64,000 bases of DNA from an uncultured virus (IMG/VR IMGVR_UViG_3300027631_000012) (IMGVR_UViG_3300027631_000012), one strand, 5' to 3'. Shown: positions 1 to 64,000, counted from the stretch's first letter. The notes: generated from the letters alone by a model not told the origin. A program made the numbers and translations.

Positions 1-1185
1 CCAAAAGTAGATACACCGGTTGTATCTCCTTTAGTTCCGACCACGGAAAGTAAATTAAGTGGGGAATTCACATTTAATGTCGAAAAGAAAGACACCTTTG
101 TTGTTGTTGGTAACCAAAACTTTGCTCTAAAGATAGGAGACTTAGTAATAGAAGGATTAACAACATCTGTTACTCCAGTAATAGAATCTCCAAAAACAAT
201 TGATTTAGGTGATGGAATTATCATTATTGATGATGGTGAAAGTGGGGAAGAGTTCGATCCTTATGTTGAAAATCCATATGAAGGAATGGAAGAAGATGAT
301 AAAATATCAATTCAACTTTCTGAGCAAAGAACTAACTGGGAGGAAGAATCAAAGAAAAATATGAATTCTAATGATGAAAATTCAACTTTAACAGGTGGTA
401 CTCCAATTAAAGATGCTAAATTGTCTGAAAAAATAGTTAAATTAATGAATTCTTGTATTGCGGCTGGTTATACAGTAAACCAGGCTGCTGGTATTATTGG
501 TAATGTGAAAGCAGAGTCTGCTTTAAAACATTGGAACGTAGAAAATGGAGCTTCTAATATTAGACCAGGTGGTATGGGAGAAAAGAGATGGGATTCTAGC
601 AATGCGAAAGGAACAAATTATAATGGTAAATCAAATTTCTCAGGAATAGGACTATGTCAATGGACATATGGTGGAAGATATCAAATGGAAAAATTTGTAG
701 GTAAATACTTAACCGATAAAGGAGTTCAAACATCCAATCTTAAAAATGGATTTTTTGATACCGACCCGAGCCAATTTTCTACTGATTATAATAAAGTATA
801 CGGAGGAGCGGGAGATGCTCTAGAAACACATTTACAATCGGTTCCTTATTTATTTGAAGCCGAGGTTCAATTCTTGGTCGAATATTGGTTAGTAACTGGT
901 AAACCATCTGTTGCTAAAAATCTTCTTAAAGGAACACTTTCTGGAAATACTAGCACAATTTGTAAGAATGGAATATTTGTTAATCAAACAGGTGGTAAGC
1001 CAGATAGGTTTACTGTCGCGGGAGCATGTGAGATATTCTTATGTGATGGTGAAGTACCTGGTCCGGTTGGATTGGCTGTTAATGGTAAGGGCAAAGATAA
1101 ATATAGAGAAACTGTTAAAGAAAGAGTTGCTTGTTCGATGGACGTTTTAGCCACATATAATAGCAACAAGGGTGCATTAGCGTAA
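1..1185 (+). CDS. Virion protein with C-terminal phage tail lysozyme-like domain (5'-truncated by window)
   Basis: Frame is open from base 1 into the tracked ORF at 286. Motifs AAGIIGNVKAES and GIGLCQWT are typical of Phage_lysozyme2-type domains. Lies next to baseplate genes. Confidence 0.7.
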   Translation, partial: PKVDTPVVSPLVPTTESKLSGEFTFNVEKKDTFVVVGNQNFALKIGDLVIEGLTTSVTPVIESPKTIDLGDGIIIIDDGESGEEFDPYVENPYEGMEEDDKISIQLSEQRTNWEEESKKNMNSNDENSTLTGGTPIKDAKLSEKIVKLMNSCIAAGYTVNQAAGIIGNVKAESALKHWNVENGASNIRPGGMGEKRWDSSNAKGTNYNGKSNFSGIGLCQWTYGGRYQMEKFVGKYLTDKGVQTSNLKNGFFDTDPSQFSTDYNKVYGGAGDALETHLQSVPYLFEAEVQFLVEYWLVTGKPSVAKNLLKGTLSGNTSTICKNGIFVNQTGGKPDRFTVAGACEIFLCDGEVPGPVGLAVNGKGKDKYRETVKERVACSMDVLATYNSNKGALA

Positions 1186-1208
1186 TAATTAAATTTTATA
1201 TATAGTTT

Positions 1209-3251
1209 ATGAGTTTATTCAAAAAAGATAATGACACAGATTCAGGTTCTAGAGGATCATCAGCTAAAAATACAATAGCTGGGGTATTTAACTCAATTAA
1301 GGGTATTAATAGAACTGATGGAGTTACTCCCATTTCCCTTATAGGAAGAGGTGGTAATAGAGAGAAGCCAGGATTTACTCCAAATGAGTCTTATAATACT
1401 TTATTCGACAATAATTGGTTTGGTCAATTACTAGATTCTCATCCAGATTATAGTGGTAAAAAGAAAAGTAACAAAGACTTATCAACCGAAGATAGATTTA
1501 ATTTATCAAAAGATTTTCCAAAGGTGGAAAATGAACCATATTCAACCAGAGATTGGCATTTGATATTTAACGACACGTCAATGGACTATTTTAAACATGG
1601 TTTACAAGTTATTGATGGTAAAAACTCTCAATTGAGATCTGAAAAGAATGCTAGAGAGACCTGGGATGGTTATGAATCAGGAGTTCCTTCTGCATTATCA
1701 CAGGTTTTAGGTGACACGGATGGTACAAAAGGAACACCTTATGAAAACACCGATCCTGTTATGTTTGGATTTGAAGTGATAGTAGACCTTATAAACTCTC
1801 CCCTATTAAATGGATCTGTTGAAGATTTTATAGCCAGTTTTCCATTTGTTAATGAAATCGCAACAAGAAGAAAAGTAATGAATGACTTTAGACAGCAATT
1901 TATAAAGATATTTAAAACAAAAGGTACTTTTAGAATTGGACCTGATGTACCGACAGCTTCAATTAAAACATCTAACTATGCTAATACGGATAATGGTTCA
2001 AAAATGTTTTCAAGTGGTAAACCAGCTTATATGTCTTACTATCTTAAAAAGATTCAAGGTTTGGAAAAACTAATAGAAGCAAACCTTCCAGATAAAAATA
2101 AGGCTTTAGTTGAATATAGAAAGGATACATTAAAACTAACTTTCACAGAAGATGTTTCTTTAGATATGGGAACATTGGCTTATTTATACAAACTTTTATA
2201 TTGGTCAAAACCAAGTGGTAAAAATATAGTTCCTGAAAATTTACTAAGATTTAATTGTGATATAGTTATATCAGAAATGAGACATTTTAATAGAGTTAGA
2301 AAGGGTATTACAAATGGTGACTTAGAAGTTGTTAAAGATAATTTAAGTAGATATGTTTATACATTAAATGAATGTCAATTTTGGTTTGACCAACCAGGAC
2401 ATGAGTCTGAGGTTGATTTATCAAATCCTAAAACATTTGATGATTTTGTTGTAACACTAGATTACAAATACGCAACAACAAAATTTGAAAGATGGACACC
2501 AGATGGTGCTGGATTTGGTAAATATGTTTCATATAATAATGCGGCTATGTGGAAAGTAGGTAATCCAGGAGCTAGAACTGTTATTGGAGCAAGTGCTTCA
2601 GTTGAAGGATTTTCAGATGAAAAGGATATTGCTGTTCCAAGATTTTATTCAAATAGAGGAGGTAATACTTTGAAACAAAATGGTGTTGGATCTGCAATAG
2701 TAATGGAAAGTTATAATCCATCTTTTACTATTAATGAAAGTGTAGAAAAGCCAGTAGTTGGTAGTGCCAGTAGTTCTAAAAAATCAGGTGATGAAACAGA
2801 AGAAGGTGATGCTATGGATGAGAAAAAGGCTTTGAGAAAGAAGAAAAGAAAAGAAGGATTTGATGCTTTTAAAGAAAGATCATCCAAGGCTGGTAAAGCA
2901 TTAGGTAGTAAATTAAAAACTACTTTACAAAACGAAGTAAAAGCTCAAGTTAATACTAGATTAAGATTATTAAATAACACATTAGATAAATTAAGAAACG
3001 AAGGTGGGCTTGGTAGAATGAGAGCTCCTACTAATGTTTATTCATCACATCCAGCACACGCTGGTATGGATCGTGAATCAAATCTTCCAAATTATATTGG
3101 AGGAGGTGTTATTGGTGGTGGAGCTATCGCTGCTGGTGTTTCCCCAACCGCTTTCTTTGATGTTCAAAACTCTTTAAGAGATTTTGCAGGAGACGCACTA
3201 GGTGGTAAAATAGGTGGTCTTATAAGAGGTGGTAACAATCCATTATTTTAA
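1209..3251 (+). CDS. Hypothetical protein, probably tail/baseplate structural
   Basis: 680 aa ORF between tail lysozyme and gp5-like gene, preceded by a TATATATA motif; function from context only. Confidence 0.45.
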   Translation: MSLFKKDNDTDSGSRGSSAKNTIAGVFNSIKGINRTDGVTPISLIGRGGNREKPGFTPNESYNTLFDNNWFGQLLDSHPDYSGKKKSNKDLSTEDRFNLSKDFPKVENEPYSTRDWHLIFNDTSMDYFKHGLQVIDGKNSQLRSEKNARETWDGYESGVPSALSQVLGDTDGTKGTPYENTDPVMFGFEVIVDLINSPLLNGSVEDFIASFPFVNEIATRRKVMNDFRQQFIKIFKTKGTFRIGPDVPTASIKTSNYANTDNGSKMFSSGKPAYMSYYLKKIQGLEKLIEANLPDKNKALVEYRKDTLKLTFTEDVSLDMGTLAYLYKLLYWSKPSGKNIVPENLLRFNCDIVISEMRHFNRVRKGITNGDLEVVKDNLSRYVYTLNECQFWFDQPGHESEVDLSNPKTFDDFVVTLDYKYATTKFERWTPDGAGFGKYVSYNNAAMWKVGNPGARTVIGASASVEGFSDEKDIAVPRFYSNRGGNTLKQNGVGSAIVMESYNPSFTINESVEKPVVGSASSSKKSGDETEEGDAMDEKKALRKKKRKEGFDAFKERSSKAGKALGSKLKTTLQNEVKAQVNTRLRLLNNTLDKLRNEGGLGRMRAPTNVYSSHPAHAGMDRESNLPNYIGGGVIGGGAIAAGVSPTAFFDVQNSLRDFAGDALGGKIGGLIRGGNNPLF

Positions 3252-3286
3252 TTATACCACAGAAGTATAATTTTTATATATAATTC

Positions 3287-5848
3287 ATGCAAGTAGAAAG
3301 TGGTAAAACTTATATTGGAGTAGTTGAAGATAACGAAGATCCTAAAAGACTTGGTAGAGTCAAGGCTAGAGTATTGGATGTATTTGATAATACTAAAATT
3401 GAAGATATACCTTGGGCCAACCCTTGGAAAGATCTTGCTGGTAATGATTTTGCTTTACCCGAAAAGGGAAAGGTCGTTATTGTTATATTTGAAAACGCTA
3501 ACTTAAATAGTCCAGAGTTTATATACTCAGACCACTACAATGTAAATTTAGAGAAAAAACTTACACAAGTAAGTAAAGAGGATTATGTCTCTATGAAGTC
3601 TCTAATATTTGATCACAAAACACAAGTTTATGTAAATGATAGTGAAGGTCTTAAATTAGACCACAAGTTTAATAATATTAATATTAAAGAAAAAACTATT
3701 GATATTAACCTAAAAGATAATTTTGGTAAAATTAATTTAGGAACCGCTAATTCAACACAAAGAACAATTTTAGGTGATAACTTTTTGAACTGGTTTGATG
3801 ACTTTGTTCAGATTCTAATGGGTTCTAAAGGCGGGCCTTTTTTAGGTAATCTAGGAGCTCCTGTTGTTGCAACACCAGCTTTACTTGGTAGTTTACAACT
3901 ATATCAACAATTAAAGGATCCTAAATTTCTATCTAAAAATGTTTACGCCGTTGATAACGAAAATGTTGCTAAATTAGAAAGAATCGCAGAAGGACAGAAA
4001 GGTGATGTTTGGCAATCAACTGTAAAGCCAAATGAGGTTACATCTAAAGAACCTGTTCCCTTCACACCAACTGCTGGATCAACTGATACAACATTTGATC
4101 AAAAGCCAATGGATACCCCGGCTCCTGTCGTAGGATCACAGTCTACCGCGCCTGGATCATCACAATCTGTAGCTCCTGCAAAAGCAGAAGAACCAAAACC
4201 AATACCGGTTGAGAATCCAGATGTAAAAATAATTATTGAATTATTAAATATTAAAAAATATGTTCTTTATACAGAAGTTAATAAGTTAAATATTGTTGCT
4301 ATAAGAACTCAATGTCTAACAACTGGTGATAAATATAGTGATCAATTTGTCGATAAACTATATGTTATGTTTAAAAAAGAAGATGGTACTTGGGAATTAA
4401 AACAATATATGTTCTCAACTGTACCAGGTCTTGAATTTACGATTACAGACTCTTGGTTGAGTGATAAGAATTTCACTAAACAAAATCCTTGGATAGGATC
4501 ATCAGGTAAGAAAATATCAATGAAAGAGTATGTTAAAACAGCTGGTCAAATAAATGGTGATCCTGTTTTGAAAAATGGATTACCTATATTAGTTCCTTCT
4601 CAATATATTGATGTTTATTATGTTTCAGATTATAAGGGAGCATTGGCAATGAAAACTGTTAAAGGCGCAAAACAACTGATTTGGAGAGATATTGATTCCG
4701 ATAATTTTGACACATTCAATCCATCTAATTTAACATCACCTGAAGAAATCATACCAAATGAATTTATTGATAATGGTATTAAAATACATCTAGGTTATCC
4801 AGGTGGTCAAAAAGTTGGAAACTGGTCAGAAGGATCTCAAGTTTTTTCTAATGCTGAAAACTTAAATGAGTTTTTTGGATATTGTGATAAACATAAAAAG
4901 TTATATGATAATAAATTTACATATACTTTGGCAACTAAAAATGATTGGGATGAGGCTACAAAAAGTGTATCAGCTGATAAACCAGCTAACGTTTTAGGAT
5001 CAAGTGGAACATCAGGATCTTCAGGAACAAGTGGATCTTCTGGATCAAGTGGGGTATCAGGATCTTCAGGAACAAGTGGATCTTCAGGAACAAGTGGATC
5101 TTCAGCTAATTTGGCTATACTTGATAATAAATCAGGAGACATTGATGTGGTAGGTGATGGAAGTTTAATAGTTGAGTCTATAATTCAAGATGTTATATTA
5201 ACTGGATCTATAACAACCGATGATATCAGTAGATTAAACTCAGAATCTATCAAGTTTAGTATTAAATCACAATCTGTTCCTGGTGAGTGGTCTATGACTA
5301 GCGCTTCTATTTCTTATAGTAATTCAAATGATGTTGAACACGGAATGTCAGTTCCAATATCTTCAAATGTATTTATACTTGATATTAAAAAGAGTATTGA
5401 AGAACAACCAAATAAAGATAAAGTAATAGGTGATTATAAATTAAAAATAGATTTAACTTTTGTTAAAAAGTCTAATAATTCTGAAAAAATTATTAATAAA
5501 TTTATTCAATTTAAAATTACAAAAGGATCTTCAAGTACAAGTGAGACAAAAACTGAAGATAAGGCATCAAATGAATACATAATAGCTATATTAAATCCAA
5601 CAACTCCGAATAGTAAAAATGTTACTGGTAAAATAACTATAAGTAAGAAAGGACCTGAACATTCAGCAACTGGTGTTATGTCTGGATTCCCAGATGGTAG
5701 TTCACTTGGTCCTATTTCAGGTCAATCTTCACTTGGTGGAAGTGAAGTGGTTAATTCATTAGTAAGTGAGATGTTGATAATTTTAGAAAATGCTATCATA
5801 TCAAAATATCAAGTTCAAGTTAAATTAGTAGTAATTGATAAAAAATAA
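3287..5848 (+). CDS. Baseplate hub/spike protein (T4 gp5/VgrG-like OB-fold) with internal L,D-transpeptidase-like domain
   Basis: N-terminal YIGVVEDNEDPKRLGRVKARV...IPWA is the gp5 OB-fold signature; middle region aligns by eye with ORF 28729-29325; short GSS/GTS repeat. Confidence 0.7.
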   Translation: MQVESGKTYIGVVEDNEDPKRLGRVKARVLDVFDNTKIEDIPWANPWKDLAGNDFALPEKGKVVIVIFENANLNSPEFIYSDHYNVNLEKKLTQVSKEDYVSMKSLIFDHKTQVYVNDSEGLKLDHKFNNINIKEKTIDINLKDNFGKINLGTANSTQRTILGDNFLNWFDDFVQILMGSKGGPFLGNLGAPVVATPALLGSLQLYQQLKDPKFLSKNVYAVDNENVAKLERIAEGQKGDVWQSTVKPNEVTSKEPVPFTPTAGSTDTTFDQKPMDTPAPVVGSQSTAPGSSQSVAPAKAEEPKPIPVENPDVKIIIELLNIKKYVLYTEVNKLNIVAIRTQCLTTGDKYSDQFVDKLYVMFKKEDGTWELKQYMFSTVPGLEFTITDSWLSDKNFTKQNPWIGSSGKKISMKEYVKTAGQINGDPVLKNGLPILVPSQYIDVYYVSDYKGALAMKTVKGAKQLIWRDIDSDNFDTFNPSNLTSPEEIIPNEFIDNGIKIHLGYPGGQKVGNWSEGSQVFSNAENLNEFFGYCDKHKKLYDNKFTYTLATKNDWDEATKSVSADKPANVLGSSGTSGSSGTSGSSGSSGVSGSSGTSGSSGTSGSSANLAILDNKSGDIDVVGDGSLIVESIIQDVILTGSITTDDISRLNSESIKFSIKSQSVPGEWSMTSASISYSNSNDVEHGMSVPISSNVFILDIKKSIEEQPNKDKVIGDYKLKIDLTFVKKSNNSEKIINKFIQFKITKGSSSTSETKTEDKASNEYIIAILNPTTPNSKNVTGKITISKKGPEHSATGVMSGFPDGSSLGPISGQSSLGGSEVVNSLVSEMLIILENAIISKYQVQVKLVVIDKK
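4997..5105 (+). repeat. Short Gly-Ser-Ser/Gly-Thr-Ser triplet repeat in hub protein
   Basis: GSSGTSGSSGTSGSSGSSGVSGSSGTS..., same unit as the giant repeats downstream. Confidence 0.9.
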
Positions 5849-5857
5849 TCTTGTATT

Positions 5858-5866
5858 TAATATATA
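5858..5866 (+). promoter_or_regulatory. TAATATATA putative phage late promoter (representative copy)
   Basis: 4 nt before ATG 5871; the same 9-mer precedes many genes on the coding strand. Confidence 0.55.
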
Positions 5867-5870
5867 GATT

Positions 5871-6560
5871 ATGAAACATCTTAAAAACTTTTCACTATTT
5901 GAGTCTAAAGAAGAACCTTCAGAAAAAGTCATTGAAATGATTGATTTCTTTGATAAAGAATATGGCGTTGAAATAGATGATAATTTTGACATTAACCATT
6001 TAAAATTAATTAAGAAAGCATTTAAGATGTTTGATAAGTCATTTATCAAAAATAAAATAGATAAAATAATCTGTAAAGATTTAGGTGGTGTTCATGGTAG
6101 ATGGCATGATTCATCTAAGAAAAAACAGATGACTCTAAATCCTTCTATATTTAAATTCAAAAGAGATTTTGAAAATGGCGCAAATGATATACCATATGAT
6201 TTATTTGTAGTTGTTCATGAGATAGGACATTGTATAGATCATTTAGAAAAGGTATCATACTCAAGAGAGTGGAAAGCAATATCTGGCTGGAAGAAATTAG
6301 ATAGAAGAGCAAATGTTCCAGGTGGTTATGTTAGATATGAAGAGAAGAGAAAGGGTAGAGAAATAGCTGGTCATAAATTATCTAACTGGATTTATAAAGA
6401 AGATGCTGATTTTTGTAGAAAATACACATCAAGAAATCCAAGAGAAGATTTTGCTGATTCATTTGCTTTTGGGGCGTTTGGTATTTGGAATAAATTCAAA
6501 GGTGAAGGTGGTCAGAAGAAAATGGAGATTATTAAGAAAATTCTAAAGAAAGTAGATTAA
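5871..6560 (+). CDS. Zincin-like metallopeptidase with capsid-targeting-like leader
   Basis: VVVHEIGH (HExxH) plus downstream NPREDFADSF; N-terminus MKHLKNFSLFES. Confidence 0.65.
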   Translation: MKHLKNFSLFESKEEPSEKVIEMIDFFDKEYGVEIDDNFDINHLKLIKKAFKMFDKSFIKNKIDKIICKDLGGVHGRWHDSSKKKQMTLNPSIFKFKRDFENGANDIPYDLFVVVHEIGHCIDHLEKVSYSREWKAISGWKKLDRRANVPGGYVRYEEKRKGREIAGHKLSNWIYKEDADFCRKYTSRNPREDFADSFAFGAFGIWNKFKGEGGQKKMEIIKKILKKVD

Positions 6561-7207
6561 TCTAAATCCAAGGCTTGAACAGTTTTACTGTTATAAACAT
6601 AGATTATAACATTAGATATCTTCTCACCTTCTAATAAATCTAATAAATCATCAATATCTGTTGAAGTCTTTTTTAGTGATATAGTTTCTGTTTCTCTCAC
6701 TCCTTTAGATTTTGTTACTTTCATAGTAAAGTCAGCATCTAACATTTTTAACTTACCTTGAACATCTAATAAATCCTCAACTATTTCTTCGTTTGCATTG
6801 TATTTAATACTAACTATATCAATAACAAAAGCACCAAAGTCAAAATTACCAGAATCTTCAACATCATCTGTTCTATCTAGTAAAGGTTGAATACAATCCA
6901 TTATATCTCTATAATCAACATTTATATTAAATGCTTGTAAAAATGATTCTTGAGAACCATCGTGTATTTCATATTGAAAATAATCCTTATAATCTTCTTC
7001 TACTTGGTCAATAAATTGATCAAGAAGTCCTTTTGTTTTACTTGTAAAAACAGCACTTCCGGGACCTTGTACTTTTGATTGAAGATTATTTTCAATATGT
7101 TCTATTAAAGGTTTGAATACTTCTTCCCAATCAACAGGATTTGTAAGAGGACCCATTTCACGAGTCTCGTCTTTAGATTCTAATATAAGTTTAGAGAATT
7201 TTTTCAT
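6557..7207 (-). CDS. Hypothetical acidic protein with leader MKKFSKLILES
   Basis: 216 aa ORF; TAATATATA on minus strand at 7213-7221. Confidence 0.6.
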   Translation of the reverse strand: MKKFSKLILESKDETREMGPLTNPVDWEEVFKPLIEHIENNLQSKVQGPGSAVFTSKTKGLLDQFIDQVEEDYKDYFQYEIHDGSQESFLQAFNINVDYRDIMDCIQPLLDRTDDVEDSGNFDFGAFVIDIVSIKYNANEEIVEDLLDVQGKLKMLDADFTMKVTKSKGVRETETISLKKTSTDIDDLLDLLEGEKISNVIIYVYNSKTVQALDLD

Positions 7208-7232
7208 CTCATTATATATTAAGATTCAAAAG

Positions 7233-7664
7233 TTATTCTTCGTTTAGGATTTGATTTATTATTTGTTCTCTTTTGATTAATGGATCTTCTACAAATATAC
7301 CTCTAATCATATAAGATTGATTTTGAGTAATACCAGGAGCGTTTGAGATAACACCAGGAGTTAACAAAATGTTATAAAGTATATAGAATTCTTCAGGGTG
7401 ACCATCCATTAAATATTTAAAGTCTTCAATTGTATCACATTTATATGGTTGGCAAGTCCAATTTCTTCCGTTGAATTCAAATGATGGAGACTCTGATATA
7501 AAATAAATTCTATCCTCTATTGATTCAATTATTTGAATTAAAGTGGATGGTTCTATTATTGGCTGAGTTGGTGAAAATGTCATAGAATTTCCCATTTTCT
7601 TATTAACTTCCATGTAAATTTCTTTAACTCTTTCTTCTTTACTTAATTGTGAAACTTGTATCAT
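7233..7664 (-). CDS. Hypothetical protein with C-terminal KREQIINQIL motif
   Basis: ORF track starts at 7721; ATG at 7664 preferred because it minimises overlap with the upstream gene. Confidence 0.55.
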   Translation of the reverse strand: MIQVSQLSKEERVKEIYMEVNKKMGNSMTFSPTQPIIEPSTLIQIIESIEDRIYFISESPSFEFNGRNWTCQPYKCDTIEDFKYLMDGHPEEFYILYNILLTPGVISNAPGITQNQSYMIRGIFVEDPLIKREQIINQILNEE

Positions 7665-8445
7665 ATTTATTATCCATATATTTTTTAATTCTACTCCATC
7701 TCTCCTTATTAGACAGACCAAGAAAACTATTATCTAAATCACAATTTCTTGTTTCCCACATATGTATTGCGATATCATTTGAATTCTCTGATATTCTTGG
7801 ATTTGTTGAGTTGTAATATTCATCTAGATGTGGGTAAAGATATCCAAACTTACATCCAATCTCTTTCATGTACCATAGAAAAAAGTAGTATGGTTCTTTA
7901 CCGTCCATAAAGCTAAAACCACTATTTATTTTATGTGGATATATAAAAGTGTCCTTATAGTCTTGTTTGAATTTTACTCCTGAATTATTAGTCCAGTAAT
8001 ATAGTAATCCACCATTAGTCAATTGAGTATTCAACTTGAATCTAAATGATTTCATATCTATTTGTATTTTGTTTATATCCGAAACTCTACCTATCATTAG
8101 AAATGGATTTATAGCGATTGGATGAGCATTTCTTTGTTTGTAGTAACCATCTGAACAACCCATTAGATTTATATCTTCACTATCCATCTTACTAATAGCA
8201 TTAATAAGTTCTTCTTTACTAGTTATAAAACAATCTTCATCAATATGAACATACCATTTATATTGACTTCCTTTTACATGGTCTATCCAATAAAACCAAG
8301 AATTTGGCCAATCTGATACTTTTCTACCATCAACTATGATATGTGTAGATTCTGGAAATAATTTTTTTATTATATTCTTTTGATAATCTAACCATTTAGT
8401 ATATAATGCCGTTGTTACAAATACTATTTCACTATCAGATATCAT
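7639..8445 (-). CDS. Putative glycosyltransferase (GT-A-like)
   Basis: IVFVTT start, HIIVDG, YVHIDEDCF (DxD motif), late IAIHMW His motif. Confidence 0.5.
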   Translation of the reverse strand: MISDSEIVFVTTALYTKWLDYQKNIIKKLFPESTHIIVDGRKVSDWPNSWFYWIDHVKGSQYKWYVHIDEDCFITSKEELINAISKMDSEDINLMGCSDGYYKQRNAHPIAINPFLMIGRVSDINKIQIDMKSFRFKLNTQLTNGGLLYYWTNNSGVKFKQDYKDTFIYPHKINSGFSFMDGKEPYYFFLWYMKEIGCKFGYLYPHLDEYYNSTNPRISENSNDIAIHMWETRNCDLDNSFLGLSNKERWSRIKKYMDNKYDTSFTIK

Positions 8446-8449
8446 TTAA

Positions 8450-9103
8450 CTATTTTCTTTTTGTTACGATCTCATCAATCATTCCATACTTCTTAGCTTC
8501 GATAGCAGTCATCCAATAATCTCTATCACCATCTTTACTAACTCTGTCATAGTTTTGACCAGTCATGTCTGATATTATCTCATAAAGTTCTTTCTTTATT
8601 GAGTTCATTTCTTTAGCTTCAATTTCCATATCAGAAGCTTGTTGAACATATCCACCATAACTCATTGGTTGGTGAATCATTGTTCTACTTCTTTTAAGAG
8701 CCTTTCTTTTACCTTTAGTACCAGAACATAGTATAACAGCTCCCATTGAAGCAGCGAGTCCCGTATTGATTGTAATTATGTCTGGTTTAACAAAGTCCAT
8801 AACATCTAATAGACCTAATCCAGAATAAACTGATCCACCTGGACTATCTATATAGATTTTAATATCATCATCTGACTCACTTTCTAAGTAAAGAAGTTGA
8901 GCTTTTATTATATTACAAACATCTGAGTCTATTTCAGTTGAAAGGAATATTATTCTATCATCTAGTAATTTAGAGAACACATCAACCGGCATTCCATTGT
9001 CTTCTAATAAATGTGTTGCGAAGTTTCTTTTTTGTATTTTTCTGAAGTAATCATCTAATGTTGACCCATTCACACTCTGTATTGCGTATTTTCTAAAATT
9101 CAT
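8450..9103 (-). CDS. clpP: ATP-dependent Clp protease proteolytic subunit
   Basis: DVFSKLLDDRIIFL, YIDSPGGSV, GLAASMGA (catalytic Ser), MIHQP (His), DRDYWMTAIEAKKYGMID. Confidence 0.95.
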   Translation of the reverse strand: MNFRKYAIQSVNGSTLDDYFRKIQKRNFATHLLEDNGMPVDVFSKLLDDRIIFLSTEIDSDVCNIIKAQLLYLESESDDDIKIYIDSPGGSVYSGLGLLDVMDFVKPDIITINTGLAASMGAVILCSGTKGKRKALKRSRTMIHQPMSYGGYVQQASDMEIEAKEMNSIKKELYEIISDMTGQNYDRVSKDGDRDYWMTAIEAKKYGMIDEIVTKRK

Positions 9104-9216
9104 TATTTTCTTTTACTTTTTACTTTTTATGATATAAACAAAGAAAAGTTTACTTATTGGTAAAAGCAAAAAACGGGATTACATAATTAATATATACAGA
9201 AAAATAAAAAAGAATT

Positions 9217-9537
9217 ATGATAACTAAAGTTGAAATAAATGGATATGAGATCACTATCGAAGAAAACGAAGGTCTTATTACCGTAAAAGCTGAAAAAGAT
9301 GAAGAGATCATCGAAGAGTTTTCTATCGAAACTGAAGAAGCTCAAGAAGGTGAAGAATCTGAAGAAGGTGAAGGTATCAAATCATTTGATGATTTTGGTG
9401 GTGAAGAAGAAGATTTCGGATCTCAAGAAGAGTCTCAAGATGATGAAGAGTCTCAAGATGATGAAGAGTCTCAAGATGATGAAGAGTCTGAAAACAAATT
9501 AGAATCTTTTCAAGCTTTCATTAATAAAAAGAAATAA
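9217..9537 (+). CDS. Highly acidic protein, possible head core/scaffold-type
   Basis: Glu/Asp-rich 106 aa; IKSFDDF and LESFQAF motifs; TAATATATA at 9188-9196. Confidence 0.55.
   Translation: MITKVEINGYEITIEENEGLITVKAEKDEEIIEEFSIETEEAQEGEESEEGEGIKSFDDFGGEEEDFGSQEESQDDEESQDDEESQDDEESENKLESFQAFINKKK
9427..9489 (+). repeat. 18-nt tandem repeat x3.5 (GAAGAGTCTCAAGATGAT, EESQDD)
   Basis: Exact copies at 9427, 9445, 9463 and a partial copy at 9481. Confidence 0.9.
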
Positions 9538-9543
9538 TTAAAA

Positions 9544-10623
9544 ATGATTAAACGATTTAATCAGTTCATTTCAGAAAGTAAAAGTTCTGAATACCTGCTA
9601 TATTATGCTTTCGATTGGGATGATAACATTCTAAACATGCCGACTAAAATCCATATGGAACATTTAGTTGATGGTCAATGGGTACCAACTGAGGTATCTA
9701 CTGCTGAATTTGCAGTAGTTAGAAATGATAAAGACAGTTGGAGAATAAATTATACAAATGCCTTTATTGAATTTAATGATTCAGGTGAAAGAGGAGACTC
9801 AGCATTTTTAGAAGATGTTAAGACTGCTATTGCACAAGGTAAATTAGGACCTGCTTGGAATGACTTCATTGAATGTCTTTCAAACGGATCTTTGTTTGCT
9901 ATCATTACAGCTCGTGGTCATGAGTCATCAGCAATGAGAAAAGGAATTGAATGGATAATTGATAATGTTCTAACTGAAGAACAACTTTATTCTATGTATA
10001 ATCATCTTATGATGTATGCTTACAATTTCACAGGCGATCGTGGTGAATCAAATGAAAGAATATTAAAAGGTCAACCATCAAAAAATGAACTAATTAAAGA
10101 GTATTTAGATAATTGTGATTTAGTTGGTGTCTCATCTCCTTCAAGAGGTGGATCACCTGATAATCCAGAAAAAGCTAAAGAAGAAGCTTTATTAACATTT
10201 CAATCTAAAGTTAATGATTATGCACAAAAGATTGGTAAACAAGCTAAGATAGGTTTCTCTGATGATGATTTGAAAAATGTTAAACATATTGAAGATTTAT
10301 ATTCAAATCTAAATAAAGAACAGTTTCCTAATATAATTGAGTACAGTGTTAAAGGAACAAAAGATCCTTCTAATATTACTAAAACAGTTAGAACTATTGA
10401 TGTTCCTGTTACAGAAACATCTCAACAAGTAACCGGAATGGAATCATCTGTTCTTAAATTTACAGAGTTCGGAAATATGGCGGCTCAGTTAAATCCACAA
10501 GGTCCTGACCAAAGACAAGATGACTTTGCTAATCAATTCAAAAGACAAACTAAATATCTAACTAAAACATCAAAAGATATTTTAGGTGATAAGAAGAAAA
10601 GAAAAAAAGGTATTAAGTTATAA
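9544..10623 (+). CDS. HAD-superfamily phosphatase-like protein with capsid-targeting-like leader
   Basis: AFDWDDNIL (motif I), IITARGH (II), GFSDDDLKN (IV); N-terminus MIKRFNQFISES. Confidence 0.6.
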   Translation: MIKRFNQFISESKSSEYLLYYAFDWDDNILNMPTKIHMEHLVDGQWVPTEVSTAEFAVVRNDKDSWRINYTNAFIEFNDSGERGDSAFLEDVKTAIAQGKLGPAWNDFIECLSNGSLFAIITARGHESSAMRKGIEWIIDNVLTEEQLYSMYNHLMMYAYNFTGDRGESNERILKGQPSKNELIKEYLDNCDLVGVSSPSRGGSPDNPEKAKEEALLTFQSKVNDYAQKIGKQAKIGFSDDDLKNVKHIEDLYSNLNKEQFPNIIEYSVKGTKDPSNITKTVRTIDVPVTETSQQVTGMESSVLKFTEFGNMAAQLNPQGPDQRQDDFANQFKRQTKYLTKTSKDILGDKKKRKKGIKL

Positions 10624-10641
10624 TATTAATTTATAAGAAAT

Positions 10642-10673
10642 AAAAAACCCACTCAAAATTGAGTGGGTTTTTT
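10642..10673. terminator. Bidirectional intrinsic terminator
   Basis: AAAAAACCCACTCAA-AA-TTGAGTGGGTTTTTT between convergent genes. Confidence 0.85.
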
Positions 10674-10688
10674 GTTTTATGTCTATTG

Positions 10689-11987
10689 TTATGAAAATGA
10701 AATTGATATTGGATCAGCATAAACAAAGTTTGAAGTAGCTGTTACTGTTTGAGTTGAGTCAGCTGTATTAATTGCCACAAATCCAGGACCGCTATTAATA
10801 AATGCCATACCTACACTAAGCGTATATGTTGCGATAATACCATTTTGAATAACTGATACAGTTCCACCATTAGTTTGTAAGTTAGTAAATTGTGTTGTAT
10901 AATCAGTACCCGCACTATCTTGTAAGTTAAAGTTTAGGAAATTAACCCCACCAGATTTATTTGGATTAAATGTTACATTAGTACCACCAGCTGGTAAATT
11001 ATCTGTAAATATAGCTTGACCATCAGTAGTAGGTGGTCCATTTACCCCAAGATCTCCTTCAGTAGCATAGAAATACCAAGAACCTGATCCCGTGGCTCCG
11101 CCGCCTCCGCCACCAGAGGCAGTTCCACCAACTACTACAGATAGTATCTCAGCATTAGAACCAGTGCCCCAAGTATAAGAGTATGTTCCAGCAACTAATC
11201 CTAGACTGTTAAATGTTTGACTGTTGAATGTTTGAGAAGATGTAAGATATGAGCCTGATGTGTAACCTGTAGGTACTATTAACTTGTGTGGGGGTGCCAT
11301 ATTATAAATAACACCAACTATATCACCACTTGATGATGATGATGCAATTCCTGATCCTGTTCCGAAATTACCCGGATTAGTTAAAATACCATCATATAAG
11401 TCATAATATCCACCATTTGCTCCCAATATAAATGTTGCTGAGTTAACTCCAAGTCCTGCTCCACCCATTGGTCCTGTTGCTCCAACTATTAATGTTAAAC
11501 CATCAATATTAAGTGTTCCTGATCCAGCCATAACAACATTCGATCCCACTTCAGTTAATGTTATTAGGTAAGATGCTGTTGGTCCTGGACTAGAAGTTCC
11601 ACCACCTGAATAAGTTCCACCTAATATATTAACGTTTGATGTATTATTTAACCAAGCTTTTGCTGAATTAATATCATTAAAAGATTGTGTATTTCCGGGT
11701 ATTCTATTAATTAATTGTAGTAATGATGAGTCTGTTTTAAATTGACTTCTGTAAAAAGTAGGCATATTAGAAGATGCTGTTCCGGTACCACCACCGGTTG
11801 TTCTTCCTGCAAGATTCAAAGAACTAGTATCTGAATAGATAACATATCCGTTATCATCTGAAACACCAGCTATCCAACCACCGGTTGTGTAGTCAACATC
11901 ACCAATAGCTACTGCTAAAGTACCTACTTGAGTTGCTCCGGGTATATAGGTTAGAGACGGATTGTATTTTACTGCGTATATTGCCAT
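10689..11987 (-). CDS. Gly/Ser/Thr-rich multidomain protein, probable virion surface/decoration protein
   Basis: 432 aa; three beta-rich-looking segments separated by Gly linkers; TAATATATA at 12008-12016 (minus). Confidence 0.5.
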   Translation of the reverse strand: MAIYAVKYNPSLTYIPGATQVGTLAVAIGDVDYTTGGWIAGVSDDNGYVIYSDTSSLNLAGRTTGGGTGTASSNMPTFYRSQFKTDSSLLQLINRIPGNTQSFNDINSAKAWLNNTSNVNILGGTYSGGGTSSPGPTASYLITLTEVGSNVVMAGSGTLNIDGLTLIVGATGPMGGAGLGVNSATFILGANGGYYDLYDGILTNPGNFGTGSGIASSSSSGDIVGVIYNMAPPHKLIVPTGYTSGSYLTSSQTFNSQTFNSLGLVAGTYSYTWGTGSNAEILSVVVGGTASGGGGGGATGSGSWYFYATEGDLGVNGPPTTDGQAIFTDNLPAGGTNVTFNPNKSGGVNFLNFNLQDSAGTDYTTQFTNLQTNGGTVSVIQNGIIATYTLSVGMAFINSGPGFVAINTADSTQTVTATSNFVYADPISISFS

Positions 11988-12053
11988 ATTTTAATTTAAT
12001 GTTTTCATATATATTAAATCTAGAAAATAATATATGGCTACATAATATGGATA

Positions 12054-12392
12054 TTATTCGTCGATATCTAAAATATCATCAAGTTTCTTTGCTCTAACTT
12101 CTTGAGTTGTGTTATTAGAACCTGTTTCCCACTTTATCTTGTAGTCATGAATAAACTTCTTGGCATCATCCACGGTTTTATATTCTTTACCATGTCTGAT
12201 AATACTTTCATATGTTCCTTCTTGTGAATAACCACAAAGTTCTGAGGATAATGAGACACCACCATTCGCATTTGTTTTATATGATATAACATAGTATTTC
12301 CATTCAACTTTTGTAGTTGAGAAAATGCCATAAACCCCTAAGTCAGAGTGGTCTTTTAATTTTTCTTCATGTAAAAATCTACCTTTATTCAT
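12054..12392 (-). CDS. Hypothetical protein with C-terminal VRAKKLDDIL motif
   Basis: 112 aa ORF, overlaps the stop of the upstream gene. Confidence 0.6.
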   Translation of the reverse strand: MNKGRFLHEEKLKDHSDLGVYGIFSTTKVEWKYYVISYKTNANGGVSLSSELCGYSQEGTYESIIRHGKEYKTVDDAKKFIHDYKIKWETGSNNTTQEVRAKKLDDILDIDE

Positions 12393-12621
12393 AAACCTGA
12401 TCTATTTTAATATCTCTTTCAATAGCTTCTTTATTTTGAAAATACCACATACGGAAATCACATGCGTAATAAATAAACTCTTTTACTGTACCATCTTCGT
12501 TAGTTTCGGCTTGGCAAGTTTGACCCATAATAAATTGATTAAAACTTTCTTTCCAAATTTGAGGAATATCAGAATCTCTAACATCTCTTCCCGACTCATA
12601 AACTTGTTTCAAATTTTCCAT
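12385..12621 (-). CDS. Hypothetical protein with C-terminal ERDIKIDQV motif
   Basis: ORF track starts at 12627; ATG at 12621 preferred because it follows the TATATTTG box. Confidence 0.55.
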   Translation of the reverse strand: MENLKQVYESGRDVRDSDIPQIWKESFNQFIMGQTCQAETNEDGTVKEFIYYACDFRMWYFQNKEAIERDIKIDQVYE

Positions 12622-12623
12622 AT

Positions 12624-12632
12624 ACAAATATA
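12624..12632 (-). promoter_or_regulatory. Bacteroidota-type -7 promoter box TATATTTGT
   Basis: Matches the TAnnTTTG consensus; recurs upstream of several minus-strand genes. Confidence 0.5.
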
Positions 12633-12687
12633 CTAATTATATAACTTTTATAAAAATAAACTAAATAGTTTTTTTATAATATATCAT

Positions 12688-13884
12688 GTGATGGATAAAG
12701 TATATTTAAGAAATATGGTACAGAAAATTCTTAACAAAGAATTTTCTAGTGTCGCAAAGAGAAAGGCAGTTGATTACGCTGACCGTGTTAACTTTGCTTG
12801 TCCATATTGTGGCGACTCTCATAAAAATCAACATGCTAAAAGGGGTAACTTTTATTATAATCGTCTTATCTTTATTTGCTTTAACTGTGATAAGAAAACA
12901 ACTTTTGACAGACTTTGTAAAGACTTCAATGAACAATTAGATCCAGATAAAAAGTTAGAAATGATTGAGCACTTAAATAGTGTTATGACTTATTCTGACT
13001 ATGAAGGAGATTTTGTTGATGCTAAGTTTGAAAATCTTATTGAGATGTCTGAATTAGAAAGAGTTTTTAATGCCGATATAACTCCTATATCAGATTTCAA
13101 ACCTATTCAAGTTAATGGCGGTGTTTATAAGTATTTAGTTGGTCGTGGAATTCCACCAGAATATCATAAAAATATTTATCAAGCCAAGTATTGGAAAAAT
13201 GAAGATGAATCTGAATGGATTATAGTGTCTCTTAATAGAAGAGGTGATAAGGTTTTAGGTATGCAAACTCGTAATCTTAAAGAAGGTAAAAGAAGAACAT
13301 TCAAGATTTATAACTATGAAAACTTATTAGAATGGGTTAGTCTTGGAAAGGATTTACCAGAACCCGATATGTCAGAGTTAGTTATTTATAATAAGTTGTC
13401 TTATTACTTTAATATACTTAATGTTGACTTTGGTGAAAGAATAACTGTATTTGAGGGTTACCTTGACTCTTTATTTTTTCCAAACTCAATAGGACTTGTG
13501 GGTGTTAATACTGATTATAGATTCCTTGAGAATAACAATTTGGATATTCAGTATTTCTTTGATAACGATGAAGCTGGTTATAAAAAATCAGAAGAGAAAT
13601 TAAAAGAAAACTTTTCAGTATTTTTATGGAAGAAATTATTTGAAGATATTGTTGATAGAAAAAACTCTCCTGATCCTTATAGACTTTTACATAGAATTAG
13701 TAAAGTGAAAGATATTAACAAATTATCAGAGTTAGTTCCGGATCCTTATAAGAAATTAGAACTTCAAAAGTTTTTTAGTTCAGATATTTTAGATTTGAAG
13801 TGGATTCCTAAATTTAGAAGAAAGAAAAATACAGTAGAAGCTGTTGATTATAATAAGAAGTTTGACTCGTTAAAAAATCTTTAG
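12688..13884 (+). CDS. DNA primase (T4 gp61-like)
   Basis: Zn finger CPYCGDS...CFNC; TOPRIM VFEGYLDSLF and FFDNDEAG; KDIN. Confidence 0.85.
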   Translation: MMDKVYLRNMVQKILNKEFSSVAKRKAVDYADRVNFACPYCGDSHKNQHAKRGNFYYNRLIFICFNCDKKTTFDRLCKDFNEQLDPDKKLEMIEHLNSVMTYSDYEGDFVDAKFENLIEMSELERVFNADITPISDFKPIQVNGGVYKYLVGRGIPPEYHKNIYQAKYWKNEDESEWIIVSLNRRGDKVLGMQTRNLKEGKRRTFKIYNYENLLEWVSLGKDLPEPDMSELVIYNKLSYYFNILNVDFGERITVFEGYLDSLFFPNSIGLVGVNTDYRFLENNNLDIQYFFDNDEAGYKKSEEKLKENFSVFLWKKLFEDIVDRKNSPDPYRLLHRISKVKDINKLSELVPDPYKKLELQKFFSSDILDLKWIPKFRRKKNTVEAVDYNKKFDSLKNL

Positions 13885-14351
13885 ATAAAAAACTTTTTAA
13901 TTTTCAATCCCTTTTTCTTTATAGATAAGTATGTCTTAAAGTCCATATTACCTCTTTCATTATTACAATCTTTACAACAAACAACTAAGTTTACTTGACA
14001 GTTGTTACCTCCTTCTGAAATTGGAATAATATGGTCAGCTGTTGCATTTTCTTTATCCAATTTTGTATCGCAATAAATACAATCATGAGAGTCATTTTCA
14101 TCTAGAAATTCTTTAGCAAATCCTGAAGTTCTTCTTTTAACATTTTTACCATTGTATTTCAAACCGATGACAACAAAGTCTTCCATTATCTTATACTTCT
14201 TTCTAAAAATCTCACAAGACTTATAGTTCTTATTCAACCCAACCACCGATTTAATCAACCAACTCCACTTGAAGTATGTTTCTTTATCAACCGATAAGAA
14301 GTGTGGATGTTCTGCTTTGTATATAAATTTTAATATTTTAACCAACCTCAT
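13881..14351 (-). CDS. HNH endonuclease
   Basis: CIYC...TADHIIPISEGG...NLVVCCKDCNNERG. Confidence 0.9.
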   Translation of the reverse strand: MRLVKILKFIYKAEHPHFLSVDKETYFKWSWLIKSVVGLNKNYKSCEIFRKKYKIMEDFVVIGLKYNGKNVKRRTSGFAKEFLDENDSHDCIYCDTKLDKENATADHIIPISEGGNNCQVNLVVCCKDCNNERGNMDFKTYLSIKKKGLKIKKFFI

Positions 14352-14431
14352 AATTTTATTAATTATGATATATATTCGATTTACTTACTTTCCTAAAATT
14401 ATATATACCCATGAAAAAATAATTAATCACT

Positions 14432-14749
14432 ATGGCAAATGAAAAAAAGACAACGGTTGAAGAACCTAAGAAAAACTGGTTCTTTAGAGTTACTGACAAA
14501 GTTAAATGGTTTTTCAGTGAGTTAATCGCTATGTATAGCGGTAAATCATCTTACTTCTCAAAGAAAAGAATTGAGTCTGGAGTAGCATTTATTATTGCTC
14601 AATGGGGTATGATTTTCTTTCTTTTAGAAAAACACGCTACTTTATCTATGGGTGAGTTTCTTTTATGGGCAGCAGCAGAGTTCGCTGTTTCTGGTTACAT
14701 CATTAACAAGATACAACAAGAAAAGAAAAACGAAACACCTTCAGAGTAA
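14432..14749 (+). CDS. Small two-TM membrane protein (holin-like)
   Basis: Two hydrophobic stretches, charged C-terminus, SKKRIES motif. Confidence 0.45.
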   Translation: MANEKKTTVEEPKKNWFFRVTDKVKWFFSELIAMYSGKSSYFSKKRIESGVAFIIAQWGMIFFLLEKHATLSMGEFLLWAAAEFAVSGYIINKIQQEKKNETPSE

Positions 14750-14767
14750 TCTAACCTATTTAAAATT

Positions 14768-14796
14768 AAAAAACCACTCATTGAGTGGTTTTTTTT
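14768..14796. terminator. Bidirectional intrinsic terminator
   Basis: AAAAAACCACTCA-T-TGAGTGGTTTTTTTT between convergent genes. Confidence 0.8.
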
Positions 14797-14797
14797 A

Positions 14798-15334
14798 TTA
14801 TTTGTTTTTTCTAAAACTTTCAAATTTTCTTGTGTGTTTATAACTTTTGGATTCAAAAGCATCTTCATTGTTCCAATCATCTTCGTCATCTTCAACTGTA
14901 GTAAAAGCCGGATTTTCTTCAAGTTCTTCAACTTCGTCTAATCCAACATTTCTTTCTCCTTCTCTTTCTCCAGTCATTTCATCTTCTTCATCTGATGTCA
15001 TTGGAGCAGAACCTAAGTAGTTAACAACTTCTTCAGCTGTTGAGAATTTTTTGTTATCAACGTGGAATTTTTCAGTTTCTGAAAAGAAATTGATTTTTTT
15101 ACCTTCGTAGTTAATTGAACCATCTTCACCGACTTCAGTTCCTAATTCATTAGCCAGTTGATTCAACAACATTTGACCTTGATATTCACCACCTTCTTCT
15201 TCAGGTAGTTCAGCTACTGGAGCTTCTTCAACCTCAGATTCAGTGTCTGTAATAGGTTCTTCAATCATAGGATCTATCGTTTCAAAATCCTCGTTTACTT
15301 TACCATTTACAAATTCGTTATATCTTTTAATCAT
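14798..15334 (-). CDS. Acidic protein with leader MIKRYNEF and C-terminal KHTRKFESF
   Basis: 178 aa; TAATATATA at 15370-15378 (minus). Confidence 0.65.
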   Translation of the reverse strand: MIKRYNEFVNGKVNEDFETIDPMIEEPITDTESEVEEAPVAELPEEEGGEYQGQMLLNQLANELGTEVGEDGSINYEGKKINFFSETEKFHVDNKKFSTAEEVVNYLGSAPMTSDEEDEMTGEREGERNVGLDEVEELEENPAFTTVEDDEDDWNNEDAFESKSYKHTRKFESFRKNK

Positions 15335-15380
15335 GATATTTTACTTATTTTTTTGTATTTTATAGATATTATATATTAAG

Positions 15381-15893
15381 TTACAAATCTTTGTTTTTTT
15401 CATCTAACTCAGATACTACATAATCTACAAAAGAGTCTAATTCATACTCTAATCCATTACAAAACTCAAAAACATCATAGTTATCGTGAGTGTGTGGATC
15501 TTTTACTATTGAATAAAAATCAGGTGATACTTGACCGTTGCTATAAACAATAATTCTGCCTTCTAATCTACCTTCTATTTTCTTACCATTTGGTAATTCT
15601 AAACTCGGCACATATAAAGTTCCTATATAATGTGTTTCGTCACCATAATCCTCGGTCTCTTCGTGTTCAAACTTAAAGTAACCATTGTCATCTTCAAAAA
15701 TAGATTCTGTTTCTTCTTTAGCTATCTTATCGTGTATTTGTTCTTCCTCACCTGTTTTGAATGAGTTTAAGAACTCTTTTTCCAAAGATGTAAGCGATAT
15801 CATACCATACTTAGATATCTTATCTAAGATGTCATCCACTCTTTCTCTGGATGTATAACCCTCATATCTCATTAAGTGTTTCATAATAATCAT
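15381..15893 (-). CDS. DUF6576-like domain protein
   Basis: VDDILDKISKYGMISLTSLEKEFL; leader MKHLMRYEGY (true start may be 15884). Confidence 0.55.
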   Translation of the reverse strand: MIIMKHLMRYEGYTSRERVDDILDKISKYGMISLTSLEKEFLNSFKTGEEEQIHDKIAKEETESIFEDDNGYFKFEHEETEDYGDETHYIGTLYVPSLELPNGKKIEGRLEGRIIVYSNGQVSPDFYSIVKDPHTHDNYDVFEFCNGLEYELDSFVDYVVSELDEKNKDL

Positions 15894-15906
15894 TCAATGT
15901 ATATAT

Positions 15907-16311
15907 TTAATTACCACTCTTATTATTTGATATTTTCCAAGCTCCTTTGTCGTATCCATTGATAGGTTCCCAAGGTTGATTTGGAAAGTTCTTATTTTCT
16001 ATCTTTCCTCTTATAGTTTTATACATCTCTTCAATACCAACACCATCTACTTGGTAAATAGAAACATATGAATTTTCTATATCTTCTGATTCAAATTCTC
16101 TAAACTTAGAATTGTTAATAATACTATCTATTTTTTTATCTCTATTGTATAAATGAACTTCTTCTGTCCATTTATTAATAAAAAATATAATAAATCCATC
16201 TGATCCGTCTTTTGGGTGTTTAATAACGTCATCAAAATTTATACCCTCATAAAACTTAACGGGTATATCCATAACGACTATCTCATCAATCAAGGTCATC
16301 GAATATATCAT
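15907..16311 (-). CDS. Hypothetical protein (internal NRDKKIDSII motif)
   Basis: 134 aa ORF in a minus-strand run. Confidence 0.55.
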   Translation of the reverse strand: MIYSMTLIDEIVVMDIPVKFYEGINFDDVIKHPKDGSDGFIIFFINKWTEEVHLYNRDKKIDSIINNSKFREFESEDIENSYVSIYQVDGVGIEEMYKTIRGKIENKNFPNQPWEPINGYDKGAWKISNNKSGN

Positions 16312-16516
16312 CTATTTTTTGGTCTCTTACTTCAGACTTATGTAGTTCTAACATTTTTTTAGTAAAAGGTTCATCATTTTCAAATCTGAATTTGAAATCA
16401 CAAAACGGAGAATCGCTCATTTTTAGTAAAGCAAAAGAACCTTTTGATATTTTACCATCTCTCAGTCTTTCTTCCAAATATGATAAATAATATGGATATA
16501 TTTTATCTGTTTTCAT
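16286..16516 (-). CDS. Hypothetical protein with C-terminal VRDQKIDDIF motif
   Basis: 76 aa ORF. Confidence 0.55.
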   Translation of the reverse strand: MKTDKIYPYYLSYLEERLRDGKISKGSFALLKMSDSPFCDFKFRFENDEPFTKKMLELHKSEVRDQKIDDIFDDLD

Positions 16517-16548
16517 ATTTTATATATTCACATTTAATATATACCATT

Positions 16549-17364
16549 ATGAAAAAATACTCAGAGTTAATCTTAGAATCACTTCTTGTTAGATCATCAT
16601 TTGTTTATAAGTTGGGAATGTCAAGAGATTTTATTACTTATAAATGTGGAATGTATGAAGCTATTAATAAACTAGTGGATGATAATTCAACTCCAAAGAA
16701 TTTTAATCCAGATTATCAAATAGGTCTTTCTCTTTTATATAGAACAGGTAAATACCCTGATATTAAAGACAATGGTGGTGTTTATAGTACTTCTAAGTTA
16801 AATAACTTAAACAAGGTTTTAGATTCCGCAGGTAATTGGCATCCTGTTAATAAGTTAAATACTAATTCTTTTGATCAAGCTGAACTTTTATATGATTTAT
16901 ATAAGTCTATAGGAGTTTATGATGAAGTAGGTAGTATTAAAAATGAATATGAACTTAAAAAATGGGTAATGGAGTACAACAATAGTGTTGACCTTTATAC
17001 TTTAATAAAGAGTAATTTAGATTTTAAGAATTATGTTTCATGGAATAGAAATAATTCCGCCGCTGGTGAAATTGCTGAAGATAAAGTTAGGCAAATGTTA
17101 GAATCCAAAGGATGTAAAACTTTATACCAAGGTGGAGATGGTGACTTTATTGATATGATATATGGTATTGATTTAATTGTATCAAAAAATAATAAGATAT
17201 ACACCGTTCAAGTTAAAAACAAAGAAGACGGAGCTAAGAAGGCAATTGATAAATCAATAAGTGGTCAAAATGCTTACAGTAACATTGATTGGTTCTGTTC
17301 TCCAACAGATAGTGGTATCAAAATATTCACTAAAGGAAATCTTAATGGTAAAGATATTTCTTAA
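16549..17364 (+). CDS. PD-(D/E)xK nuclease-like protein with leader MKKYSELILES
   Basis: GEIAEDKV...GIDLIV...YTVQVK; start moved from 16444 to ATG 16549, just after TAATATATA 16535-16543. Confidence 0.5.
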   Translation: MKKYSELILESLLVRSSFVYKLGMSRDFITYKCGMYEAINKLVDDNSTPKNFNPDYQIGLSLLYRTGKYPDIKDNGGVYSTSKLNNLNKVLDSAGNWHPVNKLNTNSFDQAELLYDLYKSIGVYDEVGSIKNEYELKKWVMEYNNSVDLYTLIKSNLDFKNYVSWNRNNSAAGEIAEDKVRQMLESKGCKTLYQGGDGDFIDMIYGIDLIVSKNNKIYTVQVKNKEDGAKKAIDKSISGQNAYSNIDWFCSPTDSGIKIFTKGNLNGKDIS

Positions 17365-18788
17365 AATCCTCCTTTACCTCCAAAAATATCCATAACAACT
17401 GAAAGCCTCTTAGTAATTTCTGGCATTCCCAACGGTTCGATAATTGAGTTAATTGGAGAAAGTATAGACTTAGCGAATTGTTCATCATAATCAATCTCTG
17501 GTGCAAACTCAATAGGATAAGATCCACGAGAATAAGCAAACATATCAGTTACTGATTTGTCTTTACAACAATAGTATTTAATCTTAACTCCTGATTTAAT
17601 AAATTCATACTTTTGTTGATATTCTTTATTCAATGATAATAAGTAATTATGATGAGCTCCTGATTTAACAGCAAAGTGAGCACCACTTACAAATTGTAAA
17701 GGAAGTTTAGTATCATCTAAAACTTTAGTTTCGTATTTAGAAACAGAAGATTGCATACATATATCATCAATATCTGCTAGTTCAAACTCTTTTCTTAACC
17801 CTTTAACTAATTTTAATAAGTCTTTGATGTTAAAAGTATCCGGATGTGAGAATAGATATTTAACAATATGTACAATCTTTTCACGAGCGAATGCTGGAGT
17901 TGATGAACGAACAAGCTCAACACCTTTAGGGTAGATATAATTCAATCTCTCATAAGGAATACCATCTTCATAAGTGATGTGACAGATATATTTCTTCTTA
18001 GCGATATTAATCATTGATTCTGAAATTCTTTCTAACTCAAAATCTTCTTTATTTTCAACACCAAATGATTCTGCGTAATCTTCTAAACATTTCTTAAAGT
18101 AGCCACCATATCTAAAGTGATCAGCTCCCTGAATAAAGTCTTGTTCTGAGTTCCAGTTCCATCTAATTTCAGAAGTGAAAACTCCGTTATTAATCATTTT
18201 ATTCAAACCTCTATCTTTTACATAATTACCATCTATTAATATTAAATCATAATCACTTTTAATTAGTTCTTCTAATTCAGATATTTTATGAGCAACTCCA
18301 ACACAATTTGGATTACTTGTTTTTGTTTCATCATTTGTTAGAATAATGAACTTTGAATCTACTGAGCTTAAGTAATCGTTATTGAATATTAAATTCTTCC
18401 AAACACAATGGTCAATAGCCGGTTTGAAAGAAACAAAAAGTGAATCGGTATCAGCATAAATACTAACTGGCTCATTCTTATTTATTTGAGTTACTTCTTT
18501 TATACCTAATTTGAAATGAAGTTCGTGGTCAAGATGCCATTGATTATACCAATAGTCTTCATTAACTTTATCCATTGTTCTGGTTAAGTCACGACCTTGA
18601 GCTGTAATAGTACCAGCAACGTGGTTATTATAAAGAATGAAATAAGAGGTAGCAAACGCGCCATAAGAACCGTTAAGTACTAATTTAAGTGCGAGTTGTA
18701 AAGCGTTATAGTAGTCAACTTCTTTTTTAATTTCGTTTGCCTTTTTCTTTAACGTTTCTATTTTTTTTATTTTTTCCTCTTTCGTCAT
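17361..18788 (-). CDS. Family B DNA polymerase, C-terminal subunit (split gp43-like)
   Basis: Motif B QLALKLVLNGSYG, motif C YADTDS, KKKY, KGVELVRSSTP; no exonuclease domain or motif A. Confidence 0.85.
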   Translation of the reverse strand: MTKEEKIKKIETLKKKANEIKKEVDYYNALQLALKLVLNGSYGAFATSYFILYNNHVAGTITAQGRDLTRTMDKVNEDYWYNQWHLDHELHFKLGIKEVTQINKNEPVSIYADTDSLFVSFKPAIDHCVWKNLIFNNDYLSSVDSKFIILTNDETKTSNPNCVGVAHKISELEELIKSDYDLILIDGNYVKDRGLNKMINNGVFTSEIRWNWNSEQDFIQGADHFRYGGYFKKCLEDYAESFGVENKEDFELERISESMINIAKKKYICHITYEDGIPYERLNYIYPKGVELVRSSTPAFAREKIVHIVKYLFSHPDTFNIKDLLKLVKGLRKEFELADIDDICMQSSVSKYETKVLDDTKLPLQFVSGAHFAVKSGAHHNYLLSLNKEYQQKYEFIKSGVKIKYYCCKDKSVTDMFAYSRGSYPIEFAPEIDYDEQFAKSILSPINSIIEPLGMPEITKRLSVVMDIFGGKGGF

Positions 18789-18822
18789 AGAAATTATACA
18801 AAAAATATAATATAAAGTTTTA

Positions 18823-19374
18823 TTACTTCTTTCTTGGTTTTAGCATCATTATCCATTTACCGCTATCGAGCTTTGGTAGAGACTCAGGTGTTCCAACCTC
18901 ATCAACACCTGCTGCATATTTAAGCATAACAACTTCTCCTCGTTGAGGTGTTGCTTTTTGTCTTCCCTTTAATTGAAGAACACATTTAATTTTATTGTTA
19001 TCTTCTAGGAATTCTATTCCTTTTTTGATTTTTGTATTTAAGTCATTATCGGAGATTTCCGGACTTAGTTGGATTTCTTTAGTAACTGATTTAACAGAGT
19101 TTTTCTTTTTCTCCTTTTCTGCCTTTTCAAAGTCATATAAGAACTTCTTATAATCTTCGATTCTAACAATTGGAGGATTTTGATTTTCGTTAATAAGAAT
19201 CAGATCCATCTCATTTTCTTCTGCTAGTTTGGAAGCTTCATATGAGCTCATTAAGATTGGATCATCGTAAAAACCCACAAGTCTAACTTGTGGGAATCTA
19301 ACTTCATTGTTTAATTTGTGTTTGTTCGTTTTAATAACACGAACATTTCGGTTTCTATTAGTATTAGGTTTCAT
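18823..19374 (-). CDS. infC: Translation initiation factor IF-3
   Basis: NNEVRFPQVRLVG, MDLILI, PPIVRIEDYKKFLY, KEIQLSPEISDNDLNTK, LKGRQ. Confidence 0.9.
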   Translation of the reverse strand: MKPNTNRNRNVRVIKTNKHKLNNEVRFPQVRLVGFYDDPILMSSYEASKLAEENEMDLILINENQNPPIVRIEDYKKFLYDFEKAEKEKKKNSVKSVTKEIQLSPEISDNDLNTKIKKGIEFLEDNNKIKCVLQLKGRQKATPQRGEVVMLKYAAGVDEVGTPESLPKLDSGKWIMMLKPRKK

Positions 19375-19415
19375 GTAATAACAGCTTTTATTACAATAAT
19401 TAAAAAAGTTTAATA

Positions 19416-19763
19416 CTATTTTATAGTATCTTTTTTAATAGTATCCTTTTTAACAGGCTTTATAGAATCTATGATTGCAGTGTCTATTTTAATAGGCTTT
19501 GGCTTGTAAATCACTGATTTAACAACGGGTGTGTCCACTGGTTTGATAGAAGATCTATTAATAGAATCTAACTTCAGAGTTAGTTTATTATTGATTTTTT
19601 GACATTCTAATAACTCTTCAACCGCGACCTTTTTTTCCATTTCAGCATATGAAACATCACCATACTTGTTATTCAACCAAACTCCTAGTATAATACATAA
19701 TATAACTAACCATGAAACGGATTGTCTAGTTCTATTAAGTAGTCTTCTTTCTTGTCTTGTCAT
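19416..19763 (-). CDS. Membrane-anchored coiled-coil protein
   Basis: N-terminal TM WLVILCIILGVWL followed by a predicted coiled segment. Confidence 0.5.
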   Translation of the reverse strand: MTRQERRLLNRTRQSVSWLVILCIILGVWLNNKYGDVSYAEMEKKVAVEELLECQKINNKLTLKLDSINRSSIKPVDTPVVKSVIYKPKPIKIDTAIIDSIKPVKKDTIKKDTIK

Positions 19764-20143
19764 TTTAATATGTTATTAATTATTGTTTCTCTGTTTTCTG
19801 ATTTTAAGTAAGTTATGAAATCTTCTAAATGTATTGTCTTAGAACCATCATATCCGTCACCTGATTTATATCTAAAGTCTGTTGACTTTAATTCATTGTA
19901 TTTTTTCTTTAAGTATTCTACTGATTGATTTGTATAATGAAATGGATCGTTAGGTTTTTCACTATAGATAAAATCTAATTCATTAAACCTTTCATCAACC
20001 ATCATAATAAGTGATTCATTTTTAGATATCACTCTAACTTCTCTAACTCCTCTGATAGTTTTGTCAACAGTATTGACATCATCATATAGTAATTCTATAT
20101 TTTGGTCTTGTATATGAAGTTTATATTTAAAATGAGAATTCAT
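19760..20143 (-). CDS. Hypothetical protein with C-terminal NRETIINNIL motif
   Basis: 127 aa; TATATTTGT box at 20147-20155. Confidence 0.55.
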   Translation of the reverse strand: MNSHFKYKLHIQDQNIELLYDDVNTVDKTIRGVREVRVISKNESLIMMVDERFNELDFIYSEKPNDPFHYTNQSVEYLKKKYNELKSTDFRYKSGDGYDGSKTIHLEDFITYLKSENRETIINNILK

Positions 20144-20146
20144 TAG

Positions 20147-20155
20147 ACAAATATA
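20147..20155 (-). promoter_or_regulatory. Bacteroidota-type -7 box TATATTTGT
   Basis: 3 nt upstream of ATG 20143. Confidence 0.5.
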
Positions 20156-20160
20156 AGGAA

Positions 20161-20943
20161 TTAATCTTCATCTTCAAAATCTTGCTCAAAAGATAACATC
20201 AAATTTGAATACTCATCTTTAACTAACATGAATGTGTCAAATATACTGAATTCAATATTTTCTACTGAATCATTTATACAAGATAAGAACTTTTTATTTA
20301 AGATAAGATTGGCACTTCTAGTAGATTCAATTGATCCAATTTCCATTTCCCAAGCGGCTCTTTCAGAAAGTAAAACTTTACCTTCAACAACTCCTATGTT
20401 TATAATTCTCTCACCGTTAATACTAGAAAGTTTTTTAACATCTGAGAAATCTGACTTCTCTATAGCAAAAGCCCATTTTCTATTTTTAAGATTCAATCTT
20501 TGAGATAAGGCTACTTTGTTGATATCTCTCATTTCATAATGTTCACCTGATATCCAATTTACTTTTAATTTACCACCAACAATCTGTAAAGATCTAGCAG
20601 ACATAACAGTATCATCATCTTGTGATTCTTTATAAGAAATTTCTAATGTTATTTTATCAGACTCTTTAATGAAATTTAGATTCTTAACAAACTTCTTAGC
20701 ATTTGCAATAATCACATCCATAGAGTATTCCATATCATCACCATATTCTAAATAATCTCTTGTATTAATTAGATAGTTCTTAAAAGCCAACATAACATTA
20801 CCTCCTAACATAGAATACATTAGAATGTTATCATTGTCTATTTTTAACTTAATAGTATCTGATATTTTAGTTAAATCTTCTAATTTATTGATGAAATCAG
20901 AAAATTTATCACTTTTTATTTTGAACTTTATTTTATTTGCCAT
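20161..20943 (-). CDS. Probable DNA polymerase sliding clamp (gp45/PCNA-like)
   Basis: 260 aa, alternating beta/alpha two-domain pattern, near polB; no diagnostic motif. Confidence 0.5.
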   Translation of the reverse strand: MANKIKFKIKSDKFSDFINKLEDLTKISDTIKLKIDNDNILMYSMLGGNVMLAFKNYLINTRDYLEYGDDMEYSMDVIIANAKKFVKNLNFIKESDKITLEISYKESQDDDTVMSARSLQIVGGKLKVNWISGEHYEMRDINKVALSQRLNLKNRKWAFAIEKSDFSDVKKLSSINGERIINIGVVEGKVLLSERAAWEMEIGSIESTRSANLILNKKFLSCINDSVENIEFSIFDTFMLVKDEYSNLMLSFEQDFEDED

Positions 20944-21016
20944 GTCTAGGTATAATTTACTTACATGATATATTCTAAAAAACCAATTTTGTTTATTTGA
21001 TTTTAATATATAAGTT

Positions 21017-21568
21017 ATGATAAAAAAATATAATCAATTCATTAGAGAGTTTGTTGAAAACGGAAACTACATTGATGCTAAAATGCAAGAACTTAAAGAT
21101 CTTGTTGATAATGTAACTAATGGTCAGAATATTATATATGAGTGGGAGAATAAAGAAGACCACGAACTAACAGTTAGTTTCTCAACTGATAACTTATCTA
21201 TTAAGTATGATTTCGATATTGATGATTTATTAGTTACTAAAACAGCTGGTGGTGTTATTGATTTTCAAACGAGTGTTGAATCAATTGACGAGGGTTTAGA
21301 AATGATTGAAAAAGATATTCAGTCTATTTTAGGAATATCAGAAAGAGTTAAGGCTCAAAGATATAAAGGTCGTAAAATTCCTGGAAAATATTTAACTAAG
21401 AATCCAGGTAAAATGAAAAAAGAAATTGACACATTCAGAGGTAAAAAAGAATACAAAAAGGATTGGGACGCTGACTACACCGGTGGTAAAGGTGGTAAAG
21501 GAAAAAGAGTTAAAACTAAAAAATCCGCAGCAACTAAAGCTTACCAAAGAATGTTTGGTGATAAATAA
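21017..21568 (+). CDS. Leader-bearing protein (MIKKYNQFIRE) with basic C-terminal domain
   Basis: Acidic N-half, Lys-rich C-half (KIPGKYL...TKAYQRMFG); TAATATATA 21004-21012. Confidence 0.6.
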   Translation: MIKKYNQFIREFVENGNYIDAKMQELKDLVDNVTNGQNIIYEWENKEDHELTVSFSTDNLSIKYDFDIDDLLVTKTAGGVIDFQTSVESIDEGLEMIEKDIQSILGISERVKAQRYKGRKIPGKYLTKNPGKMKKEIDTFRGKKEYKKDWDADYTGGKGGKGKRVKTKKSAATKAYQRMFGDK

Positions 21569-21583
21569 AAATAAATTAAAAAT

Positions 21584-22285
21584 ATGAAATACTTAAAGAC
21601 ATTTGAATCTTATACATTTGAGGACTTCACACATTCTGACATTGAAGATGTTAAAGAATTATTAGAAGATGGTCTAGAAATTGAACAAATTGCTATTGAA
21701 TTGAACTTTAGTTTAGATAAAGTTAAACAAATAGTTGACTCTATTGGAAAAAATCAACAAATGTCTAATGAGATTAAAATTCATATACCATCACACTATA
21801 GTGGTGTGATAATGGAACTTGGCGAAGAGGCTGATCCAGATGATATTATCTCATTATATAACGAAATAGTTGAAGAAGGAACTCCATTAGTTAGTTACTC
21901 TGAGTATGGAACTGAAGGAAAATTTTATAATGAGAATGATGATGAAATACCTACAGATGTTATTCTTGATGAATTGAATTATGCTATTGGATTAGGAGAT
22001 GAAAATGAATTAGAAGGATTAGATGAGTCTAAAAAGTCTGGTGTGAGTGCTTCTCTTAAAAAGAAATCTCAAGCATCTGGAATTCCAATGGGAATTTTAA
22101 GAAAAGTGTTTGCTAAAGGTATGCAAGCTTGGAATGCTGGTCACAGACCAGGTGTAGCTCAACATCAATGGGGAATGGGTAGAGTAAATTCATTTATCAC
22201 TGGTGCTGGTGGTGCTAGAAAAGCTGATGCTGATTTATGGACTAAGGCTAAAGCCGCAAAAGCAAGAAAAAAGAAAAAGAAATAA
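21584..22285 (+). CDS. DUF5824-like domain protein with leader MKYLKTFES
   Basis: LKKKSQASGIPMGILRKVFAKGMQAWNAGHRPG...WGMGRVNSF. Confidence 0.6.
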   Translation: MKYLKTFESYTFEDFTHSDIEDVKELLEDGLEIEQIAIELNFSLDKVKQIVDSIGKNQQMSNEIKIHIPSHYSGVIMELGEEADPDDIISLYNEIVEEGTPLVSYSEYGTEGKFYNENDDEIPTDVILDELNYAIGLGDENELEGLDESKKSGVSASLKKKSQASGIPMGILRKVFAKGMQAWNAGHRPGVAQHQWGMGRVNSFITGAGGARKADADLWTKAKAAKARKKKKK

Positions 22286-22683
22286 TGAAACACTTACAAA
22301 AATTTGAAGCTTTTTTAATTCCTAAACCAGTTCGTAAATTTCATCCTTGGTGGAAAGACGAAGATATTGCTTTAGAAATTCTTAAAGAACTAAAATCGTT
22401 AAAAGGTAATTCAGAAGGAATTGCTAAATTATTGATATCAGAGAATCGTGGATATTCATTTATAGTAGACGGATTTAAATTTCATGTAAAGTACGGTTTC
22501 CGAATGAGTCCAGGTGGTGGTAGCTACAGTGGTGACATGAAAATGAATGATAAGTATATGGAAGTATCAACTGAGGTTTGTAAACAAATTTATAATCTAG
22601 TTGAACAATTAAAGAATACTGAACATATAGAAATGGAAGAAGACGATAAAAAAGATTTTAGAATCAATCGTGGATTGATGTAA
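22285..22683 (+). CDS. Hypothetical protein with leader MKHLQKFEAF
   Basis: 132 aa; TAATG-coupled to the previous gene. Confidence 0.65.
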   Translation: MKHLQKFEAFLIPKPVRKFHPWWKDEDIALEILKELKSLKGNSEGIAKLLISENRGYSFIVDGFKFHVKYGFRMSPGGGSYSGDMKMNDKYMEVSTEVCKQIYNLVEQLKNTEHIEMEEDDKKDFRINRGLM

Positions 22684-22684
22684 T

Positions 22685-22716
22685 AAAAAAACCCTCTGAA
22701 AAATCAGAGGGTTTTT
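22685..22716. terminator. Bidirectional intrinsic terminator
   Basis: AAAAAAACCCTCTGA-AAAA-TCAGAGGGTTTTT. Confidence 0.85.
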
Positions 22717-22720
22717 AGTT

Positions 22721-24151
22721 TTAAGCCATTTCTTCAATTTGAATTTCGACTTGAGCTCGTTCACGAACTTCCTCAAACGTCCATTCTTTCATGACTTTAC
22801 CATTTAAGAATACTTCAACCAATTCGTCTGATTCTTCATCGTGTGAATGTTCAACGGTTTGAGCATTTACTAATTTCAAACGACCAGCTTTTGACTTTTT
22901 GAAAGATTGTACTCTTTCGCCTTTCTCGTTAATCTCAATTGGATTTTTACGAACTTCAGCTTCTTCACCATTGATAGTGATAGAAGAACATTTGAAGGCG
23001 AATTTTTGAGTATCTCTATCTACTTTTTGTAGAAGAGCACCACCCATTCCAAATGCAATGTTTTCAATTGAGAATCCTTCTTCAATCATCATATCACAGA
23101 TGTCTGAAATTGATTCGAAATTTACACCATCACCTTGGATTACTCTAACGTGTGGGTCAAGAACTTTGAACCCTTTATCGTTAGTTGTTCCACCAAACTT
23201 ATCCCATAAAATATGAAAGATTTGTTTTAGCGTTTGTACTGGATCACCTGAGTCAGGACGAATTACTAAACGCCCATCACGAGATAAGATTTTATCTCTT
23301 AAAGCTGTTCCCCAATAATCTCTACAAGCACGGATGATATCGAAAGAGTCAGATACACAAGCAACTAAGCCTGTAGGATAAGAATCTAACATATTTTCCA
23401 TTGCCTTTACTTCGAATGGTTCGCCCCAAGAAGTAATTGTAGAGTGCTCTGAAGCTGGAATTGAGAACGCTAGTGGATTCTCAGTATTGTAGAACTCTTG
23501 AGCGAACAAGATAGCTGATACGGTGTCAGTTCCCATAAAGTTGATGATATGAGAAGATCCACCTAAACCAGATGATTCCACAGAACTTACACCTCTGAAA
23601 CCGAAATCATGTAACATGAAAGCTACTACACCACTAATTTCTTCTGCATTGTAAGATGTTGTTTTTTTAAGATACTTAATAAGATTTTTCTTAACTTCTC
23701 TTGAAAGAGTACCAACTGTAGTTGGATACCAAACTTGAAGTAAGATACTTTCTAAGAAGTTAGTTAACCAAGGAACTTCTGGGTCAGTGTTTTCAACTGT
23801 AACAAGAACGTTTCCTGTTTTAACTACTGTTCCTTCTGGAACTGCTTTGATACGAACTGGTAGATGTCCATTGTGGTTATCCAAGATGTGTCTCCAACCT
23901 GCTTCATTGAAGTGGTTAGGTCCTAAGTGAGCATCCCAGAACTTCTTAGCCTTTTGAATTTTTTCTTCGGTTACAACTTGACCAGACAAATACTGTTTGA
24001 TAAAGTATTGTAAACCATAGAACATTGTGTTGTCAAATTTACCACCTCTTGACTCAAGATAAGAGTAAACTTTTGATGTTCCTTTAGGATACTGTTTCCA
24101 GTGTGACGTTTTATAACTGTCCGTTAGTGTTAAAATATTATTGTTATACAT
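22721..24151 (-). CDS. nadV: Nicotinamide phosphoribosyltransferase
   Basis: TDSYKTSHWKQYP, LHDFGFRGVSS, SIPASEHS, VSDSFD, IRPDSGDP, IQGDG, FGMGGALLQ, RDTQKFAFK. Confidence 0.95.
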   Translation of the reverse strand: MYNNNILTLTDSYKTSHWKQYPKGTSKVYSYLESRGGKFDNTMFYGLQYFIKQYLSGQVVTEEKIQKAKKFWDAHLGPNHFNEAGWRHILDNHNGHLPVRIKAVPEGTVVKTGNVLVTVENTDPEVPWLTNFLESILLQVWYPTTVGTLSREVKKNLIKYLKKTTSYNAEEISGVVAFMLHDFGFRGVSSVESSGLGGSSHIINFMGTDTVSAILFAQEFYNTENPLAFSIPASEHSTITSWGEPFEVKAMENMLDSYPTGLVACVSDSFDIIRACRDYWGTALRDKILSRDGRLVIRPDSGDPVQTLKQIFHILWDKFGGTTNDKGFKVLDPHVRVIQGDGVNFESISDICDMMIEEGFSIENIAFGMGGALLQKVDRDTQKFAFKCSSITINGEEAEVRKNPIEINEKGERVQSFKKSKAGRLKLVNAQTVEHSHDEESDELVEVFLNGKVMKEWTFEEVRERAQVEIQIEEMA

Positions 24152-24172
24152 AACTTATAGATTTATTGTTAT

Positions 24173-24181
24173 ACAAATTTA
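24173..24181 (-). promoter_or_regulatory. Bacteroidota-type -7 box TAAATTTGT upstream of nadV
   Basis: TAnnTTTG match about 21 nt before the ATG. Confidence 0.45.
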
Positions 24182-25267
24182 CGACTTTTTTATCAATCTA
24201 TCAAAATATTCCACAAATAAATTATGGTCTACTGATACAGAAATTCTTGATACGTTTTTCAAATGTTCTTCAGTGTTTTTGAATGTGAATTTGTTCAAAG
24301 GAACACTTGAGATTTTAGCAGAAAGTAATTCATCAAATGTTTTATTGATAATAGCAAAAGGACCAGTTGGAATATCTGTATATTCATCAAATAACAAACC
24401 ATTATCAGATAAGTATTTAATATTCTTTGTGATTTCTGCTTTAGTTTTCATTCTATAATTATCAAATGCTGTTTGACCTTTATTAGAAGTAAGAAGTTGA
24501 TTGATAATCTCTTGAGGAACTGTTGAGATAGAGTTATACTTATACAAAGAACGAATCTTCATTGTATCATACAATTCTTTATTCTTAGTGGCAATATAAC
24601 CGATTCTCAATCCTGATAAACCAACTGATTTAGAGAATGAAGAAATAACGATTACATTATCTGAATAAAGTTCATAGATTTTATCAGACATATCATTGAA
24701 TAGGTAGTAGTATGGTAAGTCTAAGATAAGAGTTTGATTTCTTTCTTTACAAACATCAGCAAATGCTTTTAAGTCTTCAAATTTAGGAGCGTAACCTGTT
24801 GGATTTGAAGGATAACATAACATTACAACACCTTCACCAACTTCTACATTCTTAATATCAAAGTCATTGAATGTTTTGATATCTTTACCGTGAATGGTGA
24901 GAATCTTATTCCAAGAACCCCAATGATATTTAGGAACCCAGAATGTTTTATCTGATAGTGAGTTAATAACAACATCTAATGTAGCCATTCCACCCGGAAC
25001 GGTCATTACATAATGACCATTAAGATGAAATTTATCTTTTATAGTATCAATAAGTCCGGCATCACCATCGTTACCACCATATTGTTGAATTTTCTTTTGA
25101 TTGAAATCAATGTTTTGAGCAAATGAGTTCAAATCAATTGTTGTGACATCCATAACTCCACGATGAAGTTTAAGATATTTATCACCAGTTTCTTTTTCTA
25201 ATTTTGCCGCTAGTTCTCCAATCTCAACGATTGATGAATAAGTAACAGGAGAGGTGTTTACTTTCAT
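24179..25267 (-). CDS. PLP-dependent aminotransferase class I/II
   Basis: YPSNPTG, ILDLPY, SFSKSVGLSGLRIGY (PLP-Lys), C-terminal RIS. Confidence 0.9.
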   Translation of the reverse strand: MKVNTSPVTYSSIVEIGELAAKLEKETGDKYLKLHRGVMDVTTIDLNSFAQNIDFNQKKIQQYGGNDGDAGLIDTIKDKFHLNGHYVMTVPGGMATLDVVINSLSDKTFWVPKYHWGSWNKILTIHGKDIKTFNDFDIKNVEVGEGVVMLCYPSNPTGYAPKFEDLKAFADVCKERNQTLILDLPYYYLFNDMSDKIYELYSDNVIVISSFSKSVGLSGLRIGYIATKNKELYDTMKIRSLYKYNSISTVPQEIINQLLTSNKGQTAFDNYRMKTKAEITKNIKYLSDNGLLFDEYTDIPTGPFAIINKTFDELLSAKISSVPLNKFTFKNTEEHLKNVSRISVSVDHNLFVEYFDRLIKKS

Positions 25268-25273
25268 ATATTT

Positions 25274-26176
25274 TTATTTTTTTAAGTCTTCTAAAAACAT
25301 TGTCATTAAAACTTTGTGTTCTTTAACAATTTCAACTTTTTCAAGTTCTTTAATATCAAACCATTTCAATACTGATACATCATCAGATGGTTCAATTCTA
25401 CCCCATCCTTTATTTGTTTTATAAAGGATAGTCATAATTTTATCTTCTTCACTTTGGTATCTCCAATCTGGAACTTGTACACTACCAATATATTTTAGGT
25501 CAGTAATTACTAAGTTACCACCAGCATCTTCACTTACTTTTCTACGAGCGGTATGTTCATAACTTGTATCACTTGGTTTGGAAAAACCACCAATAAATCT
25601 CCAAGCATCTTCATAAGGTCTTTTAGCTAAAAGTACTTTATCATTTTCCATAATAGCAATATCAACACAAGGATGAACTTTAGGATATTGATTATATGAT
25701 TGATAGATAACACCTGCTCTGAAGTCAGCAGAATCTTTAACTTCTTCAGATACCATCTTTCTAACTTCTGTACCAGAAACAAAGGTACCATATTCATCTA
25801 GTTCTTGGCAATCAAATTGACCACCTCCGTTTTTATAGTAAGGAATAAATGAATCTCTACCACCATACATAAGAACATCACCAATTGGGTAAACTTCTTT
25901 AATACGTTTATCTAATTCATGTGACCATCTTTTATCATCACCAAAGTCAGGCAGAGCGAGAATAACAATATCTGGATAATGATGTTGAACCATCTTTTTA
26001 CGAGATTCAAAATCTAAAGGATTTTTCTTAGTACCAACTACTTTGGGTACACCAAGAAATAGTATTACTTTCTTATGGTTCTTAACTACTTGGTCTATTA
26101 AGTAGTGATGAGCTTCGTGAAGTTCATGAACTTGAAATCTTCCTACTAACGCTCCTATTGTATATGACTTATCCAT
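25274..26176 (-). CDS. nadM: Bifunctional NMN adenylyltransferase / Nudix (NadM-Nudix type)
   Basis: GRFQVHELHEAH, KNPLDFESRKKM, GRDSF, SGTEVR; C-terminal Nudix fold with a degenerate box. Confidence 0.85.
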   Translation of the reverse strand: MDKSYTIGALVGRFQVHELHEAHHYLIDQVVKNHKKVILFLGVPKVVGTKKNPLDFESRKKMVQHHYPDIVILALPDFGDDKRWSHELDKRIKEVYPIGDVLMYGGRDSFIPYYKNGGGQFDCQELDEYGTFVSGTEVRKMVSEEVKDSADFRAGVIYQSYNQYPKVHPCVDIAIMENDKVLLAKRPYEDAWRFIGGFSKPSDTSYEHTARRKVSEDAGGNLVITDLKYIGSVQVPDWRYQSEEDKIMTILYKTNKGWGRIEPSDDVSVLKWFDIKELEKVEIVKEHKVLMTMFLEDLKK

Positions 26177-26195
26177 TATAATTATAGATTTATTT

Positions 26196-26204
26196 ACAAA
26201 TATA
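26196..26204 (-). promoter_or_regulatory. Bacteroidota-type -7 box TATATTTGT upstream of nadM
   Basis: 19 nt before ATG 26176. Confidence 0.5.
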
Positions 26205-26209
26205 CGAAA

Positions 26210-26536
26210 TTATAACATCTCTTCAAGTGTTTTTCTCATGAAATTTTCTATTTCTCGTAACTTTTTTCTATTTGTTGTTATATCTAACTGAATTCTGAAT
26301 TTTTTAACTTCTAATTCTTCTTCTTCGGTTAGTTCTTGAACCTCAAAATTCAATTCTTGTTTTGGTTCTATTACTTCTTGGAATCTTTTATCACTTAAAA
26401 TTTCAGCGAGACCTAATGGAAAATTTATATCACCTTTATCAACATTATAATAACTCTCCAACTCAATAGTTTCACCTTTTGTGAATATTGTTGTTGCGAA
26501 AAACTTGACATCTTCTTTGACTAAAAACTTTCTCAT
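26210..26536 (-). CDS. Hypothetical protein
   Basis: 108 aa ORF. Confidence 0.55.
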   Translation of the reverse strand: MRKFLVKEDVKFFATTIFTKGETIELESYYNVDKGDINFPLGLAEILSDKRFQEVIEPKQELNFEVQELTEEEELEVKKFRIQLDITTNRKKLREIENFMRKTLEEML

Positions 26537-26572
26537 ATGATAAAAGATATTTTAAATTTAATATATACTTAT

Positions 26573-27721
26573 ATGGTAAAGAGGTATAATGGTTTTATTG
26601 TCCAAAAATTATTAATGGAGTTATTTTCAACATTTGAATCTGAAGGTGTTTACGCTTCTGGAGATTTTGTAGTTAAGTTAAGAAACCTATCTACTCAAAG
26701 TAATAATGTTGGTAAAATATCATCTGCTATAATTAATGTAATCGAAGAAAATGAATGGCTTGATGATAAATATGTTCGTCAAAATTATTTCGACATTACA
26801 GATAAAGATGATATGGTTTCTTTTTTACAATCTAACAAAGTTCCAGATGACTGGGATTCTGATGACGATCCATCACTACCTTACTCACTACCTGGTAGGA
26901 ATGAGGTTAAAATTGGTAAAATTATTAGACTTTTATGTTCTTCAGAAGAAGTTTCTGATAAATTAGACTTCAAACCAAAGGACAAAGATTTTGAAGATTT
27001 TGTAAATGCTTACAAAGCATCTAAAATAGATACATCAAAAGCATTTAAATTAGTTAACGGTGAAGATATTCATAAATACTATCAAATGAAAAATTATTTC
27101 TCATCTCACGGAGCTTTAGGTGGTTCTTGTATGGCAGATGAAGGTAAAAGTACATTCAGAGTTTATACAGAGAATCCAAAGAAAGTACAATTACTTATTT
27201 TAATTGATGGTGATGGTAAAATACACGGTCGTGCTTTAGTTTGGAAATTAAAAGAATCTCCATGTGAGTCTAAATACTTTATGGATAGAGTTTACACAAA
27301 TGCTGACTCTGATGTAATTAAGTTCAAAAACTTTGCTGAAGAAAAGGGATTTCTTTATAAGTTAAAGAATAATAGTTATATTGAAGATAATGTTAATTTT
27401 ATGTATAAAGGGAATCCTTTGATGGGTGAAATTAAAGTTAAGTTGGATGGTGATTTCAAAAACTATCCATTCATAGATACTATGTGTTTCTTGAGTAAGA
27501 AAATGGGTGATTTATCTAATGTACCATCAAAAGATTGTTACTTCTTACACTCTGTTTCTGGTGAGTGTGAAGTTTGTTCAAATTGTGATGGTGATGTAAT
27601 TTTTGATCAATCAGACAAGATAACCGATGATGTTGATTTTTGTGACGAATGTGGTTTAGGTCTTGAAAAACTTGAAGAAGCTGGTATCAAAACTAAAACA
27701 GTTAAGAAGTTAAAAGACTAA
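26573..27721 (+). CDS. Conserved-looking phage protein (LGGSCM, GRALVW, MDRVY motifs; C-terminal CxxC pairs)
   Basis: Start moved to ATG 26573 (MVKRYNGF) after TAATATATA 26559-26567. Confidence 0.6.
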   Translation: MVKRYNGFIVQKLLMELFSTFESEGVYASGDFVVKLRNLSTQSNNVGKISSAIINVIEENEWLDDKYVRQNYFDITDKDDMVSFLQSNKVPDDWDSDDDPSLPYSLPGRNEVKIGKIIRLLCSSEEVSDKLDFKPKDKDFEDFVNAYKASKIDTSKAFKLVNGEDIHKYYQMKNYFSSHGALGGSCMADEGKSTFRVYTENPKKVQLLILIDGDGKIHGRALVWKLKESPCESKYFMDRVYTNADSDVIKFKNFAEEKGFLYKLKNNSYIEDNVNFMYKGNPLMGEIKVKLDGDFKNYPFIDTMCFLSKKMGDLSNVPSKDCYFLHSVSGECEVCSNCDGDVIFDQSDKITDDVDFCDECGLGLEKLEEAGIKTKTVKKLKD

Positions 27722-28216
27722 TTATCTTCCTAGATAGTTCATCAACTCAATCATATTCTTAATTGAGAATCCTAATGACTCTAAGTTTCTAACAGTATCT
27801 CTTAAAAATTCAATATAAGATTCAATTAGTTCAATACATCTGTCATTTTCAGCCAAGTGACCATCAATAAGAATTCCTTTTTCTCCTAAATTTGTTTTAA
27901 TACCAAATCCAGTTGCATAGAATACAAACTTATCTTGTCTTAATTTCTTAATCTTAGTAGTTTCTTTACTTCTTTTATTTAGGAAAAAATTGATTTGTTC
28001 ATTAATCTGTTGTCTGTGAGTTAAAGCCAAAGATTGAGCATTTAAAATTTCTTTAGAGTTAGATGGATTTGATAAATCAACTGATAGAACTTTGAAAAGA
28101 GGTTCAACCGTTTTATTCCATTCTCCTCTTTTGCCATTAAAGAATTCTTCTAACTTATCATTAGTTTCTTTAACTTTTGTTATTCTATCTACTTCTTCTT
28201 GATTATAAAGATTCAT
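27722..28216 (-). CDS. UvsY-like recombination mediator
   Basis: Helical 164 aa protein; C-terminal YIEFLRDTVRNLESLGFSIKNMIE resembles the T4-like UvsY end. Confidence 0.5.
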   Translation of the reverse strand: MNLYNQEEVDRITKVKETNDKLEEFFNGKRGEWNKTVEPLFKVLSVDLSNPSNSKEILNAQSLALTHRQQINEQINFFLNKRSKETTKIKKLRQDKFVFYATGFGIKTNLGEKGILIDGHLAENDRCIELIESYIEFLRDTVRNLESLGFSIKNMIELMNYLGR

Positions 28217-28682
28217 CTTCTGGTAATATTTTTTTCATTTGATATGTTCTATGTAAGTTCTTATTATGACAAGAACTCAATGCGTTTTCTATAACATCTT
28301 TTGTTTTTGTAGAAATATCTTTGTTTATATATTCTTCTAAGATGTGACTCCACTTATCTAATAGATATTTATCTTCTATGATAATATTTTCCATTCCATT
28401 ATCATAAATCATTTCAACACATCCATTCCGGTTATCGACAATAATTTCAATTGAATCTGAAACTCTAAAACCTCTTAAAGATCCATAAGAATGGTTTTTT
28501 CCTTCTTCTTCTGGTTTTTCATCAATATTAAAATTGACATAGTAATATCTATATCCATATTTTATCTTTTTAGAGAAACTGATTCTTTCATCTGATTCGT
28601 GTTCTAATAAGAAGTGTAAAAATTCATCAATTTCCTTCATAATACTTTTATGAAATAAAGTCTTATTTGTTTTACTAGGCAT
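28203..28682 (-). CDS. Hypothetical protein
   Basis: 159 aa ORF. Confidence 0.55.
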   Translation of the reverse strand: MPSKTNKTLFHKSIMKEIDEFLHFLLEHESDERISFSKKIKYGYRYYYVNFNIDEKPEEEGKNHSYGSLRGFRVSDSIEIIVDNRNGCVEMIYDNGMENIIIEDKYLLDKWSHILEEYINKDISTKTKDVIENALSSCHNKNLHRTYQMKKILPEDESL

Positions 28683-28709
28683 AAAAAAACCTCTTAGAAT
28701 CTAAGAGGT
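28683..28709 (-). terminator. Intrinsic terminator
   Basis: ACCTCTTAGA/TCTAAGAGGT inverted repeat with U-tract on the minus strand. Confidence 0.7.
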
Positions 28710-28728
28710 CTTTTAATTATTTTAAGAA

Positions 28729-29325
28729 TTACTTAATATCACTTGATTCAATCAATGTGTATGTAAATGAATTCCCATGAATGTCTCTTGATTTTCTTAC
28801 GATTGACATAAAAGCCTCAAAGTCAGCAGACTTTTTGAATACTTGACATCCTTCAGACCAGTTCTCAACATAAGTTGAATCAGCGCCTGCTTTATGAATG
28901 TTTATTCCAAAAACACCTTCTTGAATTTTATCTTCATTGTAAGTTAAGTCTTTGTTAGCATCTCTATAAACTTTTACGGTTTTAGCTTGTTTCAAAGCTT
29001 CGTATTTACCTTGGTGTAAACCAATTGCGTGTGAACCACGATATTGACCTTCAACTAATCTAGCAACACCAGCAGCATTGTGGTATTCTAAAACACCTTT
29101 TTTACCTGGATCTGTTGTAGCTGACCAAGAATGAAATTTCCATTGGCCATTTTCTTTGTAAGATATTGTTAAAGTATCATCAAACGCATTTGTTACTACT
29201 TGTCCAGTAGCTGAGTTTCTGACACCCACAATATTAACATCAAAACCTTTATTAGCAGCATCATCAAACCAAGCGTATCCTTTTGCTTTTACTGCTGCTT
29301 CAATTTGTTCTCTTGTGTAACTCAT
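28729..29325 (-). CDS. L,D-transpeptidase/YkuD-like cell-wall enzyme
   Basis: GINIHKAG...NWSEGCQVF fits the His-x(14)-Ser-x-Gly-Cys pattern; TTDPG. Confidence 0.55.
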   Translation of the reverse strand: MSYTREQIEAAVKAKGYAWFDDAANKGFDVNIVGVRNSATGQVVTNAFDDTLTISYKENGQWKFHSWSATTDPGKKGVLEYHNAAGVARLVEGQYRGSHAIGLHQGKYEALKQAKTVKVYRDANKDLTYNEDKIQEGVFGINIHKAGADSTYVENWSEGCQVFKKSADFEAFMSIVRKSRDIHGNSFTYTLIESSDIK

Positions 29326-29350
29326 AATTATTCTCCTTTTATATTATTTT

Positions 29351-29902
29351 TTATTGAAAATCTTGAAAGCTTTTAATACCGCCTTCTAGATCATCCAATT
29401 TTTCCTCGCCATGTTCTATTGTATCTTCACCATGTTCTGATGAATTATGTCCCGCTAAAAAGTTAAAAACTTCTTCAACATCATCTTTAGATGTCGCTAT
29501 ATGGTCTACTGCCCAATTATGACCATCCGATAACATTGCATCAACTTCAGCTTCATCCATTTCTAACATCTCATCAACTAATCTTTTAATAGTTTTAAGA
29601 TTACCAAAAAACATATAGTTATTGGTCTCACCACAGTCTTCATTCATAGAACGAAGAGTTTTAGCTAATTCTAATCTTCTTTTTTTAGTAGCGTCTTTTT
29701 TACCTAATTGAGCTCCTGGTTTTTTAGGATCTTTATCTTTAGCTTTAAGAGCTTGTAACTCTGAATCTATTTCTTTTTTAGAAATTTTTTCACCTTCTTT
29801 TTTACCTAAAGACTTTTTTAAAGCACCTGGGTTTTTAATGGCATCTTTTATCCATTTATCTTTTTTTGCTTCGTTAAACGAATTAAATGATTTAATACTC
29901 AT
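29351..29902 (-). CDS. Leader-bearing protein (MSIKSFNSFNE...IKSFQDFQ)
   Basis: Basic N-domain (WIKDAIKNPGAL), acidic C-domain. Confidence 0.6.
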   Translation of the reverse strand: MSIKSFNSFNEAKKDKWIKDAIKNPGALKKSLGKKEGEKISKKEIDSELQALKAKDKDPKKPGAQLGKKDATKKRRLELAKTLRSMNEDCGETNNYMFFGNLKTIKRLVDEMLEMDEAEVDAMLSDGHNWAVDHIATSKDDVEEVFNFLAGHNSSEHGEDTIEHGEEKLDDLEGGIKSFQDFQ

Positions 29903-29918
29903 ATTTAGTTTTTATTTT

Positions 29919-31079
29919 TTATTTTAAAACAGTAACCACCTCTGGATAGTATTCTGAAATTGATGTATTCTTATCATCGTAATTAATTACTGAAAGAACA
30001 TATCTCATCGCATTCAATCTACCAATTTTTTTATCATTTGAATTAACAATAACCCAAGGAGACATTCTACTTGATGTTTTTGAAAACATTTGATTTTTGA
30101 AATTTCCTATAACTTCCCATTTGTCTAATACCTTAGCATCATTTGGAGAAAACTTCCAATATTTAAGAGGACTTTGTTGTCTTAATTCAAATCTTTTGAT
30201 TTGTTTTTCTTGTGTGATAGAGAACCAAAACTTAATTAGAATAACTCCATCATTTATAAGTTTTTCTTCCCAAGGAATAACTTTATCCATAAAATCTTTA
30301 TATTGGTCTTCTGTACAGTAACCCATTGCAGGTTCTACCACAGCTCTATTATACCAACTTCTATCAAAGAAAACTATCTCACCTGGTTTAGGTAAATGTT
30401 TTTCATATCTTCCAAACCAATTTTTCTTTTCTTCGTCAGTTGGTAAACCTAAAGCAACAACTTTGAATCCTCTTGGATTAAGATATTCTGTAAATCTTTT
30501 GATTGTCGAACCTTTACCAGCTGAATCTCTACCTTCAAATACAATAGCCACTTTCTTGTTATTTTTAACAACCCATTCTTGTAACTTTAATAATTCAACT
30601 TGTATTTGATATTTTTCAGACTCGTATTGTTTTCTTGGTAAGATTGATCCTTCACCTCCGGGTATTTCAAATTCTTCTACTCCTGATGGTGTTCCTAAAT
30701 TTTTTACTTGACTTATTCTATCTTCAATTGTTTGATAGTATTCATCAAATGCTTCTCTGACTTTTCTTTTAGTATTTCTTTTTCTTAAATCTAAAATTTG
30801 ATTAACTTTTCTTAAAAAAGCTTCAATATTTAATTCATTAACGAATTCTTGAGTATATTCATTAATTAATTCTCTCATAATAACTTTGATGTCAATTCTA
30901 TCAAAGTTTTTATATTCTACTTTATTAGTAAGTGTATTGTAGTGTATATTTGCAAGTATATAAGTTCTATACTCAGCAAGTCTATACATTAGTTGATTTG
31001 TTGTATCTTGTAACGTAGCACTATCTAACTTTGAGATACTTATTTCTTCGCTAATGAATTTGTTAAAATTGAAAATCAT
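29919..31079 (-). CDS. ppk2: Polyphosphate kinase 2 with about 145 aa N-terminal extension
   Basis: LLKLQEWV, FEGRDSAGKGSTIKR (Walker A), FDRSWYNRA, KFWFSIT, PLKYWKFSPND. Confidence 0.92.
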   Translation of the reverse strand: MIFNFNKFISEEISISKLDSATLQDTTNQLMYRLAEYRTYILANIHYNTLTNKVEYKNFDRIDIKVIMRELINEYTQEFVNELNIEAFLRKVNQILDLRKRNTKRKVREAFDEYYQTIEDRISQVKNLGTPSGVEEFEIPGGEGSILPRKQYESEKYQIQVELLKLQEWVVKNNKKVAIVFEGRDSAGKGSTIKRFTEYLNPRGFKVVALGLPTDEEKKNWFGRYEKHLPKPGEIVFFDRSWYNRAVVEPAMGYCTEDQYKDFMDKVIPWEEKLINDGVILIKFWFSITQEKQIKRFELRQQSPLKYWKFSPNDAKVLDKWEVIGNFKNQMFSKTSSRMSPWVIVNSNDKKIGRLNAMRYVLSVINYDDKNTSISEYYPEVVTVLK

Positions 31080-31126
31080 AAATTAATATATGTTTGATTT
31101 ATATATTAAAATATTAAATCAAAATA

Positions 31127-32029
31127 TTAAACTTTCTTGTCAAATAAATAAAGGTCATAAATAGCGTTGCCTTTAACCTTTTTGATATTTTTTAGAATTT
31201 GACCAGTAGTTGAGTCTAAAACTTTATAAACTCCTATATTAACTCCTTTTTCATCTAAAACTTTAACCGTGTTTCCTGGTTGACCAAGTGCTCCTAAAAC
31301 AGCTATGTATTTGTTACCATAGATACTTTTTAAGAACGATATCTTAGCAGTTGATACATCTTTAATGTTATTAACATAAGCGTTCTCAAGTGGTGCATTT
31401 AAGTCTAAAACAGATTCAGTATTTTTAGTTCTAATTGTAACTGACTTTCTTTCTTCATCACCTAAAGTAACTTCTTCTCTATTTTGAATAGTATTTTGTG
31501 TTACTAATTTTTGTTGATTTCTTCTGATTTCATTAAAGTCTGCCTTAGCAATGATACCACCTCTCATTCCTTTATCATTCATATTATAACCAACTGGGGC
31601 TAATCTATAAAATGATCCTGTAAAAGTCATAGAAAGAATTCTATCTGTTCTAAATAATCTCCATATCTTATCAATATGTCTTTTATTAGAAACAGACCAA
31701 CCATTTAAGTGCCATCCTCTTAAAAGAACTTTACCTTGTGTAGAACGACCTAGTACCATTGGATAAATAACACGTTCATGTCCTGCAAAGTGTTTGTCTT
31801 CTTCGCCTTTGTAGTTAATAAGAAACATCATACCATATTTAATGGCTTTGATCATAATAGCATCAGAATATTTAATAGGTTCGTTGATAGGAATGTTAGC
31901 AATATCTTTAACATTTTTTAATGTAAATCTTGGAACATATTCTCTATCTTCTACTAACTCATAATTTTCTCTGATGGTATATTCAACAGGCTTCTTATTA
32001 TAGTAATCTTTTAATTGAGACAAATTCAT
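31127..32029 (-). CDS. WYL-like domain protein
   Basis: INYKG...ERVIYPMVLG...LLRGWH...WRLFRTDRI. Confidence 0.6.
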   Translation of the reverse strand: MNLSQLKDYYNKKPVEYTIRENYELVEDREYVPRFTLKNVKDIANIPINEPIKYSDAIMIKAIKYGMMFLINYKGEEDKHFAGHERVIYPMVLGRSTQGKVLLRGWHLNGWSVSNKRHIDKIWRLFRTDRILSMTFTGSFYRLAPVGYNMNDKGMRGGIIAKADFNEIRRNQQKLVTQNTIQNREEVTLGDEERKSVTIRTKNTESVLDLNAPLENAYVNNIKDVSTAKISFLKSIYGNKYIAVLGALGQPGNTVKVLDEKGVNIGVYKVLDSTTGQILKNIKKVKGNAIYDLYLFDKKV

Positions 32030-32059
32030 AACATATATATTAATTTATCTTTGTCTAAT

Positions 32060-32779
32060 TTATAACCTTGACTTGGTTATTTCAATCGCATTAGTATTTA
32101 TATCACATCCTATAAAATCTCTATTTAACTCTTTACAAACAACGGCTGTTGTTCCACTACCTAGGTAGAAATCTCCAACTAAGTCTCCTTCATCTGAAGA
32201 TGATACTATAATTCTTTCTATTAAAGACTTTGGTTTCTGTGTATCATAACCAACTCTTTCTTTTTTATCATTTTGACCAAGAATATTCATTTGCCAAACA
32301 TCACCAATTACTTTACCTTCTGGATGATAATACTTTTCCTTTTCATAACCTCTTGGAGCTGATAAAGAATAAGGTTCTCTAACTGGATTGAATTTATAAT
32401 TATCAGTTTTTGAGTAACGATAAATTATATCGTGTCTTTTACCAAAGTCTGACTTCTTTCTAGGTGCTGTATTATAAAACCAAATGATTTCATTTCTCAT
32501 ATTATCATATCCAAAGATATCATCCATAATACAACGGATCCAATGGTTTATTTTAGTATCCATTTGTAGATAGATTGTACCTGTATCTTTAAGAATGCGA
32601 AACATTTCCTTTAAACGAGGAATATAATGTTCTTCAATATCTGATTTAATTGGTTTTAAATCTTGATAGTCTGAGAATTTTCTACCAGTTCCATATAGAA
32701 TATCACAATAAATTAAATCAAGTGATTTATCTTCAATTGATTTCATGAATTCTAAATTATCTTGGCATTCTATTCTCAT
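32060..32779 (-). CDS. DNA amino-methyltransferase (beta class, N6/N4)
   Basis: DLIYCDILY (motif IV variant), NEIIW, YDTQKPKSLIERII, DFYLGSGTT (motif I). Confidence 0.85.
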   Translation of the reverse strand: MRIECQDNLEFMKSIEDKSLDLIYCDILYGTGRKFSDYQDLKPIKSDIEEHYIPRLKEMFRILKDTGTIYLQMDTKINHWIRCIMDDIFGYDNMRNEIIWFYNTAPRKKSDFGKRHDIIYRYSKTDNYKFNPVREPYSLSAPRGYEKEKYYHPEGKVIGDVWQMNILGQNDKKERVGYDTQKPKSLIERIIVSSSDEGDLVGDFYLGSGTTAVVCKELNRDFIGCDINTNAIEITKSRL

Positions 32780-32817
32780 TTTATTTCTATAATAAAAACT
32801 GGATTTGTTTAAAATGA

Positions 32818-32843
32818 AAAGAGAGACTAAAAAGTCTCTCTTT
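32818..32843 (-). terminator. Intrinsic terminator
   Basis: AAAGAGAGACT-AAAA-AGTCTCTCTTT downstream of the lipoprotein gene. Confidence 0.75.
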
Positions 32844-32860
32844 AACCTAACTATTTTTAC

Positions 32861-33034
32861 TTACTGAGCTACTGTAGCTGTATCAACTGATAAGCAAGTG
32901 GTGTCACAAGCTGTTGAGTCTAATACTACTGCTGTAGAGTCTGTAGATGTTGTTTCTGTTTTTTCTGCTCCAGTTGTGCAAGAAGCTAAGAAAATTGTTG
33001 CTGATGCTAAAAGCATGAACGTGATTTTTTTCAT
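32861..33034 (-). CDS. Small lipoprotein (57 aa)
   Basis: MKKITFMLLASATIFLASC signal peptide II and lipobox; Thr/Asp-rich DST repeats; start moved from 33166. Confidence 0.7.
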   Translation of the reverse strand: MKKITFMLLASATIFLASCTTGAEKTETTSTDSTAVVLDSTACDTTCLSVDTATVAQ

Positions 33035-33186
33035 AATTGTTTGTTTTTTTGTTTTTTTTGTAAATAATTTGTGTTGTTTTGTAAATTGTTTGTTTTCAGA
33101 GTATATATCATTTTTTCTAATGTTTGTTTTAAATAAAAAGAAATATTTTTTTAATATATACTTCAATACAAATATACTAAATATTT

Positions 33187-33390
33187 ATGAAAAACATAAA
33201 AAAGTTTGAAAATTTTAAATTTTCTAAAAGTCAACCAGAAGAAATAAATGAGAGTTGTTATTACTCTTGTGATGAATGTGATAATATTTGGAAGTCCGGT
33301 GAAGAGTGTGGTAGTTGTAAATTTTGTGATTCTGATGAAATAGAAGAATTACATGAAGAAGAGTGGAATGAATTATCTAAAAATCAATAA
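33187..33390 (+). CDS. Small zinc-ribbon protein with leader MKNIKKFENF
   Basis: CDEC...CKFC; TAATATATA 33152-33160. Confidence 0.6.
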   Translation: MKNIKKFENFKFSKSQPEEINESCYYSCDECDNIWKSGEECGSCKFCDSDEIEELHEEEWNELSKNQ

Positions 33391-33395
33391 AAAAT

Positions 33396-34103
33396 ATGTC
33401 AATTAATAATAGAGAAGATGCTAATAGATACTACCAAATGATTAATTCATTGGTAGATGATTATTTAGATAAATGGAAAGTTAGACCTTCTAATCTTAAA
33501 AGATACTTACAACCTGGTTCTGAAAGATTTAATAAATTCTTAGAAAGAAATAAACTTAAAGACATTAAAGGTGCTGCTATTATATTAAAAGATATAATCG
33601 AAGATAGAGATAGTATGGAACAAGATGGTGTTATTACATTTGAATCATTTAAAATGTTTGAGTCAGAAGAATTCAAAATTCATTCTATGAAACAATGTCT
33701 TTATAAAGGTATTGAAAAAGCTACTCAGCAAATGGAAAAAGTATTAGCAGATCGTTTTGATACTAACCTAGGTGATATTGATATTGTTGACGCTGATAAA
33801 CACATATTTAAGATAAATGATTGGAATAATCAAGATGTTGAAGTTATTATTTATTCTAAAGAAGATTTGGAAATAATTGAAGGTAATATGATTGATCATT
33901 TATATACTGAATTATCTAAATCTAAAATTTCTTTAACTGATAATATCTCTATTGAATTAAAAGACTTAGTTAAAGAAGAAGTTTTTGAAAATAAAATGTT
34001 TGATATTTTTACACCTGAATTTTTAATTAAAACTATTTCTGATTTATTAGGTGGTGAATACCAAAAAGAAGACCAAGGTAAATATTTTATCTGGATTATC
34101 TAA
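33396..34103 (+). CDS. Hypothetical protein
   Basis: 235 aa; internal VITFESFKMFES. Confidence 0.6.
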   Translation: MSINNREDANRYYQMINSLVDDYLDKWKVRPSNLKRYLQPGSERFNKFLERNKLKDIKGAAIILKDIIEDRDSMEQDGVITFESFKMFESEEFKIHSMKQCLYKGIEKATQQMEKVLADRFDTNLGDIDIVDADKHIFKINDWNNQDVEVIIYSKEDLEIIEGNMIDHLYTELSKSKISLTDNISIELKDLVKEEVFENKMFDIFTPEFLIKTISDLLGGEYQKEDQGKYFIWII

Positions 34104-34238
34104 ATCATGTAACATCATGATAATCTCTTAACACTAATTATATAATAATATTATTACGGTCTTTATTGACTTTTATACTCATTTGTCTTTTTTTAACAAT
34201 TTACTGGTAATATATAAATCAAAATAAAAATTAAATAT

Positions 34239-35075
34239 ATGTTACTAAAAGTAGGATCTAAAGGAAATGAAGTGAAACAACTTCAAGAAAAATTAGGTTT
34301 ATCGGCAGATGGTTCTTTCGGACCTGGTACAGAAAAAGCGGTTAAGGCTTGGCAATCAGCTAATGGATTAACTGCTGATGGTCTTGTAGGAGACGGTACT
34401 TGGAGTAAAATGTTCGGCGGTGCTCCAGCACCAGTTGCGGCGGCTCCTGTTTCTAATGTTGTTATTCCCCCAAGTAGTTTTAAACTAGAAAAATTAAAAG
34501 GACACGTTCCTGATGCTGTTATTGCTCAAATACCAGATACAGCAGCAAAATTCAATATTACTAATCCATTAAGATTAGCTCACTTCTTGGCTCAATGTGG
34601 TCACGAAAGTGGTGGATTCAAAGCAGTATCTGAAAACTTAAACTATTCAGCTAAAGGTTTAGTTGGAACTTTCCCTAAATACTTTAGTGCAGCTACAGCG
34701 GCACAGTATGAAAGAAAACCAGAAATGATTGCTTCTAAAGTTTATGGATCAAGAATGGGTAATGGTGACGAGGCTTCTAAAGAAGGTTATAAATTCAGAG
34801 GTAGAGGTTATATTCAATTAACTGGAAAAAGTAACTACACAAACTTTGCTAAATTTATTGGTGAAGATACAATTGCTAATCCAGATTTAGTAGCAACTAA
34901 ATATCCATTAGCATCTGCAGCTTTCTTCTTTGACTCAAATAAACTTTGGTCAATCTGTGATAAAGGTGCTGACACTGCTACTGTAACTGCTGTTACAAAA
35001 AGAGTAAATGGTGGTACAATCGGTTTAGCTGATCGTATCAAACATTTTAATGAGTATTACGATTTACTTAAATAA
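34239..35075 (+). CDS. Endolysin: peptidoglycan-binding domain plus glycoside hydrolase family 19
   Basis: LKVGSKGNEVKQLQ...ADGSFGPGTEKAVKAWQ; AHFLAQCGHESGGF, FRGRGYIQLTG, TKRVNGG. Confidence 0.93.
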   Translation: MLLKVGSKGNEVKQLQEKLGLSADGSFGPGTEKAVKAWQSANGLTADGLVGDGTWSKMFGGAPAPVAAAPVSNVVIPPSSFKLEKLKGHVPDAVIAQIPDTAAKFNITNPLRLAHFLAQCGHESGGFKAVSENLNYSAKGLVGTFPKYFSAATAAQYERKPEMIASKVYGSRMGNGDEASKEGYKFRGRGYIQLTGKSNYTNFAKFIGEDTIANPDLVATKYPLASAAFFFDSNKLWSICDKGADTATVTAVTKRVNGGTIGLADRIKHFNEYYDLLK

Positions 35076-35091
35076 TATTTAAAATAATTAT

Positions 35092-35127
35092 AAAAAAAGA
35101 GGGAAGATAAACACTTCCCTCTTTTTT
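35092..35127. terminator. Bidirectional intrinsic terminator
   Basis: AAAAAAAGAGGGAAG-ATAAACA-CTTCCCTCTTTTTT. Confidence 0.85.
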
Positions 35128-35347
35128 ATTTTGTATAATTTAATTCGTGATTAAATCTTTTATTTATAAAATCATTTATAACCATACACTTTTCAAATTC
35201 TTCTTTCTCCTCAAAATAGAAAAGTACCTTCTCTAAGAAATCTTTTTTATATGGTTTTAATTTTATATCAAAACACTTATTAGATTCAACTCTGTTATAA
35301 GTTTCCTTCATTACAGATTCATAACTTCTAATCTTAAAATCACTCAT
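35126..35347 (-). CDS. Small protein with UVR (UvrB/UvrC)-like motif
   Basis: LFYFEEKEEFEKCMVI. Confidence 0.5.
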   Translation of the reverse strand: MSDFKIRSYESVMKETYNRVESNKCFDIKLKPYKKDFLEKVLFYFEEKEEFEKCMVINDFINKRFNHELNYTK

Positions 35348-35349
35348 TA

Positions 35350-35979
35350 TTATTTATTGAAATTGTTTAAAAATTCTTTTTCTTCATTTGTTAGATTTTC
35401 AATACCTACTTTATTAATCTTGTCTAATATTTCATCAATATCAAACCTTACCTTATTTCTTTTCTGTATTTTATCTATATCTGACATTTCACTCATTTCT
35501 TTACCCATTCTCATGGCTCTTTCTTTGATATCTTGAAAATTAACATTAAAGCTTTTTTCAAAATCAGGTCTATAGAAAACTAAACCTAAAACCTCAACTA
35601 TATCATCTATTCTATAACCATGTCTATAGTTAATTTCTTTTATTATATTATTAACTACGTCTTTACTAACTGAATCAGAAGTTATAATACATTTATCATC
35701 TTTGAAGATTGCGATGTCATTTTTATCTAAAAAATAAACAATAGTAACTCTTCCATAATCTGGTAATTTGGTTCCAATATAAACCGTATTGTTAACTCTT
35801 GTCTTAAATCTAGATTTTTTGTTTATGACATTTTGATAAACTCTTTCATATTGATCATTTTTATCTTTAATCTCTCTAAGATTATTAACTTTATCTGTTA
35901 GTCTATCAGACCATAACTTAAAAAAATATCCGACAAGAACTCCACCGCCGAATATAGATATTATTTCTAAAACTCCCAT
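35350..35979 (-). CDS. Membrane-anchored protein with C-terminal DUF6576-like domain
   Basis: N-terminal TM; IDEILDKINKVGIENLTNEEKEFL. Confidence 0.6.
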   Translation of the reverse strand: MGVLEIISIFGGGVLVGYFFKLWSDRLTDKVNNLREIKDKNDQYERVYQNVINKKSRFKTRVNNTVYIGTKLPDYGRVTIVYFLDKNDIAIFKDDKCIITSDSVSKDVVNNIIKEINYRHGYRIDDIVEVLGLVFYRPDFEKSFNVNFQDIKERAMRMGKEMSEMSDIDKIQKRNKVRFDIDEILDKINKVGIENLTNEEKEFLNNFNK

Positions 35980-37157
35980 TATTTATATATTTCTTTTCTT
36001 ATTTTTACTATTAAATTGTGAATAAGTTTATTATCCACCATATCTGGTAGGTTAGATTCTTCAAAAAGTTTATCAATTTCAATAATTTCTTTCTCTACTT
36101 TATCAATTAAAGTTTGCAGATCAACTTCTCCTTTTCTAATGGAAATCAGTTCTTTAGCATTTGGTCTACGAACAACAATACCTTTACCTTCAGCAATCTC
36201 ACGAGACATTTGAATAAGTCTCATACAGTGCATCATATTTTTACCATCAATTTTCTGACCATGTGATTGAACATCAACCCAACGAGCTTCATTTCTTTGT
36301 TCTAACCAAGTTTGATAAGATTTATAATCATTACAATGTTGAGTATAACCATCTTTGTTATAAGTAACTACACATATAGGTTCTTCACCTTTTGGAATAG
36401 AAGATAACCTAAGAGCATTTGATTCAGTAGAGTTAATACCTTCATTAGTTTTAACTAAACCTTTATATCCAAATCCCATAGATTTTCCAGATTCTTTTCG
36501 AACTTCAATTAAAGTCTTTCGAGTAGATTCTGATATACTTTCGGAAAACATACAAAAAGCATCTTGGTCAAAATAAACAGCATAAATGTCTCTAGCATTT
36601 GGAACATTTACAACACCAATGAATTTTTCTTCATATCTATCATTGTTCCAAACTTTCCAAGGAATAGATTTTTCACCTTCAATAACATAAACAAAGTCAA
36701 GTACTTCTTTACGAGTTACTTTATCTTTTTCCCAGTTTTGTTTTTTATTCTGACCTTTAGCTTTGCTGATTTGCTGTTTAGCATAACCACCTAAAGATTT
36801 AGCACAGATTTTAGTGATGAACTTTTCACGGTCATTTAGAATTAAATCAAAAATTGGATCTTTATAAAGAACACAATCTTCTGGAGTATTAAGTAGTTCA
36901 AGTACAGTTGGATTGTTAGTTCCTAATAATTCCAAAAATCTACGAATTTCATAGATTACAGTATCATTTTTATCATCATTAATTTGTTCAATATATTTAT
37001 TTCCTAAAATATCATCTTCAGATTGAATAAAAACACCGGAATAATCAGTATCAGAAGTTTCAATATTTGTACCGTAAGCATGTGATCCCCTAATCACTAA
37101 ATATAAAGGTTTAGATCCTGGTGATTTCTCGCTAATTAGTTTTAATAGTTCTTCCAT
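35979..37157 (-). CDS. Nucleotidyltransferase (pol-beta fold, RlaP/YcgL-like)
   Basis: RGSHAYGTNIETSDTDYSGVF, YEIRRF, NPTVLELL, GYA, KNMMHCMRL. Confidence 0.85.
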   Translation of the reverse strand: MEELLKLISEKSPGSKPLYLVIRGSHAYGTNIETSDTDYSGVFIQSEDDILGNKYIEQINDDKNDTVIYEIRRFLELLGTNNPTVLELLNTPEDCVLYKDPIFDLILNDREKFITKICAKSLGGYAKQQISKAKGQNKKQNWEKDKVTRKEVLDFVYVIEGEKSIPWKVWNNDRYEEKFIGVVNVPNARDIYAVYFDQDAFCMFSESISESTRKTLIEVRKESGKSMGFGYKGLVKTNEGINSTESNALRLSSIPKGEEPICVVTYNKDGYTQHCNDYKSYQTWLEQRNEARWVDVQSHGQKIDGKNMMHCMRLIQMSREIAEGKGIVVRRPNAKELISIRKGEVDLQTLIDKVEKEIIEIDKLFEESNLPDMVDNKLIHNLIVKIRKEIYK

Positions 37158-37173
37158 CTTAAAATTATTTTTA

Positions 37174-37182
37174 ACAAATATA
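37174..37182 (-). promoter_or_regulatory. Bacteroidota-type -7 box TATATTTGT upstream of nucleotidyltransferase
   Basis: 16 nt before the ATG; TTTG elements further upstream near 37196-37206. Confidence 0.55.
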
Positions 37183-37252
37183 CTATATTTTTTAACAAAC
37201 TACAAATAAAGATTCTTTGGATTTAATATATAATAAAAATAGATAGATTTAA

Positions 37253-38242
37253 ATGATAATAGGAACATTTTCTGGACCACCAGCTCCTGATGGGGGTAGT
37301 GCATCTGCTGTTCAGTATTCTACAATACAAGAGCTTTTGTATCAGATGCCGGATAATACGGCTAATTTGATTCAAGCTAAGAATGTTAGAAACTCGATAT
37401 ACACACTATGGGAAAGAATCTCTGAGGTGCAAATTATTGCTAGTCAATCAGCATCAGCTTCTTCGGTTTATACAAATTTAAGTCCATCAGTTGCTTCTAA
37501 CTTGGTTGGTATACCACCTGGTTCTACCTTTAGTGGAGCTAGTATGCAAGAAATGTGGGATAAATTATTATATCCTTATGTTTATCCATATGCTTCAATC
37601 TCTGGTGGTAATACTAGAGAATTCGGTTCTTCAAATGCAGTTACTTTATCTTGGACAGCAACTAAAAACACAAAGACGCTGACTTTTATAACTTTAAAGA
37701 AAAATGGTGGATCTATTCAAAATGTTTCTGTTACTGGAAATACACAAACGGGAACATTTCCAACAACTGCCGTTACAAATACAAATACAACATTTAGTAT
37801 AGACGTTACTGATAGTAATACTCCTACTCCAAATACAGTAACCGCATATACTTATGTTTATTGGGACAATAGAAGATATTGGGGAACTTTACCAAGTGGT
37901 CACCCTCTTACTACAGTTTCTAGTTTGACTTTCTCACATGGTGATATCACCGCTTTGAGTAATTCTCTAGACGGTGGATTAAGTGGAAATGGAAATTATA
38001 CACAAACAAGAACAATAACAACAAATTTTGATTATGTGGTGTTTATTTGGCCTAGTAATGCTGTTAACTTATCAACAAATCCTCCTCATGTTTCAATTGG
38101 TGGATTTGGTAATAATAACTGGATAAAAACAAGAAGTAATGTTGCATTTACTAATCAACTTGGATATACAGGAGCAACTTATGATGTTTGGGTATTTGGA
38201 AATACACAAGCTCCAAACACATTTACATATGTGATAACATAA
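37253..38242 (+). CDS. Virion structural protein (Thr/Ser-rich, Ig-like)
   Basis: VTLSWTATK...FSIDVTD, YWG motifs; first gene of the fibre cluster; TAATATATA 37224-37232. Confidence 0.55.
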   Translation: MIIGTFSGPPAPDGGSASAVQYSTIQELLYQMPDNTANLIQAKNVRNSIYTLWERISEVQIIASQSASASSVYTNLSPSVASNLVGIPPGSTFSGASMQEMWDKLLYPYVYPYASISGGNTREFGSSNAVTLSWTATKNTKTLTFITLKKNGGSIQNVSVTGNTQTGTFPTTAVTNTNTTFSIDVTDSNTPTPNTVTAYTYVYWDNRRYWGTLPSGHPLTTVSSLTFSHGDITALSNSLDGGLSGNGNYTQTRTITTNFDYVVFIWPSNAVNLSTNPPHVSIGGFGNNNWIKTRSNVAFTNQLGYTGATYDVWVFGNTQAPNTFTYVIT

Positions 38243-38260
38243 AAATAACTTAACAAAAAA

Positions 38261-41200
38261 ATGGCATACGGAACAAATAGTAATGGTGGATATTCAGGAA
38301 CGATAATAGCGTCTTCTATAAGACCTGCTGATCCATTACAAACGATAGCAACCGTTTTTTCTAATGAAATTAAAGGTGCTTTACACAGCTATGAGACAAT
38401 AGCTGAAAGAGACGCTTTAATCATTGAGAGAAGAGATTGGGGTATGTTAGTTGTTATTTATAATGATCCTATTACTGCTAACAATAAGACATATCAATTA
38501 ACTTATGGTTATTCATCTACTACATTAACAGATAATTTAAACTGGAAAGAGTTTAGTGGTTCTGGTGGTTCTGGTGGTGGTGAATGGTTAGACTCTGTTT
38601 TAACTGTTTCTTTTTCTGAACCTGTTTCTCCTTCTAATGGAGACAGATATTTAGTTGGTAGAAATCAATCAGATTCTATTAGTGGTACAAATTGGTTACC
38701 ACTGACTCCAGGTTTTGTTGCCCAATGGAATTCATCAATATCAAATTGGGAAATTACATATCCAACAAATGGAATGTCTGTTAGAATTGATGATGAAGAT
38801 AATTCTATTTATAGATATGAAGGTATTTATACTTCTGGTGGTGGATGGCAGAAAGAAAGAGAAAGTCAAGTTAGAAGATTAGTTGCTACACAAACTGGTG
38901 GTGGTAGTTATTCAGCTACTAGTACACCAATATTTAATCAATATGATACTGATAGTTTATATATTGTTAAATTCACTAATACTAACGTAAGTGCTAGTGT
39001 ATCTTTGAATGTAAATGGATTAGGTCATGTAATTGTTAAGAAAACAGACGGTTATATACTAAGTGATATTTATTCTGGTCAAATAAAAACAGGATATCAG
39101 TATATTGTAACTTATAACGGAACATTTTTTGAATTATTAGATCCATCATCAGGTGGTGGTGGTACTAGTAGTTATGATGGTAGTATAAAATATAATATAA
39201 CACCTCAAGATAATATTATTGTTAAACCAAATACTCAATATTGGGTTTATGGTGACTTAAATATTGATGGTAGTATAGACAACATGGGTCATGTTGTTGT
39301 TACTAATGGTTCAGTTACAATTGGACCAACTGGATCTTTCAATGTTGGTACTTGGTCTAATGTTTATTTTGCTGAAATTAATGGATTAGGTCAGAATAAC
39401 TATGTACCAAGATGGACTAGTCCTTATATGTTGACTGCGACATCTTCTATTATGGATGATGGATCGGCTGTTGATATAACTGGATCTACATTTTCAATAA
39501 ATTCTGATATTATCATACCTAGTGGAGCTTCCGCTGGTTATGTTTTAACATCTGATAATTCTGGCGTCGCTACTTGGCAACCTGGAGGCGGTGGTGATAT
39601 ATCGGTTGTTGATTTTGGAACTGGCATTACTTATAGTAGTGTAAATAATATTATATTTAGAGGTGGTGTTGTTAGTGTTCCTGGTTCTCCTGGTACAGCT
39701 AGTGCTGTTCAAGTTACAGGTGCTGCTCCTACTGTTACGGTTTGGATACCAGCTCCTAATTATGTTGGATATTTCAGTCCAAGTTTACCTACTGGTCCTT
39801 ATAGTAGATATGTTTCTACACCATCTACTAATGGATACACTTCATCTGTTTCTAATGGATATTTTGGAACAGGAACTTGGACACCTTCAATAACAACAAC
39901 TAGAAGTGTTACTAATGTAACTACACATACTGCATTTACTGAATCGGAATTCGCTTGTTACGACTTAAATACAACATTAACATTTAATCTTTTGAATCAT
40001 GATGGTTCAAGTTTATCATCAATTAGTAATTACGTTTTAAACGCTGCCGGATCTACAACATCAAATGGTATAACAATAACAGTTAATAGTTTTTTACCGG
40101 ATGGTGATAGATATAAAGCAAGTGTTACTGGAACAATAGCTGTTGGTACATTATTTCCAAATGGTGGGAGATTTACTTGGGGTGTTATACACAACAATAG
40201 TGGTGATGGTGTTGGTAACTCAGGAACAGGTATTTATGCTTTTACTCAATCAACTCCAGTTTTCTATGATAATGATGGATCCTCTTCAAGTGCTAATATA
40301 ACAGGAGTTGTTCAATATGATGAGAAAACACCAAATTTGAAGTATTATTCGGGTGTTGCTTTCTATAATACGGGTAGTGTTTTCGCAATGACAGCATCCG
40401 GTATTAATTTACTAAATGATATAACTATACCAACAACTAAACAAGTTGATTTTACTCCTGTTAGTTTAGGTATTGGTGTTCTTCCTGGTTTTGCTGATGG
40501 AAGTCAGCCAGGAGTTGGTAGTTCAATTACGGGATGGACTTTAGATTGGGATAAATCAGGACTTACTTTTTCAAAAGATGGTTCAATATCTTCTAGTGGT
40601 CTTTATGTTCCGGGATTTTCAACTAATAATACTATAAGTTCGGTTGCTGGGTCTTATGTTACCGTCAATTTATATGATTATGGTTTAGCTGATAGTGATA
40701 ATTCTGCTTCTAAGACAGTTCTAATTGATACAAATTCAGTTGGATCGGTTACTTATAATGATAATCCTTTAGATAGTGAAAATAGTAGATTGTCGGTTAG
40801 TGGTGTTCTTTCTAGTGGATCTTCTGCTTTTAATTCATCGCTTTCATTATCAACAACGAATACTGATGAGTTACAATACATATTTGGTAGAATAATTTAT
40901 CCACAGACTAACTTTACACTATTCAGTCCTGTTATTAACACGTCATCTTCTGTTAACTACTCAACTTTAAGTGGTTCTAATAAAACGTTTACTGTTTATA
41001 CAGATATTAATACAGGAGCGACAACTGGTGTTACTTTTACGGATTACAGATGGCATGTTACATCATATGGAGCAGACTCTAGTTATTTAACATCTATACC
41101 TAATGGCATATTCTCATTCACCAGTGGAACAACAAATTTCACAGAGGCTGACTTGGCTTATAATGCTACAACCGGATCATCGGGTACAAATGACCTAGTT

Positions 41201-41446
41201 ATACTTGTTGCTATAGATTCAACTGGATTTAGTACAACTCCTGATAAGTTCTTATATGTTTCTGGTGACCCAGTCACTTATAAGACTAGACAATCACCTG
41301 GTTCTCAGAGCTTAGATATAAATGGACAAATTAAATTTTCTGTTGGAACTCTTCCTACGGCTCAAAAAGTTTGGCTATTCATAGGATATAAAAATAGTAC
41401 AAGAGGTAAAAATTTATACATGAGTAATATACATCTTACCGTGTAA
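38261..41446 (+). CDS. Tail-fibre-like protein A (DUF2793-like segment; C-terminal domain shared with protein B)
   Basis: PSNGDRYLVG...WN...YPTNGMSV; GASAGYVLTSDNSGVATWQ; C-terminal part similar to 41654-44719. Confidence 0.65.
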   Translation: MAYGTNSNGGYSGTIIASSIRPADPLQTIATVFSNEIKGALHSYETIAERDALIIERRDWGMLVVIYNDPITANNKTYQLTYGYSSTTLTDNLNWKEFSGSGGSGGGEWLDSVLTVSFSEPVSPSNGDRYLVGRNQSDSISGTNWLPLTPGFVAQWNSSISNWEITYPTNGMSVRIDDEDNSIYRYEGIYTSGGGWQKERESQVRRLVATQTGGGSYSATSTPIFNQYDTDSLYIVKFTNTNVSASVSLNVNGLGHVIVKKTDGYILSDIYSGQIKTGYQYIVTYNGTFFELLDPSSGGGGTSSYDGSIKYNITPQDNIIVKPNTQYWVYGDLNIDGSIDNMGHVVVTNGSVTIGPTGSFNVGTWSNVYFAEINGLGQNNYVPRWTSPYMLTATSSIMDDGSAVDITGSTFSINSDIIIPSGASAGYVLTSDNSGVATWQPGGGGDISVVDFGTGITYSSVNNIIFRGGVVSVPGSPGTASAVQVTGAAPTVTVWIPAPNYVGYFSPSLPTGPYSRYVSTPSTNGYTSSVSNGYFGTGTWTPSITTTRSVTNVTTHTAFTESEFACYDLNTTLTFNLLNHDGSSLSSISNYVLNAAGSTTSNGITITVNSFLPDGDRYKASVTGTIAVGTLFPNGGRFTWGVIHNNSGDGVGNSGTGIYAFTQSTPVFYDNDGSSSSANITGVVQYDEKTPNLKYYSGVAFYNTGSVFAMTASGINLLNDITIPTTKQVDFTPVSLGIGVLPGFADGSQPGVGSSITGWTLDWDKSGLTFSKDGSISSSGLYVPGFSTNNTISSVAGSYVTVNLYDYGLADSDNSASKTVLIDTNSVGSVTYNDNPLDSENSRLSVSGVLSSGSSAFNSSLSLSTTNTDELQYIFGRIIYPQTNFTLFSPVINTSSSVNYSTLSGSNKTFTVYTDINTGATTGVTFTDYRWHVTSYGADSSYLTSIPNGIFSFTSGTTNFTEADLAYNATTGSSGTNDLVILVAIDSTGFSTTPDKFLYVSGDPVTYKTRQSPGSQSLDINGQIKFSVGTLPTAQKVWLFIGYKNSTRGKNLYMSNIHLTV

Positions 41447-41466
41447 TAAAAATAAATTAAAATAAA

Positions 41467-41640
41467 ATGACAGATATTAAAATTACCAAGATGTTCAAAG
41501 ATCCTAATACTGGAACAGACATTTATATTCTATCCATTCAAATGGGTAATGAATACCATAATATTCCTGTAACTAAAATTCAATTTGAGGAGATTTTTTT
41601 CAAATTGAGAGCTATTTACGATAATGTTGGAATAGAATAA
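41467..41640 (+). CDS. 57-aa protein missed by ORF track; putative fibre chaperone
   Basis: MTDIKITKMFKDPNTGTDIYILSIQMGNEYHNIPVTKIQFEEIFFKLRAIYDNVGIE; clear paralogue of 44739-44912. Confidence 0.8.
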   Translation: MTDIKITKMFKDPNTGTDIYILSIQMGNEYHNIPVTKIQFEEIFFKLRAIYDNVGIE

Positions 41641-41653
41641 ATATATATAGTAC

Positions 41654-44600
41654 ATGCCTAATAGTAGTCAAGATATACAAAGAAAAGCCGGATTTTTTCA
41701 CTCACTTGGTAAAGTTATAACCAAGGACACCAATGATGTCGGTAATGAACTTTATAAAAGTTCACATAATGTCAGATCCAACGAAGTTTGGATGGATTCG
41801 ATATCCTATGCCCCAACTGTTGCATCAGCTTCTCAGTATTCTGATGATATTATAGTTAGGCAAGTTGGTACTTCCTCAAACCCAGTATATTTATATCCAT
41901 TAGCTGGTTCTAATTATCAGTCGTGGTTTATGGATACTGGTACTCCTAGTGCGAAATTAACAGGATTTGAACCTTCTTCTGAATGGGTTAAACCTTTAAT
42001 AAACCCATCGGATGTTCCTAATGCTGCTGGTGCTCCTTCTTTTGGTTATGAATTTATAATGTATAAAAGAGATGGTGTTCCTATTTCTTATGGCGCAGCT
42101 TACTATGATGTTGACTACTTTGCTGGTTTAATTAGATTTGATGTGAGTAGAACTCCAAAAGATGCCGGTGCGGTTAGTGGATTATACTTTACTTTTACAC
42201 AATCTTCTTTCGAAGGTTCTACTCTTAGTGATGTTGCTAGAAAAGCTTATATACAAAGTGAATCAACTGGTGGTCCTAGAGCTGTTGCTTGGCAATATGT
42301 TGGTCAGACATTAAATGATTATTCATTCGCTGCTGAAGTTTCTTTTGGTACAAGTTCAACAATTGGATTTACTCAAAGTGGTTTAACTTACTCAGCTTAT
42401 ATTTTAGATGGTAGTTTGACTGCATCTGTTTTAAATACTGGAACAAGTGGTGGAGCTACAGCTGGATATTTTCTTTCAAATACTAGTGATGGTAACTTTG
42501 TATGGCTTCCATCTGTTGCTGGTTCTTCAGGTACGTCCGGATCGAGTGGTACAAGTGGTGTTGATGGTTCTTCAGGTACATCAGGTACGTCCGGATCGAG
42601 CGGTACATCAGGAACTTCAGGAACTTCAGGTACGAGTGGTACATCAGGTAATTCAGCTTCAGTTGAATTTTACAATACGGATACAATTTCATTTTCTACA
42701 CAAAGTATTCCTGGTGGTCTTTCAGCATCAGCTAGTATAAATCCTAATAGTTTAACTGCCTCGGTATTAAACACTGGGTCAAGTGGTGGTGCTACAGCTG
42801 GTTATGTTTTATCAAATACTGGAGATGGTAATTTTCAATGGATACCAGCTAGTAGTGGTACTTCACTAGATGTTGTTGATTATATTACTGGTGAAACTTT
42901 CAGTTCTATATCAACTATGATATTTAGAGGTGGAAATGTAACTATTCCATCACCTGGTTCTACTGCTACTGGTGTTTCTGTTACCGGTCCCGCTCCAACT
43001 GTAACAGTTTGGATTCCGGCTCCCAATTATGTTGGTTATTTTTCTCCTTCCTTGGGTGGTGGATCATCAAGATATATATCACAACCAACAAATAATACTT
43101 ATAACACTACACCTGGTAACTCTGGTGATTTTGGAATAGGATCTTGGTCACCTGCTACAAATTTCTCAGCTAATACAACAAGATCTGCTATAAACTCATC
43201 TAGTAACTTAACCGCATTTACAGAATCTGAATTCGGTTGCTTTAATAATGGTACTACAATGAGTTTCACTTTATACAATCACGATGGTTCTGTTTTATCA
43301 TCTATAAATAATTATGTCATAAATGCTGCTGGATCTACTACATCAAATGGTATAACAATAACAGTTAATAGTTTTTTACCAGATAGTGATAGATATAAGG
43401 CCAATGTTTCCGGTACAATTGCCGTTGGTACTTTATTTCCAAATGGTGGAAGATTTAGTTGGAATGTTAAACATTATAACGGAGATGGTGCTGGTAATGC
43501 TGGATTTGGCATATACTCGTTTACCAGTTCGGATATACTTTATGATAGTGATGGATCTTCTTCAAGTGCTAAGATAGCAGGTGGTGTTGATTTTAATGAG
43601 TTGACACCAACAACTGTTCAATATTCTGGTGTTAAATTTTACGCAATGAGTTCAACATTTGCTTTAACTGCATCGAGTATAAATTTATTAAATGACCAAA
43701 CTTTTCCAACAAGTAAACAAATAGATTTTACTTGTACGAATTTGGCTATTACTGGTTCTTTAGATGGTTATGCTGATGGAACAAAAGGTGTTGGTAGTAT
43801 AATAACTGGATGGTCAATTGATTGGAATAATTCAGGACTTACTTATTCAAGAACAGCTACTGTGAATTCATCTTCTACATATATACCAGGATATTCTACT
43901 AATAATACTATAAGTTCATCAGCAACTTCTTATGTTAGATCTACAATATACGATTGGTCTACTGTTGGTTTTAGTCAATCAGTTAGTAGAGCTATGTTGT
44001 TTGATACTTATTCACCTAGTTCCGTTACACTTTTAAATAATCCTATTGATAGTGAGAATGGAAGATTATCAATGACTGGTGTTATGTCAAGTGGTACTGC
44101 GTCTTTTGATTCTACTTTATCTTTATCGTCAACAAATACTGATGAGTTACAATATATTTTTGGTAGAGTTATTTATCCTCAGACAAACTTTACTCAGTTT
44201 TATCCGATATTTAATTTATCAGCATCTGTTGATTACTCTTCGTTGTCTGGGGCTAATAAAAACTTTACTGTTTATACGAATGTGGATACAGGAACAACAA
44301 CCACATTAACATTAAATGATTATAGATGGCATGTAACTTCTTATGGTGATTCATCATCTTCCGCAAGAGGTAGTGGTATTTTTACACTCAATAGTAATTT
44401 TAGTGAATCTTACTTACATTATGATGGTGTTAATAGTACAGCTGGTACTGGAGATTTGGTTATAATAGTTGGAATTGATGATACAAGTTCTAATGCGACT
44501 CCAAATAAGTTTTTATTTGTATCTGGTAATCCAGTTACATATGCTACTAGACAAGCTCCTATTTCATATAATCTAAATAATGCCACTGAATCATCTAAAA

Positions 44601-44719
44601 ATATACAGTGGTCAAAAGGCACTTTAAGTCCAGTTGTTAAAAAAGTTTGGCTGTTTATAGGTTATAAAAATTCAGCTACTGGTAAGAATTTAAGAATTAC
44701 AAATATAGCTCTTGCTTAA
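41654..44719 (+). CDS. Tail-fibre-like protein B (mosaic)
   Basis: N-terminus shared with protein C, C-terminus with protein A; short GTS repeat. Confidence 0.65.
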   Translation: MPNSSQDIQRKAGFFHSLGKVITKDTNDVGNELYKSSHNVRSNEVWMDSISYAPTVASASQYSDDIIVRQVGTSSNPVYLYPLAGSNYQSWFMDTGTPSAKLTGFEPSSEWVKPLINPSDVPNAAGAPSFGYEFIMYKRDGVPISYGAAYYDVDYFAGLIRFDVSRTPKDAGAVSGLYFTFTQSSFEGSTLSDVARKAYIQSESTGGPRAVAWQYVGQTLNDYSFAAEVSFGTSSTIGFTQSGLTYSAYILDGSLTASVLNTGTSGGATAGYFLSNTSDGNFVWLPSVAGSSGTSGSSGTSGVDGSSGTSGTSGSSGTSGTSGTSGTSGTSGNSASVEFYNTDTISFSTQSIPGGLSASASINPNSLTASVLNTGSSGGATAGYVLSNTGDGNFQWIPASSGTSLDVVDYITGETFSSISTMIFRGGNVTIPSPGSTATGVSVTGPAPTVTVWIPAPNYVGYFSPSLGGGSSRYISQPTNNTYNTTPGNSGDFGIGSWSPATNFSANTTRSAINSSSNLTAFTESEFGCFNNGTTMSFTLYNHDGSVLSSINNYVINAAGSTTSNGITITVNSFLPDSDRYKANVSGTIAVGTLFPNGGRFSWNVKHYNGDGAGNAGFGIYSFTSSDILYDSDGSSSSAKIAGGVDFNELTPTTVQYSGVKFYAMSSTFALTASSINLLNDQTFPTSKQIDFTCTNLAITGSLDGYADGTKGVGSIITGWSIDWNNSGLTYSRTATVNSSSTYIPGYSTNNTISSSATSYVRSTIYDWSTVGFSQSVSRAMLFDTYSPSSVTLLNNPIDSENGRLSMTGVMSSGTASFDSTLSLSSTNTDELQYIFGRVIYPQTNFTQFYPIFNLSASVDYSSLSGANKNFTVYTNVDTGTTTTLTLNDYRWHVTSYGDSSSSARGSGIFTLNSNFSESYLHYDGVNSTAGTGDLVIIVGIDDTSSNATPNKFLFVSGNPVTYATRQAPISYNLNNATESSKNIQWSKGTLSPVVKKVWLFIGYKNSATGKNLRITNIALA

Positions 44720-44738
44720 AAAAATAAAATTAAAAAAA

Positions 44739-44912
44739 ATGTTTGATGTAAAAATTAATAAAGTTTTCGTGGATCCAAGAACGGGTCAAGATATGTATGT
44801 TTTATCTATACAATTAGGTGATATTTACTATAATCTGAATGTTACAAAAGAACAATTTGAAAAAATTGCTACAAGATTAAAGTCAATATCCGATAATAAT
44901 GAATTAAACTGA
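44739..44912 (+). CDS. 57-aa protein, putative fibre chaperone
   Basis: MFDVKINKVFVDPRTGQDMYVLSIQLGDIYYNLNVTKEQFEKI...; ATG 44739 gives the same length as its paralogue. Confidence 0.8.
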   Translation: MFDVKINKVFVDPRTGQDMYVLSIQLGDIYYNLNVTKEQFEKIATRLKSISDNNELN

Positions 44913-44954
44913 TAATAATTAAAATTATCACTTATTAGATAAAATATATAGAGT

Positions 44955-47900
44955 ATGCCAAATAGTCAACAGAATTCAAAAATAAATGCTGCCTTTTATC
45001 ACTCACTTGGTAAGGTATTAACAGAAGCCTCTAACCTCGTTGGAAATGAGAAGTATAAGAGTGCACATAATGTCAGATCCAATGAAGTTTGGATGGATTC
45101 AATATCTTATGCTCCTACTACAGCATCTGCATCTCAATACGGAGATGGTGTTATAGTTAGACAGGTTGGTAGTGCTTCTCTTATTCCTGACTCTATTGGT
45201 GTATTTTCGAATCCTGTTTATTTATATCCTCTTACAAATACAAATTATCAAACTTGGTTTATTGATACTGGTACACCGACACCTGCTGCTGATGGTTTTG
45301 TTCCATCTAGTAACTGGGTTAAATCGTTAATAAATCCTTCAGATGTTACTGATAGTTCAGGGGCGCCTTCTTTTGGATACCAATTATTAATGTATCAAAA
45401 AGATGGTACTACTGCTATATCTTACGGTAGTGCTTATTATGATGTTGATTATTTTTCAGGACTTATTAGATTTGACATTGGTTATACACCTGCTGATAGT
45501 GGAAATGGATTAGGATTTACTTTTAATAAAGTCAATTTTGAAGCTACCTCTAACGCATCTAAACAATCATATATACAGAGTACATCAACCGGTGGTCCTC
45601 GTGTAGTTGCTTGGCAATATGTGGGTCAAAGATTAAACAATTATACTTTTTCTGGTGGTGGTACAGTATCATTCGATAATACTTCAACAATTGGTTTTAC
45701 ACAAAGTGGTGTAACTTATTCAGCATATGTTATACCTGGTAGTTTAACAGCTTCTAGTTTAAATACTGGTTCAAATGGTGGGGCTACGGCTGGGTACGTT
45801 CTTTCGAATACGGGAGATGGTGTTTTTTCTTGGATTCCTACTGCTAGTGGATCAAGTGGCACATCAGGTACAAGCGGATCTAGTGGTACATCAGGTACAA
45901 GTGGATCTTCAGGATCAAGTGGTACTTCCGGTACATCAGGATCTTCAGGATCAAGTGGTACTTCAGGTACAAGTGGATCAAGTGGATCAAGTGGTACTTC
46001 CGGTACAAGTGGATCTTCAGGATCTTCCGGTACATCAGGATCATCAGGTACTTCCGGTACAAGTGGATCTTCAGGATCTTCCGGTACATCAGGATCATCA
46101 GGTACTTCCGGTACAAGTGGATCAAGTGGTACTTCCGGTACAAGTGGATCATCAGGATCTTCCGGTACTTCAGGAACTAGTGGATCTTCAGGGTCTAGTG
46201 GAACTTCCGGTACTTCAGGATCTTCAGGATCAAGTGGTACTTCAGGATCTTCAGGATCAAGTGGTACTTCAGGTACAAGTGGGTCATCAGGATCTAGTGG
46301 AACTTCTGGTACAAGTGGTAGTTCAGGATCCTCCGGTACTTCAGGTACAAGTGGATCTTCTGGATCAAGTGGCACATCCGGTACAAGTGGATCATCAGGA
46401 TCTTCGGGTACATCCGGAACAAGTGGATCATCAGGATCTTCGGGTACATCCGGAACAAGTGGGTCATCCGGAACAAGTGGAACTTCTGGATCAAGTGGTA
46501 CATCCGGTACATCCGGTACATCAGGATCTTCTGGATCAAGTGGTACTTCAGGTACAAGTGGATCTAGTGGATCATCTGGTACTTCAGGAACAAGCGGATC
46601 ATCCGGTTCTTCAGGAACATCAGGAACTAGTGGATCATCAGGATCAAGCGGAACATCCGGTACAAGTGGATCATCCGGTTCTTCCGGTACATCCGGTACA
46701 AGTGGTAGTTCAGGTACATCAGGAACTAGTGGAATAAGTGGTATAGATGGTGTTGATGGTACTGATGGATCATCAGGAACTAGTGGAACTTCTGGTACAA
46801 GTGGATCATCGGGATCATCCGGTACAAGTGGATCATCGGGATCATCCGGTACAAGTGGATCATCGGGATCATCAGGTACAAGTGGATCATCGGGATCATC
46901 CGGTACAAGTGGTACATCAGGATCTTCAGGATCAAGTGGAACTTCTGGTACATCAGGGTCTTCAGGATCAAGTGGAACTTCCGGTTCATCAGGTACAAGT
47001 GGCGCATCTGGTCTAGGATTAAATTGGGTAGGTGATTGGACTTCAACTACACCTTATGGGCTAAATGATGTTGTTAAATATGGTTCTCCTTATAAAGTTT
47101 ATATAGCTATAACTTATAGTATTGCTCCAAGTTCTTCAACACCTGATATTAATTCTGATTGGGATTTAATGGTTATTTCTGGATCTGATGGATCAAGTGG
47201 TACATCCGGTACAAGCGGATCATCAGGTACATCAGGTACTTCAGGATCAAGTGGTAGTTCAGGTACATCAGGTACTTCAGGATCAAGTGGTAGTTCAGGT
47301 ACATCCGGAACAAGTGGATCTTCTGGATCAGCAGGTACTTCCGGAACAAGTGGATCTTCTGGATCAGCAGGTACATCCGGAACAAGTGGATCATCAGGAT
47401 CTTCGGGTACATCCGGAACAAGTGGATCATCAGGATCTTCGGGTACATCCGGAACAAGTGGGTCATCTGGATCAAGTGGAACTTCAGGATCTTCGGGTAC
47501 ATCCGGAACAAGTGGATCATCTGGATCAGCAGGTACTTCCGGAACAAGTGGATCATCAGGATCAAGTGGAACTTCAGGTACATCCGGTAGTTCAGGATCA
47601 AGTGGAACTTCAGGTACATCAGGTACTTCCGGATCAAGTGGATCATCAGGAACAAGTGGTAGCTCAGGTACATCAGGAACAAGTGGTACATCAGGATTGA
47701 GTGGTGTTGATGGATCTGATGGATCTTCTGGTACTTCTGGTACAAGTGGATCTTCTGGATCAGCAGGTACATCAGGAACAAGTGGATCATCCGGTACTTC
47801 TGGTACAAGCGGTTCATCAGGCACTAGTGGAACTTCCGGATCAAGTGGAACATCAGGTACAAGTGGATCAAGTGGAACATCAGGTACAAGTGGATCAAGT

Positions 47901-50900
47901 GGATCATCCGGTACTTCTGGTACAAGCGGGTCTTCTGGATCATCAGGTACTTCAGGAACTTCGGGTATAAGTGGTATAGACGGAGTTGATGGTACCGATG
48001 GATCATCAGGTACTTCAGGATCATCCGGTACTTCAGGAACTAGTGGATCTTCTGGATCATCAGGTACAAGTGGAACTAGTGGTAGTTCAGGATCATCAGG
48101 TACTTCCGGAACAAGTGGATCATCAGGATCAAGTGGTACTTCAGGAACATCTGGTACAAGTGGATCATCAGGGTCAAGTGGTACTTCAGGAACATCTGGT
48201 AGTTCGGGATCAGCAGGTACATCCGGTACAAGTGGTAGTTCGGGATCCTCCGGTACATCCGGTACAAGTGGAAGTTCGGGTTCTAGTGGAACATCCGGTA
48301 CAAGTGGAAGTTCAGGATCATCCGGTACTTCAGGCACTTCAGGATTAAGTGGTGTTGATGGATCTGATGGTTCTTCAGGAACTTCAGGAACTTCAGGAAC
48401 TTCAGGAACAAGTGGATCTTCTGGATCAGCAGGTACTTCCGGAACAAGTGGATCATCAGGAACTTCAGGAACAAGTGGATCAAGTGGATCATCAGGTACA
48501 TCAGGTACATCTGGATCTAGTGGTACTTCCGGTACAAGTGGATCAAGTGGATCATCAGGTACTTCAGGATCATCCGGTACTTCAGGAACTAGTGGATCTT
48601 CTGGTACAAGTGGATCATCTGGATCATCAGGAACTAGTGGTACTTCCGGTACAAGTGGTAGTTCAGGATCAGCAGGTACTTCAGGAACAAGTGGATCAAG
48701 TGGATCATCCGGTACTTCTGGTACAAGTGGTATCTCGGGATCTAGTGGAACTTCAGGCACAAGTGGTACTTCCGGATTGAGTGGTGTTGATGGATCTGAT
48801 GGATCATCAGGTACATCCGGTACAAGTGGATCTTCTGGATCATCGGGTACATCCGGTACAAGTGGATCATCTGGTACTTCTGGTACAAGTGGATCAAGTG
48901 GAACTTCAGGCACAAGTGGATCATCAGGATCTTCCGGTACATCCGGATCTTCAGGTAGTTCAGGTACATCCGGTACAAGTGGATCAAGTGGAACTTCAGG
49001 CACAAGTGGTAGTTCAGGATCATCAGGTACATCAGGCACAAGTGGTAGTTCAGGATCATCAGGTACATCAGGCACAAGTGGTAGTTCAGGATCATCAGGT
49101 ACTTCAGGAACTTCGGGTATAAGTGGTATAGATGGTGTTGATGGTACTGATGGGTCTTCAGGTACTTCAGGCACAAGTGGTAGTTCAGGATCATCCGGTA
49201 CTTCAGGCACAAGTGGTACTTCCGGGTCTTCTGGATCAAGTGGTACTTCTGGATCAAGTGGTACTTCTGGATCAAGTGGTACTTCTGGTACAAGTGGTAC
49301 TTCTGGTACAAGTGGTAGTTCAGGATCATCAGGAACAAGTGGATCATCAGGATCGGCAGGCACAAGTGGTACTTCCGGATCTAGTGGAACATCAGGTACA
49401 AGTGGATCAAGTGGTAGTTCAGGTACATCAGGTACATCAGGATCAAGTGGTACTTCTGGTACAAGCGGATCAAGTGGTACAAGTGGATCATCAGGATCAG
49501 CAGGTACTTCTGGTACAAGTGGTACATCAGGATTAAGTGGTGTTGATGGATCTGATGGTTCTTCGGGTACAAGTGGATCAAGTGGAACTTCTGGTACAAG
49601 CGGTAGTTCAGGATCAAGTGGTACATCAGGATCTTCTGGATCAAGTGGAACTTCTGGTACAAGCGGATCTTCAGGATCATCAGGGACTTCGGGAACTTCC
49701 GGATCATCAGGATCAAGTGGTACATCAGGCACGAGCGGTTCTTCTGGATCTAGTGGTACATCAGGTACTTCCGGATCATCAGGTACTTCCGGTACAACTG
49801 GTGCAAATGGTATTTCAGCAGGACAAGTTTATTATTTTAATCAATCTGTTACTTCTTCAATACCTGGTATAAAAGAATTATCAACTACGCCGTTAGCAAC
49901 ACCTCAACAAGGTGTTACAGTTTCACTTGTTGGTAGTGCTGCAAATGTTTTAGTTGGTGAGTATATCACTCCTCAATTAGGATTTAGTGTTATTCCTGGT
50001 GGAACACAAAGGTTCCATTTACATATGTTAAAACCAGCATCAAATGACGATATTGTTGTTTATGCTCAAATTGACCTTTGTGATTCAACTGGTACATCTT
50101 ATGGTACATCTATAAATACTGGTGTTGAATTATTGGAGTGGGTATCTGCTGGTGTTGTTGCTGAGAATAATGTTGATTTAGTTTTACCAACAACAACTAT
50201 TAATACAACCGATAGAATGAGAGTTAGAATTTATCTAACTAATAATGATTCTACTTCACATACTGTTTATTTTTATACAGAAGGAACGCAAAATTATTCA
50301 TTTATTCTTACTTCAGTTGGTGCTATATCAGGTACTTCAGGTACAAGTGGAACTTCCGGATCATCAGGATCTAGTGGTACTTCTGGTACAAGTGGATCAT
50401 CTGGATCATCAGGAACTAGTGGCACATCAGGGTCATCAGGATCTAGTGGAACTTCCGGTACAAGTGGATCTTCTGGATCAGCAGGTACATCCGGTACAAG
50501 TGGATCAAGTGGTACATCAGGTACTTCCGGTACAAGTGGATCAAGTGGATCTTCCGGTACATCCGGCACAAGTGGAACTTCTGGTAGTTCAGGATCTAGT
50601 GGAACATCTGGTACAAGTGGATCTTCCGGATTGAGTGGTGTTGATGGATCTGATGGTTCTTCAGGAACTTCGGGTACATCAGGGTCATCAGGATCTAGTG
50701 GGACTTCAGGCACAAGTGGATCATCAGGATCATCCGGTACTTCAGGTACAAGTGGATCATCAGGATCATCCGGTACTTCAGGTACAAGTGGATCATCGGG
50801 ATCTAGTGGTACTTCAGGTACAAGTGGATCTAGTGGATCATCGGGTACAAGTGGTTCTTCCGGATCAAGTGGAACATCTGGTACAAGTGGAACTTCTGGA

Positions 50901-51953
50901 TCATCAGGCTCTAGTGGTACGTCAGGTACAAGTGGATCTAGTGGATCATCGGGAACATCTGGTACAAGTGGATCTAGTGGATCATCAGGAACATCTGGTA
51001 CAAGTGGATCTAGTGGATCATCGGGAACATCTGGCACAAGTGGTACATCAGGATTAAGTGGAGTTGATGGATCTGACGGATCTTCAGGTACATCCGGTAC
51101 AAGTGGTACATCAGGTTCGAGTGGATCTTCTGGTACAAGTGGTAGTTCAGGATCATCAGGAACTTCTGGTACAAGTGGTACATCAGGATCATCAGGAACA
51201 TCCGGTACAAGTGGTACATCAGGTTCGAGTGGATCTTCTGGTACAAGTGGATCATCAGGAACTTCAGGTACAAGTGGATCATCCGGTTCTTCAGGCACTT
51301 CCGGTACAAGTGGATCATCCGGTTCTTCAGGCACTTCCGGTACAAGTGGATCATCCGGTTCTTCAGGTACATCAGGTACATCAGGATCTTCAGGGTCTAG
51401 TGGTACTTCCGGATCTTCTGGTACAAGTGGTACTTCAGGAACTTCCGGATCGAGTGGTACTTCCGGTACTGGCTTTAATACAATTATTAATCCATCTGAT
51501 TATAGAGTTATAACAGCTACTGGATCTTCTCCAAATCAGGCTTACGCTAATAGTAATTTCACTTATGATGCTAATGGTATTATAACAGGATCTAATTATG
51601 GTGTCTTATCTTTAGAACAATCTATTTTTAGAATAAATAGTTATTCGCTTAGTGGTATTACTTCCGGTATTACTACGATTGGTACATTTAGTAATAGTAT
51701 TGGATTTGGATGTTACTTTGATTATTATATTGTTGAAACTGGAACTGGTGGTGCTAGAGTTGGTACTGTTATGTCTGTTTGGAATTTAAGTAATGGTGTT
51801 TCTTTTACAGATAGTTCTACTACTGATTTGAGTTCAACAACTTCAAATTTTGTTTGGAGAGTTACTAACACGTCAAATATAATTTCTCTATCATCAATTA
51901 TTACGGGATCATCTACATTTGATACAAAAGTTTCAGTTAGAATAATAAGTTAA
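44955..51953 (+). CDS. Giant Gly-X-Y (GSS/GTS) repeat fibre protein C, 2332 aa
   Basis: Three repeat tracts separated by globular inserts, one being CBM5/12-like WVGDWTSTTPYGLNDVVKY. Confidence 0.75.
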   Translation: MPNSQQNSKINAAFYHSLGKVLTEASNLVGNEKYKSAHNVRSNEVWMDSISYAPTTASASQYGDGVIVRQVGSASLIPDSIGVFSNPVYLYPLTNTNYQTWFIDTGTPTPAADGFVPSSNWVKSLINPSDVTDSSGAPSFGYQLLMYQKDGTTAISYGSAYYDVDYFSGLIRFDIGYTPADSGNGLGFTFNKVNFEATSNASKQSYIQSTSTGGPRVVAWQYVGQRLNNYTFSGGGTVSFDNTSTIGFTQSGVTYSAYVIPGSLTASSLNTGSNGGATAGYVLSNTGDGVFSWIPTASGSSGTSGTSGSSGTSGTSGSSGSSGTSGTSGSSGSSGTSGTSGSSGSSGTSGTSGSSGSSGTSGSSGTSGTSGSSGSSGTSGSSGTSGTSGSSGTSGTSGSSGSSGTSGTSGSSGSSGTSGTSGSSGSSGTSGSSGSSGTSGTSGSSGSSGTSGTSGSSGSSGTSGTSGSSGSSGTSGTSGSSGSSGTSGTSGSSGSSGTSGTSGSSGTSGTSGSSGTSGTSGTSGSSGSSGTSGTSGSSGSSGTSGTSGSSGSSGTSGTSGSSGSSGTSGTSGSSGSSGTSGTSGSSGTSGTSGISGIDGVDGTDGSSGTSGTSGTSGSSGSSGTSGSSGSSGTSGSSGSSGTSGSSGSSGTSGTSGSSGSSGTSGTSGSSGSSGTSGSSGTSGASGLGLNWVGDWTSTTPYGLNDVVKYGSPYKVYIAITYSIAPSSSTPDINSDWDLMVISGSDGSSGTSGTSGSSGTSGTSGSSGSSGTSGTSGSSGSSGTSGTSGSSGSAGTSGTSGSSGSAGTSGTSGSSGSSGTSGTSGSSGSSGTSGTSGSSGSSGTSGSSGTSGTSGSSGSAGTSGTSGSSGSSGTSGTSGSSGSSGTSGTSGTSGSSGSSGTSGSSGTSGTSGTSGLSGVDGSDGSSGTSGTSGSSGSAGTSGTSGSSGTSGTSGSSGTSGTSGSSGTSGTSGSSGTSGTSGSSGSSGTSGTSGSSGSSGTSGTSGISGIDGVDGTDGSSGTSGSSGTSGTSGSSGSSGTSGTSGSSGSSGTSGTSGSSGSSGTSGTSGTSGSSGSSGTSGTSGSSGSAGTSGTSGSSGSSGTSGTSGSSGSSGTSGTSGSSGSSGTSGTSGLSGVDGSDGSSGTSGTSGTSGTSGSSGSAGTSGTSGSSGTSGTSGSSGSSGTSGTSGSSGTSGTSGSSGSSGTSGSSGTSGTSGSSGTSGSSGSSGTSGTSGTSGSSGSAGTSGTSGSSGSSGTSGTSGISGSSGTSGTSGTSGLSGVDGSDGSSGTSGTSGSSGSSGTSGTSGSSGTSGTSGSSGTSGTSGSSGSSGTSGSSGSSGTSGTSGSSGTSGTSGSSGSSGTSGTSGSSGSSGTSGTSGSSGSSGTSGTSGISGIDGVDGTDGSSGTSGTSGSSGSSGTSGTSGTSGSSGSSGTSGSSGTSGSSGTSGTSGTSGTSGSSGSSGTSGSSGSAGTSGTSGSSGTSGTSGSSGSSGTSGTSGSSGTSGTSGSSGTSGSSGSAGTSGTSGTSGLSGVDGSDGSSGTSGSSGTSGTSGSSGSSGTSGSSGSSGTSGTSGSSGSSGTSGTSGSSGSSGTSGTSGSSGSSGTSGTSGSSGTSGTTGANGISAGQVYYFNQSVTSSIPGIKELSTTPLATPQQGVTVSLVGSAANVLVGEYITPQLGFSVIPGGTQRFHLHMLKPASNDDIVVYAQIDLCDSTGTSYGTSINTGVELLEWVSAGVVAENNVDLVLPTTTINTTDRMRVRIYLTNNDSTSHTVYFYTEGTQNYSFILTSVGAISGTSGTSGTSGSSGSSGTSGTSGSSGSSGTSGTSGSSGSSGTSGTSGSSGSAGTSGTSGSSGTSGTSGTSGSSGSSGTSGTSGTSGSSGSSGTSGTSGSSGLSGVDGSDGSSGTSGTSGSSGSSGTSGTSGSSGSSGTSGTSGSSGSSGTSGTSGSSGSSGTSGTSGSSGSSGTSGSSGSSGTSGTSGTSGSSGSSGTSGTSGSSGSSGTSGTSGSSGSSGTSGTSGSSGSSGTSGTSGTSGLSGVDGSDGSSGTSGTSGTSGSSGSSGTSGSSGSSGTSGTSGTSGSSGTSGTSGTSGSSGSSGTSGSSGTSGTSGSSGSSGTSGTSGSSGSSGTSGTSGSSGSSGTSGTSGSSGSSGTSGSSGTSGTSGTSGSSGTSGTGFNTIINPSDYRVITATGSSPNQAYANSNFTYDANGIITGSNYGVLSLEQSIFRINSYSLSGITSGITTIGTFSNSIGFGCYFDYYIVETGTGGARVGTVMSVWNLSNGVSFTDSSTTDLSSTTSNFVWRVTNTSNIISLSSIITGSSTFDTKVSVRIIS
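45847..51470 (+). repeat. Degenerate 9-nt-unit coding repeat (GSS/GTS), three tracts
   Basis: Tracts at about 45847-47006, 47179-49800 and 50328-51470. Confidence 0.95.
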
Positions 51954-52093
51954 TTTTTATTATCAATTTTTCTTTAATTTTTAGATATATTCTAAAATAT
52001 AGCATTTATATTTTTATATATACGATAAGTAGATGTAATACTCTGCTTAAACAACTTTTCTTTTGGAGAGTGAAAAAAGAAAAATATAAATAA

Positions 52094-55000
52094 ATGGCTA
52101 ATGAATTCGTCACCAGACGTGGTATAATATCACTGGGCGGTATAACCTTCCCATATGCAGCAGTAACAGGAACCTATACAATAGGTCAAGATGATTATTT
52201 TATAGATTGTACATCAGGTACTTTTAATGTTACGCTTCCAACAGCTGTTGGTATAGCGGGTAAAATACATGTTGTTAAAAATAGTGGAAATGGTGTTATA
52301 ACTGTTAATACTACATCATCACAAACAATAGACGGGTCGTTAACAAAAACACTCTCACAATACGCAAGTTTATATTTAGAAAGTAATGGTACTGATTGGG
52401 TAATTGGTGGTATTTCTGGATCATCAGGTACGTCAGGGTCAAGTGGTACAAGTGGATCTTCAGGTAGTTCAGGAACTAGTGGATCTTCAGGGTCAAGTGG
52501 TACAAGCGGTAGCTCAGGATCTTCAGGAACTAGTGGATCAAGTGGTAGCTCAGGTACATCAGGATCTTCAGGATCAAGTGGATCATCAGGTACGTCAGGA
52601 TCAAGTGGTACAAGCGGTAGCTCAGGATCTTCAGGTACAAGTGGGTCAAGTGGTACAAGCGGTAGCTCAGGATCTTCAGGTACAAGTGGATCATCGGGAT
52701 CTAGTGGAACTTCCGGATCTTCAGGTACAAGTGGATCAAGTGGATCAAGTGGTAGCTCAGGTACATCAGGATCTTCAGGATCAAGTGGAACTTCAGGTAC
52801 ATCAGGTTATTCAGGAGTTGATGGTTCATCAGGCACGAGTGGTAGTTCAGGATCAAGTGGAACTTCAGGATCTTCAGGTACAAGCGGATTATCAGGTAGT
52901 TCAGGTACATCAGGATCTAGTGGAACTTCAGGATCTTCAGGTAGTTCGGGTACATCAGGATCTAGTGGATCAAGTGGTACAAGTGGATCATCGGGATCTA
53001 GTGGAACTTCCGGATCTTCAGGTACAAGTGGATCAAGTGGTAGTTCAGGAACTAGTGGATCTTCGGGATCTAGTGGTACGAGTGGATCTTCAGGTACATC
53101 TGGATCATCAGGATCTTCAGGTACATCTGGATCTTCAGGATCAAGTGGATCGTCAGGTACAAGTGGATCAAGTGGATCATCCGGTACATCAGGATCAAGT
53201 GGATCATCCGGTACATCAGGATCTTCGGGCACAAGCGGATCATCAGGATCAAGTGGTACATCAGGATCAAGTGGTACAAGTGGATCTTCCGGATCAAGTG
53301 GTACGTCCGGATCTAGTGGTAGCTCAGGTACATCAGGATCTAGTGGATCAAGCGGTACTTCCGGATCATCAGGATCAAGCGGAACTAGTGGATCATCAGG
53401 TACTAGTGGTAGTTCAGGGTCTTCCGGAACTAGTGGGTCATCAGGATCAAGTGGATCTAGTGGAACAAGTGGATCTTCCGGATCAAGTGGTACGTCCGGA
53501 TCTAGTGGTACATCAGGTTCATCAGGCAGCTCGGGTACATCAGGTTCATCAGGCAGCTCGGGTACATCAGGATCAAGTGGATCATCAGGTACTAGTGGTA
53601 GCTCAGGTTCTAGTGGTACATCAGGATCTTCAGGTAGCTCAGGCACATCAGGATCTAGCGGATCTAGTGGAACTTCCGGATCATCGGGTAGCTCAGGCAC
53701 ATCAGGATCTAGCGGATCTAGTGGAACTTCCGGGTCATCAGGTAGTTCAGGAACTAGTGGATCTTCGGGATCTAGTGGATCAAGTGGAACTAGTGGTAGC
53801 TCAGGTACTTCTGGATCAAGTGGTACAAGTGGTAGTTCAGGATCTTCCGGTACAAGTGGTAGTTCAGGATCTTCGGGTACAAGTGGTTCGTCAGGATCTA
53901 GTGGAACTTCCGGATCATCAGGTAGCTCAGGTACTTCCGGTTCTTCAGGTACAAGTGGATCATCAGGAACTTCCGGATCAAGTGGTACTTCAGGATCAAG
54001 TGGTACTTCTGGATCTAGTGGTACTTCTGGATCTAGTGGTAGTTCAGGAACTTCCGGATCATCAGGATCAAGCGGTACTTCTGGATCTAGTGGCACAAGT
54101 GGATCATCAGGATCTAGTGGCACAAGTGGATCATCAGGATCTAGTGGCACAAGTGGGTCTTCTGGATCATCAGGTACATCAGGATCTAGTGGAACTAGTG
54201 GATCTTCAGGTAGTTCAGGAACTTCAGGATCAAGTGGAACATCAGGATCTAGTGGATCAAGTGGAACTTCAGGATCTTCTGGGTCATCAGGTACAAGCGG
54301 ATCTAGTGGTACAAGTGGATCATCAGGATCTTCCGGTACATCCGGATCTTCCGGTAGTTCAGGAACAAGTGGTAGCTCAGGATCATCAGGATCTAGTGGT
54401 ACATCCGGATCTTCAGGATCAAGTGGAACTAGTGGATCATCAGGATCAAGCGGCACATCAGGATCTTCAGGATCTTCAGGTAGCTCAGGAACTAGTGGAT
54501 CATCAGGATCTTCCGGTACATCCGGATCTTCAGGTAGTTCAGGTACGAGTGGTAGTTCGGGTACTTCCGGATCTAGTGGAACTAGTGGATCATCAGGATC
54601 AAGTGGTACTTCAGGATCATCAGGATCTAGTGGTACTTCAGGATCATCAGGATCTAGTGGTACGTCCGGATCAAGTGGTACTTCAGGATCATCAGGATCT
54701 AGTGGTACAAGTGGATCATCAGGTTCTAGTGGAACTTCAGGATCAAGTGGTAGTTCAGGAACATCAGGATCAAGTGGTAGTTCAGGAACATCAGGATCAA
54801 GTGGTACTTCGGGGTCTAGTGGATCATCAGGAACTTCAGGATCATCAGGATCAAGTGGTACTTCTGGATCTAGTGGATCATCAGGATCTTCAGGTACAAG
54901 TGGATCATCAGGATCAAGTGGTACTTCTGGATCTAGTGGATCATCAGGAACTAGCGGATCATCAGGATCAAGTGGTAGCTCAGGTACAAGTGGATCATCA

Positions 55001-58000
55001 GGATCTTCAGGTACAAGTGGATCATCAGGCTCTTCAGGGTCTAGTGGTACATCAGGCTCTTCAGGGTCTAGTGGTACAAGTGGTAGCTCAGGTTCAAGTG
55101 GAACTAGTGGATCATCAGGCTCTAGTGGTACATCAGGTAAAGAAGGATCATCAGGATCTTCTGGTACAAGTGGATCATCAGGATCTTCTGGTACAAGTGG
55201 ATCATCAGGATCAAGTGGTACATCGGGGTCTTCAGGGTCAAGTGGAACAAGTGGTTCATCGGGTTCAAGTGGAACTAGTGGATCATCAGGTAGTTCAGGT
55301 ACAAGTGGTAGCTCAGGATCTTCAGGCACAAGTGGATCATCAGGTAGCTCAGGAACAAGTGGATCATCAGGATCTTCAGGTACGAGTGGTAGTTCGGGTA
55401 CTTCCGGATCTAGTGGAACTAGTGGGTCATCTGGTAGCTCAGGTACAAGTGGATCTTCTGGATCAAGTGGAACTTCCGGATCATCAGGATCTAGTGGTAC
55501 AAGTGGGTCTTCAGGAACTAGTGGATCATCAGGCACAAGTGGTTCGTCAGGATCAAGTGGTACTTCCGGATCATCAGGTACAAGTGGATCATCAGGTAGT
55601 TCAGGAACTTCAGGATCTAGTGGAACTAGTGGATCATCGGGTAGTTCAGGAACTTCAGGGTCATCGGGTACAAGTGGATCATCAGGAACTAGCGGATCAT
55701 CAGGAACTAGCGGATCATCAGGAACTAGCGGATCATCTGGCACAAGTGGTAGTTCAGGAACATCAGGATCAAGTGGTTCGTCAGGTTCAAGTGGTACTTC
55801 AGGATCATCAGGATCTAGTGGTACATCAGGTAAAGAAGGATCATCAGGATCTAGTGGAACAAGTGGATCATCAGGATCAAGTGGTACATCGGGGTCTTCA
55901 GGATCTTCCGGTACTAGTGGATCATCTGGCACATCAGGATCTTCAGGATCATCAGGTACATCAGGATCTAGTGGATCAAGTGGAACTTCAGGATCTTCTG
56001 GATCATCAGGTACAAGTGGTTCTTCTGGATCTAGTGGAACTTCGGGATCATCAGGTACATCAGGATCTAGTGGATCAAGTGGAACTTCAGGATCTTCTGG
56101 ATCATCAGGTACAAGTGGTTCTTCTGGATCTAGTGGAACTTCGGGATCATCAGGTACATCAGGATCTAGTGGATCAAGTGGAACTTCAGGATCTTCTGGA
56201 TCATCAGGTACAAGTGGTTCTTCTGGATCTAGTGGAACTTCGGGATCATCAGGTAGTTCAGGTACGAGTGGTAGCTCAGGATCATCAGGCACAAGTGGAT
56301 CATCAGGTAGCTCAGGAACAAGTGGTAGCTCAGGGTCTTCAGGTACAAGTGGATCATCAGGTAGCTCAGGCACAAGTGGTAGCTCAGGGTCTTCAGGCAC
56401 AAGTGGATCATCAGGTAGTTCAGGAACTTCAGGATCTAGTGGAACTAGTGGATCATCAGGATCTTCAGGTACGAGTGGTAGTTCGGGTACTTCCGGATCT
56501 AGTGGAACAAGTGGTTCATCGGGTAGCTCAGGTACAAGTGGATCATCAGGTTCTAGTGGTACAAGTGGATCTTCAGGGTCTAGTGGAACTTCAGGATCAT
56601 CAGGTTCTAGTGGAACTTCAGGATCAAGTGGTAGTTCAGGGACATCAGGTAAAGAAGGATCATCTGGATCAAGTGGAACTTCAGGATCATCAGGATCAAG
56701 TGGTACTTCTGGATCAAGTGGATCTTCAGGAACTAGTGGATCATCAGGATCTAGCGGTACTTCTGGATCTAGCGGTACTTCTGGATCTAGTGGATCTTCA
56801 GGTACAAGTGGTAGTTCAGGTACAAGTGGTAGTTCAGGTACAAGTGGTAGCTCAGGATCTAGTGGTACAAGTGGATCATCAGGATCTTCCGGAACTTCCG
56901 GATCTTCGGGTTCAAGTGGAACTTCCGGATCCTCTGGAACAAGTGGATCATCTGGATCTAGTGGAACATCAGGGTCAAGTGGTACTTCCGGATCATCTGG
57001 ATCAAGTGGTACTTCTGGTAAGTCAGGATCATCCGGATCAAGTGGTACAAGTGGAACAAGTGGCTTAAGTGGTATTGATGGTACAAATGGAACAGGTGGT
57101 ACGAGTGGATCTTCAGGAACTAGTGGATCATCAGGTAGTTCAGGTACAAGTGGATCTTCTGGATCTAGTGGTACAAGTGGATCATCAGGATCTAGTGGAA
57201 CATCAGGATCTTCTGGGTCAAGTGGAACATCAGGATCTTCTGGGTCAAGTGGAACAAGTGGGTCTTCCGGTACATCAGGTAAGGCGGGATCAAGTGGTAC
57301 TTCAGGATCATCAGGAACTAGCGGATCATCTGGATCTAGCGGTACAAGTGGATCATCGGGTACATCAGGATCTTCGGGTAGTTCAGGAACTAGCGGATCA
57401 TCAGGTACAAGTGGATCATCCGGATCTAGTGGAACTTCAGGCTCATCAGGAACTAGCGGATCATCAGGTAGTTCAGGCACAAGTGGATCTAGTGGTACTT
57501 CTGGATCTTCAGGTTCTAGTGGAACATCAGGATCATCAGGATCAAGTGGTACTTCTGGATCTTCAGGTTCAAGCGGAACAAGTGGTTCATCAGGTTCATC
57601 CGGAACTAGTGGATCTAGTGGTACATCAGGATCATCTGGTAGCTCAGGTACAAGTGGATCTTCAGGTAGTTCAGGTACAAGTGGTAGCTCAGGCTCATCA
57701 GGAACTTCAGGGTCTTCAGGTAGCTCAGGTACAAGTGGATCATCAGGATCATCAGGTACAAGTGGATCATCAGGATCATCAGGATCTAGTGGAACATCTG
57801 GATCTTCAGGATCATCCGGAACTAGTGGATCATCAGGTAGTTCAGGTACAAGTGGATCTTCAGGGACTAGTGGTTCGTCTGGAACTAGTGGATCTAGCGG
57901 ATCTTCAGGTACAAGTGGTTCGTCAGGATCTAGTGGTACTTCTGGATCATCAGGATCTAGTGGAACATCTGGATCATCAGGTACAAGTGGTTCATCAGGG

Positions 58001-61000
58001 TCATCAGGTACAAGTGGTTCATCAGGTACATCCGGATCATCAGGATCTTCAGGTACAAGTGGTTCTTCAGGGTCATCAGGAACTAGTGGATCATCAGGTA
58101 CATCCGGATCTTCAGGATCTAGTGGTACTTCTGGATCATCGGGATCTAGTGGTACAAGTGGATCTTCTGGATCATCAGGTACAAGTGGATCATCGGGTAC
58201 ATCAGGTAAGGCGGGATCAAGTGGTACTTCAGGATCATCAGGTACAAGTGGTTCATCAGGTTCGTCTGGTACATCAGGATCAAGTGGGTCTTCGGGAACT
58301 AGTGGTTCTTCAGGATCATCAGGTACAAGTGGTTCATCAGGGTCAAGTGGAACAAGTGGTTCAAGTGGATCTTCAGGAACTAGTGGTAGTTCAGGATCTA
58401 GTGGTACAAGTGGATCTTCTGGATCTTCTGGTACATCAGGATCAAGTGGAACTTCAGGATCATCAGGTACATCCGGATCTTCTGGTACAAGTGGTTCATC
58501 AGGGTCTAGTGGTACTTCTGGATCATCAGGATCATCCGGTACAAGTGGTAGTTCAGGATCATCCGGTACAAGTGGTAGTTCAGGATCATCCGGTACAAGT
58601 GGTTCTTCAGGTAGTTCAGGTACATCAGGATCAAGTGGTACTAGTGGATCATCTGGATCTAGCGGTACAAGTGGATCTTCAGGATCTAGTGGTACATCAG
58701 GATCTAGTGGATCAAGTGGAACTTCCGGTTCTTCAGGCTCATCAGGAACTTCCGGTTCTTCAGGCAGCTCAGGTACAAGTGGTTCGTCAGGATCAAGTGG
58801 TACATCAGGATCAAGTGGTACATCAGGATCATCCGGAACTTCCGGCTCATCCGGAACAAGTGGTTCGTCAGGATCTAGTGGAACTTCCGGTTCTTCTGGA
58901 TCTAGTGGTACAAGTGGTTCATCAGGATCTTCAGGTACATCAGGATCTAGTGGCACAAGTGGTTCATCAGGATCAAGCGGCACATCAGGGTCTTCGGGTA
59001 CATCAGGATCAAGTGGTACTAGTGGATCATCTGGATCTAGCGGTACATCAGGATCTAGTGGATCAAGTGGAACTTCCGGTTCTTCAGGCAGCTCAGGTAC
59101 AAGTGGCTCATCAGGATCATCAGGAACAAGTGGCTCATCGGGTAGCTCAGGTACATCAGGATCATCAGGATCAAGTGGTACTAGTGGATCATCAGGATCA
59201 AGTGGTACATCAGGTAGTTCAGGATCATCAGGTACAAGTGGATCTTCAGGATCATCCGGTACAAGTGGATCATCCGGAACAAGTGGATCATCAGGAACAA
59301 GTGGATCTTCAGGGTCATCCGGAACAAGTGGTAGTTCAGGATCAAGCGGTACATCAGGTAGCTCAGGATCTTCGGGCACAAGTGGATCTTCAGGATCATC
59401 CGGTACATCAGGATCAAGTGGAACTTCTGGTTCATCAGGTTCATCAGGAACAAGTGGTTCATCAGGTAGCTCAGGCACAAGTGGTTCGTCAGGATCAAGT
59501 GGTACATCAGGATCTTCAGGATCAAGCGGTACATCAGGATCAAGTGGAACATCAGGTAGTTCAGGATCATCAGGAACAAGTGGATCAAGCGGTACTTCTG
59601 GTAAAGCTGGATCTAGTGGATCATCAGGAACAAGTGGATCTTCAGGATCTAGTGGAACATCAGGATCTTCTGGATCATCCGGAACAAGTGGATCTTCAGG
59701 ATCATCGGGTACAAGTGGATCTTCAGGATCTTCAGGTACAAGTGGTTCATCAGGATCTTCAGGTACAAGTGGTTCATCAGGATCATCCGGAACAAGTGGA
59801 TCTTCAGGATCTAGTGGAACATCGGGTAAGGCAGGATCTAGTGGATCAAGTGGAACAAGTGGTTCGTCAGGTATTACTGGAGTTGGTAACTTCACACTTG
59901 AGTATACGGGTACAGATATTACTACTAGTGCTTTCGTTAGTCAGAATGTGACTATAATTCCAAATCCAGGATCTAGTGACTTTTTCACTATAAATGGTTC
60001 TTATTTTAGATTTTCTTTAACTGATAGATTTAGTAATAATATTTACCAAACTCTTGTAGACTTAAAGAGCATACTAGATACTTATGCCGGTCCTACTATA
60101 ATGATTAAGATTACTGATATTAATGATCCAAGTAAGTATAATTTTTATTCAGCTTCTTCTATTGGGTGGTCTCTTACATCAGGTAGTGGTATACAAACAG
60201 ATCATGTTTATTATAGTTCAGGAGCTGGTATAACTGACTTCTCAACTAATGATGTGGCTGTTACTTTCATAATACCTGGTCGAAATGGATCTTCTGGATC
60301 TAGTGGTACAAGTGGTTCATCAGGATCTTCAGGTACATCAGGATCTTCAGGTAGTTCAGGTACAAGTGGATCTAGTGGATCAAGTGGAACATCGGGTAAG
60401 GCAGGATCTAGTGGATCAAGTGGTACTAGTGGATCATCAGGATCATCAGGTACAAGTGGATCATCAGGATCTTCAGGAACTAGTGGATCTTCTGGATCTA
60501 GTGGCACAAGTGGATCTTCAGGATCATCAGGTACAAGTGGATCATCAGGATCTTCGGGAACTAGTGGATCATCAGGTTCATCAGGTACAAGTGGATCATC
60601 AGGTACATCTGGTCAATCTGGTATGGATGGATCCAACTCTGGTAGATGGTATTATAACTCAGGTGTTACTGCTCCGGCTGATCCAACTGTTACTAAATTT
60701 GCTATAAATGCTACTTTAGGAACTAATAGTTGGATTTCCATAAGTTCAGCTAATATAAATGGTACTAACTATACCAATTGGCTCGCGGCTTTAAATACCA
60801 TTTATACATCTGGTAACACTATTTATTTACAGTTATATGAAGTTGGTTCTACAAACATTATAGGTATCTGGACTGTTGATGCTACTGTTATTCAGTCATA
60901 TGGTATTGATATAAGAGTAACACCTCTTATAGCAAATGGTTCTTTAATTAATGGTAGAGCTTATACAATTTCATGGGTATTTAATGGAAAAAATGGTTCA

Positions 61001-61735
61001 TCAGGAACAAGTGGTTCTTCAGGTACAAGTGGATCATCCGGAACTTCTGGATCAAGTGGTACATCGGGATCAAGTGGTACATCGGGATCAAGTGGTACAT
61101 CCGGTACATCCGTTGCTGTAGCTGGTACAGGTGATGTATTTACTAAATTTACATCAGCAACTACAATTGGAGATACTTCATATGATGTTCATGAGATGCC
61201 TTCAGATGGTACTTTATCATTTGGACCAGCAACAGATGTTAGCGCTCTTACATATGGTCAGATAGCACATGCTAAAGATATTATAGCAATTCAAGGTGAT
61301 GCTCAAACCAATCAGATAATATTAAAGGGGTCGGTTCCTCCTACTGCGTGGGCGACTCTAACTTCGGATTCTGGTGGTGCTGCTCAAATTCAAATACCTG
61401 TTGGAGCGGCTTTATCTGGAGCAATTTCATTCCGAGTACAATTAGTTGCTATGGAGAACAGTGCTAGTTCTTATACTAGTCATTTAGTTTATGAAGGTCT
61501 CGCTAAAGCAACTCCTACAACAAGTTCTATAGTAAATGTCATGAATGCTAATCCGGCTGAAGAGATAATAGGATTACATAAGGCGCAATTTTCAACTACT
61601 GGATCGGGAACCGCTGGAGCTTTCTTGGTTATTGAGGTTCTTAACAATTCAGGTGCTGGTTCACCTTGGCCTCCTGCTCCGGGAAGACCAGCAAATGTAG
61701 TAGTTTATGTAAGATATACACAAACAGTATTTTAA
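52094..61735 (+). CDS. Giant Gly-X-Y repeat fibre protein D, 3213 aa
   Basis: N-terminal fibre-type domain (FNVTLPTAVG...SSQTIDG), about 2490 aa uninterrupted GSS/GTS tract, then C-terminal globular domains. Confidence 0.75.
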   Translation: MANEFVTRRGIISLGGITFPYAAVTGTYTIGQDDYFIDCTSGTFNVTLPTAVGIAGKIHVVKNSGNGVITVNTTSSQTIDGSLTKTLSQYASLYLESNGTDWVIGGISGSSGTSGSSGTSGSSGSSGTSGSSGSSGTSGSSGSSGTSGSSGSSGTSGSSGSSGSSGTSGSSGTSGSSGSSGTSGSSGTSGSSGSSGTSGSSGSSGTSGSSGTSGSSGSSGSSGTSGSSGSSGTSGTSGYSGVDGSSGTSGSSGSSGTSGSSGTSGLSGSSGTSGSSGTSGSSGSSGTSGSSGSSGTSGSSGSSGTSGSSGTSGSSGSSGTSGSSGSSGTSGSSGTSGSSGSSGTSGSSGSSGSSGTSGSSGSSGTSGSSGSSGTSGSSGTSGSSGSSGTSGSSGTSGSSGSSGTSGSSGSSGTSGSSGSSGTSGSSGSSGTSGSSGTSGSSGSSGTSGSSGSSGSSGTSGSSGSSGTSGSSGTSGSSGSSGTSGSSGSSGTSGSSGSSGTSGSSGSSGTSGSSGSSGTSGSSGSSGTSGSSGSSGTSGSSGSSGTSGSSGSSGTSGSSGSSGSSGTSGSSGTSGSSGTSGSSGSSGTSGSSGSSGTSGSSGSSGTSGSSGSSGTSGSSGTSGSSGTSGSSGTSGSSGTSGSSGTSGSSGSSGTSGSSGSSGTSGSSGTSGSSGSSGTSGSSGSSGTSGSSGSSGTSGSSGTSGSSGSSGTSGSSGTSGSSGSSGTSGSSGSSGTSGSSGTSGSSGSSGTSGSSGSSGTSGSSGSSGSSGTSGSSGSSGTSGSSGSSGTSGSSGSSGSSGTSGSSGSSGTSGSSGSSGTSGSSGTSGSSGTSGSSGSSGTSGSSGSSGTSGSSGSSGTSGSSGTSGSSGSSGTSGSSGSSGTSGSSGSSGTSGSSGSSGTSGSSGTSGSSGSSGTSGSSGSSGTSGSSGSSGSSGTSGSSGSSGTSGSSGSSGTSGSSGSSGSSGTSGSSGSSGTSGSSGSSGSSGTSGSSGSSGTSGSSGSSGTSGSSGSSGTSGKEGSSGSSGTSGSSGSSGTSGSSGSSGTSGSSGSSGTSGSSGSSGTSGSSGSSGTSGSSGSSGTSGSSGSSGTSGSSGSSGTSGSSGTSGSSGTSGSSGSSGTSGSSGSSGTSGSSGSSGTSGSSGTSGSSGTSGSSGSSGTSGSSGTSGSSGSSGTSGSSGTSGSSGSSGTSGSSGTSGSSGTSGSSGTSGSSGTSGSSGTSGSSGTSGSSGSSGSSGTSGSSGSSGTSGKEGSSGSSGTSGSSGSSGTSGSSGSSGTSGSSGTSGSSGSSGTSGSSGSSGTSGSSGSSGTSGSSGSSGTSGSSGTSGSSGSSGTSGSSGSSGTSGSSGSSGTSGSSGTSGSSGSSGTSGSSGSSGTSGSSGSSGTSGSSGSSGTSGSSGSSGTSGSSGSSGTSGSSGSSGTSGSSGSSGTSGSSGSSGTSGSSGSSGTSGSSGTSGSSGSSGTSGSSGTSGSSGTSGSSGSSGTSGSSGSSGTSGSSGSSGTSGSSGSSGTSGSSGSSGTSGKEGSSGSSGTSGSSGSSGTSGSSGSSGTSGSSGSSGTSGSSGTSGSSGSSGTSGSSGTSGSSGTSGSSGSSGTSGSSGSSGTSGSSGSSGTSGSSGTSGSSGSSGTSGSSGTSGSSGSSGTSGKSGSSGSSGTSGTSGLSGIDGTNGTGGTSGSSGTSGSSGSSGTSGSSGSSGTSGSSGSSGTSGSSGSSGTSGSSGSSGTSGSSGTSGKAGSSGTSGSSGTSGSSGSSGTSGSSGTSGSSGSSGTSGSSGTSGSSGSSGTSGSSGTSGSSGSSGTSGSSGTSGSSGSSGTSGSSGSSGTSGSSGSSGTSGSSGSSGTSGSSGTSGSSGSSGTSGSSGSSGTSGSSGSSGTSGSSGSSGTSGSSGSSGTSGSSGSSGSSGTSGSSGSSGTSGSSGSSGTSGSSGTSGSSGTSGSSGSSGTSGSSGSSGTSGSSGSSGTSGSSGTSGSSGSSGTSGSSGTSGSSGSSGTSGSSGSSGTSGSSGTSGSSGSSGTSGSSGSSGTSGSSGSSGTSGSSGTSGKAGSSGTSGSSGTSGSSGSSGTSGSSGSSGTSGSSGSSGTSGSSGSSGTSGSSGSSGTSGSSGSSGTSGSSGSSGTSGSSGTSGSSGTSGSSGTSGSSGSSGTSGSSGSSGTSGSSGSSGTSGSSGSSGTSGSSGSSGTSGSSGTSGSSGSSGTSGSSGSSGTSGSSGSSGTSGSSGSSGTSGSSGSSGTSGSSGSSGTSGSSGTSGSSGTSGSSGTSGSSGSSGTSGSSGSSGTSGSSGSSGTSGSSGTSGSSGSSGTSGSSGTSGSSGTSGSSGSSGTSGSSGSSGTSGSSGSSGTSGSSGSSGTSGSSGSSGTSGSSGSSGTSGSSGSSGTSGSSGSSGTSGSSGSSGTSGSSGTSGSSGTSGSSGSSGTSGSSGSSGTSGSSGSSGTSGSSGSSGTSGSSGTSGSSGSSGTSGSSGSSGTSGSSGSSGTSGSSGSSGTSGSSGTSGSSGSSGTSGSSGTSGKAGSSGSSGTSGSSGSSGTSGSSGSSGTSGSSGSSGTSGSSGSSGTSGSSGSSGTSGSSGSSGTSGSSGSSGTSGKAGSSGSSGTSGSSGITGVGNFTLEYTGTDITTSAFVSQNVTIIPNPGSSDFFTINGSYFRFSLTDRFSNNIYQTLVDLKSILDTYAGPTIMIKITDINDPSKYNFYSASSIGWSLTSGSGIQTDHVYYSSGAGITDFSTNDVAVTFIIPGRNGSSGSSGTSGSSGSSGTSGSSGSSGTSGSSGSSGTSGKAGSSGSSGTSGSSGSSGTSGSSGSSGTSGSSGSSGTSGSSGSSGTSGSSGSSGTSGSSGSSGTSGSSGTSGQSGMDGSNSGRWYYNSGVTAPADPTVTKFAINATLGTNSWISISSANINGTNYTNWLAALNTIYTSGNTIYLQLYEVGSTNIIGIWTVDATVIQSYGIDIRVTPLIANGSLINGRAYTISWVFNGKNGSSGTSGSSGTSGSSGTSGSSGTSGSSGTSGSSGTSGTSVAVAGTGDVFTKFTSATTIGDTSYDVHEMPSDGTLSFGPATDVSALTYGQIAHAKDIIAIQGDAQTNQIILKGSVPPTAWATLTSDSGGAAQIQIPVGAALSGAISFRVQLVAMENSASSYTSHLVYEGLAKATPTTSSIVNVMNANPAEEIIGLHKAQFSTTGSGTAGAFLVIEVLNNSGAGSPWPPAPGRPANVVVYVRYTQTVF
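52414..61108 (+). repeat. Degenerate 9-nt-unit coding repeat (GSS/GTS), three tracts
   Basis: Tracts at about 52414-59873, 60287-60625 and 60995-61108. Confidence 0.95.
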
Positions 61736-61757
61736 TAGTATTTACTTTACTTTAATT

Positions 61758-61800
61758 TAATTAACCAATCTCAATTATTTGAGGTTGGTTAATTATTTTT
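61758..61800 (+). terminator. Long hairpin/terminator after protein D
   Basis: TAATTAACCAATCTCAA-TTAT-TTGAGGTTGGTTAATTA followed by TTTTT. Confidence 0.7.
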
Positions 61801-61921
61801 TAAATAAACCACTAATTTCCATTTTTTATTGAAGATAATGTGATATTACTCTTTAATATTAAAATATATAACTATGGAAATTAATATATAGAATTATATA
61901 GAAAAAATTAAAAGAACCTGA

Positions 61922-64000
61922 ATGTCAAAATATATAATCAGTAATAGTGATGGTGTAGAATTTATCACGGGAACCGGACCTAATAATAAAGGATTAAACA
62001 TACCAGTAGTCGCTAACGCTACTACACATACTACATCTGGTATAGAAACTGGAGCAGTAATATTTGATGATTTAACAAAACAAATTTTCAGATTTACAGG
62101 AACTGCTTGGTTGTCTGGTGCTGGTACATCCGGAACTAGCGGTACAAGTGGAACTAGTGGTAGTTCAGGATCAAGTGGGTCTTCGGGATCATCAGGATCT
62201 TCCGGGTCTAGTGGTACTTCTGGTAAAGATGGATCATCTGGAACTTCCGGATCTAGCGGCTCTTCCGGATCTAGCGGTAGTTCAGGTACATCAGGATCAT
62301 CAGGTTCTTCAGGTACAAGTGGATCATCAGGATCAAGCGGATCAAGCGGATCAAGCGGATCATCAGGTAGTTCAGGTACATCAGGATCAAGTGGTTCTTC
62401 TGGATCATCAGGATCAAGCGGATCTTCAGGATCAAGTGGCTCTTCTGGTACATCAGGTAAAGCAGGATCAAGTGGTACTAGTGGCTCTTCAGGATCAAGT
62501 GGTACATCAGGATCATCAGGTAGTTCAGGATCAAGCGGGTCAAGTGGTACATCCGGATCAAGTGGATCATCAGGTTCTTCGGGTTCTTCGGGTTCTTCGG
62601 GTTCTTCCGGATCAAGTGGTTCAAGTGGATCATCAGGTACAAGTGGTTCTTCTGGATCAAGTGGATCATCTGGATCAAGCGGATCTTCAGGTACATCAGG
62701 ATCAAGTGGTTCTAGTGGAACTTCAGGGTCGTCGGGATCAAGCGGATCATCAGGAAGTTCAGGATCATCAGGATCAAGTGGATCTTCAGGCACAAGTGGT
62801 TCTTCCGGATCATCAGGAAGTTCAGGATCAAGTGGATCATCTGGTACAAGTGGATCTTCAGGCACATCAGGAAGTTCAGGATCATCAGGATCAAGTGGTA
62901 CATCAGGAAGTTCAGGATCAAGCGGATCAAGCGGATCATCAGGTAGTTCAGGTACATCAGGATCAAGTGGATCTTCCGGTACATCAGGATCAAGTGGATC
63001 AAGTGGATCAAGTGGTTCATCAGGAACATCAGGTAAAGCAGGATCAAGTGGTACATCAGGGTCAAGTGGGTCAAGTGGTTCAAGTGGTACATCAGGATCA
63101 AGTGGGTCAAGTGGATCAAGTGGTACATCAGGATCTTCAGGCTCATCAGGATCTTCAGGATCGTCAGGATCAAGTGGAAGTTCAGGTACATCCGGATCAA
63201 GTGGAACATCCGGATCAAGTGGATCTTCTGGTACATCAGGATCAAGTGGTTCTAGTGGATCAAGTGGTAGTTCAGGAACATCAGGATCAAGTGGATCATC
63301 TGGATCTAGTGGTAGTTCAGGAACATCAGGATCAAGTGGAACTTCAGGTTCGTCGGGATCAAGCGGTAGTTCAGGATCTAGTGGATCATCAGGATCATCA
63401 GGCACATCAGGATCAAGCGGTTCATCGGGTTCTAGTGGATCAAGTGGTACTTCAGGGTCGTCAGGATCAAGCGGATCATCAGGTAGTTCAGGTACATCAG
63501 GATCAAGCGGTTCATCAGGTACATCAGGTAAAGCAGGATCTTCGGGTACAAGTGGATCTTCAGGATCTTCAGGTACATCAGGAAGTTCAGGATCAAGTGG
63601 ATCTAGTGGTACAAGTGGATCAAGTGGTAGTTCAGGATCAAGCGGATCATCAGGATCATCAGGGTCAAGTGGTACATCAGGATCTTCTGGATCTAGTGGG
63701 TCTTCAGGATCTTCAGGATCAAGTGGTACATCAGGATCAAGCGGTTCTAGTGGTACATCAGGATCAAGTGGTTCATCGGGGTCAAGCGGTTCAAGCGGAT
63801 CATCAGGCACTTCAGGATCTTCGGGATCAAGTGGCTCATCTGGTACATCAGGTTCTTCGGGATCAAGTGGATCATCAGGATCCTCAGGTACAAGTGGTTC
63901 TAGTGGATCTTCAGGATCTTCAGGTACATCAGGATCAAGTGGTTCTTCAGGATCAAGTGGATCAAGTGGTACTTCAGGTTCATCAGGATCAAGTGGATCA
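61922..64000 (+). CDS. Third Gly-X-Y repeat fibre protein E (3'-truncated; absent from ORF track)
   Basis: ATG 61922 MSKYIISNSDGVEFITG...FTGTAWLSGAGTSGTSG..., open to the window end; TAATATATA 61882-61890. Confidence 0.8.
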   Translation, partial: MSKYIISNSDGVEFITGTGPNNKGLNIPVVANATTHTTSGIETGAVIFDDLTKQIFRFTGTAWLSGAGTSGTSGTSGTSGSSGSSGSSGSSGSSGSSGTSGKDGSSGTSGSSGSSGSSGSSGTSGSSGSSGTSGSSGSSGSSGSSGSSGSSGTSGSSGSSGSSGSSGSSGSSGSSGTSGKAGSSGTSGSSGSSGTSGSSGSSGSSGSSGTSGSSGSSGSSGSSGSSGSSGSSGSSGSSGTSGSSGSSGSSGSSGSSGTSGSSGSSGTSGSSGSSGSSGSSGSSGSSGSSGTSGSSGSSGSSGSSGSSGTSGSSGTSGSSGSSGSSGTSGSSGSSGSSGSSGSSGTSGSSGSSGTSGSSGSSGSSGSSGTSGKAGSSGTSGSSGSSGSSGTSGSSGSSGSSGTSGSSGSSGSSGSSGSSGSSGTSGSSGTSGSSGSSGTSGSSGSSGSSGSSGTSGSSGSSGSSGSSGTSGSSGTSGSSGSSGSSGSSGSSGSSGTSGSSGSSGSSGSSGTSGSSGSSGSSGSSGTSGSSGSSGTSGKAGSSGTSGSSGSSGTSGSSGSSGSSGTSGSSGSSGSSGSSGSSGSSGTSGSSGSSGSSGSSGSSGTSGSSGSSGTSGSSGSSGSSGSSGSSGTSGSSGSSGSSGTSGSSGSSGSSGSSGTSGSSGSSGSSGTSGSSGSSGSSGSSGTSGSSGSSGS
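62123..64000 (+). repeat. GSS-rich Gly-X-Y coding repeat
   Basis: Continuous GSS/GTS triplets with occasional GKA/GKD. Confidence 0.95.

Follow-up and report, generated by a model that had tools for sequence, protein, structure and literature searches.

Three adjacent plus-strand genes of an uncultured virus (IMG/VR IMGVR_UViG_3300027631_000012) encode proteins in which glycine recurs at every third residue over very long tracts that are otherwise filled almost entirely by serine and threonine. The 64,000-nucleotide stretch of DNA analysed is referred to here as the window. The locus raises the question of what such chains could form and where they would act. Serine and threonine are not strong triple-helix formers in host-guest peptide work, and the proline-free Ser/Thr collagen chemistry of these shafts is so far without bench study. 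The phage context, the domain organisation, the tract composition, the codon usage and the relatives of the three genes were examined, and the possible explanations are weighed below.

Phage context and organisation of the fibre gene cluster

Genes in the window include, among others, those for a gp5-type hub, a tail lysozyme, UvsY and PolB (Pfam, PHROG), and the window is collinear with a 155-kb viral contig. Judged by its gene content, the source is a large T4-like aquatic phage, and the three tract genes, ORFs A, B and C, lie within its putative five-gene fibre cluster. The baseplate-hub or central-spike protein (3287..5848, + strand), with a gp5-type OB domain (Phage_base_V, E-value 2.1e-10; PHROG 430), contains a tract of 12 G-[S/T]-S triplets (4997-5104), so that the same repeat chemistry extends to a core protein of the tail.

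BLASTP shows the five fibre genes to be modular paralogs. Gene 1 (38261..41446, + strand; 1061 aa) has no Gly-X-Y tract and no Pfam or NCBIfam match; gene 2 has a paralogous counterpart of its C-terminal ~640 aa (651 aa aligned at 59% identity). Gene 2 (41654..44719, + strand; 1021 aa) consists of an N-terminal 289-aa domain as in ORF A (64% identical), a tract of 15 G-[S/T]-S triplets (42521-42655; Pfam Collagen 28.8 bits) and a C-terminal part as in gene 1, and PHROG tail-fibre families match its tract and flanks. The first-pass annotation of the window had described three genes, which holds for the tract genes A, B and C; the fibre cluster is bigger, with two paralogous genes directly upstream.

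ORF A (44955..51953, + strand; 2332 aa) was recognised as a collagen-like fibre by translation, tract scan and Pfam Collagen. Its tracts of 130 (45849-47018), 293 (47181-49817) and 127 triplets (50331-51473) are separated and flanked by an N-terminal globular part (aa 1-298), a 54-aa Trp-rich knot (47019-47180) that is matched by PHROG tail-fibre families, a 171-aa domain (49818-50330) and a C-terminal 159-aa beta-sandwich (51474-51950), for which Foldseek, run on the AF2 model (pLDDT 85.6), found phage tail spikes and fibres as weak matches. ORF B (52094..61735, + strand; 3213 aa), recognised by translation and tract scan, begins with a 105-aa attachment-type domain (52094-52408), followed by 831 triplets (52409-59887), a 130-aa domain, 40 triplets (60278-60637), a 116-aa domain (60638-60985), 14 triplets (60986-61111) and a C-terminal domain of 207 aa (61112-61732). 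A terminator-like hairpin of 17 pairs followed by a T run (61758..61795, + strand) lies 23 nt 3' of the ORF B stop. ORF C (61922 to beyond 64000, + strand; Pfam Collagen), cut by the window end at 692 aa or more, starts with a domain of 67 aa, after which come at least 208 triplets, chiefly G-S-S (62123-63994).

The N-terminal domain of ORF B was modelled by AF2 with a pLDDT of 90.6, and Foldseek matched it to, among others, a tail-spike depolymerase, a phage capsid spike, residues 1-250 of CBA120 TSP4 and T4 baseplate chains, gp9 and gp10. We take the depolymerase, the capsid spike, TSP4 and gp9/gp10 to be trimeric proteins; since a capsid spike is among the matches, the placement could be on the tail or the head. 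As modelled, the flanking domains of ORFs A and B resemble the attachment and terminal domains of trimeric tail spikes. The layout that characterises phage collagen-like fibres, an N-terminal globular domain followed by a Gly-X-Y stalk and a distal globular domain, was found, and the globular domains that had been proposed for the ends of these proteins occur both at the ends and between the tracts (domain map, AF2).

Composition and register of the tracts

Translation and a regular-expression scan identified 1,643 Gly-X-Y triplets in seven tracts across ORFs A, B and C. In the tracts, which total 4,929 residues, glycine, serine and threonine account for 97.9% (S 51.3%, G 33.4%, T 13.2%) and charged residues (D, E, K and R) for 0.9% (44/4,929), and proline is absent (0/4,929). 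The X position is Ser or Thr, with Thr in ~650 of the 1,643 triplets. The Y position is Ser in ~97% of triplets and Thr in two of the 1,643, and Gln at Y was found in none of them. The usual stabilisers of collagen, namely Pro or Hyp, charge pairs, and Thr or Gln at Y, are thus not a feature of the tracts. The earlier description of consecutive Gly-X-Y genes built of Gly, Ser and Thr is borne out by the translations and the scan. Its term 'proline-free' is accurate for the tracts and not for the whole proteins, which contain 27 (A), 22 (B) and 2 (C, partial) prolines, all in the globular parts.

The ORF B main tract is the longest unbroken one; it had been placed at about 52414-59873 with about 830 triplets, an estimate off by only a few bases at the ends. 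Eighteen of its 831 triplets deviate from G-[S/T]-S; they are irregularly spaced and all keep the register. Each of the substitutions listed at first pass as keeping the register (GVD, GID, GKE, GKA, GLS) was recovered, together with GYS, GKS, GTN, GTG, GIT, GVG and GIS. The Pfam Collagen model (PF01391; gathering cut-off 27.2 bits) matched ORF A aa 1-815 with 209.5 bits and ORF C with 298 bits, scores that derive from the Gly periodicity. ORF C also aligned in register with type I collagen (PDB 3hqv) over ~600 residues, with identity at Gly alone.

Selection on the repeat and structure of the DNA

The first and second positions of the Gly codons are G in all 1,643 triplets, and the third position is free (heterozygosity 0.56). 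The Ser codons at Y comprise 966 TCN and 619 AGY, two families between which there is no single synonymous step. The invariant first two Gly positions, the mixed Ser codons and the near-absence of Thr at Y argue for position-specific selection, at the protein level, on Gly at every third residue and on Ser at Y. The tracts are more than the product of chance or of a simple DNA repeat, and their codon use points to protein-level selection. The period of three fits a three-residue helix rather than a beta or alpha structure.

Long arrays reported by Tandem Repeats Finder match at only 57-72%, and 97% of the 51-mers and >99% of the 151-mers in the tract region are unique. No exact repeat exceeds 211 nt, a length reached at one site only (55946 and 56045). 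A long near-exact DNA repeat was found within the tracts only at 55874..56309 (+ strand), where Tandem Repeats Finder detected a 99-nt unit in ~4 copies of 89-93% identity; the copy number of this unit is the least certain piece of the assembly.

Relatives and interchangeability of the tracts

Among 77 viral loci carrying the ORF B N-terminal domain, 18 have it at the N-terminus followed by a Gly-X-Y tract, of the G-[S/T]-S type in 13 and of the G-X-T or G-X-Q type in five. The C-terminal domain of ORF A has 115 relatives, always at the protein C-terminus, and is preceded by a tract in 18 of them, some of the G-P-T type. Paralogs and relatives that share the end domains have tracts of 15 to 831 triplets. 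An identical 3122-aa fibre with 684+132+36 triplets was found on ten contigs from ten metagenomes, and the gene beside it carries a tract of 783 or 784 triplets in the ten contigs, whose only differences over 20 kb are an in-register insertion of 9 nt and a single SNP. The 116-aa domain of ORF B has a counterpart, at 38% identity, in the 3122-aa fibre on a related contig (L011), and an ortholog of ORF A on another (L004) has the same layout, with 138 triplets against the 130 of the window.

No match to ORF C was found in the megaphage LR745206.1; in the megaphage LR756502.1 no G-[S/T]-S tract was found, only an ORF of G-A-T/G-S-Q type and one weak match. As G-[S/T]-S tracts were not found in these closest complete megaphage genomes, the trait is apparently not needed by all relatives. 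As far as metagenomic sequences indicate, the proline-free Ser/Thr tract fibre is widespread in uncultured aquatic phages. Because the same N- and C-terminal domains are elsewhere joined to ordinary G-X-T, G-X-Q and G-P-T tracts, A, B and C are best regarded as phage collagen-like fibres of variant composition and length. The earlier proposal of a distinct hydroxyl-rich fibre class is therefore upheld for the chemistry, which is unlike that of the prokaryotic and viral collagen-like proteins tabulated in PMC3368898 and PMC8968730, and is overstated as to class, the end domains being shared.

A lead on glycosylation

TIGR04414 (Aah/TibC O-heptosyltransferase; curated cut-off 200 bits) was matched in three of four related contigs with such fibres, twice above the cut-off (285 and 279 bits) and once, in the closest relative, below it (177 bits). 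Enzymes of the TibC/Aah type attach heptose to serines in the repetitive domains of adhesins. One of the matched genes is 415 nt away from a fibre gene; in the collinear relative G001, the gene belongs to a sugar-modification cassette, and 6.5 kb separate it from a G-S-S fibre gene. No TIGR04414 match was found in the megaphage LR756502.1. No glycosyltransferase was detected in the 64-kb window (39 ORFs by Pfam; 21 unexplained ORFs by NCBIfam); in the collinear relative the TIGR04414 gene lies ~98 kb upstream of the ORF A ortholog, and an equivalent gene would consequently fall outside the window. The tract hydroxyls are probably O-glycosylated and the fibres sugar-coated; O-glycosylation, an idea raised at first pass, gains indirect support from the TibC/Aah-type transferase in three of the four related contigs.

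Proposed fibre and alternative explanations

On balance, we consider it probable, with considerable room for doubt, that A, B and C are virion fibres of a T4-like phage, with trimeric proline-free collagen-type helices, probably O-glycosylated, that serve as long tethers for meeting the host. The fibre that we infer, in its trimeric state, helix, glycosylation, virion location and function, would be built as follows. A small N-terminal globular domain, of the type by which trimeric spikes and fibres are anchored, would fix each chain to the phage particle; the shaft would consist of the very long Gly-[Ser/Thr]-Ser tracts between small beta-rich knots; and a C-terminal globular domain, a predicted beta-sandwich in ORF A, would form the tip. 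Held in register by the globular domains, the three chains could wind into a proline-free collagen-type triple helix with Gly in the core and the Ser/Thr hydroxyls at the surface. A TibC/Aah-type transferase, encoded by the phage outside the window, would O-glycosylate these hydroxyls, and the sugars may stand in for imino-acid stabilisation. A rise of 0.286 nm per residue would give rods of ~0.76 micrometre in B, 0.47 micrometre in A and at least 0.18 micrometre in C; the span of about 0.7 micrometre estimated at first pass for the longest tract (2,493 residues at ~0.29 nm) is arithmetically correct. Such long thin tethers could widen the radius within which a particle encounters a host cell in dilute water, with reach tuned through gain or loss of whole triplets and specificity through swappable terminal domains. 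Imino acids are absent from the tracts and charge pairs nearly so, which speaks against a helix. A Gly6 segment clamped by triple-helical flanks is described as entering the helix (PMC13673506), and a 10/3 helix as being adopted by imino-poor regions (PMC13138384).

The tracts may alternatively be disordered Ser/Thr tethers, perhaps heavily O-glycosylated in the manner of a mucin-like bottle-brush, that link trimeric globular domains and owe their reach to entropic or sugar-stiffened chains. The lack of Pro and near-lack of charge agree with this, as does the glycosylation cassette in relatives, and (Gly-Ser-Ser)n serves as a flexible laboratory linker in most of the best-ranked of 295 literature matches, with no natural fibre among these best-ranked ones. 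A disordered tether, however, needs no Gly exactly at every third residue, yet none of the 1,643 Gly codons is altered at positions 1 or 2 while the third codon positions, like the X and Y residues, are variable. Homologous fibres, moreover, hold ordinary collagen-like tracts at the same place, and all three in-tract length differences, one of them at a depth of <5, are exactly 9 nt, or one triplet. Steps of 9 nt could equally come from slippage on a 9-nt period. We regard disorder as unlikely, though deserving of serious weight. Folding into compact polyglycine-II bundles, as in the snow-flea antifreeze protein or some phage adhesin tips, would give short blocks instead of rods; Gly at every third residue and small side chains would suit such packing. 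These bundles consist of short antiparallel strands joined by turns. The run of 831 triplets has no break, turn motif or regular punctuation, none of its 18 deviant triplets being off register, and the range of 15 to 831 triplets with the same end domains suits a shaft better than a folded block. The absence of turn-forming breaks makes a bundle look very unlikely.

Two further alternatives concern the assembly and the location of the proteins. The window tract lengths depend on one assembly, and their extreme values could reflect inflation or collapse, the true tracts being much shorter or of some other length: the relatives' contigs L004 and L022 end within tracts, the public contigs from four runs break up within the tracts and span none of them, and the 99-nt unit is nearly exact in its copies. 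Against such an artefact stand the uniqueness of most 51-mers and 151-mers, the frame and Gly register that remain intact over 7.5 kb and in frame with globular domains at both ends, and the ten separate assemblies of a relative that concur on the 684-triplet tract and on the neighbouring one of 783 or 784, and we hold it to be improbable. The proteins might also have no place in the virion: during infection they could be released or put on display, and a matrix, a decoy or a coat on the host surface are conceivable roles. This seems highly improbable, given that the ORF B N-terminal domain shares its fold with the virion-attachment domains of tail spikes and with baseplate proteins, that the ORF A N-terminal domain is common to the neighbouring fibre paralog gene 2, that the hub protein holds the same repeat and that PHROG tail-fibre families match gene 2 and the Trp-rich knot.

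Comparison with known collagen-like systems

Collagen-like tail-fibre proteins of phages and prophages have been described as 'bacteriophage collagen' (Smith et al. 1998, cited in PMC1079782). EPclA, from a prophage of E. coli O157:H7, is reported to be a trimer with a collagen triple helix, a Tm of 42 C and a dumbbell shape of ~60 nm (PMC3368898). Like A and B, EPclA and EPclB are phage-encoded and have an N-terminal globular part, a Gly-X-Y stalk and a C-terminal globular part; as described there (PMC3368898), they differ in their short, charge-rich tracts with Pro at 48% of X positions, against no Pro, 0.9% charged residues and up to 831 triplets in the window. The cyanophage P-SSM2 orf028, nearly 49% Gly-X-Y with X and Y often Pro, Ser or Thr (PMC1079782), is likewise a candidate tail fibre with a Gly-X-Y repeat from an aquatic T4-like phage; the likeness is drawn from its published description, and it differs in that Pro is present.

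BclA of the Bacillus anthracis exosporium, matched as PDB 1wck, is similar as a prokaryotic collagen-like filament that is rich in hydroxyls and has a trimeric globular domain at its C-terminus. Its repeat is mostly G-P-T, with Pro at X and Thr at Y. The window tracts, by contrast, have Ser at Y and no Pro and are far longer than those of BclA; with Thr at Y in only 2/1,643 triplets, they depart from the BclA-type G-X-Thr glyco-collagens, in which Thr at Y is the glycosylated residue. BclA is glycosylated, and its sugars are believed to aid a hydration network (PMC8968730). The TibC-TibA and Aah-AIDA-I pairs are resembled by the phage relatives, which encode a member or near-member of this transferase family beside or near Ser-rich fibre genes; the presumed phage substrate differs in being a collagen-like repeat and not a beta-helical autotransporter passenger, and no such transferase gene was found in the window. 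With animal type I collagen the tracts share an uninterrupted Gly-X-Y register over hundreds of triplets. Animal fibrillar collagen chains have ~338 triplets and depend on Pro and Hyp, whereas the ORF B main tract is ~2.5 times longer and is built without any imino acid.

Organisation of the three fibre genes

Three adjacent open reading frames on the plus strand (ORFs A, B and C) occupy the right third of the window, and Gly-X-Y repeats dominate all three translations. Translation followed by a regular-expression scan gave tracts of 130, 293 and 127 triplets in ORF A (44955-51953, 2332 aa), of 831, 40 and 14 triplets in ORF B (52094-61735, 3213 aa) and of at least 208 triplets in ORF C, which starts at 61922 and continues past the window end at 64000 (at least 692 aa). 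The seven unbroken tracts comprise 1,643 triplets or 4,929 residues, made up of Ser (51.3%), Gly (33.4%) and Thr (13.2%), with charged residues at 44 of the 4,929 positions and Pro at none. The X position is Ser or Thr, and Ser occupies Y in about 97% of the triplets; in the 831-triplet tract of ORF B, 18 triplets differ from G-[S/T]-S and the register is intact at all 18. A further, higher-order pattern distinguishes each gene, approximately GSS-GSS-GTS-GTS in ORF A and GTS-GSS(-GSS) in ORF B; in ORF C, each GTS precedes two to nine GSS. The coordinates, counts and substitutions (GVD, GID, GKE, GKA and GLS) reported for these genes in a first-pass annotation were reproduced by the translations and the tract scan; its description of the proteins as proline-free holds for the tracts and fails for the whole proteins, in which Pro is present outside the tracts.

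A hairpin of 17 pairs with a T run (61758-61795) lies directly 3' of ORF B and, because of this position, ORFs B and C may have separate transcripts. The motif TATAAATA, which we take to be the T4 late-promoter motif, was counted 15 times, with 9.4 expected and at least 15 obtained in 7 of 100 shuffles, and was not found before the fibre genes except for one occurrence 1 nt before the ORF B start. The tract DNA (45700-63900) is open in other frames too, such as a minus-strand frame at 52807-59895 (2362 aa) and a plus-strand frame at 52404-57068 (1554 aa). Since only the Gly frame joins globular domains, these frames are regarded as by-products of the repeat, which could misdirect gene callers.

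Genomic context and relatives

The window is phage DNA with a G+C content of about 30% outside the tracts. It encodes a tail lysozyme, a gp5-type baseplate hub, a primase, an HNH endonuclease (13881-14351), PolB, UvsY, a DNA methylase and an endolysin, together with a ClpP protease (8450-9103), translation initiation factor IF3 (18823-19374), an NAD salvage pair of NAMPT and a Nudix protein (22721-26176), polyphosphate kinase 2 (PPK2; 29919-31079) and two proteins with a short DUF6576 motif (15381-15893 and 35350-35979). No tRNA genes were found in the 64-kb window. A 475-aa ORF (17361-18788) partially matches a family-B DNA polymerase profile, with the best stretch at positions 136-237, and the DNA polymerase may be split or highly diverged.

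Parts of the window are about 75% identical at the DNA level to LR756502.1, a 642-kb uncultured phage, which a section of PMC9723777 includes among the freshwater and subsurface megaphages of more than 630 kb. The possibility that the present phage is itself such a megaphage is not favoured, as the DNA likeness to LR756502.1 is limited to parts of conserved genes and the collinear relative is a 155-kb IMG/VR contig, G001, rated 83% complete. G001 is far nearer to the window than LR756502.1; between 1.2 and 45.8 kb, 37 of 42 window ORFs have collinear counterparts in G001, with protein identities of 47-95%. The G001 contig ends within the ortholog of ORF A, which has the same layout, namely an N-terminal domain (71% identity), 138 triplets, a 54-aa Trp-rich knot and at least 259 triplets, with Asp at Y more frequent in the last tract.

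ORFs A, B and C are the last three of five genes in a fibre cluster. The fibre gene at 41654-44719 encodes an N-terminal domain 64% identical to that of ORF A, followed by only 15 triplets, and the product of the fibre gene at 38261-41446 shows 59% identity to the C-terminal part of that protein. The gp5-type baseplate-hub protein (3287-5848) likewise contains a G-[S/T]-S tract, of 12 triplets (4997-5104) with some 250 residues after it, which suggests a central fibre using the same repeat chemistry as ORFs A-C.

Selection on the repeats and evidence on the tract lengths

The long arrays are degenerate as DNA, with 57-72% matches in Tandem Repeats Finder, and within 44955-64000, 97% of the 51-mers and more than 99% of the 151-mers occur only once. 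Exact repeats reach 211 nt at most, and do so at a single site, around 55874-56309, where a 99-nt unit is present in about four copies. Positions 1 and 2 are G in every one of the 1,643 Gly codons, with a heterozygosity of 0.56 at position 3; the Ser codons at Y comprise 966 TCN and 619 AGY, families that cannot be interconverted by one synonymous substitution; and Thr takes about 40% of the X positions, yet 2 of the 1,643 Y positions. This codon pattern points to purifying, position-specific selection on the protein, since homogenisation of a DNA unit by concerted evolution would affect every codon position equally. The tracts are more than a trivial repeat, and an artefact is improbable.

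Parts of the window DNA are present in 20 public sequencing runs from 8 studies. Contigs of the best four runs were compared with the window, and its non-repeat parts were matched with zero or very few differences in three of them; no tract was spanned by the contigs of these four runs, which are shattered inside the tracts into pieces of at most 925 bases. Fifteen joints listed in the public-run contigs were disregarded, their sides being 20-27 letters against a threshold of 30. A 9-nt insertion at 49781 was observed in one run (X3) and a 9-nt deletion at 63059 in another (X4, depth below 5). Among the relatives, 10 viral contigs from 10 metagenomes carry one identical 3122-aa fibre with 684, 132 and 36 triplets, adjoined by a gene with 783 or 784 triplets, the only differences among them over 20 kb being a 9-nt insertion that keeps the register and a single SNP. 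Thus, all three observed length differences, in X3, X4 and this relative, correspond to one whole triplet. The agreement of the relatives' assemblies provides indirect support for the predicted giant tract lengths.

Globular domains

The N-terminal 105 residues of ORF B have 117 relatives in viral contigs, and AlphaFold2, using 38 relatives, gave a confident all-beta model with a pLDDT of 90.6. Foldseek matched this model with a tail-spike depolymerase, a phage capsid spike, Klebsiella phage baseplate chains, CBA120 TSP4 (residues 1-250 and 1-335) and T4 baseplate proteins, all of which we take to be trimeric virion proteins, the matched part of TSP4 presumably being its attachment region. The same domain has matches of 31-42% in 12 GenBank phage records, and no close relatives of the N- or C-terminal domain of ORF A or the C-terminal domain of ORF B were found among GenBank phages.

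A search of 1.84 billion representatives gave 115 relatives of the C-terminal 159 residues of ORF A, located at the end of the protein in every case. The model of these residues (pLDDT 85.6) shows a weak likeness to parts of tail spikes, tail fibres and T4 gp9, with query TM-scores of at most 0.49. This domain recurs in the fibre of a related locus, L007, at 33% identity, and a 116-aa domain of ORF B recurs in the 3122-aa relative at 38% identity. For the C-terminal 207 residues of ORF B, no relative was found in GenBank phages or viral contigs, and an Atlas look-up returned only unnamed viral clusters below 0.9.

A Trp- and Tyr-rich knot of 49-54 aa lies between two tracts in ORF A (47019-47180) and in the related loci L004 and L005 (13256-13402 in the latter). 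It matches PHROG 9851 (tail fibre) with an E-value of 8e-5, has no match in a Pfam scan and, judged by eye, resembles small carbohydrate-binding modules.

A modular fibre family

The ORF B N-terminal domain stands at the N-terminus with a Gly-X-Y tract behind it in 18 of the 77 fetched loci; 13 of these tracts are G-[S/T]-S without Pro, and the other five are of the types G-[E/F/A]-T, G-[Q/T/E]-T and G-[S/T/N]-[Q/A/N]. In most of the remaining loci, the domain stands at the end of non-collagen proteins. A tract of at least five triplets, in some cases G-P-T, precedes the ORF A C-terminal domain in 18 of its 115 relatives. In LR756502.1, no G-[S/T]-S tracts were found; this phage has an ORF with 71 and 25 triplets of the G-A-T/G-S-Q type and, besides it, a weak match at 35% identity. 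No match was obtained in LR745206.1. The occurrence of mixed tract types on shared domains indicates a single modular fibre family in which G-[S/T]-S tracts and ordinary prokaryotic collagen-like sequences are alternatives at one position. Judged from these sequences, G-[S/T]-S fibres are not confined to this window, and their tracts, which are flanked by end domains of the same kinds, vary in length from 15 triplets to over 800. A homolog search with the whole ORF B protein returned 36 proteins with a longest tract of at most 93 triplets, which is no measure of rarity because the composition correction of HMMER probably hides giant tracts.

Fibres predicted at three related loci (L007, L008 and L010; for example L007 2338-4602) contain 156-160 G-[E/F/A]-T triplets with about 31% Phe at X, an aromatic-rich collagen-like tract that is unusual. 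Another locus, L006, encodes a 2461-aa fibre (9146-16528) with a B-type N-terminal domain and G-X-T tracts alternating with large domains, which look like RCC1-like repeats, while its end looks like the intramolecular-chaperone tail-fibre type.

Putative glycosylation

No glycosyltransferase was found among 39 window ORFs with Pfam or 21 unexplained ORFs with NCBIfam. TIGR04414, the NCBIfam profile for TibC/Aah-type O-glycosyltransferases, has a match in three of the four related contigs carrying such fibres, namely G003 (285 bits, 415 nt from the 3122-aa fibre gene), G002 (279 bits) and G001 (177 bits, below the cut-off of 200); it was not found in G004, a 60-kb fragment, or in LR756502.1. 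In G001, the match is the last gene, encoding a 625-aa GT9/TibC-Aah-like protein, of a sugar-modification cassette (7301-14038 of locus L098, which is 40001-60000 of the contig) that includes a DegT aminotransferase, a GFO/IDH oxidoreductase, a hexapeptide acyltransferase, a GT2 and an FkbM methyltransferase and lies 6.5 kb from another G-S-S fibre gene. Synteny would place the counterpart of this transferase gene in the present phage about 53 kb to the left of the window. The TIGR04414 matches in the relatives make O-glycosylation of the fibres a reasonable expectation for the lineage, and a putative one for the window's phage.

Proposed mechanism and alternatives

The proteins encoded by ORFs A, B and C are proposed to be homotrimeric virion fibres. 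The N-terminal domain would anchor the fibre to the particle, at the tail or the head (the fold matches fit either), the globular domains would set the chain register, the tracts would wind into a proline-free collagen-type triple helix and the distal domain would bind the host. With the established collagen rise of 0.286 nm per residue, the helix would measure about 0.76 micrometre in ORF B, 0.47 in ORF A and at least 0.18 in ORF C. Two points count against this mechanism: Ser and Thr are weak triple-helix formers, and (GSS)n is a standard flexible linker in the literature. Collagen-like repeats have long been noted in phage tail fibres, as a passage of PMC1079782, citing Smith et al. 1998, states; PMC3368898 describes the prophage fibre EPclA as trimeric, with a melting temperature of 42 C for its collagen domain. 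PMC13673506 and PMC13138384, respectively, indicate that clamped imino-acid-free segments are able to join a triple helix and that imino-poor regions adopt a 10/3 helix.

Taken jointly, the observations are tentatively read as follows, a reading we consider possible rather than probable: the G-[S/T]-S tracts would be a genuine imino-acid-free triple helix stabilised by dense Ser/Thr O-glycosylation via a phage-encoded TibC/Aah-type transferase, forming sugar-coated rods of about 0.75 micrometre that act as adjustable long-range host-capture lines. The tract composition would also be accounted for by a disordered, perhaps glycosylated tether, which is rather unlikely as it leaves the invariant Gly unexplained. 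An assembly artefact, for which we see very little chance, could alter the tract length, mainly where the 99-nt unit repeats, and would leave the nature of the genes unaffected. A polyglycine-II bundle, for which the required turns are missing, and a non-virion role of the proteins, which fits poorly with their attachment-type domains, both appear highly improbable.

Comparison with known collagen-like fibres

Collagen-like phage fibres as such are already known. In the main texts searched, nothing was found on natural G-[S/T]-S collagen-like proteins. Among the full-text matches listed for the repeat strings, most concerned synthetic linkers and the rest malaria surface antigens, siderophores and other unrelated topics, and none dealt with a natural collagen-like fibre. 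Searches joining collagen-like, phage and heptosyltransferase found no literature, those on proline-free or proline-poor triple helices found none about G-[S/T]-S proteins, and those on collagen in huge, jumbo or mega phages found only brief mention of collagen-related annotations.

The relevance of such fibres is chiefly for collagen biophysics and phage adsorption. Near-micrometre fibres would alter estimates of host finding by large aquatic phages and would account for assemblies of such phages breaking at fibre genes. The tracts lend themselves to expression together with their native flanks, providing material that is testable at once. Collagen stability is currently ascribed to imino acids, charge pairs, or Thr/Gln hydration and glycosylation, and natural Gly/Ser/Thr-only rods of hundreds of nanometres would test the minimal sequence need of the triple helix. 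If the rods are sugar-coated, they would represent a new role in viruses for a type of enzyme that glycosylates bacterial adhesins; if the joint reading of helix and glycosylation is true, they would be among the longest uninterrupted triple helices known and would add a third means of stabilising collagen to hydroxyproline and charge pairs.
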